From Deinococcales bacterium (GTDB lineage Bacteria; Deinococcota; Deinococci; Deinococcales; JAAFIG01): 56,085 nucleotides of DNA. The first letter of the stretch is position 1. Every line of letters starts with the position of its first letter. The stretch is from NCBI GenBank assembly GCA_043778225.1, contig JAYWGM010000001.1, positions 1 to 56,085 of the forward strand, in the 5' to 3' direction. The notes under the pieces are model-generated. The model was given only the letters and a program-made list of their open reading frames with translations, was not told the origin of the DNA and did not search any database. This document shows, piece after piece, positions 1 through 56,085 of the stretch. The translations under genes and the position numbers were made by a program.

Positions 1-326
1 AGAAACGAGTTTTATCTCGTCAACAACAACCACACTGTCAAAGAACTCGCTCGTACTCGAGGTGACCTCGTGCAGAGCGACAAAGAATGTATCACTAGAT
101 TTGAGAACTGTCAACACTACGGGAGAAAAGAAGGAGGAGGGAGGAGAAAGGCGTGAAGGACACCGTAAAGGGCTGGGACGAGTCTCGAAGAGAATGGGGA
201 AATGGTGGTTGTGAACTTGAGTATAAAGAAAAAGGGGTGGTTTTTTACTTCTCAAGACTCGAGTTGTATGAACCAAACTAGACAGAACACACTATTGGAA
301 ACTTGAGAAGTCAGTACAATAAGTGT

Positions 327-1664
327 ATGACAGCCACGACTCGAGAACCAATCAGCATTGAGCAATTTGTCCATCAGCCTTTTGCTGGTGCGGATGGGTT
401 GATTGCTGGTTCTGACATTTGTGTGCAGTGCGGTATCTGCTTGTCGGCTTGTCCGACCTACCAATTAACGGGCGAAGAAATTCAGAGTCCTCGAGGGCGC
501 GTGATGCTCTACCGTGCGGCGGCTGAGGGCTTGGTGCAAGATTATGAAGTGGTTCTTGAGGCGGCTTATGATTGCCTTGACTGCCGTGCTTGCCAAACGG
601 TCTGTCCTAGTGGCGTGAAACCCGGTGAGTTATCGGTAGAAACTCGGGTGGCATTGCAAAAAGGTAAGCCACCATCTTGGCAAATTGCGGCGATTCTCGA
701 GCCATTCAAGTACCCATGGGCTTGGGATGTGATGAATTTCGGGGTGCGAACGTATCAAGGGCTGGGACTGCAAAAGTGGGTGCGAAAAAGCAAGATTCTC
801 GAGAAATTTGGAAACTTTGGCAAGAAACTAGCCGAACTCGAGAATATTCTGCCTGCCAAAGTTGCACCATCTATTCGTACCAGACTTGCGCCAGTCACAC
901 CAGCCATTGGCGAGCAGCGCGGACGGGTCGCATTTTTCTTGGGTTGCTTGATGAATGCTTTTTTTAGTGAAGCCTCGAGTGCCACAGTCAAAGTTTTAAC
1001 AATTAACGGCTTTGAAGTCGTCACGCCACGCGAAACCACCTGTTGTGGAGCGCCGCACATTGAAGAAGGCGACCGAACTGGCTTTGACCAAGTGGTTAAA
1101 CGCAACCTAGATATGTACGATTTACTCGAGGTGGATGCAATTATCACCGATTGTGCTGGTTGCGGCGCAGAACTCAAAAAATACGCCAAGATGTTCAAAG
1201 AAGACCCAGAATACGCTGCCAAAGCCGAGCGCTTCTCGAGCAAAAGCTATGGGATTTCCGAATTTTTGCGTAAGCATGGATTGCGCGAACTGCCCCAAGC
1301 CGACGCGCCCGAGATGACCGTGACCTACCAAGATGCTTGCCACCTTTGCCACGGGCAGGGATGCAGCACCCAACCACGGGATTTATTAAAGCAAAATCCA
1401 CTGGTGGATTACCGTGAACTCGAGAAAGCCAGTGATTGCTGTGGCAGTGCTGGAATTTACAACATCACCCATCCGGACACGAGTTATAAAATTCTCGAGG
1501 GAAAAATGGAGCGGGTGCGTGAAAGTGGGGCGCAAGTGCTGAGTGTTGAGAATCCGGGTTGCTTATTGCAACTCGAGGCTGGGACACGTAAATACAATGT
1601 GGATGTAGAAGTTCTGCACACCAGTCAGATTTTACTGGCGGCTTACGAGAAAAGCCCAAGATAA
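327..1664 (+). CDS. (Fe-S)-binding oxidoreductase subunit, GlcF/glycolate oxidase-like
   Basis: Two CxxCxxCxxxCP motifs plus two CCG domains (CCGA, CCGSAG). Start placed at ATG 327, 6 nt after TACAAT. Confidence 0.85.
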   Translation: MTATTREPISIEQFVHQPFAGADGLIAGSDICVQCGICLSACPTYQLTGEEIQSPRGRVMLYRAAAEGLVQDYEVVLEAAYDCLDCRACQTVCPSGVKPGELSVETRVALQKGKPPSWQIAAILEPFKYPWAWDVMNFGVRTYQGLGLQKWVRKSKILEKFGNFGKKLAELENILPAKVAPSIRTRLAPVTPAIGEQRGRVAFFLGCLMNAFFSEASSATVKVLTINGFEVVTPRETTCCGAPHIEEGDRTGFDQVVKRNLDMYDLLEVDAIITDCAGCGAELKKYAKMFKEDPEYAAKAERFSSKSYGISEFLRKHGLRELPQADAPEMTVTYQDACHLCHGQGCSTQPRDLLKQNPLVDYRELEKASDCCGSAGIYNITHPDTSYKILEGKMERVRESGAQVLSVENPGCLLQLEAGTRKYNVDVEVLHTSQILLAAYEKSPR

Positions 1665-1668
1665 TGGG

Positions 1669-2166
1669 CTATTTGCTCAGAACATTTTTAAGTGATTCTT
1701 CTTGTGCGCTTGTGTGCAAGCCGTAGCCACGCCAAAGAATATCGCCTTGTTGATTGACCAGCAGCAAGATGGTTTGAGCTTTGCTTTCGCCAATTGCTTG
1801 CAAGAATTTGTCTTGATGTACATATAAACGAATCACCACTTCCGGTAAAACCACATTGGGTACGCCAGAACGCAAACCTGTATCCACCACGGCTCGAGGT
1901 GAAGAATAGATTTGTGGCAATACAGGCATTTCATAGAATTGAAATTCTGGAAACGCTTGGCGTAAACGCACTGCGGCTGGTCGCCATGAAATCGCTTGGA
2001 TACGTTCTGGTTCATTAAAAGAAATAGCGAGTACGTTTAATTTGCCAGCAAAATCTCGAGGGAAATTGAATTGTTTTCCCTCGAGATTTGAACCTCCAAT
2101 ACTTGGGAAATTTCCAGTTTGCAAAAAGGAAAAACCCAGCATCAGCAAAACAGAAATTAAGTTCAT
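1669..2166 (-). CDS. Hypothetical exported protein, thioredoxin-like/ATP10-like
   Basis: Hydrophobic N-terminus; 'GSNLEGKQFNFP..F.GK' and 'LLVNQQGDILWRGYG' redoxin-like pattern without CxxC. Confidence 0.55.
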   Translation of the reverse strand: MNLISVLLMLGFSFLQTGNFPSIGGSNLEGKQFNFPRDFAGKLNVLAISFNEPERIQAISWRPAAVRLRQAFPEFQFYEMPVLPQIYSSPRAVVDTGLRSGVPNVVLPEVVIRLYVHQDKFLQAIGESKAQTILLLVNQQGDILWRGYGLHTSAQEESLKNVLSK

Positions 2167-2218
2167 CCCTCGAGTATCCACCTAATCATGAGTTTTCACT
2201 GATAGCTGCTTGGGTATC

Positions 2219-4030
2219 TCAACGGCTCGAAGCAGGATTGACAGTGCTTGTGGGTCTCGAGACTGGACGGCGAAAAGTGGGTCCAACTTCAAAAATGGCT
2301 TGCCACGGACGATAAACGGTATACAGCCCTTCGGATTGTCCATTGATGGTACGCACCACATTGACATGATAGCCATCCACGGCATAATCCACTTGGCGGC
2401 TAACCCCAGCAGGTAAGCTCGAGTTAAAGATGGTTTTGGCTGGTGGATGCGGGGTGCGGCGTAAAATTCGAGCGCTCGAGATAGCTACTTTGCGCCCATC
2501 AGAGACCCCATACAACTGTATTGTCATTGATGCACCACTGCTGCTGGCGCGAACCACAATTGGACCTGGGGTGTTGTTTGCCATTTTGAGGTCGAGGTTT
2601 GGGTAATAGACAGCCGCATCTAAACCCAGCACATCATCGTAATAACGCACTTTATAGCTGTGTTGATTGCGTTCCACCACGGGTAAACCAGCCCGATACA
2701 GTGCCGCAAAAGCAGTTGTGCTGGCTTGGCAAACTCCGCCGCCAACCCCTTTTTGGGTACGACCACCACTGATGATTAAACCTTCGACAAAGCCAGTTTC
2801 GGGGCTAATATCGCCAACTGCTTGGTTAAAACTAAAGTTATCACCTTTGGGAACAACATAGCCATCGAGTTTACGGGCTGCCACTGCCGCATTGGTGATG
2901 CGTTCACGGCTCGAGCCATAGTAGCGCGTGGTACTCGAGGAAAGCAGCGTTAGGGTCTTTGGGTCTGGCAAAGATGCAGTGCTAACCTTGGGCTTGGTCA
3001 CGACCACTGGCAACTGAATTTCGGGCAAGTTAGGGTCAAGTACGGCAGCCGCCATTGACTTTTTGGCTTCGCCAAGATTGAGGGCATAACCATCTTGCGA
3101 CGAGCGGCGTATCAATTCGGTGCTTTGGCGGGCATATCGAGCATCGAGTGGTGCTTGGTCAAAACGACTCGAGACCGAGCGCAGTATTTGGGCAATGGCT
3201 TTTTCATCTAAGCGTAAGCCAGTCCGTTCGACAAAAAATAAATTGGCGACTTCGGCAGTGCTGAGCGTTCTCGAGCGTGGCTGCCCACTGTTGGGCGTTG
3301 GATAGGTTAATTTTAAGGGGCGCAAAATGCTGTTGGCTTGAGTGGCTAATTCGCTCAAAGATTCGGCTTGAACATTGGCTGGAACATCGGTGATGGTCAG
3401 TTCTAAATCGGTTAAAAGTGGGTTGGCGTTAAAGGACTTGACCGCATTCTCGAAATCCACACCTTGCCCATCAACATCTTGGCGCACCAGATAGTTGTTC
3501 TTGGTCAAAACCAAAGCTGCATCTTTTGGAGAGACCGCAAATGGCGCAGCCAAACTCGAGAGCCGATTGCGAAAGGTTTTCGGGTCTACTTTGGCAAGCA
3601 AGGTCAGGTTTTTATCGCCGCCAAAACGTTTACCCAGATTCTCAAAGAAATCGCCATTGCGTCCGATTTGAAAAGCCGAAGCAACCATGTTGTCGTAATC
3701 TATACGCCAGCCAAGTTCGGTGGCTTGCAGACGCATGGTTTGGTCGCCAGCCCGCACTGCCACCACTGGTATTGGCAGTTTTGCGTCACGCAGGGCTTGC
3801 AGGGCTTCGGGTTGGGTCAAACCGCCAACCGATACACCCGCCGCAGTGATTCCTGGCAAGACACGTTCGGAATGGTACAACTCAAAACCACCCCAAGCTG
3901 CACCAAACGCAGCCACACCCAACAACGGCATCCAAAGGTGACGCGACCGAGGGCTTTTGACGACAACTTTATTGGCAACAGACTGGCTCACTTTAATTTC
4001 ACTCCCATAACGATGCAAAGACTTTATCAC
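2219..4030 (-). CDS. VanW-family protein with peptidoglycan-binding repeats
   Basis: N-terminal TM; 'FSFNQAVG', 'GGGVCQASTT', 'ERNQHS', 'DLKMANNT' VanW motifs. Confidence 0.85.
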   Translation of the reverse strand: MIKSLHRYGSEIKVSQSVANKVVVKSPRSRHLWMPLLGVAAFGAAWGGFELYHSERVLPGITAAGVSVGGLTQPEALQALRDAKLPIPVVAVRAGDQTMRLQATELGWRIDYDNMVASAFQIGRNGDFFENLGKRFGGDKNLTLLAKVDPKTFRNRLSSLAAPFAVSPKDAALVLTKNNYLVRQDVDGQGVDFENAVKSFNANPLLTDLELTITDVPANVQAESLSELATQANSILRPLKLTYPTPNSGQPRSRTLSTAEVANLFFVERTGLRLDEKAIAQILRSVSSRFDQAPLDARYARQSTELIRRSSQDGYALNLGEAKKSMAAAVLDPNLPEIQLPVVVTKPKVSTASLPDPKTLTLLSSSTTRYYGSSRERITNAAVAARKLDGYVVPKGDNFSFNQAVGDISPETGFVEGLIISGGRTQKGVGGGVCQASTTAFAALYRAGLPVVERNQHSYKVRYYDDVLGLDAAVYYPNLDLKMANNTPGPIVVRASSSGASMTIQLYGVSDGRKVAISSARILRRTPHPPAKTIFNSSLPAGVSRQVDYAVDGYHVNVVRTINGQSEGLYTVYRPWQAIFEVGPTFRRPVSRPTSTVNPASSR

Positions 4031-4092
4031 CAGACTCTTTGCAGTACACTGGACTCAAGTCTAGCAAATAGCCATGGGACAATCGTGAATCC

Positions 4093-4812
4093 TTATGCCC
4101 CACGCTCGAGCATCCGCGCTCGACGCAAGGCTGTAAAAATCTCGCTCGGTTGGGCTGAATCAAGCCGCGCCAAACGCAAGCCCAAACCCCTTGTCAGACC
4201 CGCCAAGCCCTCGAGATGCGCCTGCAAACGCTCCATATAACGCCGTCGCGCCGAATCATCTACCTCGAGCGAGCCAGTCCCTTCGGCATCCTGAACTCGC
4301 CATGCACCGGTTGGCGGCTCGAGGTCTTCGACAGACAAAATCTGTAGCCACGAAAGGTCAAAACCACGCGCCGTTAAAGCCGTTAGACCCGACCGAATAC
4401 CCGACAAAGGCTCGAGACCATCTGAAGCCAACAGCACCAAGCCCGGTTTCTCGAGCGCCAGACGCGCCAAACCAGTTTTTAAGTCGGGAATAGTGTGTTC
4501 AAACCAACCATCCAAGCGGGCAAAAGGCTTAGCAAACGCCAAGGCACTTTTGGCAAGCTCGAGTTTATTAGTCATCGAAGCGCTGGTGTCCAAAACGGCA
4601 TAGACCCGCGTGGCACGCTCGGCTGCAAAACGCCGTACAAATAATTTTCCACTGCGGGCATAGACATTCCAATCGATAAAACGCAATTCATCGCCAGCTT
4701 CGTAAATGCGATGCTCGAGAAATTCGCCACCTGAACCCGCAAAACTGGAACGACGTTCACCAGCCCCAGAGGACAGGGCTTGAGAAGCCAGACGATAACC
4801 ACGCAGTTGCAT
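4093..4812 (-). CDS. DUF58 domain protein
   Basis: 'GSGGEFLEHRIYEAGDELRFIDWNVYAR' and 'LDTSASM' motifs; lies downstream of MoxR. Confidence 0.85.
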   Translation of the reverse strand: MQLRGYRLASQALSSGAGERRSSFAGSGGEFLEHRIYEAGDELRFIDWNVYARSGKLFVRRFAAERATRVYAVLDTSASMTNKLELAKSALAFAKPFARLDGWFEHTIPDLKTGLARLALEKPGLVLLASDGLEPLSGIRSGLTALTARGFDLSWLQILSVEDLEPPTGAWRVQDAEGTGSLEVDDSARRRYMERLQAHLEGLAGLTRGLGLRLARLDSAQPSEIFTALRRARMLERGA

Positions 4813-4825
4813 CGGCGTTAGGCAA

Positions 4826-4850
4826 AGGGCGAGGCAAGCCCCGCCCCCAC
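4826..4850. repeat. REP-like palindrome (GTRG family)
   Basis: AGGGCGAGGCAAGCCCCGCCCCCAC; near-identical copy at 22521-22545. Confidence 0.7.
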
Positions 4851-4861
4851 GGTTGAGGGAT

Positions 4862-5797
4862 TCATGATTTCACCGTTGTCAGGACTTTCTCGAGAACATC
4901 TTTAACTTTTACGCCCTCGAGTTCGGCTTCAAACGACAAGCCCATACGGTGATTAGCAATTAAAGGCAAGGCTCGAGTCACGTCCTCGCGGGAGACAAAC
5001 GGACGGGCATTCAAGAGCGCAAACGCCCTTGCCATCGCCAGCATTGCCTGAGCGCCACGCGGCGACAGACCGTACCGCACTCGAGGGTCGGTGTGGGTGG
5101 CTTCGACCAGTTGCACAATGTACTCGAGCATCGGCTGAGAAATTGGCACATCGCGCACCACTGTCCGCAAGACACTGAGTTGCTCGAGTTCCAAAGCAGG
5201 TAGCGGCGCAGCTATTTCGCCAGCCTCGAGAATCCGTTTCAGGGTTTCGGGGCTTGGGCGCTTAAACTCGAGCCGCGCCAAAAATCGGTCTAACTGTGCT
5301 TCGGGAAGCGGATATGTGCCTTCCATCTCGAGCGGATTTTGGGTGGCAATGACCAAAAAAGGCTTAGGGAGTTCGTGGCGTTCGCCGGCAATCGTGACCG
5401 CACCTTCCTGCATGGCTTCTAAAAGTGCCGATTGGGTTTTTGGCGTGGCGCGGTTGATTTCGTCTGCCAGTAAAACTTGGGCAAAAATCGGACCACGCTG
5501 AAAACGGTACTCGAGTCTGCCCTGTGTGGATTCAATAATTTGTGTGCCAGTAATATCGGCGGGCATTAAATCTGGCGTAAACTGCACCCGACGGTACTCG
5601 AGATTGGCAGCTTTGGAAAAACTCGAAGCCAGAAGCGTTTTACCCAGCCCCGGCACGCCCTCGAGCAGCGCATGACCACCCGCCAGCGCCACCGCAATCA
5701 GGTTTTCGACAACCTCGGTTTGACCAATGAGAACCCTTTCTAAACTACTTTTGAGGCGCGTTGCCGCACCATGTACCAAATCTACGCCATCTGCCAT
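4862..5797 (-). CDS. moxR: MoxR-family AAA+ ATPase
   Basis: 'LLEGVPGLGKT', 'QFTPDLMPADITG', 'DEINRA', 'ATQNP', 'LPEAQLDRF'. Confidence 0.92.
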   Translation of the reverse strand: MADGVDLVHGAATRLKSSLERVLIGQTEVVENLIAVALAGGHALLEGVPGLGKTLLASSFSKAANLEYRRVQFTPDLMPADITGTQIIESTQGRLEYRFQRGPIFAQVLLADEINRATPKTQSALLEAMQEGAVTIAGERHELPKPFLVIATQNPLEMEGTYPLPEAQLDRFLARLEFKRPSPETLKRILEAGEIAAPLPALELEQLSVLRTVVRDVPISQPMLEYIVQLVEATHTDPRVRYGLSPRGAQAMLAMARAFALLNARPFVSREDVTRALPLIANHRMGLSFEAELEGVKVKDVLEKVLTTVKS

Positions 5798-5854
5798 AGG
5801 CACAGGCTATCACTCGAGGCATCAAGAAAAGGTGTCGCAAGTATGACAGTTGGT

Positions 5855-5922
5855 ACAAACCTCATATTGGTTCGCTGGACAAACCTCATATTGGTTCACT
5901 GGACAAACCTCATATTGGTTCG
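5855..5922. repeat. 24-bp tandem repeat, ~2.8 copies
   Basis: ACAAACCTCATATTGGTTC(G/A)CTGG starting at 5855, 5879 and 5903. Confidence 0.9.
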
Positions 5923-5935
5923 TTAAAGTGTATTC

Positions 5936-6007
5936 ATGATTTTGGTCTTACACCCGCAGCCGCCAACCACAAAGTGCCTCATCTTGGCGGTGGGTGGGGG
6001 CGCGTAA
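5936..6007 (+). CDS. Putative proS leader peptide MILVLHPQPPTTKCLILAVGGGA
   Basis: ATG 6 nt after TAAAGT; Pro codons at 5954, 5960 and 5963; TAA at 6005-6007, followed by a terminator. Confidence 0.65.
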   Translation: MILVLHPQPPTTKCLILAVGGGA

Positions 6008-6032
6008 CACGGGTTTCATCTTCTCGAGATTC

Positions 6033-6056
6033 CCGAGCCGCTTGGCTCGGTTTTTT
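6033..6056 (+). terminator. Attenuator terminator in the proS leader
   Basis: CCGAGCC-GCTT-GGCTCGG followed by TTTTTT, ending 35 nt before the proS ATG. Confidence 0.75.
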
Positions 6057-6090
6057 ATTCTCACTCCATAGTTCATTATTCGAGGTCGCT

Positions 6091-7800
6091 ATGAAACGTT
6101 CTGCTTTTTTTGCACCAATGCTGCGCGATATGCCGTCCGAAGCCGATACCAAATCACACCAGTGGCTGTTACGAGCGGGCTTTATTCGTCAACTCTCGAG
6201 CGGTATTTATTCGATGCTGCCACTTGGCTTACGGGTCAAACGCAAAATCGAAGCGATTATCCGCCAAGAAATGCTCTCCATCGGTGGTCTCGAGTTTGAC
6301 CTACCAAGCCTCCAACCTGCCGAAGTTTGGAAAGCCTCGGGGCGTTGGAACGCGATTGGCACAGAAATGCTGCGCTTACGCGACCGTTCTGGGCGCGAGC
6401 TATGCCTTGGCATGACCCACGAAGAAATTTTTGCCAGTTTAGCTAAAGAATTGCGTTCCTATAAAGAATTACCAAGCATTTGGTTTCAGATTGCCCGAAA
6501 ATTTCGTGATGAACCCCGTCCGCGTGGCGGCTTAATTCGCTTGCGTGAATTCACAATGAAAGATTCCTACAGTTTTGCCTTGGACGAAGCCACATTGCAT
6601 ACCCAATTCGAGGCGCACGAACAGGCATACCGAAAAATTTTTGAACGCTGTGGCTTAGAATTTGTGGTTGCCAATGCCAGCAATGGCAACATGGGCGGCA
6701 GTCGCTCCTCGGAATTTGTGGCACTGCTCGAGGCGGGCGAGGATTTGGTGGCGGTGGCTGAATCTGGTGATTATGCGGCTAATCTTGAGGTCGCGGTCAG
6801 TCGGCTCGAGCCAGTCTCGGACGATGGGCAACTGCTCTCCCCTACCGAATTTGCTACCCCCAATGTTCACACTATAGACGACTTGGTGCGCTTCTCGAGC
6901 CAACTTTTTCCAAATGGCGTGGCGGCTGTCCAACAAATCAAAACCTTGGTGTTGGTTGCCCAAGGTGAGCCAGTGGTGGTGCTGCTGCGTGGCGACCATC
7001 AGTTAAACCAAACCAAACTGGCATTGGTGCTTGGCACAGACGATATTCGCCCAGCAGGAGCAGAAGAAACCCTAGAAATTATGGGTGCAAATTTTGGCAG
7101 TCTTGGTCCGGTTGGTATTTCGGCGCGAATTATTGCCGATACTGCCCTCGAGCAGCGGCACGGTATGGTCAGTGGCGCAAACAAGGATGGTTTTCATATC
7201 GCGGGTCTCGAGCCAACCCGAGATTTTAGCGCCCGATTTGCCGATGTGCGCTTGGTTGCCAACGGCGACATGGCACTCGATGGCTCGAGCTTGACCGTGC
7301 GCCGTGGCTTAGAGCTTGGGCATATCTTTGAGCTTGGCACACGCTATGCCAGTGCTATGGGCGCATTGGTTCAGAACAGTTCTGGGCAGCGCGTCCCAAT
7401 TGTGATGGGCAGTTACGGCATTGGCGTGGATAGATTGCTGGCTGCCATTGCCGAAACCCACAGTGATGAGGCTGGATTGCGCTTTCCAAGCAGTGTCGCA
7501 CCTTTCGATTTGGCATTGCTCGAGTTAGGCGATACTGGTGGCGCAGCCGAACGCTTGTATCAAGAACTGACCTCTTTTGGTCTCGAGGTACTGTTTGATG
7601 ACCGCACCGAGGCTCGAGCCGGCGAGAAATTTACCGAATATGAAATGATCGGCATTCCCAAAGCGGTAGTCGTGGGTAAAAAATCGCTCGAGCGTGGCAT
7701 GGTCGAAATCCGAGACCGCCAGACTGGAGAAAAAACAGAAGTGTTACTCGAGCAAGTACAGCAAGTTTTTTATCGTGAACGACGCAATTTAAACTCTTGA
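6091..7800 (+). CDS. proS: Proline--tRNA ligase (bacterial type, with editing domain)
   Basis: 'LRAGFIRQLSSGIY', 'KFRDEPRPRGGLIRLREF', 'ELGHIFELGTRY', 'MGSYGIG'; GAGG upstream of ATG 6091. Confidence 0.95.
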   Translation: MKRSAFFAPMLRDMPSEADTKSHQWLLRAGFIRQLSSGIYSMLPLGLRVKRKIEAIIRQEMLSIGGLEFDLPSLQPAEVWKASGRWNAIGTEMLRLRDRSGRELCLGMTHEEIFASLAKELRSYKELPSIWFQIARKFRDEPRPRGGLIRLREFTMKDSYSFALDEATLHTQFEAHEQAYRKIFERCGLEFVVANASNGNMGGSRSSEFVALLEAGEDLVAVAESGDYAANLEVAVSRLEPVSDDGQLLSPTEFATPNVHTIDDLVRFSSQLFPNGVAAVQQIKTLVLVAQGEPVVVLLRGDHQLNQTKLALVLGTDDIRPAGAEETLEIMGANFGSLGPVGISARIIADTALEQRHGMVSGANKDGFHIAGLEPTRDFSARFADVRLVANGDMALDGSSLTVRRGLELGHIFELGTRYASAMGALVQNSSGQRVPIVMGSYGIGVDRLLAAIAETHSDEAGLRFPSSVAPFDLALLELGDTGGAAERLYQELTSFGLEVLFDDRTEARAGEKFTEYEMIGIPKAVVVGKKSLERGMVEIRDRQTGEKTEVLLEQVQQVFYRERRNLNS

Positions 7801-7865
7801 GCAGACATCACCCCTTGACGCACCAAACCCTGTGTGATACATTTCCCATCCGCGCAAGTGCGTGA

Positions 7866-7942
<77 letters not shown>

Positions 7943-7948
7943 AAGAAT

Positions 7949-7974
7949 AACCCCGTTCTAAACGGGGTTTTTTG
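7949..7974 (+). terminator. Rho-independent terminator
   Basis: AACCCCGTT-CTA-AACGGGGTT followed by a T-run. Confidence 0.75.
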
Positions 7975-8131
7975 TTGTCTCGAGGTTACTCAATAAACCC
8001 ATAAAAACAGCCATGTGCGAAAACGTCCCACTTTTAACGCTGCTCGAGTGGTCGTGCTTGCGCCCTTGATGCAAATAACCGAATTAGCTCGAGTGCCGCA
8101 TCTTGGTGTTGATCCGCAAGCCATGGTGTCC

Positions 8132-9928
8132 TCATTTCGAGACTCGAAATTGTCGTGCGTGTAACTCGGCATACTTACCATTTAGACCCAACAGTTCTTG
8201 GTGTGTCCCCTGCTCGAGTATCCTGCCAGCCTCGAGAACAATAATTTGACTGGCGTGTTGAATCGTGCTCAATCGGTGGGCAATCACAATGCTGGTACGG
8301 GTGGTCAGCAGTTGCTCGAGGGCGCGACCAATCAAGGCTTCGGTGCGGGTGTCTATATTGGCGGTGGCTTCATCCAGAATCAGAATTTTCGGGTTTGCCA
8401 GCACGGCTCTGGCAAAAGCAATCAGTTGGCGTTGCCCTTGGGATAATCCGCCACCACCTTCGCCAATCGGGGTTTCGTACCCTTTGGGCAAGGCACTGAT
8501 AAATTCATGGGCGCTGGCGGTCTGGGCAGCGGCTTCGATTTGGGCTTGGGTTGCCTCGAGTTTGCCATAACGGATGTTGTCCAGAATAGTACCACTAAAT
8601 AAAAACGGTTCTTGCAGCACCATTGCCATTTCGGCGCGTAAACTGGCTCGAGTCAGATGACGGACATCGTGTCCATCTACCCGAATTGTGCCAGCCGTGA
8701 CATCATAAAAACGTGGTATCAGGTTGGCAACTGTGGTTTTGCCCGCCCCAGTTGTACCGACCAGCGCCACGGTTTGACCAGCCTCAACGGTAAAAGAAAT
8801 ATCGTTTAGCACCAATCGTTCTGGGCTGTAGCCAAAACTGACCTGATCAAATTCGATTTTTCCCTCGAGCTTGGGCAGCACCAGCGCATTATCGGCATCG
8901 GCGGGTTCTGGGGTTTCATCGAGAATCGCATAAATCCGTTCTGCTCCTGCCAAAGCGCTTTGGGCTTGGGTATAGATGCTCGATAAAAGCTGGACTGGGC
9001 GAAAAAATTGCTGCACATAAAGTAAAAAAGCTGCCAACAGACCAATCGAAAGTTGCTGCTCGAGAACCAAATAACCGCCGTAACCAATCACCAGCGCCGT
9101 GGCGAGGGTACTTAAAAATTCAATCGCGGGCGAAAAGGCACTGGTTAAGCCCACCGCTTGGACATTGGCGTTGCGGTTGGCGGCGTTGCGGTTACGAAAA
9201 CGGTCAATGTTGGCTTGGCTGCGGTTAAAGGCTTGGGATTCTCGTGCGCCACCAATTTCTTGTTGAATATCTGCCGTCACATCGCCAACCGTTTCTCGGG
9301 TTTTACGAAAAGCAATTCTGGCTCGAGTCGCAAAAAAACTGGTGGTTAGAAGCATAATTGGAATCACCAAAAAACTGACCAAGGCAAGTGGAAGGTTTAG
9401 GAAAACCATCGCCATTAAAATGCCGATTAAACCAAATAGCGACCCGAATAACTGAGTGATGCCCTGTCCAAAAAACTGGCTGAGGGTATCCACATCGCTG
9501 GTCACACGGCTCATCAGGTCGCCAATCGGTTTTTTGTCAAAATAAGTGAGCGGCAGTTTTTGCAACTGCCCAAATAAGCGCTGCCGCAAGCCCGCCAAGA
9601 GTTTTTGCGAAACCGTACCGACGACCACGATTTGTTGCCTCGAGACCAGCGTTCCTAAAATATAAACGCCCAACAACTCGAGCATCCGTAAAGTTAGACC
9701 GGCTGGCTCGAGCTTCGAGATATTCTCGTCTATGGCGCGTCCGACCAACCATGGCGCAGCCGCTTGTGCCAACGCGCCAAGAACCACCAAGGCTGCCACC
9801 AACCCTAAACTCGAGCCATATGGCTTAAATTCAGCCACCAAGCGCTTGGCGGTTGCGCCACGATTCTGCGCCCGTTCGTTTTCCATTTGTGCCATGCTGG
9901 CTAAACTGCCCGGAGGAGCGCCTCTCAT
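8132..9928 (-). CDS. ABC exporter, fused TMD-NBD subunit (consensus site)
   Basis: TM helices, GTTGAGKT, LSQGQRQ, ILDEAT, IAHR. Confidence 0.92.
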   Translation of the reverse strand: MRGAPPGSLASMAQMENERAQNRGATAKRLVAEFKPYGSSLGLVAALVVLGALAQAAAPWLVGRAIDENISKLEPAGLTLRMLELLGVYILGTLVSRQQIVVVGTVSQKLLAGLRQRLFGQLQKLPLTYFDKKPIGDLMSRVTSDVDTLSQFFGQGITQLFGSLFGLIGILMAMVFLNLPLALVSFLVIPIMLLTTSFFATRARIAFRKTRETVGDVTADIQQEIGGARESQAFNRSQANIDRFRNRNAANRNANVQAVGLTSAFSPAIEFLSTLATALVIGYGGYLVLEQQLSIGLLAAFLLYVQQFFRPVQLLSSIYTQAQSALAGAERIYAILDETPEPADADNALVLPKLEGKIEFDQVSFGYSPERLVLNDISFTVEAGQTVALVGTTGAGKTTVANLIPRFYDVTAGTIRVDGHDVRHLTRASLRAEMAMVLQEPFLFSGTILDNIRYGKLEATQAQIEAAAQTASAHEFISALPKGYETPIGEGGGGLSQGQRQLIAFARAVLANPKILILDEATANIDTRTEALIGRALEQLLTTRTSIVIAHRLSTIQHASQIIVLEAGRILEQGTHQELLGLNGKYAELHARQFRVSK

Positions 9929-11715
9929 GCTGCACCGCCTTTGAATTGCGAACCAAGAATATCGTTATAGAGTTCTGAGGTCTCGAGCAGGTGTTCGTGT
10001 GTGCCAGTGGCTTTAATTTGCCCATCCTCTAGCAGCAAAATCAGGTCGGCATTGCGAACTGTACTGAGGCGCTGGGCAATCACAAAAGTGGTGCGCTGCT
10101 GGTTGTGCATTAAGGCATCCAAAGCATCCTGAATCAGACCTTCGGTCTGGGCATCGACCGCACTGGTCGAGTCATCGAGAATCAGCATTCTGGGTTTGAC
10201 CAAAAGCGCTCGAGCAATTGCCAAGCGCTGGCGTTGCCCGCCGCTCAGACCGATGCCGCGCTCACCAACGATGGTGTCGTAACCATGCTCGAGACCCTGA
10301 ATAAATTCGTCGGCTTGGGCAGCTTTTGCGGCTGATTCAATCTCTAAAAGACTGGCTTCTGGTTTTCCATAAGCAATGTTATCGCGCACCGTGCCACTAA
10401 AAAGCGTGGCTTCTTGCAGCACAATACCAATTTGACCACGCAGGCTCGAGAGTTGCAAATCCTTAATTTCATAGCCATCTATTTTAATACTGCCCTTGGT
10501 GACATCATAAAAACGCGGTATCAGGTTGGTCAGGCTCGATTTTCCAGAGCCAGTCGAACCCAAAATTGCCACCACTTGCCCCGCTTTGACCGAAAAACTG
10601 ATGCCGCGTAGGGCTTCTTTTTCTGCGCCGACATAACGAAAATAAACATCGCTAAACTCGACCCGACCCTCGAGTGGCGGCAGGACAATTGCGTTGGGTT
10701 TATCCTGCACATCCAGAGGTGCATCCAAGACTTCAAAAACCCGTTCGGCACTGCTGCCGGCTCTGGCAATTCCCGCCGCCAAAAAGCCCAAGGTAAAAAT
10801 CGGTTGCAATAAAAACCCAAGGTAGGCATTAAATGCCAATAACTGCCCTAAGCTGAGTTTGCCGCCCAGCACCTCGAGACCGCCATACCAGACCACCGCC
10901 AGTGTGCCTAAATTGCCAAACAAAATCACATTCGGGAAAATCCCAGCAATCGACTGAATCGTAGCAACATTTTTCTCGAGTAAATCGGTGTTGGCAACGC
11001 CATAGCGCTCTTCTTCAAACTTTTCTCGAGCAAACGCCCGCACCACTTTTAAGCCGCGTAAATCTTCTTGTAGCACGGTGTTGAGTTGACTCAAGGCAAT
11101 TTGCACTTGCCCAAAGCGTGGTCCGATTTGGCTCACAAAACGAAACAGCAGCACAAAAATCGGTGGAATGGTCAGCAGCACCACCAGCGTCAACGACCAA
11201 TTAACCAGCAGCAGCACAATAATTGTGCCAAAGAGCGTAAGCAGCGCCGCGATAATCTGGACAATGCCCGTACCGACAAAACCGCGCACCGCTTCGACAT
11301 CCGAAGTCAGGCGAGTCACCAAATTCCCTGTCTGGGCTTGGTCGTAATAACTAAATCCAAGGCGTTGCAGCTTTTCAAATAAGTTTTCGCGCATATCAAA
11401 CGCCACGCCCTGCGAAGCCCGCTCGGCTAAGTAGCCCTGTAAAAAGGTAAATAAACTCCTCAGCAGCGCTGCCCCGATTAAACCCGCCACGGCGTACAAA
11501 ACGGTACTCGAGTCACTTTTGGCGATACCATCATCTACCGCCACCCGAATCAGTTGTGGTGCAAAAAGGTTAGCAACTGTCACCAGCAACAAGGACAGCA
11601 AGGCTGCCGCACTCTCGAGTTGGTAAGATTTTAAGTAACTTAAAGCACGTCGGGCTGCTTTATTGGCGTTTGGATTGGCTTTGGGTCGAGCGGCAGGATT
11701 CACAAAAATAAGCAT
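9925..11715 (-). CDS. ABC exporter, fused TMD-NBD subunit (degenerate site; TM287/288-type heterodimer)
   Basis: GSTGSGKS, LSGGQRQR, degenerate ILDDST and IAQR; ATGA overlap with the partner gene. Confidence 0.92.
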   Translation of the reverse strand: MLIFVNPAARPKANPNANKAARRALSYLKSYQLESAAALLSLLLVTVANLFAPQLIRVAVDDGIAKSDSSTVLYAVAGLIGAALLRSLFTFLQGYLAERASQGVAFDMRENLFEKLQRLGFSYYDQAQTGNLVTRLTSDVEAVRGFVGTGIVQIIAALLTLFGTIIVLLLVNWSLTLVVLLTIPPIFVLLFRFVSQIGPRFGQVQIALSQLNTVLQEDLRGLKVVRAFAREKFEEERYGVANTDLLEKNVATIQSIAGIFPNVILFGNLGTLAVVWYGGLEVLGGKLSLGQLLAFNAYLGFLLQPIFTLGFLAAGIARAGSSAERVFEVLDAPLDVQDKPNAIVLPPLEGRVEFSDVYFRYVGAEKEALRGISFSVKAGQVVAILGSTGSGKSSLTNLIPRFYDVTKGSIKIDGYEIKDLQLSSLRGQIGIVLQEATLFSGTVRDNIAYGKPEASLLEIESAAKAAQADEFIQGLEHGYDTIVGERGIGLSGGQRQRLAIARALLVKPRMLILDDSTSAVDAQTEGLIQDALDALMHNQQRTTFVIAQRLSTVRNADLILLLEDGQIKATGTHEHLLETSELYNDILGSQFKGGAA

Positions 11716-11840
11716 ACCTCATCACTCGAGGGTAAAATTGAAGGCATGAAAGCCATCAAACGCAAGGAATTCTCGAGTTTTAATTTAAGCCAAGCACTGA
11801 CTCTGGCATTCTCGAGCCAGAGTGTATTACAGTGTCGGGC

Positions 11841-12824
11841 GTGTCTTCTTTTGCCAACATGATTCTTGACTTCTTAGATAACCTTCTGCCCAAAACCCAT
11901 ACCCGACCCGAAATCGCGGCGCTTTACAGCCTGATGCGTGATTACCCTTGGCGCGGCGGCAAAATGATTCGCTCTAAAATTCTGGTGGCTTCATGTCTGG
12001 CGCATGGCGGCAAACTCGAGGCAGCCCTGCCTTTGGCGGCTGGACTGGAGCTATTTCAAAATTGGGTGCTGATTCACGACGACATCGAAGATGATTCCGA
12101 CGAGCGGCGCGGACAACCAGCCCTGCACCGTCTGCATGGGATGCCATTGGCACTCAACGCTGGCGATGCGCTTCATGTCTATATGTGGCAAGTGGTGCAT
12201 GGAGCAGCCATACCAAATGCCTTCGAGACCTTTCTCGAGATGATTCACCGCACTGCCGAAGGGCAGCACTTGGATTTATCTTGGGTACAGCATCAGCGCT
12301 GGGACATTGGCGTGCCAGATTATCTAGAATTGGTGCGCCTAAAAACCGCTTTTTATACCGTGGTTGCCCCGTTGCAACTTGGCGCATTGGCGGCTGGCAC
12401 AACCCCCGACGCGGGGCTAGAACAGGCTGGCTTAGACTTGGGAATTGCTTTTCAGATTCGAGATGATGTCTTAAATTTAACAGCTGATTTTAGCGATTAT
12501 GGCAAAGAAATTGGTGGCGATATTCTCGAGGGGAAACGCACTTTAATGCTGATTCGACTCTTAGAATTGGCAGCCCCAGCGCTTCGTGCCGAGGTGATTG
12601 CGATTCTTGAGCAACCCCGCGAGACCAAAACCCAAAGCCAAGTTGGCTATATTTTAGGCTTAATCAAGCAGCACGATTCTATTGCTTTTGCCCAAGAAAT
12701 TGCCGACCAGCACGCGGCAAGAGGCTTAACCCAACTAACCAAAAGCCTTGCTGCTGCCCCCAACCGCCAAGCCGTAGCCGAAATCCTCGAGACAGCCCAA
12801 ACCCTCGCCACACGCCAATCGTAA
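11841..12824 (+). CDS. Polyprenyl synthetase (GGPP synthase-like)
   Basis: 'GGKMIR', 'LIHDDIEDDSDERRG', 'GQHLDL', 'FQIRDD'. Start uncertain. Confidence 0.9.
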   Translation: MSSFANMILDFLDNLLPKTHTRPEIAALYSLMRDYPWRGGKMIRSKILVASCLAHGGKLEAALPLAAGLELFQNWVLIHDDIEDDSDERRGQPALHRLHGMPLALNAGDALHVYMWQVVHGAAIPNAFETFLEMIHRTAEGQHLDLSWVQHQRWDIGVPDYLELVRLKTAFYTVVAPLQLGALAAGTTPDAGLEQAGLDLGIAFQIRDDVLNLTADFSDYGKEIGGDILEGKRTLMLIRLLELAAPALRAEVIAILEQPRETKTQSQVGYILGLIKQHDSIAFAQEIADQHAARGLTQLTKSLAAAPNRQAVAEILETAQTLATRQS

Positions 12825-12867
12825 AACTGACTGTACGCCAATTGTAAAACTTTGTTAGACTGTGCTT

Positions 12868-13914
12868 ATGGCAAATATCTTGGTGCTGGACGATGAAGCC
12901 TCATTGCTGCGCCTGATTGTCACGATTCTCGAGCGGGCTGGGCATACAGTCATCAGTTTTCAAAAACCACTTGAGGCGCTGCGCCATCTCGAGGACTTTG
13001 TACCCGATGCCATTATTTCTGATATTTCGATGCCGGTCATGACCGGACTCGAGTTTTGTGAGCGGGTGCGCCAAATGGCACATCTGCAAACCACGCCGTT
13101 TCTTTTTTTGAGCGCCCTGAGCCAGCGCCCAGAAATGCGAGCCGGTATGAACGCTGGAGCAGACGATTATTTATTAAAGCCTTTTACCCCGACCGAAATT
13201 CTTGAGGCACTCGATGTGCGCTTAAAACGCGCCACGTTATCGCGCAATTTACCAATCGGCAGCAGCGATAGCCTGAGCGCCAAAGCCTTGGGTGGAATCA
13301 ATGTGGTTTACCGAGGCGTAGAAGTGGCTTGGGCATCCAAAAAAGCTGCCGAATTCTTTTTTTATTTGCTCGAGCGCCCCAATGGTGTGACCACCTGGGA
13401 AGCTGCCGAAGCGCTCTGGCGTGATAAAGACGAATCTCGAGCCGCCAGTGTTTTTCATACCACCCTGCACCGTTTACGCAAAACCTTGGATGAAGATGTG
13501 GTTTTTACCAAGAATCGGCGTTATTACCTAAAGACCAACCTAAGCGTAGACTTTGATGTCACCGAGTACCAAAATTTGGTACGCCAAGCCGAACTGAACC
13601 CAGAAGCCAGTGTCTTTGCCCAAGCCATTGCCTTATACAGTGGTGCATATATGGCGGGTTGCGATTCGCAGTGGTGCGAGGACAAACGCGAAATGCTCCA
13701 TGCCACCCATCTGAGTTTACTTTTAGATGCCTCGAGTTTTTCTGTCCAAAACAACGATTTGCGCCGCGCCGCTTGGTATGCTCACCTTGCCACCCAGCAC
13801 GAAAATTATGCTGACCAGGCTTGGACAGCCCTCGCCCAAATCTATGAGACCCTAGGCGACAGCAAACGTGCCGAACGCGCTCGGTCTCGAGTCAATGCTT
13901 GGGATGAATCATGA
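12868..13914 (+). CDS. Response regulator with SARP/BTAD-type output domain
   Basis: Receiver motifs (DD, D-x-SMP, KPF), then wHTH 'EALW...FHTTLHRLRK' and 'LYSGAYM...W'. Confidence 0.85.
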   Translation: MANILVLDDEASLLRLIVTILERAGHTVISFQKPLEALRHLEDFVPDAIISDISMPVMTGLEFCERVRQMAHLQTTPFLFLSALSQRPEMRAGMNAGADDYLLKPFTPTEILEALDVRLKRATLSRNLPIGSSDSLSAKALGGINVVYRGVEVAWASKKAAEFFFYLLERPNGVTTWEAAEALWRDKDESRAASVFHTTLHRLRKTLDEDVVFTKNRRYYLKTNLSVDFDVTEYQNLVRQAELNPEASVFAQAIALYSGAYMAGCDSQWCEDKREMLHATHLSLLLDASSFSVQNNDLRRAAWYAHLATQHENYADQAWTALAQIYETLGDSKRAERARSRVNAWDES

Positions 13915-13985
13915 GACCCAATTGATTAAGACACATTAGGCATATTCCCATCGTAGACCTGTTCAAAAATTGATAAATTGGGGAT

Positions 13986-14357
13986 GTGAAGCGCTTTATG
14001 GCATGGCTATTTTTATTTGGTTGGGTGCTGGCTGCACCGCTCCAACCATTGCCAAATGTGCCAAGCCTACCCGAAGCCAGTCGGGTTGAAGTTGTCGGGC
14101 AGGACTTAAAAGTCAAACACGCGACTGGCACAGTCAGCAAAAAAATCCTGACTTTAATTGCCGACAAAGCCCGTTTACCAGCTTTGGTCAAAGTCAATTT
14201 ATGGGTGGCTGTACCTTACGACGATGTGCTGAACTTTGTGGGAACAGTCAGCAAAGATGGTAAAGACATTCTGCTCGAGGTCAACAAAGAAAAAGTTTCC
14301 TTTGAAGAAACCTTGCGCGAAGTCTACAGCGTCAAACTCGAGTGGAAAGCGCCATAA
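13986..14357 (+). CDS. Hypothetical secreted protein
   Basis: Signal peptide MKRFMAWLFLFGWVLA; TAAATT 6 nt upstream. Confidence 0.65.
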   Translation: MKRFMAWLFLFGWVLAAPLQPLPNVPSLPEASRVEVVGQDLKVKHATGTVSKKILTLIADKARLPALVKVNLWVAVPYDDVLNFVGTVSKDGKDILLEVNKEKVSFEETLREVYSVKLEWKAP

Positions 14358-14358
14358 A

Positions 14359-15504
14359 TTATTGCCAGACAATCAGGCTCGAGAATAAATCGCCGCGCTG
14401 CACCACTGGCGGTTTCATGCCCAAGGCACGGTAGCCACCCTTGACGACCCAACGAACCACCTGTTTTAAGTCAACATCTAAGAGTTGCAGTGCCGCACTG
14501 GCTTCTTCACGGATGTCCAGACTTTGACCACTGGCACTCGAGTCAGTGCCAAGGGCAAGTTCAACCCCATGCTTAGCAAACAGTTTCCAAGGGATTGTGC
14601 CGCACTCGAGGTTATGGTTGCTGCGTGGGCAACTGACCACACTGCAACCATATTGGGCAATAATTCGCACGTCTTCGTCCGAGACATTGACTGCATGAAT
14701 TAAAGTTGGTTTTGCCTCGAGAACCCGCAGTTCGGCTAAGTATTTAATCGGCGATAAACTGGCGCTTGGATTACGCCCCCATGAGGTCTCGAAGGGTGGC
14801 AGCCCAAAACCACGCAACGACTTGGCAAGCGCACCCTCGCCAGTCTTAAATAACTCGAGTTCGGCTGGATGCTCGGCAACATGAATCTGCATCGGTAGCC
14901 CCTCGAGTCGGGCAAATTCCGCCAGACGCTGTAAAAGTTTACTCGAGACTGTAAATGGAGTATGCGGCGATAACCCAAGGCGCACCCGTTGCTCGAGTTT
15001 ACGCCAGCGCCGCACCCGCTCTAAAGTGGCGCTCATGACTTCATCGGCTTGGTCGGGGTTGGCGTTTAAGACCTCCCAATACGCCACCCCAGCGACATCA
15101 GATTCGGTTAATAAATAATCCATGACATTTTCTTTTGCCACAATGTCGCCAAAAGCAGCCACGCCACTGGCACGCAGGGCGGCTAAACCGTCCTTGGCTG
15201 CCTCGAGTCCACGCAAGCCAGCATTTGCCACAATATGCTCTGGAATCCAACGCGGATATGGCAGGGCTTTATACGGCACATGAAATAAATCCAAATGGGT
15301 ATGGGCATTGACTGGACGCGGCAAAATGACCTTGCCAAGCCGTTTAACGCTCATCTCGGGGAACTGCGTTTTTAAGGCTTCAAGTTTGCCAAAACCAATA
15401 ATTGTGGCGGTCGTATCAACCCCAGAGACCGCCACGCCAGCATTCTCGAGCGGTAAGCCAACCCCGTTATAGACCACATCGGCTGCATAAATTAAACGTT
15501 GCAT
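14359..15504 (-). CDS. Amidohydrolase-family deaminase (possibly aminodeoxyfutalosine deaminase)
   Basis: 'NAHTHLD', 'SPHTPF', 'HVAE', 'CPRSN', 'GTDSSAS'. Confidence 0.82.
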   Translation of the reverse strand: MQRLIYAADVVYNGVGLPLENAGVAVSGVDTTATIIGFGKLEALKTQFPEMSVKRLGKVILPRPVNAHTHLDLFHVPYKALPYPRWIPEHIVANAGLRGLEAAKDGLAALRASGVAAFGDIVAKENVMDYLLTESDVAGVAYWEVLNANPDQADEVMSATLERVRRWRKLEQRVRLGLSPHTPFTVSSKLLQRLAEFARLEGLPMQIHVAEHPAELELFKTGEGALAKSLRGFGLPPFETSWGRNPSASLSPIKYLAELRVLEAKPTLIHAVNVSDEDVRIIAQYGCSVVSCPRSNHNLECGTIPWKLFAKHGVELALGTDSSASGQSLDIREEASAALQLLDVDLKQVVRWVVKGGYRALGMKPPVVQRGDLFSSLIVWQ

Positions 15505-15933
15505 TCAACCCTCAATACTCGGATAAAACCATTCGCTCTCCCCCGAAAAACACCAACACAAAGCAATTCTAGCCCCTTGCCCAAAAACAATAGCATTTTG
15601 ATTGAAATCTTGTGCCAGACTGATGATTTGCTCGAGTGGCACATCCCAAACAATAAAGCCAGCTTCTGACCACGATAGCTCGAGATTCTGCCCGTAACTG
15701 TCGGCAAATGCCCAGCCAAAGGACAGCAAAACCGCTTTCAGGTTGGCGTTGCGGGCTAAATTTTCTTCGTCAGAAAGCGGCGTGCTGCGTGGATTCTGTG
15801 CCGAAATCAAAGCAAATGTCCGCCCTTCAAACAACTCCAGACCTGTCTCGAGGCTCGAGAAACGAAAACCCAAACCTTGGGCATGGTAGCTCGTGGCGAG
15901 ATATGCCGCACGAAAAATTTGATCTGGGTGCAT
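15505..15933 (-). CDS. DUF3293-like protein
   Basis: 'AYLATSY', 'ISAQNPRS...EN..RN', 'W.E', 'FNQNAI' pattern. Confidence 0.75.
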   Translation of the reverse strand: MHPDQIFRAAYLATSYHAQGLGFRFSSLETGLELFEGRTFALISAQNPRSTPLSDEENLARNANLKAVLLSFGWAFADSYGQNLELSWSEAGFIVWDVPLEQIISLAQDFNQNAIVFGQGARIALCWCFSGESEWFYPSIEG

Positions 15934-17366
15934 TAAAGCCTCTGAACTGGCTGCAAAAAAGCCGCACTGGTGTGTCGCTCGAGGGCAGCACTGAGGGCAA
16001 TCAGCCGTCCATCCTCGAGAATTGGTGCGATCAACTGTACCCCGATTGGTAAGCCGCCTGAGGTACTAAAAGTGCCATTTTGTTCGTAGCCAAATGGAAT
16101 GCTGATTGCGGGTAAACCAGCCAGATTGACGGCTACGGTATCCACATCGGTCAGGTACATCTCTAAAGGGTCGGCTTTTGCGCCCAACTCAAAGGCGACA
16201 CTTGGCGCAGTCGGCATTAAAAGCGCATCCACGCCACTAAAAACCTGAGCAAAATCGGCAGCAATCATGGCTCTGGCACGAAGCGCTTTACTGTAAAACG
16301 CATCGTAGTAACCACTCGAGAGGGCATATGTTCCCATCAAAATACGGCGTTTGACCTCTGCCCCAAAACCAGCCCCACGAGATTTTGCCATGACCTCGAG
16401 TAAATCCGAACCTACGGCACGTTTTGAATAAACCATGCCATCGTAACGCGCCAAATTGCTGCTGGCTTCGGGGCAAGCAATTAAATAATAGGCGGCTAGC
16501 GCATTCTCGAGACTGGGTAAACTGACCTCGACCACACTTGCCCCTAATGCCTCAAGGGCTTTGCGGGTCTCCTCGATGGCACTTTGCACCGCTTGGCTGT
16601 TGCCACTGCCAAGACTTTCTTTAACCAAGCCAATTTTCCAACCGCGAATATCTTGGTTTAAGGCACTCGAGAAATGGCTTGGCGCATCCAAAGAAGTTGC
16701 ATCCATTGGGTCATGCCCCGAGATGACCTCGAGAAGCGCGGCTAAATCCTCGGTGCTGCGAGCAAACGGACCCACTTGGTCAAGGCTACTGGCATAGGCA
16801 ATCACGCCATACCTCGAGACCCGCCCGTAGGTTGGTTTTAGCCCAAGTACGCCGCAAAACGCGGCTGGTAAGCGAATACTGCCTCCAGTGTCTGTTCCCA
16901 ACGCCCCAGCCACAATGCCCTGCGCCACCGCCGCCGCACTGCCAGAACTGCTACCACCGGGAACACGGCTCGGGTCTCGAGGATTTTTGGTTGCGCCGTA
17001 AGCACTGTTTTCGCCGCTCGAACCCATACCGAATTCATCCATGTTGGCTTTACCAATCACGATTGCACCAGCATTTAATAAACGCTGCAAGGCGGTACTG
17101 GTATACGGCGAGACAAAATTTTCCAAAATACTCGAGCCAGCCGTTGCGCCTAAGCCACGCAGCACGATGTTGTCCTTAATTGCCAGTGGAAACCCCGCCA
17201 AGGGCAAGTGTTCGCCAGCTGATACTCGAGCGTCCACCGTGGCTGCCTGCTCGAGCGCCAAAGGATTAAGCGAAATAAAGGCATTTAACTGGTCTGTTTT
17301 TGCGGCTTCAAAACTGACCGCCACCGTATCCACAGCTTTTTTACTTTTAGAAAACCCCGAAGTCAT
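15933..17366 (-). CDS. gatA: Asp/Glu-tRNA amidotransferase subunit A
   Basis: Amidase signature 'GGSSSGSAAAV', 'DTGGSIR', 'EASSNLARYDG', 'KRRILMGTYALSSGYYDA'. Confidence 0.95.
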   Translation of the reverse strand: MTSGFSKSKKAVDTVAVSFEAAKTDQLNAFISLNPLALEQAATVDARVSAGEHLPLAGFPLAIKDNIVLRGLGATAGSSILENFVSPYTSTALQRLLNAGAIVIGKANMDEFGMGSSGENSAYGATKNPRDPSRVPGGSSSGSAAAVAQGIVAGALGTDTGGSIRLPAAFCGVLGLKPTYGRVSRYGVIAYASSLDQVGPFARSTEDLAALLEVISGHDPMDATSLDAPSHFSSALNQDIRGWKIGLVKESLGSGNSQAVQSAIEETRKALEALGASVVEVSLPSLENALAAYYLIACPEASSNLARYDGMVYSKRAVGSDLLEVMAKSRGAGFGAEVKRRILMGTYALSSGYYDAFYSKALRARAMIAADFAQVFSGVDALLMPTAPSVAFELGAKADPLEMYLTDVDTVAVNLAGLPAISIPFGYEQNGTFSTSGGLPIGVQLIAPILEDGRLIALSAALERHTSAAFLQPVQRL

Positions 17367-17435
17367 AAGGCGATGTTACCAGAAAGGCAGTCCTGAGTAC
17401 CAAGCCAAAGCCTCATCTCGAGTACCCTAAACGGC

Positions 17436-18068
17436 ATGGTCACTGTTTATTATGATTACCTTTGCCCTTATGCTTGGCGTGGGCTAGAGCTCTTGGCAGC
17501 ACTCGAGATTCCGTTTCTTGCACGGCATTACAGTCTTGTACAGGGCAACCACCCTGACAACGCCAACTTGCCACGCCATGCCCCAGTGTGGAAACTGGCT
17601 GAGCAAACGATTGGCGATACTGCCAACGACAATCTGCCAGCTTACTTGAATGTGGATGGTAGCCTCGAAGCCTTTTATGCTTCCCATGCCGCGATGCAGC
17701 AAGGCGCAGCCATTCATTTACAATTTGCACTGGCGTTGTTTCGGGCGCATCATCAAGACAAAAAAGCACTGAACAGCCAAACAATTTTGGAAGCGACTCG
17801 AGCCGCAAAACTCGACTTAGGCGCTTTTGCTGTAGCTCGAGCCGACATCAAAGCCCGAAATACAGAACTGGCGCTTGACCTCGAGGAAGCTGGGAAACTT
17901 GGGGTTTTTGGTACACCGACAATTCAACTCGAGAGCGGCGATATTGCTTACTTTCGCTTTGACAAGTTGCCAGAAACCCAAAAAGGCAAACTCGAGGCGT
18001 GGCAGATTTTTACCAACACACTTTTGAACCAAGCCCGAATCGGCACAATCAAACGGGCTAAGCCATAA
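17436..18068 (+). CDS. DsbA/FrnE-like thioredoxin-fold protein
   Basis: 'YYDYLCPYAW' and 'GVFGTPT'. Confidence 0.8.
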   Translation: MVTVYYDYLCPYAWRGLELLAALEIPFLARHYSLVQGNHPDNANLPRHAPVWKLAEQTIGDTANDNLPAYLNVDGSLEAFYASHAAMQQGAAIHLQFALALFRAHHQDKKALNSQTILEATRAAKLDLGAFAVARADIKARNTELALDLEEAGKLGVFGTPTIQLESGDIAYFRFDKLPETQKGKLEAWQIFTNTLLNQARIGTIKRAKP

Positions 18069-18136
18069 TAGCCACCTACACTTGGGTCACTGGACAACCA
18101 TTCTTGGACACTCGAGACTTCTGTTAAACTCTGCCT

Positions 18137-18451
18137 GTGTTTGAACCTTTAGATTTTGCTACCAGCCAAATACTTGACTGGGAACTCGAGATGATTCAAA
18201 ATGCACTTGATAGGCAAGAAATCGAAATTACTCGCCATGCTGCCAATGCTGCCTAAGATGATGGTTTAACCTTATTTCAATTGCTTGAGGCTGTGCTGGT
18301 TGGTGTTCCAGTAAGTAAGGATTTACCTGATAACGACCTTGAACGGATTGCTGGAATAAACTTTGAGCATCAAACATCGGATTCGCGTTGGTACAGAATA
18401 AAAGTTGCTTGGATTGACCAGTATTTGATTATTACAGCCCACACCATCTAA
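18137..18451 (+). pseudogene. DUF4258/RelE-like toxin with internal stop
   Basis: 105-codon frame (..EITRHAANAA*DDGLT..IITAHTI) interrupted by TAA at 18254-18256; TAAACT 6 nt before the GTG. Confidence 0.65.
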
Positions 18452-18458
18452 GGACACC

Positions 18459-18680
18459 ATGAACTTAACCATCAACGAAAACCGAATTGAATACAGTTAC
18501 ACCAATAAGACTGGTGCAGTTGTACGAATTCGCAATGTTCCTGCAAAAACCCGAGTAGACCAATTTGGACATGAACACCAGACCTTTAGTATTGCCGTGG
18601 CAATGCGACTCGAGGAGCTTAGAAAACAAGCCTTTGCCGTGGACGACTCGAGCAGCGCCATGCATGACCTCGAGTTTTGA
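18459..18680 (+). CDS. YgiT/MqsA-N-like putative antitoxin (no Zn cysteines)
   Basis: 'VRIRNVPA' motif; AGGA RBS; directly follows the DUF4258-like gene. Confidence 0.55.
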   Translation: MNLTINENRIEYSYTNKTGAVVRIRNVPAKTRVDQFGHEHQTFSIAVAMRLEELRKQAFAVDDSSSAMHDLEF

Positions 18681-18706
18681 AAAGCAGAACCACCAATTCT
18701 AAAATG

Positions 18707-18715
18707 TGCTATACT
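18707..18715 (+). promoter_or_regulatory. Extended -10 promoter
   Basis: TGCTATACT with no sizeable ORF downstream before a terminator. Confidence 0.6.
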
Positions 18716-18721
18716 ATCGTC

Positions 18722-18864
18722 GCTAGGATATGTCCCCGAGACAGTGCGAACTGAGTCGTTCTAGTGTCCGCCTCCGTTATAAAAAGCGGTTAGGTTTCTA
18801 GCCAGGACTGGAATATCAAAGAGACTAGGGTTAGTTCCAAAAAAGCCAGCAAATGCTGGCTTTT
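18722..18864 (+). ncRNA. Putative ~140-nt structured sRNA convergent with the htrC-like gene (SroH-like position)
   Basis: Bounded by the extended -10 and a terminator. Helices GCTAGGA/TTCTAGC (18722-28/18796-802), CAG-TGCGAA-CTG and CCGC/GCGG. Confidence 0.55.
18841..18864. terminator. Bidirectional terminator
   Basis: AAAAGCCAGC-AAAT-GCTGGCTTTT, abutting the stop codon of the minus-strand gene. Confidence 0.8.
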
Positions 18865-19393
18865 ATCTTTTTGGTTTAATCGGTTTGTTGTGCTGCACGT
18901 TAAAAAGTATTGTGGAAAACCGAACTTTATTAGGTTTTGGGCGACTCGAGATTCGGTCTTCGTCTCTTGGGAAAGCACTTGAGACAACAAGATGCAAGCG
19001 TTTATCATTAGTGGCGCGGCGGACTTCAAAAAAGATGTTGTATTCAAATTGCTGATTGTTTTGGTCAATTATTTCGATAGTCAAAAAATTTTGATGTTCG
19101 GTATGGGAAATATGACGCGACATCAGGTTCTTTATAATATCTGGAAGGTGTTTAGACAGTTCCCAACGACGAAAATTAAATGTCCGCACATCAGTTTGGC
19201 TTGGATAAATCAAGACCGAATCGTCTTCTGGCTTAATATCCTCTGTGAAACAATGATGGCTAAATTTAATCCAAGTGCGATACTGCCGTTCAGGACTGCC
19301 ATTTTCAGCAACTTGAATGAACCTATGGTCAAATCCATCCAAGTGCGATAAATCAAAAGACTGACTTTCAACTACAAACGACTTCCATTTCAC
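18863..19393 (-). CDS. htrC: HtrC/YjaZ-like protein ('heat shock protein C / stationary phase growth adaptation' family)
   Basis: KW..F...DLSHLD, W..FSHHCFT, R.F...RW.LS, L.L.VSSAFP, K.RFSTI..N...NK match E. coli HtrC as I recall it. AT-rich; GTG 19393 with AGGA upstream. Confidence 0.72.
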   Translation of the reverse strand: MKWKSFVVESQSFDLSHLDGFDHRFIQVAENGSPERQYRTWIKFSHHCFTEDIKPEDDSVLIYPSQTDVRTFNFRRWELSKHLPDIIKNLMSRHISHTEHQNFLTIEIIDQNNQQFEYNIFFEVRRATNDKRLHLVVSSAFPRDEDRISSRPKPNKVRFSTILFNVQHNKPIKPKR

Positions 19394-19400
19394 AAAATTC

Positions 19401-22400
19401 CTATGCCAACCACGCTTGGACACTCGAGACGGCTAACTCTGACCCGCCTACCTTCTCGAGCGCACTGACTAGCCACTCCGCAGCTTCTAAAGTCGTATAA
19501 AGCGCTGCTCCATGCTCCAAAGCACGGCGCGATAGTCTCGAGGCGGTCAGGTCAATCAGAATATCTGGTATCGCCGTGCTGTCATTACTCGAGGTGAGGT
19601 GCTGGACACTGTAACCAAGCGCGGTAAACCTTTGCTCGAGATTCGGGTTTTGCTGCCCGACAAATAAGACACTTCCCGTGAGGGGCAGTTTGACGTTCGC
19701 GCCAAGCTGAGCGCGGTAATACGCAAGGAATGGGTCTGCGTCTATGCCCATGCTTTCGCCAGTGCTTTTCATTTCAGGACCTAGAACTGGAATCACATCC
19801 TTAAATTTCAGGAATGGTAAATGAACTTCTTTGACGCTGTAATGGCTTGGTACAACACTTTGCGTAAAGCCAATTGTTTCGAGGCTTTGCCCAACAGCAA
19901 TTCGAGCAGCGTATTTTGCCAAGGGATGCCCAATCGCTTTAGACACAAATGGCACAGTGCGACTGGCTCGAGGGTTGGCTTCTAGGATATAGAGTAAATT
20001 GTCATGCACCGCGTATTGCACATTCATTAAGCCAAGTACCCCAAGCTCGAGCGCCAGACGTTTGGTGCTGACATGGACTTCCTCGAGCAGCGCTTGGCTT
20101 AAATGCACCGGCGGTAAAATACAAGCACTATCGCCGCTATGAATCCCAGCCGCTTCAATGTGTTCCATCACGCCGGCAATCACAGCAACTTTGCCATCAC
20201 ATAAACAGTCAACATCGAGTTCAAGAGCATTCTCGAGAAAGGTATCGAGCAAAATACTCGGGTTGCCCTCGACCGCCGCATAGACTTCTCGTAGGTAGGT
20301 CTCGAGTTCGGTTTGGCTCTGTACGGTTCGCATCGCCCGACCACCCAACACATAACTTGGGCGTGCCATCAGTGGAAAACCCAAGTCTTTTGCCAGTTTA
20401 AGGGCTTGTCCGGGGGTATTCGCCACTGCGCCTTTGGGCTGACGAATGCCGAGTCGGTCGCAGAGCAAATTAAACTCGAGTCTGTCTTCGGCAGTATGAA
20501 TCGCACTTGGCGATGTCCCGATTATTGGAGCGCCAGCCGCCTCGAGGACTTTGGCAAGTTTAAGCGGGGTTTGTCCACCAAGTTGCACAATCACGCCAAT
20601 CGGCTTTTCGTGTTCGACAATGTTCATCACGTCTTCAAAAGTTAAAGGCTCGAAATACAAACGGTCAGCGGTGTCGTAATCGGTACTGACGGTCTCGGGG
20701 TTGGAGTTGACCATGATGGTTTCATAGCCCAACTCGCGCAGCGCCCAGACGGCATGAACCGTCGCGTAATCAAATTCGACACCTTGTCCAATGCGGTTAG
20801 GTCCAGAACCGAGAATCATGATTTTTTGTTTGTCGGTGGCACGAACCTCATCTTCCCATTCGTAGCTCGAGTAATGGTACGGCGTGTGGGCTTCAAATTC
20901 AGCAGCACAGGTATCCACGGTTTTATAGACAGGCAGGCATTTAGCAGCTTTACGCAGCGCTCGAATCTCGAGTTCGGTTTTGCCACGCAATTCACCAATT
21001 CGCGCATCGGAAATTCCAAGGCGTTTAATTTCACGCCATGTTTCGTACTTCCAAGTCTCGAGCGAGCCAAGGGTCTGGATTTCTTTTTCGACTTCGATAA
21101 TTTCAGATAACTGAAACAAAAACCATGGGTCTATAGCTGTTTTCTTATGCAACTCGGCAACACTTACGCCGCGCCCCAGAAACTCGAGAATCGCCAGATA
21201 ACGCTTTGGATTTGCCTCGAGTAAAACCTCGAGTTGCGAGGCAGTCATGGTTTCAAAACCACCTCGAATATCGTTTTCCAAACTCCGCAGGGCTTTCATA
21301 AACGATTCTTTGAAGGTGCGCCCAATCGCCATGACCTCGCCGACCGAACGCATTTGGGTGTTTAAGCGCTCAGGTGTGCCGGGGAATTTTTCAAAAGCAA
21401 ATCTTGGAATTTTGGTGACCACATAATCGATGCTCGGCTCAAAACTGGCGGGTGTGACCTTAGTAATGTCGTTTGGCAATTCATCGAGGTAATACCCAGC
21501 CGCCAAAAGTGCTGCAATTTTGGCAATCGGAAAACCCGTGGCTTTAGAAGCCAGTGCGCTGCTCCTCGAGACTCGAGGGTTCATTTCAATCACCACCACC
21601 CGACCATCGGCGGGGTTAATCGCGTACTGAATGTTACTACCGCCCGTGTCCACCCCAATTTCGCGGATAACCGCTAAGCTGGCATCACGCAAGCGCTGAT
21701 ATTCTTTGTCAGACAAGGTTTGTTGTGGGGCAACCGTGATGCTGTCGCCGGTATGCACCCCCATCGGGTCAAAATTTTCGATACTGGTGATGATTAAAGC
21801 TGTGTCGTTGGTGTCCCGCATCACCTCGAGTTCAAATTCTTTCCAGCCCAAGACACTTTCTTCGATTAAAACCGTGCCGACCGGCGACAGGTGCAAACCA
21901 CTTGCCACGATTTCCTTAAACTCGGCTTCGTCGTAAGCAATCCCGCCACCTGTACCGCCCAAGGTAAAACTTGGGCGGATAATCGCTGGGTAGCCAACTT
22001 CTTTCACAAAGCCCAGTGCTTCCTCGAGCGTGGCAACCATCTGTCCTTTAGCGACTTCCAAACCAATTTTTTTCATGGCGATCGCAAATTTTTGGCGGTC
22101 TTCGCCTTTTTCGATCGCTTCTTTATTTGCACCAATTAACTCAACACCATATTTCTCGAGAATTCCCGCATCTGCCAGTGCCAAACTTAGGTTTAAGCCA
22201 GTCTGCCCACCAAGGGTTGGCAAAATTGCACTTGGGCGCTCTTTAATAATCACTTTCTCGAGAAAATCCAAAGTCAAAGGCTCGAGATAGGTGGCATCGG
22301 CAAGTTCTGGGTCGGTCATGATTGTGGCGGGGTTAGAATTGACCAGAATGACCCGAAATCCCGCATTTTTGAGGGCTTTGACGGCTTGTGTGCCACTGTA

Positions 22401-22481
22401 GTCAAACTCGGCAGCTTGACCGATTTGAATAGGACCTGAACCGATAATCAGAATGGTCTGTAAATCTGTGCGTTTTGGCAT
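19401..22481 (-). CDS. carB: Carbamoyl-phosphate synthase large subunit
   Basis: '[25 protein letters not shown]', two ATP-grasp domains, '[10 protein letters not shown]'. Confidence 0.97.
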
Positions 22482-22520
22482 GGAAACCTCGAGAGGAGAA
22501 TTGTGGCTTGCTTGAGTGGC

Positions 22521-22545
22521 AGGGCGAGGCAAGCCCCGCCCCTAC
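22521..22545. repeat. REP-like palindrome (GTAG family)
   Basis: Reverse complement reads GTAGGGGCGGGGCTTGCCTCGCCCT; copy at 4826. Confidence 0.72.
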
Positions 22546-22621
22546 GGATTTTTGTTTTTGATTTGTGGTCTTGTGCCAGCCCTGTGACTCATCATTTTTT
22601 TCTTGCTGCTGCAAACCTTAA

Positions 22622-22660
22622 ACTGCATAAAGAATACATTTTTCTGCATAAAAATACGAG
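22622..22660. promoter_or_regulatory. Putative tandem ARG boxes upstream of carB
   Basis: TGCATAAAGAATACA and TGCATAAAAATACG, with starts 21 bp apart as in tandem ArgR operators. Confidence 0.55.
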
Positions 22661-22725
22661 ACTTTATTCAAGTCTCGAGGAATCTCGAGCCATGATTGTA
22701 TCACAATTATCTGCTTAGACAAGGG

Positions 22726-23634
22726 TTATGGATTGAGTTCATAGATTTCTGGTTTGAACTCGAGTTCTTGAATGTACTGTGTATATTCTTCTGGCTCAAG
22801 CGGGCGGTTTTTACCACTCAGCGCCACAAAAAAGGCTTCCATAACGTTATTGCCAAAATTGCGATTATTCAGTTTTGGGGTGGTCGCAATCAGGCGCTTG
22901 AGTCCAGCCGCCTTAAAGGCTGAGACATCGCTTTGGGTAATTGTTTGGGTCAAAAAAGTTTTGCCCGTTAAATTTTCGGGGGCATAGCGCTTTACATAGT
23001 GGGTGTCGCCGGCAATCACTTCTGCCCAGTCATAATACTTGGTGCGCCAGTCACGAATTGCAGATTCTTGTTTTGCACCAGTCGGATAAAACCATTCAAA
23101 CGGCAGATTGGTAACAATTGGCAGGACAATACTGGCGGTGCGCTCGAGGGCAGCCTCGGATTTTATCGGGAAATCTATGCCAATGCCATAAATAATATCG
23201 CCGTAGACCATATCCGCCCCGGCTCGAGCCAGCGCTTGTGCCATCCCGAAGCGGTCTACTGCCGATACCATCAGGGTCTTGCGTCCCTGCCAGCCAACAA
23301 TCGGCTCGAGTAACCCAACTGCCATTCGCTCTAAGGTGTGCTTTAAGCCACCGCCATCCACAATTGGCGTGATTTTGGCGTTGCTGGCAATTTTTAGGAT
23401 GTCCTTAAATTGATAGGTGCGACTCCCTGCCACAATGTTTAAGTCTGTGCCGCCCAAGCCAAAAGCGGCGACTTGTCCATCGAGGTCGCGCAGCAATTTG
23501 GCTGCACCTTCCATGCTGCCATCTGTACCGATGCGCTCGAGCATAAATTGCTGCCCCAAAACCTCGAGTTCGGCAGTGGCATTGCGACTGCTCGAGCCAA
23601 GGGAAACACTGACGATTCGTTTAGGGCTGGTCAT
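22726..23634 (-). CDS. Conserved protein of the family often annotated 'quinate 5-dehydrogenase'
   Basis: 'VSVSLGSSSR', 'RIGTDG', 'VDGGGLK', 'DRFGMA', 'FGNNVMEA'. Function unverified. Confidence 0.7.
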   Translation of the reverse strand: MTSPKRIVSVSLGSSSRNATAELEVLGQQFMLERIGTDGSMEGAAKLLRDLDGQVAAFGLGGTDLNIVAGSRTYQFKDILKIASNAKITPIVDGGGLKHTLERMAVGLLEPIVGWQGRKTLMVSAVDRFGMAQALARAGADMVYGDIIYGIGIDFPIKSEAALERTASIVLPIVTNLPFEWFYPTGAKQESAIRDWRTKYYDWAEVIAGDTHYVKRYAPENLTGKTFLTQTITQSDVSAFKAAGLKRLIATTPKLNNRNFGNNVMEAFFVALSGKNRPLEPEEYTQYIQELEFKPEIYELNP

Positions 23635-23715
23635 TGCAAGATTGTACTGCTTTGGAAACTAAAAAACGAACACGGGGATGAATCGTGTTCGCTCATAAGG
23701 AGGAGGCAGTTTTTG

Positions 23716-24003
23716 TTAGGCAGCCTTGGCAAAACCAAGTTTCTCGAGGAAGCTGACTTTGGCTTTTATGGTTGGCGTGGGGCGTGGTTCAATCACTCGA
23801 GCGCCAATCGGGGTTAAGCCTTGGGCTTTGATGTACTCGAGCGCAGCACTCGCATATTTGGTATGTTCGAGGCGAATGTGCAGTGTGGCATCGCCAATTC
23901 GGGCATCTGACCAGATTTGGGTTTCTAGGGCGTTCGGGATTTCCAGCTTACTTTTTGGTGTGCCGATAATCTCGAGAATCAGGTCGTTGGGTTGTAACGT
24001 CAT
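23716..24003 (-). CDS. Hypothetical protein divergent from LysR
   Basis: 95-aa ORF with GAGGTG RBS and a downstream hairpin. Confidence 0.6.
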   Translation of the reverse strand: MTLQPNDLILEIIGTPKSKLEIPNALETQIWSDARIGDATLHIRLEHTKYASAALEYIKAQGLTPIGARVIEPRPTPTIKAKVSFLEKLGFAKAA

Positions 24004-24184
24004 GCTGGTTCACCTCACTTGGGTTAAAGAAAGTATTGCTTATTTATTGTCGGATACCCGCTTGTATCTCGAGGTCTAGTGTAGTGCGACTTCGTAAAAT
24101 CAACAAACGACCTTCTGCAACCATTTGCTGTTATGTATGCAGGACTTCGATAGATAGCTGACAAATCCTGTATACCTAAGCAGT

Positions 24185-25069
24185 ATGCAGTCCAAATCTC
24201 GAGTCACCCTGACCCAACTCAAAGCCTTGGTCGCCATTGCCAAGCACGGCAGTTATTCCGAAGCGGCACTCGAGACGATGCAAAGCCAAAGCACCCTCAG
24301 CCATGCGATTGCTGAACTCGAGCGCGGTTTAGATACCAAACTCTTTGAACGCGGGCGGCGTGGCGCGAGCCTGACCGAACTCGGGGAGCGTTTACTCGAA
24401 CACGCCAAACACGCCACCGACAGCGTAGAAGCCTTAGAACAAGAAGCCAGACTCGAGCAAGCAGGTTTGACCGGCACAATTAAAATCATGTCTATTCGCA
24501 GTGCTGCGACCTTTATTTTACCACCGATTATTTCGGGCTTTATGGAGCGTTTTCCTAATGTCACTTTTGAATTTTTAGAAGAAGGTGACGACGATAACTC
24601 GATCGAAGATGCGGTGCATTCAGGACGGGCTGACCTTGGCATCCTCGAAACCCCAATGGCAACCAGTGGATTACTAGAATTTGAACTGGCACGAGACGAA
24701 TACTTGTTGCTCGAGCCAAGCAAACGTCGGGCGGCACGAACTTGGCAAGATATTCAAAAGCAACCGTTTATCATGTGCGTTGGCGGCTGTACCGCAATCA
24801 TGCGCCAACACCTTGAAAAAAATAATTTTTTACTCGAGCCAGCCTTTAGAATCCGTGAAGATAGCGTCATCCTCGGTATGGTTGCCCAAGGTCTTGGCAT
24901 CAGCATCTTGCCACGTTTAGCCGTTGAGCCTTTACCATCTGGCATTCGGGCTTCGCCTTTGCCCACGCCACTCGAGCGGGTGGTGAGCGTGGTGGTGACC
25001 CGCCGAAAACTGCGTCAGCCAGCTTTGCGTGAATTTGTCAATGCGATTAAGACCGCGATTAGCATTTGA
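24185..25069 (+). CDS. LysR-family transcriptional regulator
   Basis: 'QLKALVAIAKHGSYSEAA...QSTLSHAIAELE...LFER'; 294 aa. Confidence 0.93.
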   Translation: MQSKSRVTLTQLKALVAIAKHGSYSEAALETMQSQSTLSHAIAELERGLDTKLFERGRRGASLTELGERLLEHAKHATDSVEALEQEARLEQAGLTGTIKIMSIRSAATFILPPIISGFMERFPNVTFEFLEEGDDDNSIEDAVHSGRADLGILETPMATSGLLEFELARDEYLLLEPSKRRAARTWQDIQKQPFIMCVGGCTAIMRQHLEKNNFLLEPAFRIREDSVILGMVAQGLGISILPRLAVEPLPSGIRASPLPTPLERVVSVVVTRRKLRQPALREFVNAIKTAISI

Positions 25070-25072
25070 GCT

Positions 25073-26023
25073 TTACCACCATTTGCGCCACTTAAAATAA
25101 ATCGCTAAACTCAAGCCAGCCAGAATAAACATCAGCCATGCAAAAACATAGCCCCACGGTTGCTCGAGTTCGGGCATAAACTTAAAGTTCATCCCCCAGA
25201 CACCGGCTAAAAAAGTTAATGGCAAAAAGATGCTGCTGATGGTTGTCAGGGTTTTCATGACTTCGTTCATGCGGTTACTTTGGACACTTAAATGGACATC
25301 AAGTAAGCTGGAGAGAATATCGCGGCTGGTGTCCAGACCATCGTAAATTCGGGTGAGATGATCGCCAATATCGCGTAAATACATGGCAGCGTTGGGTTCA
25401 AGTGCGGTCACGTGCCTCGAGAACTGTGCCACCGCCTCTCGAGCGCCACTGACCAGCCGACGAGCATGAATCATGATGTGTTTAAGTTCAAAGACCTCAG
25501 AAAAAAACGGATTGGTCGCCACTTGTTGCGGCGCAAAAACCCGCTCCTCGAGTTCGTCGGTTCTGGTTTCGAGTTCGTCTAAGAAGGTAAAAAAAGTATC
25601 TGTGCCACGGTCTAAAAGCGCATACAGCACATCCACGGGACGGATGTTGCTGCGCGTTTCAAATTCGTTCCAAACACCCTCCAAATAGGTGACTGGCTCA
25701 AGGCGAATCGTCAGCAGTGTCTCGAGTTCGGGAAACCAAAAAATGCTGATGCGTTCGGTGCGGTCAGTCACATCCTCGGGTTCGGCAAGGGTGCGAAAAA
25801 TCAGAAATAAATGCTCGGTGTAAGATTCAAATTTGCTCCAATGTCCTTTCTCGAGCGCATCCTCGAGTGCCAAAGGATGAAGCGCAAACATCGATTTGAG
25901 TTTTGTCACGTCGTCAGGGGTTGGCGATTCGGCATCAATCCAAACCCGCTCGGTACGCCCTAACTCGAGCGATTTACACTGCTCGAGACACTTGACCCGA
26001 ATGCCGCGATTTTCGGCTAACAC
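25073..26023 (-). CDS. corA: CorA Mg2+/Co2+ transporter
   Basis: 'HPLALEDA', 'MNEVMKTLT', 'GVWGMNF..MPEL'. Start uncertain. Confidence 0.92.
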   Translation of the reverse strand: MLAENRGIRVKCLEQCKSLELGRTERVWIDAESPTPDDVTKLKSMFALHPLALEDALEKGHWSKFESYTEHLFLIFRTLAEPEDVTDRTERISIFWFPELETLLTIRLEPVTYLEGVWNEFETRSNIRPVDVLYALLDRGTDTFFTFLDELETRTDELEERVFAPQQVATNPFFSEVFELKHIMIHARRLVSGAREAVAQFSRHVTALEPNAAMYLRDIGDHLTRIYDGLDTSRDILSSLLDVHLSVQSNRMNEVMKTLTTISSIFLPLTFLAGVWGMNFKFMPELEQPWGYVFAWLMFILAGLSLAIYFKWRKWW

Positions 26024-26090
26024 AGGATGTTTAGATTGAAACCTAGAAGTATTTTGCACAATACAAGTTAAAGATAGCACCTAACGAGTC

Positions 26091-26331
26091 TCTTGACCAT
26101 AGACACGCACCTTCTTGACCACATACGCGCACCTTCTTACCCCTAAAGCAGCACCTGTCTTGACCCTAAAGATGCACCTTACGGGCTGGGTCGCTGTCTT
26201 GACCCTAAAGATGCACCTTACGGGCTGGGTCGCTGTCTTGACCCTAAAGGGCTGGGTCGCTGTCTTGACCCTAAAGATGCACCTTACGGGCTGGGTCGCT
26301 GACAGGCGTGGTCGCTATCGGGCATGGTTCG
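26091..26331 (+). repeat. Nested/tandem cluster of a ~36-bp hairpin element
   Basis: Three left halves (26091, 26113, 26135), full units at 26158, 26197 and 26263, a 12-bp-deleted unit at 26236, then two right halves (26302, 26318). Confidence 0.85.
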
Positions 26332-26344
26332 CTTCCTCACAATG

Positions 26345-26382
26345 ACCTTTTAACCTTTTAACCTTTTAACCTTTTAACCTTT
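26345..26382. repeat. (ACCTTTTA)n octamer tract
   Basis: More than 4 perfect copies; reverse-strand tract at 31469-31492. Confidence 0.9.
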
Positions 26383-26504
26383 GATCTTGACACAAAACTG
26401 ACAACCTCTATATGCAGCTAAGCCATTAGTGCTATTGTCTCGCAACGCAAATGAAAACTCGAGCATCAAGCTCGAGCCAATTTGTAGCTCTTGGAGGAGA
26501 ATTT

Positions 26505-28226
26505 ATGAAGAAAAAAGCGATGTACACAACGTTAGCCGTTGGCTTTGGCACAATGCTGGCATTTGCCGCCGTGCCGAACAACACTTTGGTTTCGATGGTG
26601 ATTGGCGACATCACCACCCTCGACCCAAGCCAAGCCTACGATACCGCATCTGGCGAGGGTATCGAAAATATGTACGAAACCTTGTTGGGTTATGAAGGTC
26701 GGGATTTGACCAACCTCAAACCAAGCCTAGCCACCGCTTGGAGATTTTCTCCCGATGGTAAAACCCTGACCTTTACGCTGCGTAAGAATGTCAAGTTCCA
26801 CAGTGGCGCGACCATGAATTGCGATGATGTTGAGTACAGCTTTGAACGCCACTTGATTACCCACGATTCAGAAGCCTACCCCTACATTTCCGATACGCTG
26901 CTTGGCTTCCCGTACTGGGATGATGCCGCCAAAGCTAAGACCACTTTTGCAATGGTCAATAAAGCTGCCGAGTGTAACGCGGCTGGTCAATTGGTTTTGA
27001 CCTTGCCTAAAAAAGACCCAACCGCACTGGCAAAACTTTCTTACCTCGCCATGAGCGTGGTCGAGAAGAAGTACACCGTTGGCTTAGGCGAATGGAGCGG
27101 TGCAGAAGCCGATTGGAAAAACTGGATTTCTAAAGATATGTCCAACTCGGCACTCAGCCAAAAACCAAACGGTACTGGCGCATATCGCTTTGTCAGCCGC
27201 AATGCCACCCAACAGGTTTTCAAGCACTTCCCAGAATACTGGGATGGCGCAGCTAAAATCGAAAACGTAATTATCCAAAAAGTAGACGAACTGGCTACCC
27301 GTACCTTGGCACTAAACAAAGGCGATACCGACATTATGTCAGTCATTACTCGAGCCAACCTCAGCCAAGTGGCTGGTCAGCCGGGCGTAAAGGTGCTTGA
27401 CGATTTGCCTTCAAGTGCTTCAGAAGTATATTTCATGAACCAAAGCATTAAAGAACCAAAAGAACTTGGTAGTGGAAAATTAGATGGTAAAGGAATTCCA
27501 GCCAATTTCTTCTCGGATATTAATGTCCGTAAAGCCTTTGCTTTTGCTTTTGATCCAACCATTGTGATTAGTAAAATCTTCCTTGGAAAAGGCGAAATCC
27601 GCACCATGGCAATGCCAAGCACCTACCTCGGTTATGACAAGTCTGTACCTGTGTACAGCTACAATGCCGAAAAAGCAATTACTGCTTTCAAACGTGCTTT
27701 TGCTGGGCAAGTCTGGAGCAACGGCTTTGAAGTTAATATTTACTTCAACACAGGTAATATTCGTCGTCAGACCATCGCCGAGATTTTCAAAAGCAACGTT
27801 GAAAAACTTAATCCAAAATTCAAAGTCAAAGTTGTTGGAATTGCTTTCTCCGAACTTTTGGGCAAGGCTGACGAAGGTAAACTCTCGAGCTTGGTTGGTA
27901 GTTGGGCAGCCGATTATCCAGACTCGGATAACTTTTTACGGGCTTTCTATCACTCCGAAGGCGGTGCGTTCAAAGGTCGCTTGAGTTACGTTGACCCTGC
28001 TATGGACAAGTTAATTGACCAAGCCAAAGGTACGGATACCGTTGCGGCTCGAGTCACCCTTTACAAAGCCATTGGTCGCCGTGCTTATGAGCAAGTTCCA
28101 GCCGTTTTAATGCCAGCCGCCGTTGGTTTCTTGACCTACCGCGATAACCTCAAAGGTCTCGAGGCAAACTGGTCACCGCTTGCCAGTGGTTCGTTTGGTA
28201 CACTCTGGAAGAATCTTTCTAAGTAG
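26505..28226 (+). CDS. Peptide/nickel ABC transporter substrate-binding protein (family 5)
   Basis: GGAGG RBS, signal peptide, 'TLDP..YD', 'FTLRKNVKFHSG', 'GTGAY', 'WAADYPD'. Confidence 0.93.
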   Translation: MKKKAMYTTLAVGFGTMLAFAAVPNNTLVSMVIGDITTLDPSQAYDTASGEGIENMYETLLGYEGRDLTNLKPSLATAWRFSPDGKTLTFTLRKNVKFHSGATMNCDDVEYSFERHLITHDSEAYPYISDTLLGFPYWDDAAKAKTTFAMVNKAAECNAAGQLVLTLPKKDPTALAKLSYLAMSVVEKKYTVGLGEWSGAEADWKNWISKDMSNSALSQKPNGTGAYRFVSRNATQQVFKHFPEYWDGAAKIENVIIQKVDELATRTLALNKGDTDIMSVITRANLSQVAGQPGVKVLDDLPSSASEVYFMNQSIKEPKELGSGKLDGKGIPANFFSDINVRKAFAFAFDPTIVISKIFLGKGEIRTMAMPSTYLGYDKSVPVYSYNAEKAITAFKRAFAGQVWSNGFEVNIYFNTGNIRRQTIAEIFKSNVEKLNPKFKVKVVGIAFSELLGKADEGKLSSLVGSWAADYPDSDNFLRAFYHSEGGAFKGRLSYVDPAMDKLIDQAKGTDTVAARVTLYKAIGRRAYEQVPAVLMPAAVGFLTYRDNLKGLEANWSPLASGSFGTLWKNLSK

Positions 28227-28238
28227 TCTAATTTAACC

Positions 28239-28266
28239 AGAGGGGCGAGGCGTACCTCGCCCCTCT
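28239..28266. repeat. REP-like intercistronic hairpin
   Basis: AGAGGGGCGAGG-CGTA-CCTCGCCCCTCT, related to the 4826 and 22521 copies. Confidence 0.65.
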
Positions 28267-28289
28267 TTATTCAAAATCGAGAATAAATT

Positions 28290-29309
28290 ATGCTGATTTA
28301 TATTATCCGTCGCCTTGCCAGTTTGCCGTTGGTGATGATTGCGCTAACCCTTTTAATCGTGGGGTTATTGCAGTTTTTATCGCCTCGAGAACGGGCGGTC
28401 AGTTTTATTAGAAACGAAAATCAAATGCGGAACATAGACTTAATTATTAAAGAAAATGGTTTGGATCAGCCCTTCTATGTACAGTATTGGAATTGGCTGG
28501 GCAATGCTTTTCAAGGCAATTTTGGTTTTTCCAAAGCCAGCAGTTTACCAGTTTTAGACACCATTATTCAACGTTTTCCTGCCACCTTTGAGTTGGCTAT
28601 TTTTGCCAGCTTAATTATTATCCCTTTGGCAATCTGGCTGGGTACGCTCAGCGCCTTAGGCAAAGATAAATTTTTAGACCAAACCCTGCGCGTTCTCAGT
28701 ATAATCGGCTATAGTTTGCCGGTATTTGTGGTTGGAATTTTGTTGTTGGTGGTCTTTTATGGCGCACTGGGCATCTTACCGGGCTTTGGGCGTACCGATA
28801 CAGTGCTGGCAATCACCGACCCTGTGCCAGTCGTAACGGGCATGATTACCATCGATTCGATTCTGGCTGGAAAATGGAACGTGCTGGTCAATGCCTTGCA
28901 GCACATGATTCTGCCAGTGATTACGCTTGCCACGATTCAAGTCGCCAGTACCTTAAAGGTCATGCGAAACCAATTGCTCGATGTCCTCAAAGCCGATTAT
29001 GTCCGCACGGCTCGAGCCAAAGGATTAAGCAATAACATCGTCAACATCAAGCACGCTCGGCGCAATGCGATTTTACCGATTGTGACTTTGGCGGGTTTTA
29101 CGATTCAAGGCTTACTGTCTGGGGCAGTCATTACCGAAACAATTTTTTCCTACCCCGGCATTGGTTCATGGGGTGCAACGGCGGCAGTGCAACTCGATTA
29201 CGCTGGTGTGATGGGCTTTGCCTTGTTTATTGGTGTAATTGTGGTCATGAGTAACCTCGTGATTGATTTGCTGTATGGCTTTTTTGACCCTCGAGTGAGG
29301 TTTGACTAA
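28290..29309 (+). CDS. Peptide ABC permease (OppB/DppB-like)
   Basis: 'GLDQPFYVQY', 'RFPATFEL', 'DYVRTARAKGL', 'ETIFSYPGIG'. Confidence 0.93.
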   Translation: MLIYIIRRLASLPLVMIALTLLIVGLLQFLSPRERAVSFIRNENQMRNIDLIIKENGLDQPFYVQYWNWLGNAFQGNFGFSKASSLPVLDTIIQRFPATFELAIFASLIIIPLAIWLGTLSALGKDKFLDQTLRVLSIIGYSLPVFVVGILLLVVFYGALGILPGFGRTDTVLAITDPVPVVTGMITIDSILAGKWNVLVNALQHMILPVITLATIQVASTLKVMRNQLLDVLKADYVRTARAKGLSNNIVNIKHARRNAILPIVTLAGFTIQGLLSGAVITETIFSYPGIGSWGATAAVQLDYAGVMGFALFIGVIVVMSNLVIDLLYGFFDPRVRFD

Positions 29310-30322
29310 TGAGTTCAATCACCTTAACCAATGCCACCACCGATGACCAAAAAGAAACATGGTGGCAAACCCGACCTGCGCGGCGTTTTAGGAAGAATCC
29401 ATTGGCTTTGGTCGGTTTGTTTATTGCCGTGTGTTTTACAATCATGGCGATTTTTGCGCCACTTTTTGCCAATCCAAAAGACAATTGCTTGCGCGACCTT
29501 AACGTGCCGGCTGGCACAAGCGTTTACAACCCATTTGCACCACTGTTTTGGAAAGCAATTGTTGTTCCACCGCAAAGCTGCTTTAGTGTCTACCGCATCA
29601 GTTTTGCCAGTGTGCCAACCCCACCGGGTGTGGATGGCGCGATTCTTGGTACGAGCAGTGGCTACGACATTTGGTACGGCTTGGTTTGGGGTTCACGCAC
29701 GGCTTTTCAACTCAGCCTAAGCGTGGTCATTCCAACGCTCTTTATTGGGATTTTTTTGGGTGGCTTGGCTGGTTTTTTTGGTAGTTGGGTAGATAACCTA
29801 ATCATGCGTTTGGTAGACATTATTTTTGCTTTGCCTGGTTTAATTTTAATAATTGTGATTGTTTCAATATTCGGTAAGGGACTCGATAAAATCGCGCTGG
29901 CGCTGGTGTTAATAGGCTGGGCTGGTTATGCAAGGGTTATTCGGGGCGAAATCATTAAATTACGTCACCTCGAGTACGTCGAAGCAGCCCGTGCTTTAGG
30001 GGCAGGGAATTTACGTCAGATTTTCAGGCACATACTGCCCAATGCCCTCACACCAATTATTGTATTGGCAGTGCTGGACTTTAGCACTGTGCCACTTAGT
30101 GCCGCCGCCCTGAGCTTCTTGGGGCTAGGTACGCCACCGGGTTATGCCGATTGGGGGCAGATGGTTGCCTTTGCAAGGGCATTTATCATCGGACCAAGCG
30201 GTGAACCATTTGGTTACTGGTATGTGAGCTTTTTTCCGGCTTTGTTTATTTTACTTTTTAGTGTCGGTTGGAATTTACTCGGCGATGCCCTGCGCGATGC
30301 ACTCGACCCTCGAGAAACTTAG
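29309..30322 (+). CDS. Peptide ABC permease (OppC/DppC-like)
   Basis: 'EYVEAARALGA', 'HILPN', 'LSFLGLG', 'GDALRDALDP'. Confidence 0.93.
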   Translation: MSSITLTNATTDDQKETWWQTRPARRFRKNPLALVGLFIAVCFTIMAIFAPLFANPKDNCLRDLNVPAGTSVYNPFAPLFWKAIVVPPQSCFSVYRISFASVPTPPGVDGAILGTSSGYDIWYGLVWGSRTAFQLSLSVVIPTLFIGIFLGGLAGFFGSWVDNLIMRLVDIIFALPGLILIIVIVSIFGKGLDKIALALVLIGWAGYARVIRGEIIKLRHLEYVEAARALGAGNLRQIFRHILPNALTPIIVLAVLDFSTVPLSAAALSFLGLGTPPGYADWGQMVAFARAFIIGPSGEPFGYWYVSFFPALFILLFSVGWNLLGDALRDALDPRET

Positions 30323-30353
30323 TTCTTCATAACCAAGTGTTACCCTACAGGTC

Positions 30354-31058
30354 ATGAAAACCCAATATCTGATTTTTGTGGCGCTTTTCGCCGCTTGTAA
30401 CGCACAGCCATTTCCTGCTGTGGTGATGTCGGGCAGCCTCGAGCCAAAGGCGTTGCAGTCTCGGGTCGAAGTTGGAGTCAGTGATACCACTGGTCATAAC
30501 GCCAACCAAGTCAGTTCTGGACGTTTGGTTTTGGTGGCTGGGCGTTTGCCGAGTCAGCCATTTGCCATTCAAAAATCGGATTTAGCAGTGGTGGTTAATG
30601 GTTCTGGGCTTGAAAGCAGCAAAAAAGCCGAACTGCTAAGCAATGCAAACTTAGCACTAGACAGACTCGAGACAGACATCAATAGCGCCCTCGATGGTAT
30701 TCCACGCCGTATGAAAATTGTGCCGACACCAGACCGAATTGGTGATTTGGTCAATGCCAATTTTGTTTTTCAGACCAAAACAGGTCTTCCATTCACAATT
30801 TCCCCAAGCAGTACAGTCATTGCAATTTACAATTTGGTCAGCACAGATTTTAATATCACCTCGTTTGGCTTTGCTCAAAACGATGGCAATCAAAATGTAA
30901 TTCTTGGAGCAATTGGAGGTTGCCAGTTTCAAGGCGCACTGAATAAACCAAACGCTACCCATGTGTGTGGAGCAACAGGTTTACTGGCAATTACTGACCT
31001 TGGGGCTATTTCTGTTGGTATCAGTCTAACGATCGAACTTGGTTTTACTCGAGATTAA
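30354..31058 (+). CDS. Hypothetical lipoprotein
   Basis: Lipobox-like LFAAC; TACCCT 7 nt upstream. Confidence 0.6.
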   Translation: MKTQYLIFVALFAACNAQPFPAVVMSGSLEPKALQSRVEVGVSDTTGHNANQVSSGRLVLVAGRLPSQPFAIQKSDLAVVVNGSGLESSKKAELLSNANLALDRLETDINSALDGIPRRMKIVPTPDRIGDLVNANFVFQTKTGLPFTISPSSTVIAIYNLVSTDFNITSFGFAQNDGNQNVILGAIGGCQFQGALNKPNATHVCGATGLLAITDLGAISVGISLTIELGFTRD

Positions 31059-31453
31059 ACCAAACCTAAATCTTTTGGACCAAAACCAAGCGGCAATAAA
31101 CCGCGCACAGTAGACTCGAGAACTTCGCCTTTGTGGTTGGTCATGTAGACAATTGCATCTGGAGCGAACTCGAATAAAATTTGCCGACACGCCCCACACG
31201 GACTCGAGGGTGGGCTGGCATGGGTATAGACCGCAATGCGGCTAAAGGTTTGTACGCCTTCGGAAACCATTTTTTGAATCGCAGTTTGCTCGGCACAACG
31301 CCCTAAGCCGTAGCTGGCATTCTCGACATTGCAACCTGTAAAAACTTCTCCAGAAGCGGTCTCGAGGGCAGCACCCACCAGAAATTTGCTGTACGGCGCA
31401 TAAGCTCGAGTGGCGGCATCGGCAGCCAGTTGGATCAAGTCTTCTTTGGTCAT
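31055..31453 (-). CDS. cdd: Cytidine deaminase (homotetrameric type)
   Basis: 'AYAPYSKF.VGAAL', 'GCNVENASY', 'CAE', 'PCGACRQ'. Confidence 0.95.
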   Translation of the reverse strand: MTKEDLIQLAADAATRAYAPYSKFLVGAALETASGEVFTGCNVENASYGLGRCAEQTAIQKMVSEGVQTFSRIAVYTHASPPSSPCGACRQILFEFAPDAIVYMTNHKGEVLESTVRGLLPLGFGPKDLGLV

Positions 31454-31493
31454 GGGAGCAGTGTAAAGGGTTAAAAGGTTAAAAGGTTAAAAG

Positions 31494-31703
31494 CGAACCA
31501 GCCCGCTAAGTATCTCACGCCTGCATTTTAGATTTTTCACAAAACGGCAAATCTGTTCTTTCTCGTAAAATAGCACCTCACGGGCTACTCGCGCTCATTA
31601 CGGCGTGAGATACGTCACCCTTACTCCTGTTAGTCGGAAATGTTTTAGCAAAAAACTCTAAAACATTTCGGGGAGGTACTTAGGTGCATCTTTAGGTTCA
31701 AGA
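31494..31703 (-). repeat. Split copy of the 36-bp hairpin element
   Basis: Left half TCTTGAACCTAAAGATGCACC (31703-31683) and right half CGGGCTGGTTCG (31505-31494), separated by an insert. Confidence 0.75.
31509..31680. mobile_element. Putative MITE (172 bp) with TA duplication
   Basis: Imperfect TIRs AGTATCTCAC/AGTACCTCCC flanked by TA on both sides; removal restores GCACCTAGCGGGC. Confidence 0.5.
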
Positions 31704-31707
31704 CAGG

Positions 31708-33087
31708 TTAAAGAGAAAGCTGTTCTTCACTTTTCCCCTTTTCTGCTTTTTCCCTTTTTCCCTTTTCTGGTTCTACCAAAAGGTCGCTAAATTTTTGCAC
31801 CCGAACCTGTGAAACACGGCGGTCATCGGCAGATTCGACAATAAATTCCCAACCATCATAGGTGGTGCTTTCGCCAGCTTTAGGAATATCGCCAAAGGCG
31901 TGCATAATAAACCCAGAAACGGTTTCAAACTCGCCTTCGTCTTCTTCGTTGACGGTAATTTTGAGCAATTCTTCGACATCCGAAAAAGGCATATCGGCTT
32001 GCAGCAAGTAAACACCATCAGAAATGGCTTGGTAGGACTCCACTTCTGGCTCGTCGGTCTCGTCGTAAATTTCGCCAACCAGTTCCTCGAGAACATCCTC
32101 GAGCGTGGCAAGTCCGCCAGTGCCTTCGTGTTCGTCCACAACAATTGCCATATGGGTTTTTTTCTCGCGCAGACGATTGACAAAATCGCGCAGACCCATA
32201 CTTTCAGGGACAAAAATGGCTGGGCGCATGATGTTACGAACCGTTAAGTGGTCTAAATCCTCGAGCTTGCCAAGCACATCACGGGTGTACGCCACACCAA
32301 CGATATTGTCTTTATCGTCGTCGTAGACTGGGATTCTCGAGTAACCATGTTGGGTGTACTCCTTGAGTAATTCTCGTAAAGGTAAATCGGCTTCGATGGC
32401 GTTCATTTTGGTGCGTGGGGTCATGATGTTCCGCACGGTTTTATCGCCAAAATCAAAAACGTTGTAGACCATTTCCTTTTCGCCTTCGTCCAGCACACCT
32501 TGCTGGCTCGAGGCATTGACAATCATACGGATTTCATCCTCCGAGTGAGCCGTATACTTGCCACCTTCGGCGGGTTTGACCCCAAATAAACGGGTGATGG
32601 CTGCGCCGGTCATCTCGAGAAGACGTGCTATCGGACCAAAGACAAAAGCAAAGCCTTCAAATGGTCGAATAATCATCATCGCTAAACGCTCGGGCATGGC
32701 AATCGCAATGCTTTTTGGCACAAGCTCCGAGAAAATAACCGATAAGACCGCACTGATGCCAATGGCGATGGCTAAGCTAATTCCATTGGCAGCCCCAACA
32801 CTGAGCGCAAAAACATCCAACAGCACAGGTTTAACCAACGAACCAATGGACGGCTCAGCCACCACACCAGTGGTTAAACCAACCACCGTAATACCAAGTT
32901 GACTCGAGGCGATATAAAAATTGAGATTATTTTGGGCTTTTTGCACCCGCAAAGCCACTCGAGAACCTTTTTCAACAAGTTCTTGGATTTTTGTGTGCCG
33001 AGCGCTGACCAAAGCATACTCAGCCGCCACGAAAAACGCATTTAATAAAATCAGCACCACCAAAACAGCTAAACCAGTAATTTCCAT
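31708..33087 (-). CDS. Hemolysin-family CNNM/CBS/CorC protein (CorB/MpfA-like Mg2+ transporter)
   Basis: 'NAFFVAAEYAL', 'SELVPK', 'HSEDEI', 'MTPR', 'YSRIPV', 'TLEDVLEELVGEI'. Confidence 0.92.
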   Translation of the reverse strand: MEITGLAVLVVLILLNAFFVAAEYALVSARHTKIQELVEKGSRVALRVQKAQNNLNFYIASSQLGITVVGLTTGVVAEPSIGSLVKPVLLDVFALSVGAANGISLAIAIGISAVLSVIFSELVPKSIAIAMPERLAMMIIRPFEGFAFVFGPIARLLEMTGAAITRLFGVKPAEGGKYTAHSEDEIRMIVNASSQQGVLDEGEKEMVYNVFDFGDKTVRNIMTPRTKMNAIEADLPLRELLKEYTQHGYSRIPVYDDDKDNIVGVAYTRDVLGKLEDLDHLTVRNIMRPAIFVPESMGLRDFVNRLREKKTHMAIVVDEHEGTGGLATLEDVLEELVGEIYDETDEPEVESYQAISDGVYLLQADMPFSDVEELLKITVNEEDEGEFETVSGFIMHAFGDIPKAGESTTYDGWEFIVESADDRRVSQVRVQKFSDLLVEPEKGKREKAEKGKSEEQLSL

Positions 33088-33140
33088 TTGTTGGCGCACT
33101 CCAGACCGCGCCTCTTCTTGCACTGAAACACGTGCAGAAG

Positions 33141-33263
33141 TCAATAACCAAAACCTCGAGCCACCAATTGACTCGAGGGGATGCAAAAAACGAGCGCCAA
33201 AGCACTTGTTTGAATCGAACTAGGAGGTTCTTCCATACGCATCACGCACCAAACGAGGCGCAT
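33141..33263 (-). CDS. Putative 40-aa uORF MRLVWCVMRMEEPPSSIQ...GFGY
   Basis: ATG 7 nt after TGCTATACT; stops 53 nt before the CNNM ATG, in a different frame. Confidence 0.45.
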   Translation of the reverse strand: MRLVWCVMRMEEPPSSIQTSALALVFCIPSSQLVARGFGY

Positions 33264-33357
33264 TGGCTCGAGTATAGCAGATTTTACAATGCGGCTGCCC
33301 CTTGACAGTGCCATGTGCCTGTGCTACCTTTCTATGCGCTGTTGCAGTATCGAAAAG

Positions 33358-33433
<76 letters not shown>

Positions 33434-33577
33434 CACAAAAGCTCCGTTAAAAACGGGGCTTTTTGATCTGATACTTTTATTTTATGCAGTGAATTTTTAT
33501 TAGCCTTTCCAACGCCGTGTGCAATAGAAAAGTATTTGGATGCAACACTCGAGGCTTGACCAGATTTAGGTCATGCT

Positions 33578-33946
33578 TTACACGCCTGTCTCGAGTGCGT
33601 TCATAAATAAGGCTTTGATTCCAATTCGTACAGGCTCGAGTTCTGAACTGGTTAAAGCACCATAATATTGTTCGATTCGGTAAACATCAATCATTTGTAT
33701 CTGGTCAAGTAGAACCACGCTTGTTTCTGGCAACACCACGCCGTTAATGACTGGATAGAGTTGCTTTCCAGCCTTGACCCAAGTCCCTTGACTGGTTGTG
33801 AGCGGTGCAACAATCAGACATGGGTATCGGCTTCGTCCGACGTTATCTGGGTTGGTGATAATAATACACGGACGCGACCCTTCTTGTTCGCGTCCTACTG
33901 GATTGCGCTTTGGTAACTTAATCAATGCAATATCGCCAAATTTCAT
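33578..33946 (-). CDS. mazF: PemK/MazF-family toxin
   Basis: 'GDI..I..P...GREQEGSRPCIII', 'VAPLTTS', 'LLDQIQMID'. Confidence 0.88.
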   Translation of the reverse strand: MKFGDIALIKLPKRNPVGREQEGSRPCIIITNPDNVGRSRYPCLIVAPLTTSQGTWVKAGKQLYPVINGVVLPETSVVLLDQIQMIDVYRIEQYYGALTSSELEPVRIGIKALFMNALETGV

Positions 33947-34365
33947 GTTTGTTCCATAAAAGTACGGGTTTTCAAGTCATAGCGCACAGATTTGCCTGAA
34001 TTTCTAAACGATTCGTGCCATTTAGCGAGTTCTTCGGGTGGTACATCTTGCTCGAGTTCTGTTAGCCTGTCCTGCATGGCAAAAGCTGCACCGTCTAGCC
34101 ATGCTCGAGTCTCCGAATCCATGGTTTCGGGTGGTTCTTCGATAACCTCAAAAAGGTCATTGGGAGTAACCGGCTGACCTGTCAGGCGAGTCAGGGCTTG
34201 CATAACTTGGCTTAGGGTCTCGAGGTCAACACGTTTGACTTTTTCGCCACGGGCAAGGGCATAGATGCTACCCTGTGCAGCTTTTCCTGCCACTTCTTTA
34301 GACAAGCGGTAAGCGGTTAGGTTATTTTGTTGCAAATACCGATCTAGGGAAACTCTGACATTCAT
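33943..34365 (-). CDS. Xre/Cro-like HTH protein, probable antitoxin
   Basis: 'LDRYLQQNNLTAYRL...VDLETL...NDLF' HTH with acidic C-terminal extension; ATGA overlap with the toxin. Confidence 0.75.
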   Translation of the reverse strand: MNVRVSLDRYLQQNNLTAYRLSKEVAGKAAQGSIYALARGEKVKRVDLETLSQVMQALTRLTGQPVTPNDLFEVIEEPPETMDSETRAWLDGAAFAMQDRLTELEQDVPPEELAKWHESFRNSGKSVRYDLKTRTFMEQT

Positions 34366-34497
34366 TTGGCTACCTCTTACATAAACATAGCACCAATACA
34401 GATACTCGAGGGTATTACAAAATGCTGTAGTAAATGCTACCAGCCCTAGGCGCGAGAATTATTGCTCATAAGCGCCTAGCACTTAGGGACAGACCCT

Positions 34498-34532
34498 TCT
34501 TGACCATAAACACGCACCTTCGGGCATGGTCG
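34498..34532 (+). repeat. Single intact copy of the ~36-bp hairpin element
   Basis: TCTTGACCATAAACACGCACCTTCGGGCATGGTCG, lying inside the GGACAGAC/GTCTGTCC palindrome. Confidence 0.8.
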
Positions 34533-34615
34533 CCCGTGTCTGTCCTGCTTGGAGGTGGTCGAAAGTGCCAATGAAACCCTCGAGATTCAAACTCTGGATT
34601 TTACTAAAGCCTTTT

Positions 34616-37600
34616 TTACACGCCTAACACCACATCTATGTTTTGCATCAGCCCCTGCGTTTGCTCGAGCGCCGCCGCCACTTGGCAATAATGGCTGATG
34701 TCGTCAAAACTCAAGGCTCGCCCTTTGCGGTCTTTAAGCCATTTCTCGAGAACTTGATAGCCACCAATTCGTTCTGCCCAAAGATTCTCGGAAATTCCCA
34801 AAAAATACTGGGTGTCGTTAATCCAGACCTTTTGGGCGGCGTAACGGGGTTTATCCACCACATTTAAGCCCGCTTGGGGAAACGTCACGCCGCTCTCGAG
34901 TTCGGTCTCGAGTAAATGCAGCCCCGATAATTTACGCCCCAAATGCACCAAGGCAGCAAAAATACCTAAATCGGTGGGCAGTGGAATACGCGGGAAATCT
35001 ATTTTTAAGAATTCGGCATAGCGTTTACGATAATTTGGGCTATGCAGAACCGCATAAATATAATGCAGCACATCTTCTGGGGCAAAGTTCTGGGTTAAAT
35101 CGCCCGAGCCATCTGGCAGCCACTCGAGACCAAGAATTTGTCCAAGCGCCACAATAAATTTAGGCGAAAAGTTGGCTTTGCGCCCCTCTGCCTCGAGCGC
35201 CAAGCCTTCGGTATTTGGGTAGAGATAAAGCGGGGTGGCATACGTACCATTGACATCGAGAACGACTGCTGTTGCTGGATTTCGGCTAAGAATAATGTGT
35301 CGCCATGAATCAAGTTTAACAATGCGGGCAAAATACACTACAAAATTTTCTTTGTTCGCAACGTGTTGTAGAAGCTCACGTCTTGGGTAATCCATTGCAA
35401 CGTCATCAAAATAACACCAACGTTCATCAAACGGACGGTAATGACACTGAATAACGGGGGTTTTCCAATTATCTTTTTTGACTAATTCAGACCGAGCCGA
35501 TGCTAATTGCCAGTCACGATTGTCTTTAATCCCGTATCTTTCACGCAATTCTGCATCTGATTGACTCGAGTCACGCAAATCCTCAATTCGTTTTTCAATC
35601 TCGGACTTGTCAAAAGCCACTGCAAAACCGTCGCGGTGCGTCTGAAAACCAAGCACATTGACTGGCATAATGTCCACCACACTCCAACCTTTTTCATACT
35701 CGGCTCGAGTCTCTACATTTTGTGGAACAAATAAATAAAATGGGCTGGTCGGAAAAATCTCTGCCCATACAGTGCTGCTGATGTCATTTTCCTCGAGCCA
35801 AAAGTATTTTCCACCCGTTAATTTGGCATTCTCGGCTTTACCTTCAAAAATTTCGCGCAGACCCCATAAATTGGCATGGTAAACACGTTTTCCTAACTCG
35901 AGTGGCGGTTTTTTATGGGGTGGCAATTTGATAAAAAAACCAATTGCAACGCCCTGCATAATGTCAAACACATTTTCGTCTTTGCCACCATCTGGCGCGG
36001 TTTCTTTTTTGCGGCTGTTGCCGTGTAAATCCAGAAAGTACAGTTCGTCAAAACTGTTTAACAGCGCTTGGCGCATTCCCCTAAAAGTTGGGTTGTCCAA
36101 GTACCCGTGGTTGGTCACAAATGCCAGTACACCCGCACCAGTTTTGTCTATCCGCCACTGCGAAAAGCGAATAAATTTGACGTAATCGTCGTTTAACCAC
36201 TTTGAATTGGCTTCGCCTAACGGCATTCCATCGACTTCAAAATAATTTGCGCCCGTCTGATTGTTTAAGGTGTCCAAACCATGCAGCAAATTGTGAATCC
36301 AGTCGCCAGTGTTAGCGCTATGCCCACTGTAGGGCGGGTTGCCAAGTACCACCATCACGGGCGTGTCGCGCTTGATGCTGCTGGCAGCCAAAGATTCTTG
36401 TTGTAGGGCAGCCGCAAAAGGCTGAAAGGCTTGGTCTACGCCCCGTGGTTGCTCGAGCGTGTTGGTCAAAAAAATTCGCACCCGTTCGTCTTTTTGCAAA
36501 GTATAACCAGTCCTCGAGAGTAAAAAATCGAGTTTTAAGTGTGCCAAAGTGTAGGGCGCAATTAAAAATTCAAAGCCATGGACTCGAGGCAAAATATGGT
36601 CTTTGACATAACCATTCCACATTCCTTGGTTGTTGCTAAAACCCGCGTAAATTTGGTTTATGACCCGATGCAAAAACGTACCTGTGCCAGTGGCGGGGTC
36701 AAGCACTTGGACTTTATGCAGACCATCGGCGGTTTTGCTCGAGTCGGCAAGCCCTTTTTTTAAGTCAAAACGGGTTTTTAGGATACTGTCCACACTTCGG
36801 ACGATGTAGCCAACCACGGGTTCTGGGGTATAATACACGCCGCGTTTTTCTCGCATGGCTTTGTCGTAAGCCGCCAAAAAAGTTTCGTAAAAATGCAGCA
36901 CAGGATCGCCCGCGCCTGTGGTTTTACCCAATTCGGCTTTGATGCTTTCCATATTGGCACTGTCCAAAACAAAAGAGGCTTCCTCGAGCGCCCAAACAAA
37001 ATCTGGGTGTGCCTCTGCGCCCGCAAAATAACTAAAAATTTGAGTCAGCACCGCGTTGCCACGAATCCCCAAAAGTGGTGTGGCTCGACTAAAAGAGCGC
37101 TGCTTAAAGTCTGGCGCAAACTGACTCAGTTCCCCTAAGCTGGTGTCGGGTTCATCTTGTTGGATTCGGGTCGCAAATAAGCCATAAGTCAGGGTTTGGG
37201 CGTATAAATCGGCAAATTCTTCTCGGGTTAATTCGGCAACCAAAATCGTTTTGACGCTTAAAAATTGCTCGGTTAGAGGTTTCTTCTCGAGTTTTAATTC
37301 TTCACGCAGCACCCGCCGAATGACCACTCGGATTTGCTGGGCGTAGTACGCCAAACGCATGGCGAGTTCTTTGGCGCTGCCAGCCGCAGGAGTTGGATTC
37401 TGGACAAAGGCTTGCAGCAAACTGCTCAGTTCTTCATGGGCATTGGCTTTTGCTGTGATGGTTTTTTCAAATAAATCGGCAAGGCGCACAGTGCGGCGCA
37501 ATTTGCCACGCACATACCACCTGAACTCGAGGTAATCGGACAAAATCAGGTTGCCCAGTGCATTGGTATAACGCTGCCACTGCTCGGTTTTTAAGACCTT

Positions 37601-37834
37601 ATCAAGATTTACACCAAGGTCTTTAACCTCGAGATGCCCGACATCCAAGCTGCCCTTGGAGATAATAAAATCGGGTGCGCCGTAGACTTTGCGTTTGGCT
37701 TCGTTGGTGGCTTTGAAACCTGTTAGCACCGACTCGAGCAAATCTTGTAAATATGGGCGGTAAGTGTGTTCGGTGGCGTTGGCTCGGGCAAAAGCACGTT
37801 GAATCTGAGTCAGGTACTGGGTTGTCGAATCCAT
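34616..37834 (-). CDS. Type IIG-like fused restriction endonuclease/m6A methyltransferase with Type ISP-like C-terminal TRD
   Basis: N-terminal PD..EVK, 'VYYTPEPVV', 'LDPATGTGTF', 'GNPPY', 'YRPFD', 'FPRIP', 'IGGYQVLEKWLKDR'. Confidence 0.85.
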   Translation of the reverse strand: MDSTTQYLTQIQRAFARANATEHTYRPYLQDLLESVLTGFKATNEAKRKVYGAPDFIISKGSLDVGHLEVKDLGVNLDKVLKTEQWQRYTNALGNLILSDYLEFRWYVRGKLRRTVRLADLFEKTITAKANAHEELSSLLQAFVQNPTPAAGSAKELAMRLAYYAQQIRVVIRRVLREELKLEKKPLTEQFLSVKTILVAELTREEFADLYAQTLTYGLFATRIQQDEPDTSLGELSQFAPDFKQRSFSRATPLLGIRGNAVLTQIFSYFAGAEAHPDFVWALEEASFVLDSANMESIKAELGKTTGAGDPVLHFYETFLAAYDKAMREKRGVYYTPEPVVGYIVRSVDSILKTRFDLKKGLADSSKTADGLHKVQVLDPATGTGTFLHRVINQIYAGFSNNQGMWNGYVKDHILPRVHGFEFLIAPYTLAHLKLDFLLSRTGYTLQKDERVRIFLTNTLEQPRGVDQAFQPFAAALQQESLAASSIKRDTPVMVVLGNPPYSGHSANTGDWIHNLLHGLDTLNNQTGANYFEVDGMPLGEANSKWLNDDYVKFIRFSQWRIDKTGAGVLAFVTNHGYLDNPTFRGMRQALLNSFDELYFLDLHGNSRKKETAPDGGKDENVFDIMQGVAIGFFIKLPPHKKPPLELGKRVYHANLWGLREIFEGKAENAKLTGGKYFWLEENDISSTVWAEIFPTSPFYLFVPQNVETRAEYEKGWSVVDIMPVNVLGFQTHRDGFAVAFDKSEIEKRIEDLRDSSQSDAELRERYGIKDNRDWQLASARSELVKKDNWKTPVIQCHYRPFDERWCYFDDVAMDYPRRELLQHVANKENFVVYFARIVKLDSWRHIILSRNPATAVVLDVNGTYATPLYLYPNTEGLALEAEGRKANFSPKFIVALGQILGLEWLPDGSGDLTQNFAPEDVLHYIYAVLHSPNYRKRYAEFLKIDFPRIPLPTDLGIFAALVHLGRKLSGLHLLETELESGVTFPQAGLNVVDKPRYAAQKVWINDTQYFLGISENLWAERIGGYQVLEKWLKDRKGRALSFDDISHYCQVAAALEQTQGLMQNIDVVLGV

Positions 37835-38035
37835 AGCACACTTTACCTGATAAATTGCTTGAGGCTTCGGCTCGAGGTGGCTGAAGAGGCTGTGGTTGTG
37901 CCACCCGAGACACCGAAGAAGAGGCTTTGGCTTAGCTTCTTCTCGAGACCAAATAGGTTATTACATCGCTGCGTATTCTGTAGGCTGCCGATGCTCGAGA
38001 CTAAAATGATGTCTTTTGTCTAAAAACTCCAAAAC

Positions 38036-38070
38036 AAAAGCAGGGCAAACGTCGTGTCTGCCCTGCTTTA
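38036..38070 (-). terminator. rpsO terminator hairpin
   Basis: AAAGCAGGGCA...TGCCCTGCTTT. Confidence 0.65.
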
Positions 38071-38083
38071 CATACTCGTTGCT

Positions 38084-38353
38084 TTAGCGGCGCAAGCCGA
38101 GGCGTTCAATCAGTTTTTTGTAGGCATCTGGGGTGTTCTCGCGCATATAACGCGATAAACGGTTGCGCTGACCGACCAAGAGTTGCAAACCACGTTGACC
38201 GTGCTTGTCTTTTTTGTTGCCATTGAGGTGGCTGGACAAGTTGTTAATGCGGTGCGTCAGAACTGCAATTTGAACTTGGGTGCTGCCTGTGTCGCCCTCG
38301 AAGGTGGCGTAATCCTTGATAACTTTGGTTTTTTCTGCGCCGATAAATGACAT
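38084..38353 (-). CDS. rpsO: 30S ribosomal protein S15
   Basis: '[18 protein letters not shown]...KKD.H..RGL', 89 aa; GAGGT RBS. Confidence 0.96.
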
Positions 38354-38467
38354 GGTGTGACCTCTTTTTTTATAAGTCCGGCAAGCTCGAGCCACGCTAA
38401 AAGGTGCGTACCCTAACTCCCGCGAAGAAGGACAGTATCATAAACCTTATGCCAAGGCAAGGGCGGG

Positions 38468-39556
38468 CTATTGGGTCACGCGGTTCAACACAAATTTGAG
38501 TTCGACTGGGCGCTTGTTACGCCAGACACTTAAAATGACCGTATCGCCCGGGCGACGTTTGGCGACTTGCTGAATCACATCGTAACGCCCCTGCACATTG
38601 GTGTTGCCAACTTTGAGGATAATATCGCCCAAGCCCGTAATTCGTCCGTCGCGGTCGCGCACCGAAGCCCGTAATCCGGCTCGAGCCGCCGCACTGCCGG
38701 GGTCAACATCGAGTACCAACGCCCCACGGTTCGAGCTTAGCCCAACCCCAGTTAAAGCAAAAGGCTCGAGTTCTGCCACGTCTTTAAGCTCTGCGCCAAG
38801 TTTGCCGCGCTGCGAAACCCCAAAGCGCTCGAGGTCAGAAAGGCTTTGCTGCACCAACGGGGCTGGAATTGCTAGACCAATTTTTCCGGTGGCGGTCAAA
38901 GAACTTTCTAAATTGGCATCCACCACACCAATCACAAAGCCTTTGCTGTCCAAAACAGGTCCGCCCGAGTTGCCGCTTTCGATGTTGGCATCGGTCAGCA
39001 TCATTTGCGGAATTTCAATCCCGATTTCGTCGGGGAATTCTTCGATGCGGTTAAAGCCCGAAACCACCCCCGTGGCAATGTTGTTGGGTTTGCGCTGTGG
39101 GCTACCCAGCACAATCGCTTTTTGTCCGGGCAGGACTTCGTTGCTCGAGAACCGCAAAATGGTTGGCGCAGTCACACCCTGAACACTCAGCACAGCAATG
39201 TCGATGCCAATGTCGTAGGCTTCGATTTCGGCTCGGAAACGCCGCCCATCCCAGAGTTGCACTTGTACCCCCACGGGGTCGTTATTGACCGCGTGATAAT
39301 TGGTGATGATGCGGTTGCTGGTGTAAAAAAATCCAGTCGAATAGATATTCGGGTCTTCGCCCTGTGGCACAGCTTCGGGGGCGCTGCGCGAGATAATTGT
39401 GACCACACCTTTGATGTTGCGGGTTCGCACCTCGACATTGTTGATTTCGTCGGGTGTAACCAAGCGAGATTGCGCCGCCGTAAAGCCAGAGTAATACCCC
39501 AAGCCGACCGCCAGAATAAAAGCCAATAAAATTCCTAATCGCCACACGCCCTGCAT
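38468..39556 (-). CDS. HtrA/DegP-like S1C serine protease with PDZ domain
   Basis: 'TNYHAV', 'DIAVL', 'GNSGGP', C-terminal PDZ. Confidence 0.9.
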   Translation of the reverse strand: MQGVWRLGILLAFILAVGLGYYSGFTAAQSRLVTPDEINNVEVRTRNIKGVVTIISRSAPEAVPQGEDPNIYSTGFFYTSNRIITNYHAVNNDPVGVQVQLWDGRRFRAEIEAYDIGIDIAVLSVQGVTAPTILRFSSNEVLPGQKAIVLGSPQRKPNNIATGVVSGFNRIEEFPDEIGIEIPQMMLTDANIESGNSGGPVLDSKGFVIGVVDANLESSLTATGKIGLAIPAPLVQQSLSDLERFGVSQRGKLGAELKDVAELEPFALTGVGLSSNRGALVLDVDPGSAAARAGLRASVRDRDGRITGLGDIILKVGNTNVQGRYDVIQQVAKRRPGDTVILSVWRNKRPVELKFVLNRVTQ

Positions 39557-39655
39557 TGTACTTGGTTAAACAAAAGAAAGCACGGATTTGGATGATAAAC
39601 CTCAGTTAAGGTTCTGCACACTTTCTTCAGCGCTAAAGTCTGCACGATACAAAGC

Positions 39656-40003
39656 ATGAAACGATTTATTTTGGCTGGATTCTTACTGACCTCGAGTTTT
39701 GCCAGCAGTTCACTCGAGAAAACATGGCAACTCAACCAGACCCAGAACTTGACTTTCCAAGCCGGTCAGGTCAGTGGTAACGCTGGCTGCAATAACTTTT
39801 CTGGTGGCTATAGCACCAAAAGTTCAGTCCTGACTTTTGGGGCGCTTGCCAGCACCCGCAAAGCCTGTGCGCCAGCCATCATGGAGCAAGAAAATCTGTT
39901 CTTAAAACGTTTAGCCAGCACCAAACGCTTTTTAATCAGCCCAGATGGTTTGCGTTTAACCCTGATTGGCGATGGTGTCCAACGCCTGACTGCCAGCCGT
40001 TAG
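39656..40003 (+). CDS. META domain (HslJ-like) protein
   Basis: 'SGNAGCNNFSG.Y', 'STRKAC...MEQE'. Confidence 0.88.
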   Translation: MKRFILAGFLLTSSFASSSLEKTWQLNQTQNLTFQAGQVSGNAGCNNFSGGYSTKSSVLTFGALASTRKACAPAIMEQENLFLKRLASTKRFLISPDGLRLTLIGDGVQRLTASR

Positions 40004-40012
40004 AATAAACCA

Positions 40013-42217
40013 GTGCTGCTTCGAGCGACCGATATTCGACTGGTGTATGGCGAGAAAACAATTCTCGAGGACGTGAATTTGCAGCTAGAAGCGGGCGATA
40101 AAATCGCTTTGACTGGGCGCAACGGAAGCGGCAAGACATCTTTACTGAAAATTCTAATGCGCCAGCAAGCCCCAGATTCGGGGCAGCTTGAAATTCATGG
40201 GCGGGTCGGTTGGCTCGAGCAAGACCCTGTTTTTTCGGGGCAGACGGTTGAAACCGTAATGACCGATGCGTTGCAGCATTTACGGCAACTCGAGGTAAAA
40301 CTACGCCAACTCGAGGCAGAAAATAACATCGGTCTGGCTTGGTCAGAAACTTTAGAAGCCTTTGAACAGGCTGGTGGCTATGTGGCAGAAGCTCGAGCGG
40401 CTGGCGTTCTCGAGGCGCTTGGTTTAAGCCCAATGCTGAGCCAAGATGCCGACACCCTGAGCGGTGGCGAGCGCACCCGTTTGGCATTGGCGGTGGTGCT
40501 GATTGCCCAACCAGAGGTGTTGCTGCTCGATGAGCCAACCAACCATCTGGACATCGAGATGCGAATTTTTCTCGAGAAGCGCTTACTCGAGTACCCCGGA
40601 GCAGTCCTGATTGTTTCGCACGACCGCCGTTTACTCGATGTTGTGGCACGCCAAACGCTGCATTTGGAAACTGGTGTTTTAACACGCTATGCAGGTGGAT
40701 ACACAAAATCCAGAGCGGCTCGGCTCGAGGCTCGGCGCTTACAAGCTCGGGCGGCGCGGCTGGGTGGTTTTGAACTGCGGAGACTCAGCAGCGCTGCCAA
40801 AACCGTGGCGGCTTGGGGGGTCGGCAATGCCAAATTGGCACGGCGAGCCAAAGCCCTGTCCACCCGTGTCGAACGGCTAACTGTAGTCGAAGCCCCACCT
40901 CGAGAACGGGTTTTACGGATGCAATTGCAAAGTGGTCAAGCCGTTGCCAAATTGGTCTTGCGTGCTGAGCGAATCCAAAAAACTTTTGGACAGCGTTTGT
41001 TGCTCGAGAAAGCCGATTTGCGCTTGCGGCTTGGCGACCGTGTGGCGTTGCTGGCAAAAAACGGAGCAGGTAAAACCACACTGCTGCGAATTTTACTGGG
41101 CGATTTAGCTCCAGATGTACCCAATCCGCTTGAGCCGCCCGAGGTGCGCTACAGCGACGGCGTGACAGTGGCTTATTTTGACCAGACCTTTCATGGTTTA
41201 GAGCGGCAAAAACCAGTCTTTGAGCAGTTGGCGGCTCGAGTTGGCGAACGCAGTGCTACGGCATTGTTGGGGCGTTATGGTTTCCCGCCAGAAATGCAGC
41301 AGCGCCCCCCAAGCACCTTATCGGGAGGTGAACGCGCTCGGGCTGGCTTGGCTTTATTGGGCGCAACTCGAGCCGATGTGCTGATTCTGGACGAACCGAC
41401 CAATCATTTGGATGTCGAGACCCTAGAAGCCCTCGAAGAAGCGATTCTGGGTTATCCGGGCAGTGTTTTATTTGTGACCCACGACCGAAGTTTTGCCAAA
41501 GCGGTGGCAACTCGAGTCATGACCATCGACCAAGCCCAGTTAATCGAATTTGAACAAGGTTTTTTGGGTTATGAGCGCTTTCGTAAAGGCGAGCGTCGCA
41601 CCCTTGACCCAGCCCGTTTATTGGGTGGCGAAAGCCCGCCACCGCCACCCAAAATGTATACCCCAGAGCAGCAATTGCAACTGCTCGAGGAACGCAGCAT
41701 CGAACTTGAGGAAATGTTTTTATTTCGTGGCTTAACCGAGCGCGAATGGCAGCGTTACCGCATTGAAGCCCGAGCGATTCTCGAGCGCCTGTCCGAATTG
41801 CATAGCCAGCGTTATGCTGTGCCACTCGAGTTTGACCATGCCATGACGATTCGCCCGCTCGAGATTAGGACTGTATCAGATGACTCAGGGCAAGAATGGC
41901 AATTTTGGGCTAAAAACTCAAGTGGCTGCCCGACCCTTCATGGCAAGCTCGAGAACAGAACCCTAACCCTAAGCTGGAACGGCAACCTTGAGAATGCCTT
42001 GCGCTGGTTCAGACGGGCTTTGCTTCGTGGGGCGCTTGGGCTGGGCTTTGAGCGCCTTGGTTGCCGCCAAGTGGTGCTGCCAGAAGAACTCGAGCCATTT
42101 GGAGTGGTTTCTACAAGTTTTGTCTATGCTCAAAAAATAGGTCTGCTTGAGCCACAAAAAAAGCCTAAGCACCGCCGTAAAAAAAGAAAAGCCGTGTCGT
42201 TCTCGAGTCCAAACTGA
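40013..42217 (+). CDS. ABC-F family ATPase with C-terminal extension
   Basis: Two NBDs (LSGGE, DEPTNHLD, SHDR/THDR) and no TMD. Confidence 0.9.
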   Translation: MLLRATDIRLVYGEKTILEDVNLQLEAGDKIALTGRNGSGKTSLLKILMRQQAPDSGQLEIHGRVGWLEQDPVFSGQTVETVMTDALQHLRQLEVKLRQLEAENNIGLAWSETLEAFEQAGGYVAEARAAGVLEALGLSPMLSQDADTLSGGERTRLALAVVLIAQPEVLLLDEPTNHLDIEMRIFLEKRLLEYPGAVLIVSHDRRLLDVVARQTLHLETGVLTRYAGGYTKSRAARLEARRLQARAARLGGFELRRLSSAAKTVAAWGVGNAKLARRAKALSTRVERLTVVEAPPRERVLRMQLQSGQAVAKLVLRAERIQKTFGQRLLLEKADLRLRLGDRVALLAKNGAGKTTLLRILLGDLAPDVPNPLEPPEVRYSDGVTVAYFDQTFHGLERQKPVFEQLAARVGERSATALLGRYGFPPEMQQRPPSTLSGGERARAGLALLGATRADVLILDEPTNHLDVETLEALEEAILGYPGSVLFVTHDRSFAKAVATRVMTIDQAQLIEFEQGFLGYERFRKGERRTLDPARLLGGESPPPPPKMYTPEQQLQLLEERSIELEEMFLFRGLTEREWQRYRIEARAILERLSELHSQRYAVPLEFDHAMTIRPLEIRTVSDDSGQEWQFWAKNSSGCPTLHGKLENRTLTLSWNGNLENALRWFRRALLRGALGLGFERLGCRQVVLPEELEPFGVVSTSFVYAQKIGLLEPQKKPKHRRKKRKAVSFSSPN

Positions 42218-42258
42218 TTTTGTCACGCACCTGACACAAAACCAGTACAATGAGCATT

Positions 42259-44088
42259 ATGAAGTCTGCCCAAAGTTATTTACTGCTGGTCATTTTGCTG
42301 TTCTCGAGCCATGCGGTTGCTAAGTCGTTTACTTTCTCGAATATCGAGCAAGATATTTATTTAGCCGCCACTGGTCAGGTTCGGGTGATTGATACCCGCA
42401 CCTATAATTTCGATGGTGATTTTGGCAAAGCCTACCTGACGGTGGATACCCGAGGCTCGGTCAAGTTTGAGGGCGTGACAGCTTTGGATGGCAAGCCGTT
42501 TTTTGGTTATACCCAAGATGGCAATACGATTCGCTGGTCGTACCAAGCCAGCAATGAACAACGCCAATTTCGGATTATTTATAGCTTGTCTGGCGAATTA
42601 GATGTTGCCCAAGACGGCGCAAAATTTGACCGACAGGTTTTAGAACCCGAACACGTGGCGACTGCAAACTACACCGTGCGCCTACACGCCCCCAATGGTT
42701 CGCCAGACCCGTTTAAGGTCTTTGTGTTTTCAAAGAATTCGCGGCTTGGGACACTGGCTTTTGATGACCCCAAAGGCGTTGCCACCGTTAATATGCAAAA
42801 TGTTGCCGAAGACGAATGGGTACGAACCTTTGTGTTGCTGCCGGCTGGTCAGTTCTTAAAGCCAAACTTAGCTGGCAATCAGTTACCCGTCTGGCTCGAG
42901 GGCTTAAAAGTCGAGACCGCCGCTTTTCGCAATGCCTCGGCGCAAGCCATTGCCAGAGGTGGATTTGCACCACCGCCACCGCCACCACCAGCTTGGTTGT
43001 TGGCACTGCCATTTCTTGGGGTGTTGTTTTTTGGCGGCAACATCTGGAATGTCTACCAAAAATATGGGCGCGAGCCAAGGATTCCCGAAGTCGGCAAGTA
43101 TTACCGTGAGCCAGCCCAAAATATCCCGCCGGGAATTGTGCCTTTTGTCCAGACAATCATTGACCCAGGCAGCAGTGCCTTGGGGGCAGCCATCAGCGCA
43201 ACCTTGCTCGACTTTACACGGCGTGGGTTTTTGGAACTCAAAAGAGGGCAAACCAGTGGCTTTTTGGGCTTAGGCAAAAAAGAAGAAGTCCAATTTGAAT
43301 TGGCAAAACGCCCACAAGAAGCCGAGTTATCTGAGTTTGAAAACGAAATCTGGAGTGTCCTCAATCGCGCTCGAGGTTTTGATAATCTGGTCACACAAAC
43401 CGAATTAAAAACCTATTTCACCATGAACGCAAGCAGCCTTCAGGGGTTAGCAACCATCCCGCGCCAATGGTACGAAGAAAAATATGGGGCGCTGCTCGAC
43501 ACCGCTAATCAGGGAAAAACCACACCTTGGACAATTGCGATTTTTGTTTTTGGGATGCTGGCTTTTGGCAGTGGAATTGCGCTTTTGGCGGCGGATGCTA
43601 CGGCTTTGGGGGCAGCTTTGATGGTTTCTGGCATCGCCATGATTCTAGGCGGAGTGCTGGCTGGAATTGCTTTGTCGCGCTGGAATAAGGATAAATTACT
43701 CAATGCCAAACGTTGGGGCGCATATAAAAACTTCTTGCTCGATTTTTCGCAAATGGAAAGCGCTCCTGCTGAACATCTCAAACTCTGGGATTACCATTTT
43801 GTCTATGCCTGTGCTTTGGGCATTTCGCAGCAGTACCTCAAAAACCTTAAAACCCTTGCCGAGCGTTACCCACAGTATTATCACCCACCTTATTGGTTGC
43901 CAGCTTCGTATTATGCCAACAGCGACTTGTCAAATCAGTTGGCAGCCGTCGGCAGCCTAGCAACCCTATCGAGCAACCTCAGCAGTCTAGAAAGCGCTCT
44001 CTCGAGCAGCAGTGGTACAGGTGGCGGCTTTGGTGGTGGTAGTTCTGGCGGCTCGAGCGGTGGTGGTGGCTCGAGCGGCGCAAGTTAA
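42259..44088 (+). CDS. DUF2207 membrane protein
   Basis: Signal peptide, TMs, 'W..YKNFL', 'VYACALG', Gly/Ser tail; adjacent to lemA. Confidence 0.85.
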   Translation: MKSAQSYLLLVILLFSSHAVAKSFTFSNIEQDIYLAATGQVRVIDTRTYNFDGDFGKAYLTVDTRGSVKFEGVTALDGKPFFGYTQDGNTIRWSYQASNEQRQFRIIYSLSGELDVAQDGAKFDRQVLEPEHVATANYTVRLHAPNGSPDPFKVFVFSKNSRLGTLAFDDPKGVATVNMQNVAEDEWVRTFVLLPAGQFLKPNLAGNQLPVWLEGLKVETAAFRNASAQAIARGGFAPPPPPPPAWLLALPFLGVLFFGGNIWNVYQKYGREPRIPEVGKYYREPAQNIPPGIVPFVQTIIDPGSSALGAAISATLLDFTRRGFLELKRGQTSGFLGLGKKEEVQFELAKRPQEAELSEFENEIWSVLNRARGFDNLVTQTELKTYFTMNASSLQGLATIPRQWYEEKYGALLDTANQGKTTPWTIAIFVFGMLAFGSGIALLAADATALGAALMVSGIAMILGGVLAGIALSRWNKDKLLNAKRWGAYKNFLLDFSQMESAPAEHLKLWDYHFVYACALGISQQYLKNLKTLAERYPQYYHPPYWLPASYYANSDLSNQLAAVGSLATLSSNLSSLESALSSSSGTGGGFGGGSSGGSSGGGGSSGAS

Positions 44089-44126
44089 AATTTTTCGTCC
44101 TCTTTCCAAGTTCTAAAGGAGTTTTT

Positions 44127-44675
44127 ATGGGTCCAATTATTGTTTTGGTGGTTTTGGCGCTGCTGGTGGTTTTTGCGATTGGCGTTTTTAACAATATCGT
44201 TTCACTCGAAAACCGCGTTGCCAATGCGCTTGGGCAAATAGATGTCCAACTTAAAAAACGCTCCGACCTTGTGCCGAATCTGGTCAGCACCGTCAAAGGT
44301 TATGCGGCGCACGAAACCAGTGTCTTTGAAAAAGTCACGGCTGCCCGCAGCCAACTCGACAACGCCAGTGGAATTGAAGATAAAGCGGCTGCCTCGAGTT
44401 TACTGTCTGGCGCACTTCGCACCGTTTTTGCAGTTGCCGAAGCCTACCCCGACCTCAAAGCCAATCAGAATTTTATTCAGTTGCAAACCGAATTGACCGA
44501 ACTCGAGGATAAAATTGCCTACAGTCGCCAGTTCTATAACGATACCGCACTCGAGTTTAACAACGCCATCACAACTGTGCCGGGCGTATTTTTTGCCAAC
44601 CCAATGCAAAAAACCAAGAAATCCATGTTTGAAGCCAGCGAGGGCGAAAAAATTGTGCCGAGCGTGGCTTTTTAA
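44127..44675 (+). CDS. lemA: LemA family protein
   Basis: 'IDVQLKKR.DLVPNLV..VKGYA.HE', 'EAYPDLKANQNF', 'SRQFYN'. Confidence 0.93.
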   Translation: MGPIIVLVVLALLVVFAIGVFNNIVSLENRVANALGQIDVQLKKRSDLVPNLVSTVKGYAAHETSVFEKVTAARSQLDNASGIEDKAAASSLLSGALRTVFAVAEAYPDLKANQNFIQLQTELTELEDKIAYSRQFYNDTALEFNNAITTVPGVFFANPMQKTKKSMFEASEGEKIVPSVAF

Positions 44676-47578
44676 GCCAGTTGTGCTTGGCTTAAAACCA
44701 AGACAGCTGTGGTTTCTAAACCGCGCTCGAGTCCGCGCTGCATCGTGATTTCAAGCATTTGTGGCTCGAGCAACTGCCCCAAATTTCCTAGGGTTGCCTG
44801 TCCGTGCGCCGCAATTTCGCGGTTGCTCTGTGGGTGGCGCAGTGCCAGACCTAAAAACTCGGCGGCAATTTTATACTGCTTTTGGTCAAAAAAGAGGTTG
44901 GCAAAGCCAATCAGTGCCTCGAGTTGCAAGCGTTGGTCGTTCAGTTCTCGCGCCATCCCCAAGGCTTGACGCTGCTGCTGCTCGGCGGTTTCGGGCTGAT
45001 GCAAAGACCTTGCAATATGACCGAGTTGAATTTTGGTGTAACTGACATCGCGGTTGGCAGCCAGTTCTTGACTGATTTCTAGGCTTTCTTGGAAATATCC
45101 TCGGGCAGCCTCGAGTTTGCCAGCCAGCATTTCGATTCTGCCTAAACTGATGCCATGCAGACTTTGGGCAAAACGACTGCCAATTTTTTGCGCCATTTCC
45201 ATGGCTTGGCTTAAACAGGCTCGAGCCGAGGCAAAGTCTTGACGTTCGGCAGCCACCATCCCCAAAGCGCTTAAAACCAAAGCCATACCACTGACCGAGC
45301 CATGAACGCGCAGGGTTTGTAGGGCTTCTTCGAGGTGTTGGGTGGCACTGGTTAAATTGCCACGCGCCATCAATTCGGCTTGCCCAAGCCACGAAAGCGA
45401 AACGGCTCGAGCCAGTGGTCCTTGCGGTAAACGCAGCGTTTCTTGGCAGACCAAATACATCTCTTCAAAATAGCCCAGCCGATTGAGCGACCTTGCCCAA
45501 ACCGAACGAGCCATTGCCAATGAAGTCGTGTCCTCGAGAAGCGTAGCAAGCCCGATGGCTTCTTTGATACTGACCACCGAGGTGTGTAAATCGCCAAGCA
45601 TTTGCTGTAGTTGGGCTAAAGAACTCCAAACACGAACCAACAATGGGCTGACTGGCTGCTGATGATTGCTCAAACTGGCTTCGAGCCAATGGATACCTTC
45701 GCGCAGTAAGCCTCGAGAAACCCAAAACCCATTGAGCGATTCCGCCAGTTCCATGGCGAGTTTTTGATCGTTACCCGACAATGCCCACGTCATGGCAGCC
45801 CGAAAATTATCCAATTCCGACTCGAGAATCGGCAAAAAAGTGATTTGCTCGTAGGTTCGCAATTTGTTTTGATTGCGCTGCATAAACTCGAGGTAATACG
45901 CCGCATGAGCCTCGCCGACTTCTGCCCAATCGCTCTCGACTTGGCGCAATTTTTGGCTGGTGTACTCTCGAATCAATTCATGCAGACTTAAACGCCCACC
46001 AACCAAGCGCAGCAAACTTTTCTCGGATAAACTCAAGATGTCGCGGTGACTGATACCCGCCACAGCAATCGCGGCGGCTTGGCTAAAACCACCACAAAAA
46101 ATAGACAAGCGCCGTAAACTGCGCTGTTCACTGGCGGATAGTAAACCCCAAGAATACAAAAAAGTAGCGCCTAGACCGGCTTGACGGGCGGGTAAATCGC
46201 CGAGGCTGCCCTCGAGAAAATCCAGGCTTTGGGTAATTTTATGTTCAATATCAAAGATACTCATGGCGCGTAACCAAGCTGCTGCCAGTTCTAAAGCCAA
46301 AGGTGCGCCTGCTAAAATGGCGCATAAACGCAGCACCGCTTGGCGTTCTGACTCGTTGGGTTGCCATTGGCGCTGTCGCCGAGCCGCCGCCAAAAATGCC
46401 AATCCAGACCCAGATTGTTCGAGGTCGGAACTATTTTTGGGCAGGCTTAATCCATCCAGTTCCAGCAGATATTCGCCACGCACCCCTAAACGGGTTCGGG
46501 AGGTAAAAAGCAGCTTGAGTTTGCCTAAGCCACTAAAGCGCACCGCAAAAGCTCGAGCCGTTTCAATGCACTGCTCGACGTTATCTAGCACCAACAGCAA
46601 TGGCTCAGTACGGCGCTCGAGCGCACTGTATAAGGCATCCTCTAAGGAATTATTGGACATAAAACTGATGCCCAAAGCGGCGATAATACTTGGTGCAAAA
46701 CTTAACTCGGACTGCACTCCAACCAAAGAAACAAAGACCGCCTCGATTTTGAGTTCTCGAGCCAGTTGCAGTGCCAAACTGGTTTTCCCAATTCCGCCAA
46801 TGCCCAACACAGTAATCAGTGCCGACTGACTGAGCAATAAATGCAGGGCTTGGAGTTCGGTTTCGCGCCCAAGTAAAGGTGTTACTGCATTGGGTAAGGA
46901 ATGCTTGGTGGGTATGGCTGGTTTTGCGGCACGTAAAGCATTCAATGCCGAACGCAATTCAGGCGAAGGCACTTCGTTGTACTCGAGCAGTTCTCGTTCA
47001 TAGCGGGTAAAAATTGCTTCGCCTCGAGCCACTTGGCTTGTTTGGTTGGCTAAAGACAGGGCTTCCAAGACAATGGTTTCATCCAAAAAAGCCAAGCCTT
47101 CAAGCAGCCCTAGCCCCTCGAGTGGACTGGTTTTTTGAATTAAACGCAAAGCCACTTCACGCCGTTGGGTGGCAATAAATTCGCGCTCTAAGGTCAGCCA
47201 CGCCCCAAATTCGCTGTCGTTGGGGGTCACACCCTCGAGTAAATCGCCTTGGCACAATTGCAGTGCCTCGAGTTCTCGCCCTTGTTGTAAAGCCAGTTTG
47301 AATTCGGCTAAATCGCTGCTGCCGAGCCAGCGCAAGCGCCCAGCTTGGCTTTCGATACCCGTTAAGCCCAGTAGTTTAGTGCGGTATAAAAGCTGACGCA
47401 AACGCTGCTGAAGCCCAATTTCGTCTGACCAAAGCAACAGCAGCAATTCTTCACGGCGCACCCAATCGGCTCGAGCCGCCAAAATTGTCAGCAACCACGA
47501 AATCCGTTCAAGCGGTAATTTCAAAGTATCTTGGGCGGTTTGTAACTCGGGGCTTCCGAGCAGCCGTAAACGCAACAT
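44672..47578 (-). CDS. AfsR/SARP-like regulator: BTAD, STAND ATPase and TPR
   Basis: 'LLGRETEL', 'GIGGIGKT', 'LVLDNVEQ', 'GAPLALELAA', C-terminal TPRs. Confidence 0.85.
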   Translation of the reverse strand: MLRLRLLGSPELQTAQDTLKLPLERISWLLTILAARADWVRREELLLLLWSDEIGLQQRLRQLLYRTKLLGLTGIESQAGRLRWLGSSDLAEFKLALQQGRELEALQLCQGDLLEGVTPNDSEFGAWLTLEREFIATQRREVALRLIQKTSPLEGLGLLEGLAFLDETIVLEALSLANQTSQVARGEAIFTRYERELLEYNEVPSPELRSALNALRAAKPAIPTKHSLPNAVTPLLGRETELQALHLLLSQSALITVLGIGGIGKTSLALQLARELKIEAVFVSLVGVQSELSFAPSIIAALGISFMSNNSLEDALYSALERRTEPLLLVLDNVEQCIETARAFAVRFSGLGKLKLLFTSRTRLGVRGEYLLELDGLSLPKNSSDLEQSGSGLAFLAAARRQRQWQPNESERQAVLRLCAILAGAPLALELAAAWLRAMSIFDIEHKITQSLDFLEGSLGDLPARQAGLGATFLYSWGLLSASEQRSLRRLSIFCGGFSQAAAIAVAGISHRDILSLSEKSLLRLVGGRLSLHELIREYTSQKLRQVESDWAEVGEAHAAYYLEFMQRNQNKLRTYEQITFLPILESELDNFRAAMTWALSGNDQKLAMELAESLNGFWVSRGLLREGIHWLEASLSNHQQPVSPLLVRVWSSLAQLQQMLGDLHTSVVSIKEAIGLATLLEDTTSLAMARSVWARSLNRLGYFEEMYLVCQETLRLPQGPLARAVSLSWLGQAELMARGNLTSATQHLEEALQTLRVHGSVSGMALVLSALGMVAAERQDFASARACLSQAMEMAQKIGSRFAQSLHGISLGRIEMLAGKLEAARGYFQESLEISQELAANRDVSYTKIQLGHIARSLHQPETAEQQQRQALGMARELNDQRLQLEALIGFANLFFDQKQYKIAAEFLGLALRHPQSNREIAAHGQATLGNLGQLLEPQMLEITMQRGLERGLETTAVLVLSQAQLA

Positions 47579-47697
47579 CGGCACAATTGTAACGCAAAAA
47601 ATTTGGCAATAAGTACCCCTGAATGCACCCGAGGAGCAATCACCACTTGACGTGGCTAACTTCTTCTGATACCTTTTAGCGCTGACCGATTGTGGTT

Positions 47698-47772
47698 GGC
47701 CCCGTCATCTAGCGGTTAGGATAACGCCCTTTCAAGGCGTGTACACGAGTTCGATTCTCGTCGGGGTCACCA
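47698..47772 (+). tRNA. tRNA-Glu (TTC)
   Basis: ACGCC-CTTTCAA-GGCGT anticodon arm, CCA end; TTGACG-17-TACCTT promoter; terminator at 47776-47804. Confidence 0.95.
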
Positions 47773-47807
47773 AGTAAACCACACTGTTAATCAGTGTGGT
47801 TTTTGCT

Positions 47808-48515
47808 TTATTTCTTGGCACTGCCATTTTTAATCACATCGGCGATGACACTTGGTAAATCCCAAGTCAAAATGTCAAAGGCTGCCGCCGAAAAGTTATA
47901 AGGCACTTTGTACAACTCAACTCGCAATTTAGCACCATTAAAGTCCAGAATTGCACAATCTGCGCCCGGCTCGCCATTGAGGCTTAAACCAACACTGCCG
48001 GGATTAATAATAAAACCTTGGTTGACTTCTCTCACCCCAGGAACATGGCTGCCACCCGTGATAAAAATCTGGCAATTCATTTTCTCGAGCAATTCGTTGA
48101 GATTTTTTTGCGAATCGGCTAAGTCCACTTTGGCATCTGGGTCGTCGGGTAGACCGTGCATAAAGCGCACTCGTCCATGAGCCGTCTGCATTTTGCCAGT
48201 CATCGGTAAGGCTCGCATCCATTTGAAATCGTCGGTGGACAATCTGGTCTTGCTCCATTCGATCGTTTGGTCAGCAATGCCAAGCCGAACTTCTTTGGTC
48301 AGCAAATCAAAAACCAATCGGGCTTCGCTTGAACCCATGGTCGTGCTGACTTCGTTTTCGCGCACAAAACGCAGCACTTCGTCAGGGGTTGCACCATAAC
48401 CGACCAAATCGCCTAAGCAGATAATTTGGGTGACGTGTAAATCTTGAAATTTTTTCCAGACGGCACGTAAAGCATGAATGTTTGCATGAAGGTCGCTGAT
48501 AATGCCAAGTCTCAC
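47808..48515 (-). CDS. Metallophosphoesterase (YfcE-like)
   Basis: 'SDLHAN', 'GDLVGYG', 'NPGSVG'; GNH and HTH positions appear as GSS and GSH. Confidence 0.82.
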   Translation of the reverse strand: MRLGIISDLHANIHALRAVWKKFQDLHVTQIICLGDLVGYGATPDEVLRFVRENEVSTTMGSSEARLVFDLLTKEVRLGIADQTIEWSKTRLSTDDFKWMRALPMTGKMQTAHGRVRFMHGLPDDPDAKVDLADSQKNLNELLEKMNCQIFITGGSHVPGVREVNQGFIINPGSVGLSLNGEPGADCAILDFNGAKLRVELYKVPYNFSAAAFDILTWDLPSVIADVIKNGSAKK

Positions 48516-48587
48516 ACTGTTCAGTCTACTCGAGAATCGGTCCAAAGTGCCAATTCTAACCTTTAGCAGTGTTATCATCCTGCCGCC

Positions 48588-50168
48588 ATGCGTAGCGACG
48601 ACTTAGCCTTTTCTTGGCGTTCTGTGCCAAAAGCCATGCCGTTTAGCGCGAGGTTGGCTTTTGGCTTTGGCATTTTGACTGGTTTTTTGCACTTACCTTT
48701 TATTTTTGCGTGGCTTAGTGTTTTTCCTTTGGCTGGCTTGTTGTACTTGGTGGCTCGAGAAAACTCGCCAAAGAAATCAGCCAGGGTAGCTTTTTTTGGC
48801 TGGCTTGGCTTTTGGTCAATTCATTTATTTTGGCTGCCACAATCGTTTTCGCAAAGTTTTGGCTGGTTTGTCTGGTTTTTAATGCCACTACTTTGGGTTC
48901 TCGAGGCGGCTTTGAATGCCAGCGTGGCATGGTTAGCCCACCGATTGACCAAAACCAATCTCGGAACACTCTGGGTACTTTCTATGGGAACATTGCTGCT
49001 CGAGTACCTGCGTGCCAATATGGGTCCGTTGTCGTTTCCGTGGGGATTTTTTGGCTATGCCCTGACCGATACACCCTTGGCGCAACTGGCACAATTGGGT
49101 GGGGTTTATTTGCTCAGTTTTGTCTACTTGGGCTTAGCGGCTGGAATTGCCGCTTTGGGGTTTCTCGAGTGGCGTTGGTTGCCCGTGTCTTTGGTGTTGG
49201 TGTTGTTGGGCTTGGTCTTTGGCTTGACTCGTCCTGTGGCTGCCACACCAACTCGAGATGCACTTTTGGTTCAGGGCAACATCGACCCATTTGGGCGCTT
49301 GGCACGTCCGACGGGTAAATCCGACCTCGAGATTTTTAGCGATTTATCAAAAGTCAGCAATCCAAAAACCGTGATTGTTTACCCTGAAGCCGCTTTGCGT
49401 TTAGACCAAATTGCCAATTTATCTGGCTCGAGTTCCACATCGGGTATTGGCTCGAGTTCCACATCGGGTATCGGTACGAGTTCCACATCGGTTAGCGGCT
49501 CGAGTAATGCCCCCAAACTTGGGCGCTTAATTGCTGGTGTGGCAGACTTTCGCCAAGGCTCGAGGCTCAATGCTGTGGCAGCCATCAAAAATGGTACTTT
49601 ACTTGGCACATCCACCAAACAGCATCTTGTGCCTTTTGGTGAATTTTTTCCACTGCGCCGCGAGTTGGGGTTTATTTATAATCCAATTTTTTCTTTATTG
49701 GGCTTAGGGGCTGGTTTTGCTGGAATGGATTTGGTTTACCAAACCCGTACCCTCGAGTTGGATGGCGAACGCTTTGGCACGTATGTCTGCTACGACAGCG
49801 TTTTTCCAGATGTGGCGCGGGCAAGAGTTCTGGATGGCGCTCAGGTCTTGGTCAATGTTTCCAACGATGGTTGGTTTGGGCGCACATGGGGTATTGAACA
49901 GCATTTTATGATGGGTCGAGTTCGTGCCATCGAAACTGGGCGCTATGTTTTGCGAACTGGCAACACGGGTATTACCGCCGTCATTGACCCTTATGGGCGC
50001 GTCTTGCAACGCGCCCCGATACAACAGTCCTTGGCACTCAAAGCCAAATATGCCCTCGAGAATACCCAAACGCTCTATGTCCGTCTTGGCGATTGGGCAG
50101 TTTGGCTGGCACTATTGGCGGCTATTTTTGGTGCGTTAGCTTCACGCCAAGTCACCGATTCTTGGTGA
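48588..50168 (+). CDS. lnt: Apolipoprotein N-acyltransferase
   Basis: 'QGNI', 'YPEAA', 'KQHLVPFGE', 'CYDSVF', 'SNDGWFG', 'RAIE', 'NTGIT'. Confidence 0.93.
   Translation: MRSDDLAFSWRSVPKAMPFSARLAFGFGILTGFLHLPFIFAWLSVFPLAGLLYLVARENSPKKSARVAFFGWLGFWSIHLFWLPQSFSQSFGWFVWFLMPLLWVLEAALNASVAWLAHRLTKTNLGTLWVLSMGTLLLEYLRANMGPLSFPWGFFGYALTDTPLAQLAQLGGVYLLSFVYLGLAAGIAALGFLEWRWLPVSLVLVLLGLVFGLTRPVAATPTRDALLVQGNIDPFGRLARPTGKSDLEIFSDLSKVSNPKTVIVYPEAALRLDQIANLSGSSSTSGIGSSSTSGIGTSSTSVSGSSNAPKLGRLIAGVADFRQGSRLNAVAAIKNGTLLGTSTKQHLVPFGEFFPLRRELGFIYNPIFSLLGLGAGFAGMDLVYQTRTLELDGERFGTYVCYDSVFPDVARARVLDGAQVLVNVSNDGWFGRTWGIEQHFMMGRVRAIETGRYVLRTGNTGITAVIDPYGRVLQRAPIQQSLALKAKYALENTQTLYVRLGDWAVWLALLAAIFGALASRQVTDSW
49425..49505 (+). 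repeat. In-frame 24-bp tandem repeat within lnt
   Basis: GGCTCGAGTTCCACATCGGGTATT, 3 copies plus a partial; encodes GSSSTSGI. Confidence 0.88.
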
Positions 50169-50222
50169 GACGACAAATGACCGCCCATTAACGTTTTTTT
50201 TTGTTAGAATTTTTACAGTACA

Positions 50223-50981
50223 ATGCCGATTGTCATTCCAGACTTGCACGGACGCGCTGACCTTCTCGAGGCGGTGGTCAAGTATTATCCCAAAGAAACC
50301 CAATTTATTTTTTTAGGCGATGCCATAGACCGCGGTCCGGACTCGAGGGGCTGTGTTCGTCAATTGCTTGAGTTATCCGATGCTGGACGAATTATTTTGC
50401 TGCGTGGCAACCACGAAAGTATGCTCTCGACGGCTGCCGAATACGACCGCCTTGCCCAAGAACTTGGCGACGCAACAATGCTCAAAACGGCTCGAGAAGA
50501 GTTTGTTAATTGGCAGCGCAATGGTGGCAATGCCCTTTTTAGGGAATATGGTTTTTTTGGTCCCGGTAATGTCCCCGACGATTTACTCGAGTTTATTCGC
50601 CGTACCCGTTTAGCCTATGAAAGCCCGAATCATTATTTATGTTCTCATGCCGCGCCGCCAGTTTTGCTTGACCGCTATCAGACGGTGGCAGATTCGATGC
50701 TCTGGGCGCGTCCCAACGAAGGTCCTTTTGAACTCGACAAGCATCTTTTGGGCAGTATTCATGGGCATACGCCTTTGGCTGTGCCGACGTGGGTTGAACG
50801 GCACTTGTACATTGACCTAGGTGCAGTTTTTAGCGGCAACTTATGCACTGTCAATCTCGATACCCTCGAGACAATTGTGCTGCGTGGTGCGGGTGGTGTC
50901 GGACGTGAAGCTCTACTCGAGCTTGCCTCGGACGAGGACGGCTTGGTGCGCGAACAGCCTTTTAGAATCGTCGAGGTCTAA
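50223..50981 (+). CDS. PPP-family (PrpA/ApaH-like) metallophosphatase
   Basis: 'DLHG', 'GDAIDRG', 'RGNHE', 'HGHTP', 'IDLGA'. Confidence 0.87.
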   Translation: MPIVIPDLHGRADLLEAVVKYYPKETQFIFLGDAIDRGPDSRGCVRQLLELSDAGRIILLRGNHESMLSTAAEYDRLAQELGDATMLKTAREEFVNWQRNGGNALFREYGFFGPGNVPDDLLEFIRRTRLAYESPNHYLCSHAAPPVLLDRYQTVADSMLWARPNEGPFELDKHLLGSIHGHTPLAVPTWVERHLYIDLGAVFSGNLCTVNLDTLETIVLRGAGGVGREALLELASDEDGLVREQPFRIVEV

Positions 50982-51094
50982 AATGCCTCGAGCCTAAGCA
51001 TTGAATTCTTTACTTTGTCCAAAACTGTTGCAAGATGAACGTTTCCATAGTTTTTCACGCATCTTCTCAGGCAAACTCGCTTAGAATGACCTAG

Positions 51095-54000
51095 ATGCGT
51101 CGTTGGTTTGCTTTTCTAGCTGGGTTCATTATTGTGTTGGGACTGGCGGTCTTTTTGGCGGCGGGTTCACAGCCAGCCTTGCGTTTTGCCTTGGCACAAG
51201 CCAAAGCGGCGGGTTTTGAAGTAGATGCCAAGTCTTTGCGTGGCAATTTATTTTTGGGCTTAGAAGCCACCGATGCCAGCCTTAAAAGTGCGTTTATCAA
51301 TGGTACTGGGGCTTCGGTACGTGCCAAGTACAACCTTTGGAATCTGCTGCAAAAGCGTGAACTGCGACTCGAGGCAGCCGTTTCGGGTGGGCGTTTGAGT
51401 TTTGACCCAACGGGTTTACCGCCAGTTATCGTGGGCGGCGAACCTGCACCAATCAGCGTTTTTTTAGACAAAGCCGAATTAACCGACACCCAAGTTAGGT
51501 TTATCGGTAAAAATTTATTTATCCCCGATGCTAAAATTACCCTACTAAGCCAAACGCCTTTACCAAGTCAAAATGGTCGGATTCGTGGCAATCTACGAGT
51601 CAAGCTCGAGTCCAAAGATGGCGCTGGATTTGCTACGGCGCTTTACGAATTTGGCAAGGATTTTGACGCTAATCTGGTGATTGATGCCGAACTCGATGCC
51701 AAGATAGCCAATTATTGGCTCAAGCCAATTCCCATGGCAATTCAGAGCGGGAAATTGCGCGGCACAGTGCGGGTCACGGGGGCAAACCTGAGCGCCGAGG
51801 CAACTTTACAAAATGGCAGTCTCGAGGTTCTGCCCGGTTTAAGCGCCACGGGTCTAGCTGGGCGAGCTTCGTTCGATGGGCTTGTGGTCAAAGCCAATCT
51901 AACAGGGCAAGGCTTAGGCGGCAGTCTCGAGGCAGATTTTTCTTTGGACACCCGACCAAAACGCGAGCAGTGGGAAGTAACAGGCAAACTCCGCCCACGG
52001 CTCGAGCAAATCATGAAAACCTTTGCCAACGGCACACCCGGTCGTGGGGCGCTGGAAGTGACCGTAACGGGTGGCGGCTGGGAGAAAATTAGATTATCTG
52101 GTACAGCAAAAGGTCTACAGGCACTCGAGGCGGCTGGTTTTCCGATAGAAAATTTCCAAGCCACATGGCAATTGACCGACCGCCTGACCGCCCAAGCCAC
52201 CGCCTTCACTCGAGTTGGCGCAGACAGACTCAAAGCCGTAGCTGACCTAAAAACCATTGGTCAGCGCGTGCTGATAGAGGCGGCTCTGACTGGCAATTTC
52301 CTAAATGCGCCGCTTGCCTTAAATGGTTTAATAGAAGCCCTCGGCGATAAAGTCAGCATTGAAGCATCTGGTACAGGTTTAGGCGGCGCGGTCAATGCCA
52401 AAATCGGCTTAAAAGGCGAGAAAATTTCGGGCAGTGGCAAATTGACCAAAGTCCAACTGCCGCTTCCTTCTCCTGTTACCTCGAGTCTGGACACCAGTGC
52501 TAACATTTCTGGGACGGTCAATAACTTTGCAATTACAGGCTACCTCAGTCCAGCCCAAATCAAGATTCCAGCCGTCAGCCTGACCGATATTTCTGGGGCA
52601 TACAAACTGAGGTTTAATGGTCAAGCCCTAACGCTCGAGGCAAACCTCGCCGATGGGGCAGTGGTTGCCAGTGGCGCACTGGTCAACACCGATGGTAAAC
52701 CGGCTCGAGGGCAAGTCAGTCTGCGCGGTGTTGGCTTTACGCCCGGCGGAAAAGCCGATTATCAAGCCCAATATGTGATCAATAGCGCAGGGGTCGCCTT
52801 GTCGGGGGTGGCTCGAGCCTACGACCTCAATTTTGCCGAAGCGCGTTTAGACAACCTCTCTGGGGTGCTGAGCCTTTCTATTGGGCAGCAGTTGCGTGGA
52901 CGTTGGAATGCCAATTATTTGCTGGCAACCTTGACCGAAAAATCCTTAAACCTTCGTCCTCGAGCTTGGCGGGTGCAGGCGGCGGGCGAAACGGCTTTTG
53001 TGGCGGGCGACATGACCCTGAGTTATGCTGGGCTAAAAACCACGGGGAAACTCGAGGGCAAAACCCGCTTTGGTACGATTACAGCGCTTGGGGCTGGCTC
53101 AGAAATCACTTTGTCGGGCAATGCAGGCTACAGTGGCTTACGGGCAGCCTTAAAAGGTTCGTTGCGCCTTGAGCCATTTGCTTTGCGCTTGGTGGCTGTG
53201 CCACAAAATAAGAATCTGGGTGGCAGAATTTTACTCGAGGCAAGCAAAGATTTTCGGGTCAGCGGCAATCTGGTCAGCAACGGTCAGAACTTAGAAATCG
53301 GCTACGGTAATTTAGGTTTAACTGCCCAAGGAAAACTGGATTTAACTGCTCTTGCGCCGCTTTTGCCGCGTGGCTCGCAGAATTTAATTGCGGGTCTGGC
53401 GGATTTTAAGCTCAAGAACTCGAGCGGCACAGCCCAAATAGATGGCACAGTGGCTGGAATTCCAATTGTGGCACAGCTTCGTTCTAACAACTTGCGCTTG
53501 ATTGCCCAAGCGACCGTCAGCACAGGGCAATTTGCAGGCGCAAAATTATCGGGCGATGTTTTTCCGGGTTTGAATGCCCGTCTGGTCTATGGCGGCATCA
53601 CGGCACGGGTTTCTGGAGCATACGACAACATTTTGATGGCTGGGGCTGGAAAAATACCAGACAGGCTGCTCGCGGGGACAGGTCTATCCCTAGCCAATAA
53701 TAATTTTAAGCTGACCGGTCGGATTCAAAATGGGCAAATAACCGCTTCTGGCAACCTTGGTGGTTTACAAATCCAGAATGCCAGACTCGAGAATGGACTG
53801 GTTCGAGCGGGGTTTTCTGGGGATTTAACAGGGGCATATCAAAACGCGCCTCTGCGCTTACAAAACCTTCAAGGTCAACTCGAGCAAACACCAACTGGTT
53901 TGGTGCTTTCGACTCGCGCTACAAATGCCACTGGGGTATTTTCGGGCAATTCAATCCGCGCCAGTGGGCTACAAGCCAAGCTCGAGCAAAAAAATGGCGC

Positions 54001-56085
54001 AAATAACCTGAGCTTAACCGCCTCGAGTGCAGTCGTCAAAACACCACTTGGTGTGTTGCTGGCTTCGGGTCTCAAAGCGGTCGGCGACCAAAAACAGCTT
54101 GCGGTCTCAGCCGCTTGGCTCGAGGCAACTGGATTTGAAGCCAAAGCACGACTCGAGCGCATTCTAGGGAATATCAGTCTAGGAAAAGTGCTTGGATTTG
54201 CGGTTAATTTTAAGGCAGGCAATCTAAATCACCCACAAGTCACAGCCAATTTAGGCGCAGGGCAGGTCTCGGGCAAATTACAAGGTCAAAGCCTCGAGAC
54301 CGTCTTTGACTTGCCCAAAATAACTGCCAGCAGCCGTGGCGAAAGCGCTAATCTGGCTGCCCAAGGCAATTTGGCAATCAATCTCGAGCAGCCGTTGCAA
54401 GACTGGCGCGGTTGGCTGAGCGCCAAAGCCATTGGGCAAGACTGGCGCTTAGGGGCAACTGGCAATTGGCAAAATCTGCGTTTAAGTGGCAATTTGCCAA
54501 GCCGTCTCTCGAGTCTGGCTGGGGTGGGGTTGCCTTTCAAAAGTAATCTGGCAGTGAGCGGCACACTTGGACTGCCCGATTTACGTTATAGCCTTGGTGT
54601 TATCTCAAAGCTGCCCAACCAACAGCATCCGCTTCAAATCAATCTCAGCCTCAAAGGACAAAGCCGCCAGCTTAACGCCCGACTCGAGGCAAAAAGTCTA
54701 AATGGGACAGGAAAAATCAGCTATACCTCGAGCGGCACAGCTTTGGCAGAATTCAAGAATCTAGACCTGACTAGCCTTACGGCTACCCAAACAACCATTT
54801 CGGGTCAGCTTGGTCTGGATGGACTGGCGCTGCGTGGCAAACTCAACGGACAAGTGGCTGGGCTGCCAGTAACCGCGACTTGGCTCGAGAATGGTGCTTT
54901 TTCGGGGACAGTTGGCGGTTCGTTGCCCATCAAGCTCAGTGCCGACAAATGGCGTTTTCCACTGGATACCATTCTGGCGCTCGAGACCGAGCCTTCCCAA
55001 TTGCCGCTTCGTGGTACAGCTCGTTTTAATCTTGGGGCATTGCGCGGACAAGGACAACTCGAATTACTCGAGTACAGCCAAAATCTTGGCGGCGGCAACG
55101 TGGCAATCCAGCCACAAGTCATGCCGTTTCAGGTCTCACTGAACAATGGCTTGCGCTTGCGGCTCGAGAATGCTGCTGGGGCATTGCGTTTGGATAAGAC
55201 TTGGAGCGGCTCGCTTGGTTTGGCATACCGCGCTTTTGAGCAAAATGGTGTGGCGACGGCTCGAGTTTCTGGGGCATTGGACAAGCCCAACCTCATCCTT
55301 GAGACCACTGGACTTTTGCAACTGCGTGGGTCTGGCAACCTCGAGAATGCCAGTCTGAACGGGCGTTTGGCGTTGCAGCCGCTTTTGGGTATGCTGCCCA
55401 AAGAATTACAAACAGGACTGGTGGCTGGTACAGCACAACTCGAGGCAACTTGGAAAAATGACACACTGACATTCAAGACCAAGCTCGAGAATACCCAATT
55501 CGAGCGCCAAGCAGTGCGACTAGATTTGTCTGGAAGGTTCAAAAACAGCACTTGGAGCGCCAAAGGCGAGGTCGCGGTTGGCACCAGTCGCTCGAGTTTC
55601 GAGGCTTCCGAGGCTGGGATTAAAGCGCCAAAAATCGATTTGGATTTGCGTTTGGCGCGTTTTTTTGGCTTAGATTTGAGCGGACAAGTCAGTGGGCGAC
55701 TCGAGTTGCCAAAATATCAGCTCGCGAACCTCGAGGCAGACTTAAAAGTGCGCCAAGTGCGTGGCTTTGGCGTGTCTGCCGATGGATTTTTAGAAGCCAG
55801 CCAAGGAAGAATCAACACCAATCTGCGCGGTCAGACACCGCTTGACCTCGAGTACAGCCTGACTGGGGTGTTGTACCCAAACCTCAATCTGGCAGTGCAA
55901 CTCGGGCAACTCGAGGGGCGGGTTTTGGGCAATCGCCTTGAGTCGCCCAGCCGCCAAATAAGTCTGGACTTAGCCGGTCTGTACCTTAACAAAAGCACCA
56001 GCCTTAGAGCCGAAATAGTGGGCGATCAAATTCGGGCTAATGCCACTTGGGATGCCGCTAAACTCGAGGCAACTGGCGAAATCTC
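51095..56085 (+). CDS. Very large TamB/AsmA-like envelope protein (partial, runs off the window)
   Basis: ATG 7 nt after TAGAAT; N-terminal anchor MRRWFAFLAGFIIVLGLAVFL, then Gly/Leu-rich beta-strand repeats. Absent from the ORF track, consistent with no stop before the window end (>1660 codons). Confidence 0.72.
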   Translation, partial: MRRWFAFLAGFIIVLGLAVFLAAGSQPALRFALAQAKAAGFEVDAKSLRGNLFLGLEATDASLKSAFINGTGASVRAKYNLWNLLQKRELRLEAAVSGGRLSFDPTGLPPVIVGGEPAPISVFLDKAELTDTQVRFIGKNLFIPDAKITLLSQTPLPSQNGRIRGNLRVKLESKDGAGFATALYEFGKDFDANLVIDAELDAKIANYWLKPIPMAIQSGKLRGTVRVTGANLSAEATLQNGSLEVLPGLSATGLAGRASFDGLVVKANLTGQGLGGSLEADFSLDTRPKREQWEVTGKLRPRLEQIMKTFANGTPGRGALEVTVTGGGWEKIRLSGTAKGLQALEAAGFPIENFQATWQLTDRLTAQATAFTRVGADRLKAVADLKTIGQRVLIEAALTGNFLNAPLALNGLIEALGDKVSIEASGTGLGGAVNAKIGLKGEKISGSGKLTKVQLPLPSPVTSSLDTSANISGTVNNFAITGYLSPAQIKIPAVSLTDISGAYKLRFNGQALTLEANLADGAVVASGALVNTDGKPARGQVSLRGVGFTPGGKADYQAQYVINSAGVALSGVARAYDLNFAEARLDNLSGVLSLSIGQQLRGRWNANYLLATLTEKSLNLRPRAWRVQAAGETAFVAGDMTLSYAGLKTTGKLEGKTRFGTITALGAGSEITLSGNAGYSGLRAALKGSLRLEPFALRLVAVPQNKNLGGRILLEASKDFRVSGNLVSNGQNLEIGYGNLGLTAQGKLDLTALAPLLPRGSQNLIAGLADFKLKNSSGTAQIDGTVAGIPIVAQLRSNNLRLIAQATVSTGQFAGAKLSGDVFPGLNARLVYGGITARVSGAYDNILMAGAGKIPDRLLAGTGLSLANNNFKLTGRIQNGQITASGNLGGLQIQNARLENGLVRAGFSGDLTGAYQNAPLRLQNLQGQLEQTPTGLVLSTRATNATGVFSGNSIRASGLQAKLEQKNGANNLSLTASSAVVKTPLGVLLASGLKAVGDQKQLAVSAAWLEATGFEAKARLERILGNISLGKVLGFAVNFKAGNLNHPQVTANLGAGQVSGKLQGQSLETVFDLPKITASSRGESANLAAQGNLAINLEQPLQDWRGWLSAKAIGQDWRLGATGNWQNLRLSGNLPSRLSSLAGVGLPFKSNLAVSGTLGLPDLRYSLGVISKLPNQQHPLQINLSLKGQSRQLNARLEAKSLNGTGKISYTSSGTALAEFKNLDLTSLTATQTTISGQLGLDGLALRGKLNGQVAGLPVTATWLENGAFSGTVGGSLPIKLSADKWRFPLDTILALETEPSQLPLRGTARFNLGALRGQGQLELLEYSQNLGGGNVAIQPQVMPFQVSLNNGLRLRLENAAGALRLDKTWSGSLGLAYRAFEQNGVATARVSGALDKPNLILETTGLLQLRGSGNLENASLNGRLALQPLLGMLPKELQTGLVAGTAQLEATWKNDTLTFKTKLENTQFERQAVRLDLSGRFKNSTWSAKGEVAVGTSRSSFEASEAGIKAPKIDLDLRLARFFGLDLSGQVSGRLELPKYQLANLEADLKVRQVRGFGVSADGFLEASQGRINTNLRGQTPLDLEYSLTGVLYPNLNLAVQLGQLEGRVLGNRLESPSRQISLDLAGLYLNKSTSLRAEIVGDQIRANATWDAAKLEATGEI

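Follow-up and report, generated by a model that had tools for sequence, protein, structure and literature searches.

The DNA analysed here, referred to as the window, is a stretch of 56,085 nt from the genome of an uncultured Deinococcales family and includes carB, encoding the large subunit of carbamoyl-phosphate synthase, and three tRNA genes (Table 1). The palindrome CTCGAG recurs throughout, in spacers and in all three reading frames of genes. An exact count gives 373 copies (6.65/kb), 61 of them in the first 8 kb; a sequence-only reading of the window had put the total at about 370, had arrived at the same 61 and had expected about 14, the base-composition figure being 13.7. Dinucleotide-preserving shuffles lower the expectation to about eight (mean 7.8 and maximum 16 in 100 shuffles, with 0/100 reaching 373).

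Table 1. Features of the window, with their CTCGAG content.
Feature	Coordinates	Strand	Content
CTCGAG set	1..56085	.	373 copies, 6.65/kb; counted
tRNA-Met	7866..7942	+	no CTCGAG
Divergent spacer	11716..11831	.	three sites (11725, 11772, 11811)
CTCGAG pair	15847..15859	.	7 bp apart
carB (carbamoyl-phosphate synthase large subunit)	19401..22532	-	26 sites, 26 Leu-Glu
CTCGAG pair, second example	21565-21577		7 bp apart
Spacer	22533..22725	.	two sites 10 bp apart (22674, 22684)
Second tRNA	33358-33433		no CTCGAG
Third tRNA	47698-47772		no CTCGAG

The five spacer sites that had been named individually are all present, each between ORFs, and the three tRNA genes are indeed site-free (0 in 3/3); genome-wide, the 68 predicted tRNAs hold 6 sites, against 32.6 expected at genomic density. 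Site 11772 lies inside a conserved block and is invariant in 5/5 same-genus genomes, and in the same comparison site 11725 is specific to the source genome. In carB, 21–22 of the sites are positionally shared with three f1-like metagenome-assembled genomes (MAGs) and 13 with the deep lineage L009; Deinococcus orthologues of the gene have no CTCGAG, and one of them (L010) has 10 Leu-Glu dipeptides. Neighbouring sites exclude each other at short range: a spacing of 7 escapes this exclusion, and a spacing of 6, which would make GAGCTC, never occurs. The exclusion is mostly a coding-region effect and thus says little about the footprint of any reader.

A six-base word in genes and spacers

The 4.03-Mb source genome (G000, assembled in 107 contigs) contains 24,877 copies of CTCGAG, that is 6.17/kb or about one per 160 bp, which is 26.7 times the base-composition expectation, and its density lies between 4.98 and 7.14/kb in every contig longer than 20 kb. 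The word is the commonest hexamer of the genome, at 4.7 times the count of the top unrelated hexamer. Its observed/expected ratios under Markov models of orders 0–4 are 26.7, 47.5, 15.1, 3.6 and 1.16; the drop at orders 3 and 4 is inherent in these models, as 89% of CTCGA pentamers belong to a CTCGAG hexamer, and under the other Markov and codon-shuffled controls that had been proposed for it the enrichment is kept. The flanking sequence is nearly random, and the word is therefore exactly six bases long. We found no published report of this abundance.

In the 40 ORFs of the window, frames 0, 1 and 2 hold 189, 56 and 66 copies, compared with 24, 4.6 and 5.4 after shuffling that keeps amino acids and codon usage (100 shuffles), and the total of 311 compares with a shuffle maximum of 49. 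(Among the 62 ‘non-ORF’ sites, 29 fall in an open-ended ORF, 51095-56083, skipped by the ORF caller.) Genome-wide, the respective counts are 12,993, 4,436 and 4,554 versus 1,660, 388 and 327 after synonymous shuffling, or excesses of 7.8-, 11.4- and 13.9-fold. The sequence-only reading was thus right that codon bias does not suffice: in the window shuffles and in the genome, the excess neither disappears on shuffling nor is confined to one frame. Its statement that sites occur also between genes is borne out by the equal densities inside and outside ORFs genome-wide (6.19 and 6.12/kb, the latter 31 times expectation), with 6.5/kb even in spacers of 1–60 bp and a flat profile across gene ends.

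The word leaves a strong mark on coding sequence. Leu-Glu dipeptides are written CTCGAG in 189 of 266 cases in the window and in 69% of cases genome-wide; the Leu codon CTC is used in 88% of instances before GAG and in 9.5% elsewhere, and the Glu codon GAG in 93% after CTC and 37% otherwise. By calculation from these figures, the pressure shifts the odds among synonymous codons about 60-fold against their usual preference. It also more than doubles the Leu-Glu content of proteins: this dipeptide is the most over-represented of all (observed/expected 2.32, versus 1.12 for the corresponding Deinococcus loci), and CarB contains 20–26 copies of it in CTCGAG-rich lineages and 6–11 elsewhere. The pressure acts on a six-base duplex word; codons, peptides, RNA and longer repeats do not drive it, and CTCGAG qualifies as a true highly iterated palindrome in this family.

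Conservation, spacing and lineage distribution

All 19 genomes of the family (18 besides the source genome, and 17 of the 19 being fragmented MAGs of 57–94% completeness) carry the word at 4.3–6.8/kb. At orthologous positions, a comparison that the sequence-only reading had called for, CTCGAG is conserved in 72.6% of cases versus 27.4% for all hexamers, ranking 2/580 (n = 1,278 site observations, which are non-independent), a level of conservation that either selection or biased conversion could produce. The transition neighbours TTCGAG, CTTGAG and CCCGAG stand at 1.39, 1.40 and 1.18 times expectation, and decay events at the two C positions are symmetric (37 versus 42), so that a methyl-C hotspot is not indicated.

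Elsewhere in the phylum, some families have the word at a lower level, with a shuffle-resistant excess of 2.6–4.1-fold in samples from three genomes, 3.4–4.1-fold in the two sampled from family f5. A sample from G022 shows no excess (0.84 times shuffle), and Deinococcus loci show avoidance (0.07 times shuffle); genus g7, probably Deinococcus, has only 0.01–0.27 sites/kb. Low-GC islands, which are recent imports, have 0–11 sites per 5 kb versus a mean of 31. The pressure is consequently both old and continuing, as positions are shared across deep lineages and recent low-GC imports are without the word.

Pair correlation revealed no significant periodic spacing up to 3 kb, contrary to a regularly spaced form of the chromosome-organising signal that had been suggested; beyond about 65 bp the correlation is 1.00–1.09 out to 600 bp and about 1.0 by 3 kb. 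Very long CTCGAG-free gaps are scarcer than in permuted controls (0.89 times, z = -3.7).

Iterated words and methyltransferases elsewhere

HIP1 (GCGATCGC) and the alternate HIPs of cyanobacteria (Elhai 2015, PMC4390886; Xu et al. 2018, PMC5861425) had been named as a parallel, and set against the account of Xu et al. the two cases agree in the abundance of the word, in its occupying every frame as well as non-coding sequence and in the conservation of its positions. Each case concerns a single GC-rich, hyper-abundant palindrome (27-fold enriched here, 15- to 300-fold for HIP1) that is clade-wide, conserved above control words and scarce in imported DNA, and the ratios for CTCGAG (26.7 on base composition, 47.5 on dinucleotides) exceed the value of about 16 that Xu et al. 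(2018) give as a HIP criterion. CTCGAG differs in having six bases rather than eight, in reaching about six times a density of one per kb and in belonging to another phylum. Whereas HIP1 genomes generally carry two matching orphan enzymes, no conserved methyltransferase was found in the CTCGAG family; HIPs also show quasi-periodicity at 18–94 kb, and spacings were examined here to 3 kb in a 107-contig genome.

The uptake sequences of Pasteurellaceae (USS) and Neisseriaceae (DUS) are oriented words of 9–12 bp that occur about once per kb, with a receptor identified in Neisseria. CTCGAG resembles them as a clade-specific word in genes and spacers that reshapes proteins in lineages with competence genes (PMC13756078) and that may accumulate by transmission bias rather than by benefit at each site; it is, however, a palindrome of 6 bp, present at 6/kb in almost random surroundings and without an oriented 9- to 12-bp core. 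Chi differs in being strand-oriented and read by RecBCD or AddAB: the palindrome cannot be oriented, and RecC was not found. In Escherichia coli, very-short-patch repair by Dcm/Vsr leaves CCWGG enriched and CTWGG depleted, about two-fold. There, too, a palindrome becomes more frequent through a repair bias linked to methylation, but here the enrichment is 27-fold and the T-containing neighbours are enriched. XhoI and PaeR7I restriction-modification systems recognise the same word, and a relative (G021) has an XhoI-family endonuclease paired with a beta-class methyltransferase; genomes normally avoid a restriction target, and g7 does so, in contrast to the enrichment seen here.

The methylation link suggested by the sequence-only reading stands in part. 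SMRT data listed in S3 Table of Blow et al. (2016, PMC4752239) show CTCGAG to be m6A-methylated in three cultured Deinococcota, Marinithermus hydrothermalis, Meiothermus chliarophilus and M. ruber (94–99.5% of sites modified), by the Type II enzymes M.Mhy14884I, M.Mch9957IV and M.Mru1279II, for which no cognate endonuclease is listed; neither the text nor the relevant table rows report the abundance of the word. Carriers show a weaker excess than the source family (2–3.4/kb), and the enzymes have no orthologue in it. A shared enzyme did not come to light: the search for an orphan methyltransferase that had been proposed, covering PF00145, PF01555, PF02086, PF02384 and PF07669 in five genera, found none common to the family, nor were family homologues of the G021, G025 and G030 enzymes found.

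These observations bear on methylation-coupled repair of the kind put forward by Elhai, in which an orphan methyltransferase would mark CTCGAG and methyl-aware mismatch correction would restore or create the word, with neutral accumulation. In its favour, the enzymes that appear to be the published three are sited between housekeeping genes; the source genome has about 20 DNA-methyltransferase domains, two of them TaqI-like; the XhoI endonuclease (PF04555) is found in 0/19 family genomes, so that any CTCGAG enzyme there would be an orphan; and a matching methyltransferase is described wherever an alternate HIP is frequent (Elhai 2015, PMC4390886). Against it, family matches to the catalytic domain of the TaqI-family enzyme from G025 reach no more than 25–33%, and L120 occurs in just 3/19 genomes. 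The closed genome G013, with 23,515 sites, has no beta-class enzyme and only HsdM-type N6 enzymes, and its seven enzymes all stay at or below 34% identity in G000, although flanking housekeeping genes reach 72–78%. In the cultured family f5, the presence of the G030-type enzyme, probably M.Mru1279II, does not track word density: it occurs in 7/26 g13, 3/3 g15 and 0/4 g14 genomes, and three g14 genomes without it still have 2.7–3.4 sites/kb. Separate, non-orthologous CTCGAG methyltransferases may exist in each family genome. The repair-driven idea in its very-short-patch form fares poorly, Vsr (PF03852) having no match in the 89% complete genome and T-containing neighbours not being depleted; against methylation-coupled repair in general, MutH was not found and decay at the two C positions is symmetric. 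On this balance we consider methylation-coupled repair an unlikely cause.

A probable bias in fixation and its implications

From the one-off neighbours, which are near their expected frequency and not drained, we infer that the pressure behaves like a bias in fixation, by selection or by biased conversion, and not like a mutation bias. Tentatively, and by analogy with uptake sequences and HIP1, we favour a bias in fixation that acts at the level of the duplex site, probably by way of DNA exchange or recombination. A putative conserved factor would read the symmetric CTCGAG duplex during DNA exchange or recombinational repair, and word-bearing alleles would therefore be preferentially transmitted. 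The bias could act on uptake or on heteroduplex conversion, in line with models of uptake sequences and with recent proposals for HIP1, the literature on which points to uptake or recombination (10.1101/2024.09.10.611283; PMC13756078). At about six sites/kb, kb-sized fragments already hold several sites, which speaks against an uptake bias among fragments, as such a bias would be expected to level off far short of this density. The m6A mark would be an accessory layer, shielding the word from XhoI-type enzymes or modulating the reader, rather than the driver. The competence genes ComEC (C71) and DprA (C89) are present, which is necessary and not sufficient, as they only make transformation possible; the genome analysis identified no candidate reader protein, uptake receptor or conversion machinery.

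Alternatively, a DNA-binding protein of the nucleoid, replication or repair might need frequent CTCGAG, with selection keeping every site. Strong positional conservation, spacers included, equal gene and spacer densities, acceptance of the amino-acid cost and the scarcity of very long gaps are consistent with such a function, and the clustering of the motif at the origin in Nocardia with orphan CTCGAG enzymes (PMC4752239) indicates that the word can serve replication control elsewhere. We nevertheless judge direct function improbable: the sites are essentially random beyond about 65 bp, without a significant period, their density is flat over gene boundaries, selection on each of some 25,000 sites would be a heavy load, and no candidate protein was found. 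Far less probable is a by-product of restriction pressure that forbids so many other palindromes that CTCGAG remains; 35 of the 64 palindromic hexamers do stand at or below 0.10 of expectation, and GGCC has 131 copies (0.01), in a genome rich in methyltransferase domains, but an avoided word (CTAG) affects only 2 of the 12 Leu-Glu spellings, the intergenic excess is 31-fold and other tolerated palindromes reach only 1–2.5 times expectation. Codon or dipeptide bias, a dispersed repeat or an assembly artefact can be set aside almost entirely, since, even with 59% of coding sites in frame 0 (Leu-Glu), they are contradicted by the shuffle controls, the spacer density, the random flanks, the same signal in 19 separately assembled genomes and the recovery of the sequence in contigs from two samples.

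If the fixation bias through exchange or recombination is taken further, HIPs might be a general outcome of sequence-specific transmission bias in recombination-proficient, naturally transformable lineages, for example where heteroduplexes formed within a cell, from its genome copies, or with DNA of another cell are converted with a bias, and CTCGAG an ancient word of Deinococcota that stays while its methyltransferases are gained and lost; we regard this extension as possible and rather doubtful. The word would predate the split of the family from Meiothermus-, Marinithermus- and Truepera-like lineages, would have been lost in the Thermus-like genus g9 and would have turned to avoidance in Deinococcus, and HIPs would be neither a cyanobacterial peculiarity nor tied to particular orphan methyltransferases.

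HIP1 has stood unexplained for some thirty years, with comparative work so far within one phylum and on essentially one word; CTCGAG is a second, independent highly iterated palindrome, outside the cyanobacteria and with a different word. Its persistence without a shared methyltransferase bears on whether methylation creates HIPs or merely decorates them. Cultured Deinococcota include naturally transformable species, and at least one cultured member, Meiothermus ruber, has a published gene for an active CTCGAG m6A methyltransferase that is open to deletion. Within these genomes, CTCGAG density flags imported DNA, and the word skews the make-up of proteins (Leu-Glu, Ser-Ser), with consequences for phylogenetics and codon models of the clade.

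Abundance of CTCGAG in coding and non-coding DNA

The window contains 373 CTCGAG sites; in 100 dinucleotide-preserving shuffles the count averaged 7.8 and never exceeded 16. The details of the sequence-only reading check out exactly: the first 8 kb contain 61 sites, the three tRNAs carry none, and 13.7 sites are expected. The source assembly (G000; 4.03 Mb in 107 contigs, of which the window is C1; 89% complete and containing no 16S gene) has 24,877 copies (6.17/kb, 26.7 times the base-composition expectation), with 4.98–7.14/kb on all contigs >20 kb, and its next most frequent hexamer not overlapping CTCGAG has 5,347. Bases flanking the sites are close to random, enrichment among NTCGAN hexamers is limited to C...G, and CTCGAG contains 68% of all TCGA in this genome.

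As had been suspected, codon bias is insufficient to explain the abundance, since the excess persists in all three frames after synonymous shuffling and also outside open reading frames (ORFs). Among 3,326 ORFs (minimum length 120 aa, without overlaps, 88% of G000; used as a proxy for a gene finder), frames 0, 1, and 2 contain 12,993, 4,436, and 4,554 sites versus 1,660, 388, and 327 after within-gene synonymous shuffling; a codon-order shuffle leaves 1,012 across frames. The corresponding window counts are 189, 56, and 66 versus 24, 4.6, and 5.4, with at most 49 sites in total in any of 100 shuffles. Density is 6.19/kb in ORFs versus 6.12/kb in the remaining DNA (observed/expected [o/e] 31), 6.5/kb in spacers of 1–60 bp, and flat across stop codons (5.4–7.8/kb); the 68 predicted tRNAs of G000 carry 6 sites versus 32.6 expected.

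Codon choice depends on context: CTC accounts for 88% of Leu codons before GAG and for 9.5% where the next codon lacks an initial G, GAG accounts for 93% of Glu codons after CTC and for 37% after other Leu codons, and the same dependence holds for TCG and CGA in the remaining two frames. Protein sequences are altered along with CTCGAG abundance. The word encodes 69% of Leu-Glu dipeptides in G000, where Leu-Glu heads the over-represented dipeptides (o/e 2.32; Glu-Leu, 0.97). Around carB, Leu-Glu o/e is 2.3–2.4 in CTCGAG-rich metagenome-assembled genomes (MAGs) and 1.12 in 16 Deinococcus loci, in which CTCGAG encodes 12 of 620 Leu-Glu; CarB itself has 26 Leu-Glu in G000, 20–25 in other CTCGAG-rich genomes, and 6–11 in the rest.

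Several islands of low GC content lack CTCGAG or are poor in it and look like recently imported DNA (see table); the one on contig C40 encloses decayed methyltransferase fragments. Nearly all other palindromes are very strongly avoided in G000: 35 of 64 palindromic hexamers have an o/e of at most 0.10, GGCC stands at o/e 0.01 (131 copies in 4.03 Mb) and GATC at 0.13, GGCGCC is present three times, and GGGCCC, AGGCCT, and GACGTC once each. For each 4-base core, a single hexamer usually escapes this avoidance (e.g. TTGCAA, AGCGCT, and TGTACA). The control word GAGCTC is near-absent throughout the family too.

Coordinates of features in G000 and a related genome (contig numbers refer to G000 unless stated)
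Feature	Location	Observation
carB	window 19401..22532 (-)	
Low-GC islands	C44:57501-65000; C34:20001-32500; C93:5001-15000; C41:55001-60000; C40:7501-12500	GC 33-46%, 0-11 sites per 5 kb vs mean 31; C44:57.5-62.5 kb, GC 33%, 0 sites
DNA-methyltransferase domains (~20)	C65, C92, C95, C93, C99, C9, C64, C8, C79, C101, C41, C40, C80, C33, C38, C2, C55, C66, C89	
DprA gene and D12-class adenine methyltransferase	C89:21497-22123 and C89:23686-24825	~1.6 kb apart
XhoI-family endonuclease and beta-class methyltransferase (L161)	G021:C1:74361-78062	312 aa, complete, and 340 aa; convergent
Spacer	window 11716-11831	one site invariant in 5/5 genomes, another G000-specific
Block within spacer	window 11740-11795	near-invariant in five same-genus genomes, surroundings diverged
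Repeats	window 3-240 and 4810-4864	81-97% identity copies on many contigs of relatives, often contig ends; window 1-234 resembles C89:1-234 at 82%

Phylogenetic range and turnover of sites

All 18 other genomes of this uncultured family (five genera) have 4.3–6.8 CTCGAG/kb, densities here and below being calculated from rounded genome sizes and 17 of the 19 family members being fragmented MAGs (57–94% complete). Among 150 further high-quality genomes sampled from the phylum, density was 0.01–0.27/kb in genus g7 (77 genomes; probably Deinococcus), 0.6–1.6/kb in genus g9, 1.4–3.4/kb in genera g13–g15, and 0.6–2.9/kb in families f2 and f4. Relative to synonymous shuffling of small samples (24–92 kb), CTCGAG reaches 10x in two loci of the family, 3.4x, 4.1x, 2.6x, 1.5x, and 0.84x in five other genomes (G086, G114, G165, G019, and G022, respectively), and 0.07x in four Deinococcus loci. 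A Deinococcaceae MAG locus (L034) of low GC content (48%) has no CTCGAG in 23 kb; low GC is therefore not the cause of the abundance. The Allomeiothermus silvanus plasmid pMESIL01 has 1.26/kb (1.8x shuffle). Among the matches listed in a viral scan, 80 loci of at least 4 kb were ranked; the 25 densest lack the family signature and are for the most part high-GC contigs where GAGCTC and GGCC are frequent too.

Aligned with same-genus genomes at 72–84% DNA identity (42 alignments, 94.6 kb), CTCGAG is kept in 72.6% of 1,278 non-independent observations from kin, versus 27.4% for all hexamers (rank 2 of 580). Within carB, 21–22 of 26 sites are common to G000 and three MAGs of its family, 13 are shared by a locus (L009) that is no closer in protein sequence (73%) than Deinococcus, and 5 by a Trueperaceae-labelled MAG. 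The conserved spacer block (GGCATGAAAG ... AAACGCAA.GAATTCTCGAGTTTTA) may have a regulatory or leader role.

Unshared sites whose partner departs by a single base give 116 differences, and transitions make up 93 of them (37 at C1/G6, 42 at C3/G4, and 14 at T2/A5). Words one base away from CTCGAG are not drained (o/e in G000: TTCGAG 1.39, CTTGAG 1.40, CCCGAG 1.18, ATCGAG 0.92, and GTCGAG 0.84), and we therefore infer that the bias lies in fixation and not in directed mutation. Minor-strain variants fell inside CTCGAG in 0 of 29 cases (assembled contigs, two samples of one study), but with ~1.4 expected this comparison lacks statistical power.

Methyltransferases and endonucleases

A methylation- or repair-driven process was one of the explanations offered by the sequence-only reading. 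CTCGAG is methylated in the phylum: entries in Blow et al. 2016 (PMC4752239) give it as the target of Type II m6A enzymes, with an empty cognate-endonuclease column, in Marinithermus hydrothermalis (Marky_0034; modification detected at 94.6% of sites), Meiothermus chliarophilus (94.1%), and Meiothermus ruber (Mrub_2385; 99.5%). In the main text of that source, CTCGAG comes up solely in connection with a family of orphan enzymes in Nocardia, where it clusters at the origin. A 479-aa enzyme at ~34 kb of genome G025 appears to be Marky_0034, and a second type, found in G030 and at 2.44 Mb of single-contig G038, appears to be M.Mru1279II. Each combines an Eco57I catalytic domain with a TaqI_C domain and is flanked by housekeeping genes.

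The G025 enzyme has 53–55% homologues in g9 and just 25–33% catalytic-domain matches in the family of G000, where G000's own enzyme of this architecture (L120) occurs in 3 of 19 genomes. The G030 type occurs in 7 of 26 g13, 3 of 3 g15, 0 of 4 g14, and 1 of 25 g9 genomes (weak, 30%); genomes with it have 2.2–3.1 CTCGAG/kb, and G086, G114, and G076, without it, have 3.4, 3.1, and 3.0/kb. Methylation is thus neither universal nor correlated with CTCGAG abundance, and we treat it as secondary.

The methyltransferases of G000 span Type I, IIG, ISP, MmeI-like, beta, C5, and D12 classes (8 Eco57I-class, 5–6 N6/N4, 6 C5, and 3–4 D12 matches). Sister genera share almost none of them, and no orthologue of any was found across representatives of four other genera; these comparisons are of homology, from which the target word is not predictable here. 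The closed family genome G013 encodes one C5, two D12, and four N6 enzymes (three scanned as HsdM-type, the fourth a 1,111-aa ORF) and no beta-class enzyme; the six compared with G000 are all at most 34% identical, while neighbouring housekeeping genes are at 72–78%. Dating methyltransferase genes by their own CTCGAG density was abandoned, as most have a non-discriminating 3–7.7/kb. Vsr, MutH, and RecC had no matches in G000 (89% complete).

None of the 19 family genomes contains an XhoI-family endonuclease. G021, which does, still has 1.7 CTCGAG/kb, and orthologues of its beta-class methyltransferase (62–63%) occur only in G022 and G027.

Site spacing and the pressure on CTCGAG

The pair correlation of sites in G000 is 0.39 at 6–17 bp, 0.8–0.95 up to 65 bp, and 1.00–1.09 up to 600 bp, returning to ~1.0 by 3 kb, and no significant period occurs up to that distance; a deficit of 300–800-bp gaps is not regular spacing, because the correlation is flat beyond ~65 bp. 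The short-range exclusion (0.37x at 7–12 bp, z = -15) persists under permutation fixing Leu-Glu positions and per-gene counts, with repulsion of 0.73x at 13–21 bp among Leu-Glu positions. Because the repulsion is much weaker outside ORFs (0.55x at 8–11 bp, 0.89x at 12–17 bp), we do not take it as evidence for a protein footprint or density homeostasis and read it as a local within-gene cost, such as a hairpin between two palindrome copies or stacked codon constraints. Spacing 7 (CTCGAGNCTCGAG) escapes exclusion, with 123 pairs versus 30–53 for each spacing of 8–11; in non-ORF DNA it stands at 1.42x expectation. No pair has spacing 6 genome-wide. The repeats at window 3–240 and 4810–4864 appear to be dispersed elements at which assemblies break.

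A search of openly accessible texts found no report of CTCGAG hyper-abundance: the main text of Elhai 2015 (PMC4390886) on the cyanobacterial highly iterated palindrome (HIP) HIP1 mentions neither CTCGAG nor Deinococcus or Thermus, PMC8112702 covers CTCGAG only as an m5C target in a Halorubrum (560 sites), and PMC2843746 contributes nothing relevant.

The pressure on CTCGAG acts at the level of the duplex word, is context-independent, old, and continuing, and is fixation-like. The vehicle that we favour would be biased transmission of CTCGAG during DNA exchange or recombination, a reading that we consider possible though somewhat short of probable, because no reader protein was found and because the density seems too high for fragment-level uptake bias. 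Such a vehicle would fit current views of HIP1 (10.1101/2024.09.10.611283; PMC13756078). In the family of G000, CTCGAG is a HIP-type feature.

Follow-up and report, generated by a model that had tools for sequence, protein, structure and literature searches.

YjaZ-family genes paired with structured RNA genes in Deinococcota and on proteobacterial plasmids: a candidate mobile protein-RNA module

Introduction

In type III toxin-antitoxin systems (ToxIN, CptIN, and TenpIN), the gene for a small protein is in tight linkage with that of its own non-coding RNA, which forms a pseudoknot; a terminator separates the two genes, and the systems are plasmid- or island-borne; the pseudo-ToxI carried by phages is a parallel to the RNA-only copies described below. 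In Deinococcus, the gene for Ro (Rsr) adjoins a Y RNA gene whose RNA is bound by Ro. A YjaZ gene with a convergent RNA of ~140-160 nt that has its own promoter is found in E. coli K-12, where yjaZ (htrC; NF007263/PF27200) occupies 4189786-4190325 (+ strand) and sroH (RF00372) 4190327-4190487 (− strand), in agreement with the layout given in the initial annotation of the DNA studied here. Both YjaZ/HtrC and SroH are decades-old entries in the E. coli K-12 annotation, and we know of no function for either. In the literature on yjaZ and on sroH, as covered by listings, the opening parts of abstracts, and portions of the main text of two papers, we found neither a paper that treats the pair as a unit nor a published function for yjaZ or sroH, and SroH is still termed uncharacterised in those portions (PMC5389530, PMC6172242). 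The adjacency of the two genes in E. coli is already annotated.

Results

A yjaZ-family gene behind carB and a convergent RNA gene

We analysed a 56,085-nt stretch of DNA from a Deinococcales bacterium (contig JAYWGM010000001.1, hereafter the window), in which the features of the locus are as follows.

18459-18680: orf73, upstream of the RNA gene
18707-18715, + strand: extended −10 promoter box TGCTATACT of the RNA gene, read in the sequence
about 18719-18872, + strand: predicted structured non-coding RNA of ~150 nt, R1-type (covariance model R1, 159.4 bits)
18721-18729 with 18758-18766, + strand: helix P1 (both-side changes in 8/9 pairs)
18734-18737, + strand: internal loop CCCC within P1, from the alignment
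18742-18745 with 18750-18753, + strand: hairpin P2 within P1, with a GCGA loop (both-side changes in 4/4 pairs, 100% of cells paired)
18770-18772 (GCC) with 18793-18795 (GGT), + strand: helix P3 (2/3 pairs compensatory)
18773-18789, + strand: variable hairpin inserted in P3, present or absent among homologues
18796-18801 (TTCTAG) with 18808-18813 (CTGGAA), + strand: hairpin P4, with a CCAGGA loop (4/6 pairs compensatory in a wider set)
18828-18830, + strand: GGG of the conserved single strand TATCAAAGAG...GGG (AAGAG...GGG) that follows P4; the region including P4 is 18796-18830
18841-18864, + strand, with a T-run to 18872: stem of a bidirectional intrinsic terminator common to the RNA and yjaZ, from a terminator scan
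18863-19393, − strand: yjaZ-family gene, 176 aa, GTG start
19401-22532, − strand: carB, with Pfam CPSase domains

The 176-aa reading of yjaZ begins at an in-frame GTG at 19393 within the open reading frame 18863-19423 (− strand); alignments with homologues begin at residue 11-12 of that frame, and the Atlas copy of the protein begins at residue 11. The initial annotation had described an AT-rich gene of this length directly behind carB, and the gene has a GC content of 39% (50% in both carB and the window) and starts 7 nt downstream of the carB stop codon. The two genes are probably co-transcribed, and yjaZ probably lacks a promoter of its own at the carB locus. The yjaZ stop codon (18863-18865) is overlapped by the stem of the terminator-like hairpin; the initial annotation had described a bidirectional terminator that touches this codon. 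Two further yjaZ copies, on contigs C14 and C101, bring the number in the window's genome to three.

The proposed homology to HtrC/YjaZ was borne out in profile and BLAST searches. The translation, with its motifs FDLSHLDGF, KFSHHCFTE, and VVSSAFPRD, gives a full-length match to the YjaZ-family profile NF007263 of NCBIfam (E 2.1e-17; residues 11-182 against profile positions 6-174 of 179) and is 31% identical to YjaZ of E. coli K-12 (BLASTP, E 5e-21). With 63.7 bits it scores below the equivalog cut-off of 324 bits, and on these comparisons the protein is to be regarded as a member of the YjaZ family, not as an equivalog of E. coli YjaZ. A 99%-identical protein and 10 further relatives are annotated with PF27200, the Atlas clusters are 98-99% PF27200 ('YjaZ'), and an exhaustive phmmer search returned 640 cluster representatives at E<=0.001. 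Seven columns (H27, H57, R80, R86, S90, Y128, and F132) are invariant among 45 aligned homologues.

AlphaFold2 gave a confident model of a soluble, beta-rich fold (pLDDT 91.8, pTM 0.85). The initial annotation had proposed a check of the structure for a RelE/BECR fold. Foldseek found no match to the model in the PDB at E<=0.001, and a PDB sequence profile search gave no matches; the top rows from VIA-align are nearly all RelE/ParE/HigB/YoeB/BrnT or CdiA-CT toxins, with scores below significance, and Gp49/RelE and DUF4258 clusters are among the weak structural neighbours in the Atlas. The model hints weakly at an RNase-like toxin fold, which we treat as a lead, not a result. Compared with RelE/ParE and other BECR-fold RNase toxins, YjaZ is about twice as long and has an added N-terminal sheet, and no protein antitoxin adjoins it at the window locus. 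Neither Foldseek nor VIA-align matched the model to the ToxN/AbiQ fold.

The R1-type RNA is conserved in structure

The second element of the initial annotation, the box TGCTATACT followed by a structured RNA with no credible reading frame, likewise held up. The box lies at a constant distance from helix P1 in 11/11 aligned homologues, where it takes the forms TGGTATAAT, TGCTAGACT, TGGTACAAT, CGCTATAGT, and CGCTATAAT, and transcription is predicted to start at about 18721-18723. The region 18722-18875 folds at −52 kcal/mol, with z = −3.4 relative to shuffled sequences. When the stretch 18681-18880 was used for a DNA search in 61 relatives, full-length matches with 69-81% identity were obtained in the same genus and family, together with short matches to the RNA core (81-94% identity) beside YjaZ paralogues that are themselves only 31-34% identical (tblastn); one of these core matches lies beside the paralogue on C101. 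Among 10 trimmed and aligned RNAs, the core around P4 is near-invariant (GGTTTCTAGCCAGGACTGGAATA / GGUUUCUAGCCAGGACUGGAAUA).

RNAalifold predicted 35 pairs from 10 sequences, 17 of them compensatory. In a covariation test on a 33-sequence alignment (32 distinct rows), which was made with model R1 and is therefore fitted to that model, 93.8% of the cells are paired, compared with 74.8% in column shuffles, and none of 500 shuffles reached as high a value; both-side changes are seen at 29/35 predicted pairs among the 32 distinct sequences, and sliding the 3' partners by 1-3 columns lowers the pairing to 38-50%. The P2 loops of the homologues are mostly GNRA, and the terminator hairpin, which is preceded by an A-run and followed by a T-run, has compensatory changes in 9/10 stem pairs. 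The RNA region is beyond chance because it is conserved with compensatory base-pair changes in relatives, and from this comparative evidence we conclude that the R1-type RNA is real.

A protein-coding origin of the stretch can be ruled out: all open reading frames wholly inside 18681-18862 are of 25 aa or less (none of 26 aa or more), and gaps in the alignment of 10 RNAs include runs of 1, 2, 4, 7, 8, 11, 14, and 16 positions, so that, with indel lengths not divisible by three, the alignment preserves no reading frame. The RNA is not a 3' UTR of orf73 either, since relatives have it with no orf73 upstream and it has its own conserved promoter box. A scan of positions 17500-20000 against Rfam gave no family at E<=1, SroH (RF00372) and Y RNA included, except a weak AbsR28 match on the terminator. 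The R1-type RNA is a second RNA family, absent from Rfam 15 and previously undescribed.

The CCCC loop within P1 and the GGG downstream of P4 could pair as a pseudoknot. In sequences from another genus (g7), CCC/GGG is replaced, by eye, by GCUGA(A)/U(U)CAGY. A per-sequence shuffle test gave a mean best helix of 3.83, compared with 3.67 in shuffled sequences; because this difference is not significant, we regard the R1-type pseudoknot as a candidate only.

SroH-type RNAs occur in the same genome

The window RNA has the position of SroH, convergent at the 3' end of yjaZ, with its own promoter and a common terminator that in both organisms abuts the yjaZ stop codon. The locus differs from that of E. 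coli in that yjaZ lies behind carB and not rpoC, and in that the RNA is missed on the + strand by RF00372 and by our SroH-type model R2, which also misses the other R1-type RNAs. The comparison with Rfam SroH suggested in the initial annotation was negative for the window RNA and positive for a paralogue in the same genome: at C14, and at loci in two other genomes (G003:C104 and G004:C65), all three paralogues being from the same genus, an RNA convergent at the yjaZ stop codon matches RF00372 with 55.2 (C14, E 7e-11), 40.0, and 40.7 bits (E 7e-11 to 9e-7); RF00372 has a gathering threshold of 80 bits, which none of the three reaches. Identity of the C14 protein to E. coli YjaZ is 42%, and to the window copy 30%. 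Because C14 has an SroH-type RNA and a distinct protein, both RNA types are present in the window's genome, and the YjaZ subfamily differs between them.

When the three Deinococcota RNAs are aligned with SroH of E. coli and with four copies from enterobacterial plasmids, 56 columns are invariant. RNAalifold predicted 29 pairs for this type, 12 of them compensatory, and with an added pseudoknot (CAGA/UCUG, replaced by CGGA/UCCG in two closely related sequences) 98.8% of the cells are paired, compared with 86.7% in shuffles. The SroH structure obtained here is the fuller one, since the Rfam model annotates only the terminator, and the structures of both RNA types are the first to be supported by covariation.

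The two types have a common outline, which extends to E. coli SroH: P1 encloses a tetraloop hairpin, more hairpins and a GAAUA(C)C-A(A)G motif come next, and the terminator lies on the stop codon, with a candidate pseudoknot formed from the internal loop of P1 in both the window RNA and E. coli SroH. The R1 model scores only 11.9-17.9 bits on SroH-type loci, mostly on the terminator, and homology of the two types is not demonstrated.

We placed the RNA types on a maximum-likelihood tree of 46 YjaZ sequences, from which the short rows L073, L076, L078, and L079 were dropped. The 11 RNA-type labels required 10 changes, the minimum, compared with a mean of 23 for shuffled labels, a descriptive result in that relatives share labels. 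The Deinococcota SroH-type YjaZ proteins group with the enterobacterial ones in the starred clade of the tree. On this tree, RNA type tracks YjaZ protein clades.

Linkage of RNA and yjaZ within the phylum

The R1 model has 27 matches in 14 of the 19 genomes of the family, and 18 of the 24 matches with E<1e-5 abut a convergent open reading frame with a YjaZ-profile match. Seen from the protein, the counts of YjaZ loci are as follows.

Family, 19 genomes: 22 YjaZ loci, of which 17 with an R1-type RNA, 3 with an SroH-type RNA, and 2 without RNA (one at a contig edge, one a 57-aa fragment)
Other families, from 301 phylum genomes: 16 YjaZ loci, of which 13 R1-type, 0 SroH-type, and 3 without RNA
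Total phylum sample: 38 YjaZ loci, of which 30 R1-type, 3 SroH-type, and 5 without RNA

Homologues thus generally have a convergent conserved RNA, as the initial annotation would predict: a linked RNA is found at 33/38 loci (20/22 in the family and 13/16 in other families), and at most loci about 40 nt of terminator are common to the RNA and yjaZ. The three YjaZ loci without an assigned RNA in the other families are one at a contig edge (L070), one with an R1-like sequence that was recognised by eye and has no model match (L075), and one with no RNA at the expected place (L077). RNAs without yjaZ occur at 5-6 loci in the family's genomes: one is intact and has no adjoining yjaZ (L033), others are convergent with an orf73 homologue (L028) or an HNH_3 gene (L041), two lie in a toxin-antitoxin-rich island and do not abut yjaZ (L034, L037), and the last is 98 nt away from the end of its contig (L039). 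Disrupted yjaZ copies are found at 8/38 loci (4 with internal stops, 2 split, and 2 truncated), each with an RNA match. The gene order around the module also changes; in two relatives the orthologous module lies not behind carB but between hsdR (EcoEI_R_C) and hsdM of a type I restriction system.

Islets, plasmids, and viral contigs

In E. coli, the rpoC-yjaZ-sroH-thiH interval is present in 3727/5426 complete genomes. Among those listed without the interval, query coverage is 44% and only rpoC and thiH are annotated; because only these two genes are covered, a piece of ~0.92 kb with both yjaZ and sroH is missing there. Going by these genome comparisons, yjaZ and sroH are jointly present or absent as an islet of ~0.92 kb.

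YjaZ homologues were found by tblastn in 212 plasmid records, some of them only 2-5 kb long (2.3-5 kb), from Xanthomonas (64), Pseudomonas (46), Vibrio (24), Escherichia (15), Serratia (15), Klebsiella (14), and other genera. Plasmid-borne yjaZ in E. coli is accompanied by SroH (113 and 99 bits), SroH lies beside yjaZ on Enterobacter and Serratia plasmids (BLAST), and Pantoea and Erwinia plasmids give weak R1 matches exactly where the RNA is expected (21.1 and 20.6 bits, with E about 2e-4 for a search of 35.7 kb). Of the downstream regions of 19 proteobacterial loci (18 on plasmids and the E. coli chromosomal one), 17 fall into six sequence-conserved groups, the two outside being Vibrio loci (L086 and L099); by eye, promoters, GNRA hairpins, and terminators can be recognised in these regions. 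On a Vibrio parahaemolyticus plasmid, an SroH-type RNA (1260-1438, + strand, 60.3 bits) lies immediately upstream of yjaZ (1468-2019, + strand) and has its own terminator; because this RNA is upstream and co-directional, convergent 3' overlap is not required for the pairing. Neighbours of yjaZ on plasmids include integrases, an annotated abortive-infection gene, ParA, and IS elements.

Phage records gave no BLAST match to the YjaZ protein (tblastn) or to either RNA, and the R1 core pattern had no match in viral contigs. The SroH core pattern is present in 10 IMG/VR contigs, 7 of which have a full SroH-type RNA (89-131 bits); of these seven, four have an adjoining YjaZ open reading frame, whereas for the other three, one of which is on a 342-kb contig, no such frame lies within 1.5 kb. 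The initial annotation had read the locus as a mobile protein-RNA unit, possibly of type III kind, a reading that our data support in part. Linkage and mobility are what we find, and the comparative data show that the protein-RNA pair is co-inherited, co-evolves, and moves as a unit; the tandem repeats that are a trait of type III antitoxins are absent, in that TRF reported none in 18600-19450 at a minimum score of 30 and the RNA is a single unit of ~150 nt.

Discussion

Because the pairing recurs in distant bacteria, on plasmids, and in viral contigs, YjaZ and the RNA almost certainly work together. How they do so is a matter of graded probabilities. We tentatively favour a mobile module whose RNA would bind YjaZ, an RNase-like effector, and hold it back, as the reading that the sequence comparisons make most plausible, with its probability somewhat below even. 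The RNA would be transcribed from its own extended −10 promoter toward yjaZ and end in the common bidirectional terminator; it would fold compactly, with P1 enclosing P2, then P3, P4, the conserved single strand, and possibly the pseudoknot; and it would most likely bind YjaZ directly and keep it inactive. YjaZ itself would be a small, basic protein that acts as an RNase-like effector and in which His/His/Arg/Arg/Ser/Tyr residues are conserved. The system would resemble a type III toxin-antitoxin or abortive-infection pair, which would explain its carriage by plasmids.

We infer physical binding because ~120 nt of the RNA are under constraint outside the terminator overlap, because RNA type tracks protein clade, and because the linkage outlasts changes in gene order. 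An inhibitory, antitoxin-like role of the RNA would fit four observations: RNAs occur alone or beside broken yjaZ and intact yjaZ without RNA is rare, the gene is found on tiny plasmids and in defence islands, there are several copies per genome, and the fold weakly resembles RelE/BECR toxins. A nuclease activity of YjaZ and a part in defence or addiction would belong to the same reading. The orphan RNAs and broken yjaZ copies form an asymmetry that is typical of toxin-antitoxin pairs. Against inhibition stand the lack of tandem repeats and the lack of a PADLOC match for the three YjaZ copies or orf73. Two reports on SroH also count against it: for an E. coli sroH deletion mutant only envelope-stress sensitivity is described, citing another study (PMC5389530, in part), and SroH bound kbl mRNA in EMSA (PMC6172242, in part).

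In gene arrangement, the type III systems differ from the window in that their RNA is upstream and co-directional, whereas the window, like most loci, is convergent; only on the Vibrio plasmid are the two genes co-directional, and there the order (RNA, terminator, yjaZ) mirrors toxI-toxN. Ro and its Y RNA are alike in that a protein gene lies beside a structured-RNA gene, and the families are unrelated. If the RNA does restrain an RNase-like effector, the module would add a new family to the RNA-antitoxin or RNA-controlled defence systems, and if the defence or addiction reading is true, it would give a function to the E. coli orphan sRNA SroH and the y-gene yjaZ. A wider form of this proposal is possible but doubtful: YjaZ and its RNAs would constitute a new, widespread RNA-protein defence or addiction class, in which a single-copy pseudoknotted RNA checks an RNase-like effector, at least two RNA types (SroH and R1), and probably more, co-evolve with protein subfamilies, the pairs spread between phyla on plasmids and islets, and the RNA-only copies of phages are decoys.

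The main rival, which we consider unlikely yet deserving of serious attention, is that the RNA works with YjaZ and not against it, as the scaffold, cofactor, guide, or substrate of a YjaZ ribonucleoprotein comparable to Ro with Y RNA, and is needed for YjaZ activity or processed by YjaZ. The linkage, co-evolution, and structure data fit this equally, the viability of the E. coli sroH deletion fits better than it does an antitoxin, and processed forms of SroH have been reported (PMC5389530, in part); the orphan RNAs and the RNAs beside broken yjaZ, on the other hand, are easier to see as antitoxins or decoys, and carriage by tiny plasmids suggests addiction or defence.

A cis-acting role is improbable. 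Here the RNA would regulate yjaZ mRNA by antisense or terminator overlap, as in convergent type I pairs known from Bacillus, and would not bind the protein; the convergent genes with their roughly 40 nt of common terminator, itself a conserved trait, are what one would expect. Yet the Vibrio plasmid RNA lies upstream and co-directional with no 3' overlap, about 120 nt of covarying structure lie outside the overlap, and the 176-aa YjaZ, with its soluble beta-rich model, is not the small hydrophobic membrane peptide that a type I toxin is.

We hold it to be quite improbable that the RNA is an ordinary trans-acting sRNA with mRNA targets of its own, merely travelling with yjaZ. The kbl interaction speaks for such a role, as does the description of SroH as a primary transcript with its own start site (PMC5389530, in part), but the linkage is kept in different phyla, on plasmids, and in three gene arrangements, the type of RNA goes with the protein clade, host targets are not conservable between Deinococcota and Enterobacteria, and the dense structure of the RNA leaves few long single strands. 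Finally, although the module is mobile and the RNA gene of this organism is a prediction, it is very improbable that what is conserved here acts as DNA, for instance as a site of recombination or protein binding, given that compensatory changes keep RNA helices, G-U pairs included, on one strand, that promoter box and terminator are conserved, and that E. coli SroH, which has the same layout beside yjaZ and whose type also occurs in this genome, is a detected transcript (PMC5389530, in part).

Returning to the reading in which the RNA restrains YjaZ, we also considered a protein in that role: an XRE/HTH gene upstream of yjaZ at C14 was examined as a protein antitoxin and dropped, the paralogues having SroH-type RNAs.

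One of the three SroH-type paralogue loci is without an HTH gene, and at another the HTH gene follows what by eye looks like a Gp49/HigB-type gene. An XRE/HTH gene upstream of yjaZ was also considered for the Xanthomonas plasmids.

Genes beside the R1-type RNA

The structured non-coding RNA that converges on yjaZ (the R1-type RNA) is immediately preceded on its 5' side by a small open reading frame, orf73, and the genes that lie further upstream in the window, one encoding a DSBA-like thioredoxin-domain protein and the other an amidase, are ordinary housekeeping context.

18459-18680 (+): orf73, 73 aa, immediately 5' of the R1-type RNA
17436-18068 (+): DSBA-like thioredoxin-domain protein
15933-17366 (-): amidase

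The orf73 product has no match in Pfam, NCBIfam or PADLOC, and two homologues, 51-53% identical, are found in one relative (L011/L028). Each of these is preceded by an ORF of 104-108 aa, itself without a Pfam match, and at one of the two the orf73 homologue takes the place of yjaZ, convergent with an R1-type RNA (L028). The orf73-type gene and its preceding ORF may constitute a further small two-gene cassette.

Three R1-type RNAs (L041, L025 and L034) lie within 5 kb of a single contig, one convergent with a truncated yjaZ, one convergent with a gene for a 94-aa HNH_3 endonuclease (L041), and one with no partner.

G012:C292:7215-7344: R1-type RNA L041

Genes upstream of yjaZ and plasmid-borne loci

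A helix-turn-helix gene is found immediately 5' of yjaZ and co-oriented with it on two Xanthomonas plasmids (L096 and L097) and on contig C14 of the window's own genome (L061). Four ColE1-like plasmids of 2.3-5 kb (L083, L084, L091 and L098; L083 is the 2308-bp plasmid pKP120-2Kb) carry little besides RNAI, a YjaZ homologue, and a convergent conserved structured region; on two of them, an additional unannotated gene of 170-198 aa, without a Pfam match, lies immediately 5' of yjaZ.

An iterated palindrome

Across the whole 56-kb window, the palindrome CTCGAG occurs 373 times (∼1 per 150 bp), a 27-fold excess over the 13.7 copies expected from base composition.

Window 18609, 18647, 18669, 18945, 19423, 19455: CTCGAG, example sites

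All remaining 6-bp palindromes reach at most 3-fold their expectation, several (ACTAGT, ACGCGT, ACATGT and AAGCTT) having no copy in the window, and CTCGAG is absent from the R1-type RNA itself. CTCGAG resembles a genome-wide highly iterated palindrome.

SroH-type RNAs in viral contigs

Three IMG/VR contigs carry SroH-type RNAs (L102, L103 and L109; 107-117 bits) with no YjaZ gene within 1.5 kb. At two of these three loci, the RNA adjoins a putative Ogr/Delta-type zinc-finger gene, identified by eye, and one of the three sits in an AT-rich contig of 342 kb.

Follow-up and report, generated by a model that had tools for sequence, protein, structure and literature searches.

The window analyzed here, a stretch of 56,085 nt from a Deinococcales bacterium (assembly GCA_043778225.1, contig JAYWGM010000001.1, forward strand), carries a nest of complete and partial copies of a short hairpin element, termed E, between a CorA-like gene and a gene for an ABC-transporter substrate-binding protein (SBP). 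A solitary intact copy of E is located further along the window, within the loop of a GTAG-type REP hairpin. The features of the window are as follows:

25073–26080, minus strand: CorA-like gene, with the nest in its upstream region
26091–26112, plus strand: L1, left half of the outermost element (TCTT, stem GACCAT, AGACAC, GCACCT); pairs with R1; one substitution relative to the left half of the 34498 copy
26113–26134, plus strand: L2, left half of the second element, stem GACCAC, directly after the GCACCT of L1; pairs with GTGGTC of R2
26135–26156, plus strand: L3, left half of the third element, with TACCCC, a variant of the GCCCC subfamily; no right half
26158–26194, plus strand: tandem unit 1, intact E preceded by g, stem GACCC/GGGTC, covariance model score 56.4 bits
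26197–26233, plus strand: tandem unit 2, intact E by sequence, core pattern and covariance model
26236–26260, plus strand: tandem unit 3, GATGCACCTTAC, with 12 internal bases missing; exact 27-nt repeat
26263–26299, plus strand: tandem unit 4, intact E by sequence, core pattern and covariance model
26300–26315, plus strand: R2, loop remainder tgac and right half AGGCGTGGTCGC of the second element; its GTGGTC complements GACCAC of L2
26316–26332, plus strand: R1, loop remainder tatc and right half GGGCATGGTTCGC of the outermost element, with one extra T; followed by T (boundary C|T)
26345–26382, plus strand: octamer array adjoining the nest, ACCTTTTA × 4.8
26451–28226, plus strand: SBP gene, transcribed away from the nest
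34484–34545, plus strand: GTAG-type REP hairpin, TAGGGACAGAC..GTCTGTCC, whose loop holds the 34498 copy of E
34498–34533, plus strand: solitary intact E, stem GACCAT/ATGGTC, 53.1 bits; predicted fold agrees with the model

Read directly from the sequence, positions 26091–26332 parse without remainder into the order L1-L2-L3-g-(four tandem units)-R2-R1. The three left halves (TCTTGACCATAGACACGCACCT, TCTTGACCACATACGCGCACCT, and TCTTACCCCTAAAGCAGCACCT) are 22 nt each and all end in GCACCT; the tandem units are four head-to-tail TCTTGACCCTAAAGATGCACCTTACGGGCTGGGTCGC with tg linkers and the stem GACCC/GGGTC; and the right side closes with tgacAGGCGTGGTCGC (R2) and then tatcGGGCATGGTTCGC (R1). The stems pair in nested order, GACCAT/ATGGT(T)C outermost and GACCAC/GTGGTC second, and the flank to the left of L1 ends in ..GAGTC, which makes that boundary C|T as well. 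The GACCAC subfamily, to which L2 belongs, is found intact on contigs C4, C53, and C58 of the same genome, and a left half identical to L3 is closed by GGGCTTGGGGCGC in a three-deep nest on contig C42. Folding stability of the whole nest is no different from that of shuffles. Arrays of the ACCTTTTA type, such as the one adjoining the nest, are a frequent home of E copies; 35 octamer arrays with at least two exact TTTTAACC units are present in the genome. A 76-codon open reading frame at 26115–26345 is a by-product of the repeats.

The order of the parts and both stem pairings had been proposed in an initial annotation of the window, and the reading above bears them out, together with the claims that every interruption follows GCACCT, that the inner units are flanked by CTG, and that L3 lacks a right half here, its expected partner being the GGGCTTGGGGCGC seen on C42. 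L1 joined to R1 does nearly rebuild the intact 34498 copy, the only differences being one substitution, the additional T of R1, and two bases (ta) added in the loop. Two details were amended: the feature ends at 26332 rather than 26331, and four tandem units are indeed present, the third without 12 internal bases. Misassembly had been named among the things that could undo the annotation. Logan contigs from three runs match 25850–26157 or 26029–26179 with zero differences, which confirms L1-L2-L3-unit 1, and a 59-nt Logan contig identical to 26220–26278 confirms the truncated unit 3; the test is a partial one, as no single Logan contig bridges the whole array, and the MAG assembly is the only source for the R2-R1 side and for the count of tandem units.

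Element E is a bulged hairpin of 36–39 nt with the plan TCTT-stem-GCACC-TNNC-GGGC-stem-GC. Its consensus consists of TCTT, a variable stem of 4–7 bp, an A-rich bulge of 5–7 nt, GCACC, TNNC, GGGC, the return stem, and GC. The inner hairpin and the TCTT/CGC ends are invariant, and the outer stem is found as GACCAT/ATGGTC, GACCAC/GTGGTC, GACCC/GGGTC, GAACC/GGTTC, GATTCC/GGAATC, GCCC/GGGC, GCAC/GTGC, or GACTC/GAGTC. In the genome to which the window belongs (G000; 4.03 Mb, 107 contigs), the motif formulated in the initial annotation has 119 matches, and a shorter core pattern has 123 matches vs. 0 for the reversed control. The genome-wide covariance-model search that the annotation had suggested, run with a model built from 39 distinct copies and a structure supplied by hand, detects 137 intact copies at an E-value of at most 0.01. 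Because the core pattern greatly exceeds its reversed control and the model finds this many copies, the pattern is not a chance one; the scarcity of copies that would have spoken against the annotation is not observed.

The outer stem is conserved as a structure rather than as a sequence. In a plain MAFFT alignment, five of its six pairs exhibit both-side (compensatory) changes, the cells with such changes number 32 vs. 18.8 in shuffles, and the observed covariation score was reached by 0 of 500 shuffles, with slid controls at less than half of it. MAFFT combined with RNAalifold and no given structure missed the outer stem, which indels throw out of alignment, and recovered the invariant inner stem alone. 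Predicted stability of the hairpin is ordinary (−4.5 kcal/mol, z −1.1), and the fold therefore rests on covariation. A search of 25500–27000 against Rfam 15 gave 0 matches at an E-value of at most 1. By a crude proxy, E is mostly extragenic: stop-free frames of at least 200 aa make up 83% of the genome but fully contain just 27 of 125 copies. E showed no orientation bias relative to GC skew (48 to 46), a weak skew that gives the comparison low power, or to local gene direction (46 to 56).

The distribution of E is that of an element confined to one lineage. Beyond G000, the covariance model has matches in every one of 18 genomes from the window's family, against none in a sample of 102 genomes drawn from four other families of the order. 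Copy numbers in these relatives are lower bounds except for G002 (same genus, 2.3 Mb, 82% complete), which has a single weak match, and the closed genome G013 (5.1 Mb), which has ten. In 185,579 species genomes, scanning with a pattern returned at least 121 stretches, and all 80 among the matches listed come from MAGs titled "Deinococcales bacterium." All of the compared genomes are MAGs, in which repeats break assemblies and several to many contigs end in copies of E.

Insertion of E into E is a recurrent event. About 25 loci in G000 have at least one left half followed directly by another element, and three-deep nests include those on C42, C85, C101, and C39. By a crude contiguous-pairing score, the nested order pairs the stems of 31 of 37 shells, and the crossed order those of 16 of 34. 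The nests on C85, C101, C39, and C26 are themselves carried within copies of a larger repeat and thus do not all count as separate events; many E loci at large are likewise copies of larger composite repeats. Among the matches listed from other Deinococcales MAGs, 29 of 121 loci are nested, up to four deep, and in the four-deep locus L088 all four stems close in order. E-in-E junctions have the same orientation in 28 cases in G000 (10 from an unrelated 25-nt tandem repeat on C72/C83 being set aside) and in about 46 at loci of other MAGs; inverted junctions number 0 in both sets. Neighboring intact copies lie head-to-tail on the same strand in 23 cases and on opposite strands in 2. A second interruption point, in the right arm at GGGC|TTGGGTCGC, is used at three loci (C94, C36, and C31). 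Several odd local products likewise have both of their ends at C|T, among them a duplicated TTGGGTCGC on C51 and, on C28, an E fused at GACCC|TAAAG with the 3′ portion of a second E.

Comparison of orthologous sites with and without E, also suggested in the initial annotation, did reveal empty sites in sister genomes, and four such comparisons show true insertion. On contig C28 of G000, the tRNA-Ile(TAT) gene reads ..CATCAGTC[T TCTTGACCC...GGGTCGC]TTATAAACTGA.., with the junction CAGTC|[T+E]|TTATAA; ARAGORN reports no tRNA in the sequence as it stands, tRNA-Ile(TAT) once 37 nt are removed and, in intron mode, a 37-nt "intron" at position 33. E thus lies between C32 and U33 of the anticodon loop, and the orthologous gene is uninterrupted in G001, G003, G005, and G006. 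A GTAG-type hairpin, GGACAGACACGGGGGTC|TGTCCCTAC, lies between the stop codon of a trpE-like gene and the start of a RAYT-like gene (see below); it is uninterrupted in G001 and G007, holds E copies of two different subfamilies at its C|T in G000 and G006, and is absent in G004. In G000 and G005, no E occupies GTCCGAACGGC|TGCCTGAACC, a site in the leader of an IS110-family element. Six genomes have an additional 39–40 bases there, which are E copies of the GACCCC type in G014, G015, G016, and G012, preceded by TG in G012, and of the GCTCGT type in G018 and G003. Finally, when the intact IS605 tnpA protein of G000 is compared by tblastn with the decayed tnpA of G005, pieces matching residues 22–80 and 86–124 sit 38 nt too far apart, and the gap is filled by an E. 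Paralogous hairpins of the form TAGGGACAGAC..GTCTGTCC number 18 by one pattern, of which 13 are empty and 5 have E in the loop, the 34498 copy among them. At the nest itself, no empty orthologous site was obtained, with corA and the SBP gene on different contigs in all relatives; homology of the relatives stops at about 26040 and resumes at about 26385. Upstream of corA, G005 has tandem E copies in reverse orientation and G002 has none.

From these sites and the nests a simple junction rule can be read. Every defined insert can be placed as T...C between C and T, with a few targets at C|A or C|C. The junctions show that new copies enter in one fixed orientation, and that a C|T in an exposed hairpin loop is strongly favored, be it the loop of E itself (GCACC|T), that of a GTAG-type REP, or the tRNA anticodon loop at C32|U33. 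The bases between the cut and TCTTG (T, TG, TC, or TT) behave as a leader carried by E. This leader equals the next loop bases in 10 nests, where it looks like a duplication, and mismatches them in 7, as with TG in a TTC loop; an inherited leader accounts for both groups, and a classical target-site duplication, which fails in the latter, was dropped. Tandem arrays have a period of 38 nt when the junction is T and of 39 nt when it is TG. Among 111 flank contexts, CT stands directly 5′ of TCTTG in 40 (5.4% at random positions), CTG in 22 (1.6% at random), and T directly after CGC in 67 (25.8% at random). An insert of the form T...C at C|T is formally equal to a 2-nt CT target duplication, and single-strand chemistry at C|T is not provable by sequence alone.

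Oriented insertion at C|T, including the C|T in the loop of E itself, therefore provides a history for the window locus: three successive self-insertions, a tandem expansion that brought the innermost unit to four copies, an internal deletion of 12 nt, and the disappearance of a right half. The right half that had closed L3 would have been lost by deletion, for which removal of sequence between repeated CGCTGAC strings offers one possible route, and the 12-nt deletion in tandem unit 3 falls outside the C|T rule and was probably an ordinary one. We consider it very probable that E is mobile and self-nesting. The initial annotation had read the locus as repeated site-specific insertion of a tiny non-autonomous element, which is now supported by the abundance of E, the recurrent nests with matched stems, the single orientation, and the empty sites in sister genomes. 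It had also excluded simple slippage; this stands for the nest, and the four tandem units could, after two copies had become adjacent, have arisen by local amplification or slippage.

This rule matches the published reaction of REP-associated Y1 HUH transposases. The TnpAREP of E. coli is described as cleaving single-stranded DNA at C|T, as otherwise largely indifferent to sequence, as active on one strand only, and as requiring a functional REP hairpin in cis; tandem copies are assembled by its strand transfer, and a model with excised circles of single-stranded DNA and rolling-circle-like amplification has been proposed (PMC3333891). Other RAYTs are described as cutting CT and CA (PMC8266576). 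The best overall explanation of our data, which we hold to be about evenly poised, is that E is a non-autonomous single-hairpin element inserted at C|T by a REP-associated Y1 HUH enzyme acting in trans. The reaction would take place on single-stranded DNA and be catalyzed by an enzyme of the RAYT/TnpAREP kind, which would cut at the C|T steps flanking the hairpin, free a strand of 38–39 nt, and join that strand to a further C|T close to a hairpin that is bound, the leader bases traveling with the element. Insertion into the loop of a resident copy produces the Russian dolls, and insertion at the C|T on its 3′ edge, or local amplification, produces head-to-tail arrays with a period of 38–39 nt. 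A protein held on a resident E would cut a nearby C|T, the most exposed being in the loop of the very hairpin that it holds; such an enzyme would account for the self-nests, the tandem arrays, the strict orientation, and the liking for other hairpin loops. In this model the orientation would be strict because only the top strand has both the recognized hairpin and the loop C|T.

The search for genes of RAYT/HUH, IS110, and reverse-transcriptase type that the initial annotation had called for found one gene of each in G000. The RAYT-like gene, which was missed with Pfam PF01797 alone and found with a relative's protein as the query, is the only such gene in this genome:

G000, contig C32, 27219–27881: RAYT-like candidate P0001, 221 aa

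P0001 has an HUH motif (HVH) and a Tyr-containing C-terminal motif (..FWQHNYWERVIR..), and it scores 36 bits against Pfam Y1_Tnp (cut-off 23); among NCBIfam models REP_Tyr_transpos fits best, though its score of 58.9 bits falls short of the cut-off of 80. The open reading frame is interrupted by REP-derived sequence. Homologues are present in 16 of the 18 family genomes, and none was found in G002, the one genome almost without E. The E copy 24 nt upstream of the RAYT-like gene in G000 and G006 is the one inserted in the GTAG hairpin described above. By analogy with TnpAREP, the enzyme that moves E may be a RAYT-like HUH protein, an assignment to which we give slightly less than even weight. 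Several observations count against it: no homologue was found in E-rich G005 (fragmented, 84% complete); homologues are also present in 22 of the 102 genomes of families without detected E; the hairpins inside and beside RAYT-like genes are of GTAG type, not E; and the tag of E is TCTT rather than the GTAG/CGTC of known REPs. The score of P0001 below the REP_Tyr_transpos cut-off, the absence of a detected strand bias of E in a comparison of low power, the ordinary hairpin stability, the formal equality with a CT duplication, and the C|A and C|C targets weigh against the explanation as a whole. As a bolder and more tentative possibility, E may be a minimal single-hairpin, single-strand transposon in which the one 37-nt hairpin stands in for both ends; a domesticated HUH enzyme of RAYT type, bound to a resident hairpin, would then paste strands of 38–39 nt into any nearby exposed C|T, including sites in its own loop, in REP loops, or in tRNA anticodon loops.

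That E is moved by something else, whether an unrecognized enzyme or reverse transcription of an RNA intermediate, is in our judgment unlikely. No enzyme is tied to E by position or strict co-occurrence, G000 does contain one reverse-transcriptase gene, and a covarying hairpin could equally be an RNA fold. Nothing links that reverse transcriptase to E, however; poly-A, template-switch, and target-primed signatures were not seen at E junctions; and the precise C|T junctions, inherited leaders, clustering in cis at resident hairpins, and tandem arrays are what HUH strand transfer produces in vitro, as far as PMC3333891 describes it.

A second alternative has E moving as double-stranded DNA with a 2-nt CT core or duplication, carried by an IS110-family (DEDD, bridge-RNA-guided) recombinase or by a DDE transposase for which E would be a tiny MITE. 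IS110/IS621 elements have a CT core, and every defined insertion can be written as CT[TCTTG...GGTCG]CT. IS110 insertion is orientation-specific. G000 has one IS110-family element (PF01548, PF02371) of about 1.17 kb; it lies in the loop of the innermost E of the triple nest on C26, with CT on both sides and exactly at the position where E nests (GCACCT|TGTAAGTT...GGCTGCT|TACGGGC). Homologues with 66–90% identity in seven other family genomes are also found in an E loop, at the identical position, making eight of eight with G000; E is thus a landing pad of the IS110-family element. The same element is unlikely to be the mover of E, because homologues are present in 7 of 18 family genomes vs. 18 of 18 for E, because the targets of E (tRNA loop, REP loops, octamer arrays, and coding DNA) share only C|T where a bridge RNA leads one to expect a longer guided target, and because the ends of the element (TGTAAGTT.../...ACACGGCTG) are unlike those of E. 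A double-stranded circle of 38 bp would be sterically implausible. The ends of E are not conserved inverted repeats, its variable covarying stem fitting recognition of a fold and not of a TIR, and a DDE-mobilized MITE would insert both ways, contrary to the 0 inverted among about 74 junctions. Taken together, we regard movement as double-stranded DNA as quite improbable. E as a MITE was rejected separately: its only inverted repeat is the variable covarying stem, no insertion sequence with E-like ends was seen, and the apparent duplication is 1–3 nt and variable. The third alternative, that the nest arose by replication slippage or unequal recombination in a tandem array, or as an assembly artefact of a repeat-rich MAG, can appeal to the four inner units, a plain array that slippage could expand, and to the unspanned array and the contigs ending in E, but it is very improbable indeed, since slippage cannot line up left halves of three subfamilies and then close them in reverse with matching stems, since the nested architecture recurs in independently assembled MAGs, since single contigs from three runs contain L1-L2-L3-unit 1 without a difference, and since filled sites have empty orthologues.

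How REP-type repeats spread is described as still poorly understood (PMC8266576). Natural REP integration products with matching empty sites are scarce, and the E family offers dozens, including self-nests, two subfamilies at one site, a tRNA anticodon loop, and other mobile elements. The single rule that they follow agrees with RAYT chemistry in vitro, which makes the mechanism testable with one protein and a few oligonucleotides. In an uncultured family of Deinococcales, an element of 37 nt reshapes promoters, tRNA genes, and insertion sequences. Should the minimal-transposon reading be true, these loci would be the first natural, base-resolved record of REP-class integration and would indicate that replication can act on a singlet in place of a REPIN doublet. 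A tiny hairpin that directs oriented insertion at a dinucleotide is also of interest as a minimal DNA-insertion module.

Known systems share parts of this behavior. The very small mobile repeats SDR1–8 of Nostoc punctiforme, reportedly described by Elhai et al. in 2008, are said to be 21–27 nt long, to share a hairpin fold with compensatory changes, to nest in one another, and to lie in heptamer or octamer tandem arrays; we know of no enzyme for them. The initial annotation had likened E to these repeats, and as the closest behavioral precedent, the likeness stands. It is a likeness of behavior only: E belongs to Deinococcota and not Cyanobacteria, is 36–39 nt rather than 21–27 nt, and has no sequence likeness to them, and several orthologous empty sites reveal its insertion rule (C|T, inherited leader, one orientation).

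With IS200/IS605 elements and PATEs, E shares strand- and orientation-specific insertion next to a short sequence, no classical duplication, and, on the model favored here, hairpin recognition by a Y1 HUH enzyme (as outlined in PMC8266576). The IS200/IS605 elements differ in having two subterminal hairpins and a guided target of 4–5 nt, where E has one hairpin and only C|T. G000 contains one IS605-type tnpA-tnpB pair, and the IS605-type element in G005 is a victim of E insertion, not its source. The resident IS605 was rejected as a source of E, as its ends and hairpins do not resemble E. IS110-family insertion sequences that target REP hairpins, such as ISPpu9 of Pseudomonas putida, have been described (PMC12288879), and the local IS110 element, CT-flanked in an E loop in eight of eight genomes, resembles them; it is a passenger landing on E and not E itself, and its distribution in 7 of 18 genomes is unlike that of E.

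REPs and their RAYTs differ from E in several respects. The REP class is described as having a conserved GTAG or CGTC tag at one end (PMC3733652, PMC8266576), whereas E has TCTT at its 5′ end and CGC at its 3′ end, with neither GTAG nor CGTC on either strand. In contrast to REPINs and BIMEs, the unit of E appears to be a single hairpin and not an inverted doublet, neighbors lying head-to-tail by 23 to 2. Unlike the REPs of a REPtron, E does not flank the RAYT-like gene. E also nests in its own loop, and literature searches on REP self-nesting returned nothing relevant. Nor did the literature yield anything relevant on such repeats in Deinococcales; the initial annotation, too, had known of no description in this lineage. 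The likenesses are nonetheless closer than those to the Nostoc repeats. E falls in the 20–40 nt class, as a bulged hairpin after a conserved 5′ tetranucleotide; it is inherited within a lineage, mostly intergenic, and high in copy number (137 in 4.03 Mb); only one strand would be active, and tandem amplification occurs; and its junctions lie at C|T, which the TnpAREP proteins of E. coli, Stenotrophomonas, and Marinomonas are described as cutting (PMC3333891, PMC8266576). Because of the C|T rule, the single bulged hairpin with its 5′ tetranucleotide, and the coexistence in one genome of classic GTAG REPs and a single-copy RAYT-like gene, the REP/RAYT system is a closer analogue of E than the SDRs, and E is best described as a new REP/SDR-like miniature mobile element, single-hairpin, TCTT-tagged, and self-nesting, with a readable C|T integration rule.

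E, the bulged-hairpin mobile repeat of 36–39 nt, is the specific landing site of an IS110-family element, and copies of it also lie in octamer arrays and interrupt a tRNA gene. The features concerned, in the window and elsewhere in its own genome (G000; contigs C.., fetched loci L..), are as follows:

C26, 30445–31609: IS110-family insertion sequence with a 322-aa DEDD transposase, outside the window (relatives, L215–L221)
Window, 26345–26382, 31464–31493, 31694–31767 and 43835–43857: short tandem arrays of the TTTTAACC-type octamer
C28, 45850–46100 (L043, 1380–1680): E-interrupted tRNA gene (orthologous loci, L234–L237)

In all eight genomes that hold the IS110-family element, it occupies an E loop, with CT on both flanks; its host in G000 is the innermost E in a triple nest, in which E copies are inserted in the loop of E itself. 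The element carries within its 5′ leader a GCACC(T/C) string that resembles its E target.

Octamer arrays with at least two exact TTTTAACC units number 35 in the genome; E copies are often found inside them, and the array strand is constant, always reading TTTTAACC on the strand of E. One and the same triple nest is found in several copies of a MITE-like repeat of larger size, ..cgaattaacttaatcactc..tttgacca [E or nest] ttagtcggttaatcagtcaaaatac..; a second composite repeat, ..agtatctcccgcctg [E] gcattttagatttttcacaaaacggcaaatctgt [E] gctcattacggcgtgagatac.., forms the end of many contigs (contigs listed for the two repeats: C85, C101, C39, C26, C36, C71, C12 and C98).

The nest of the window itself marks a rearrangement junction, because the neighborhood of the corA-like gene and the gene for the ABC-transporter substrate-binding protein (SBP) is unique to G000: the two are adjacent (window 25073–28226) in this genome only when compared with relatives (L002–L012). 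Five genomes of the same genus have corA on a separate contig and, in its place upstream of the SBP gene, a small divergent gene.

The interrupted tRNA gene directly adjoins odd tRNA-like genes of 85–90 nt (Phe, Leu, Asp, one with a 4-base anticodon), and the anticodon at one orthologous place is TAT in G000, TCT in sister genomes G001 and G005, TGT in G003 and TGA in G006; together with its neighbors, the gene makes up an array of atypical tRNAs whose anticodons shift. The interrupted gene is the only tRNA-Ile(TAT) found in G000.

Each of the 10 RAYT-like genes of the family that were examined (C32, 27219–27881; L202–L210) contains, between the HUH and Tyr motifs of the ORF, two GTAG-type REP hairpins inverted relative to each other. 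The pair is translated through as part of the protein, and the hairpin sequence varies and covaries across genomes; one such hairpin in sister genome G015 holds an inserted E. A second RAYT-like paralogue in two relatives (G001, C284, L198; G003, C98, L199) has a tandem peptide repeat, DHDQNPVR-like, within its ORF, which suggests that short DNA repeats expand inside the gene.

A 25-nt tandem repeat, TCTTGCATGGGAGAATCTGCACCAG (C72, 78870–78950; C83, 1–190), is unrelated to E and was excluded from the E counts, having been caught by the loose left-half pattern. TRF reported two 24-nt tandem repeats in the window (5855–5922, 2.8 copies; 49420–49505, 3.5 copies). The commonest hexamer by far is CTCGAG, with 24,877 occurrences in 4.03 Mb (27 times the base-composition expectation) and 373 in the window (6.7 per kb), a highly iterated palindrome that recalls the HIP1 of cyanobacteria.
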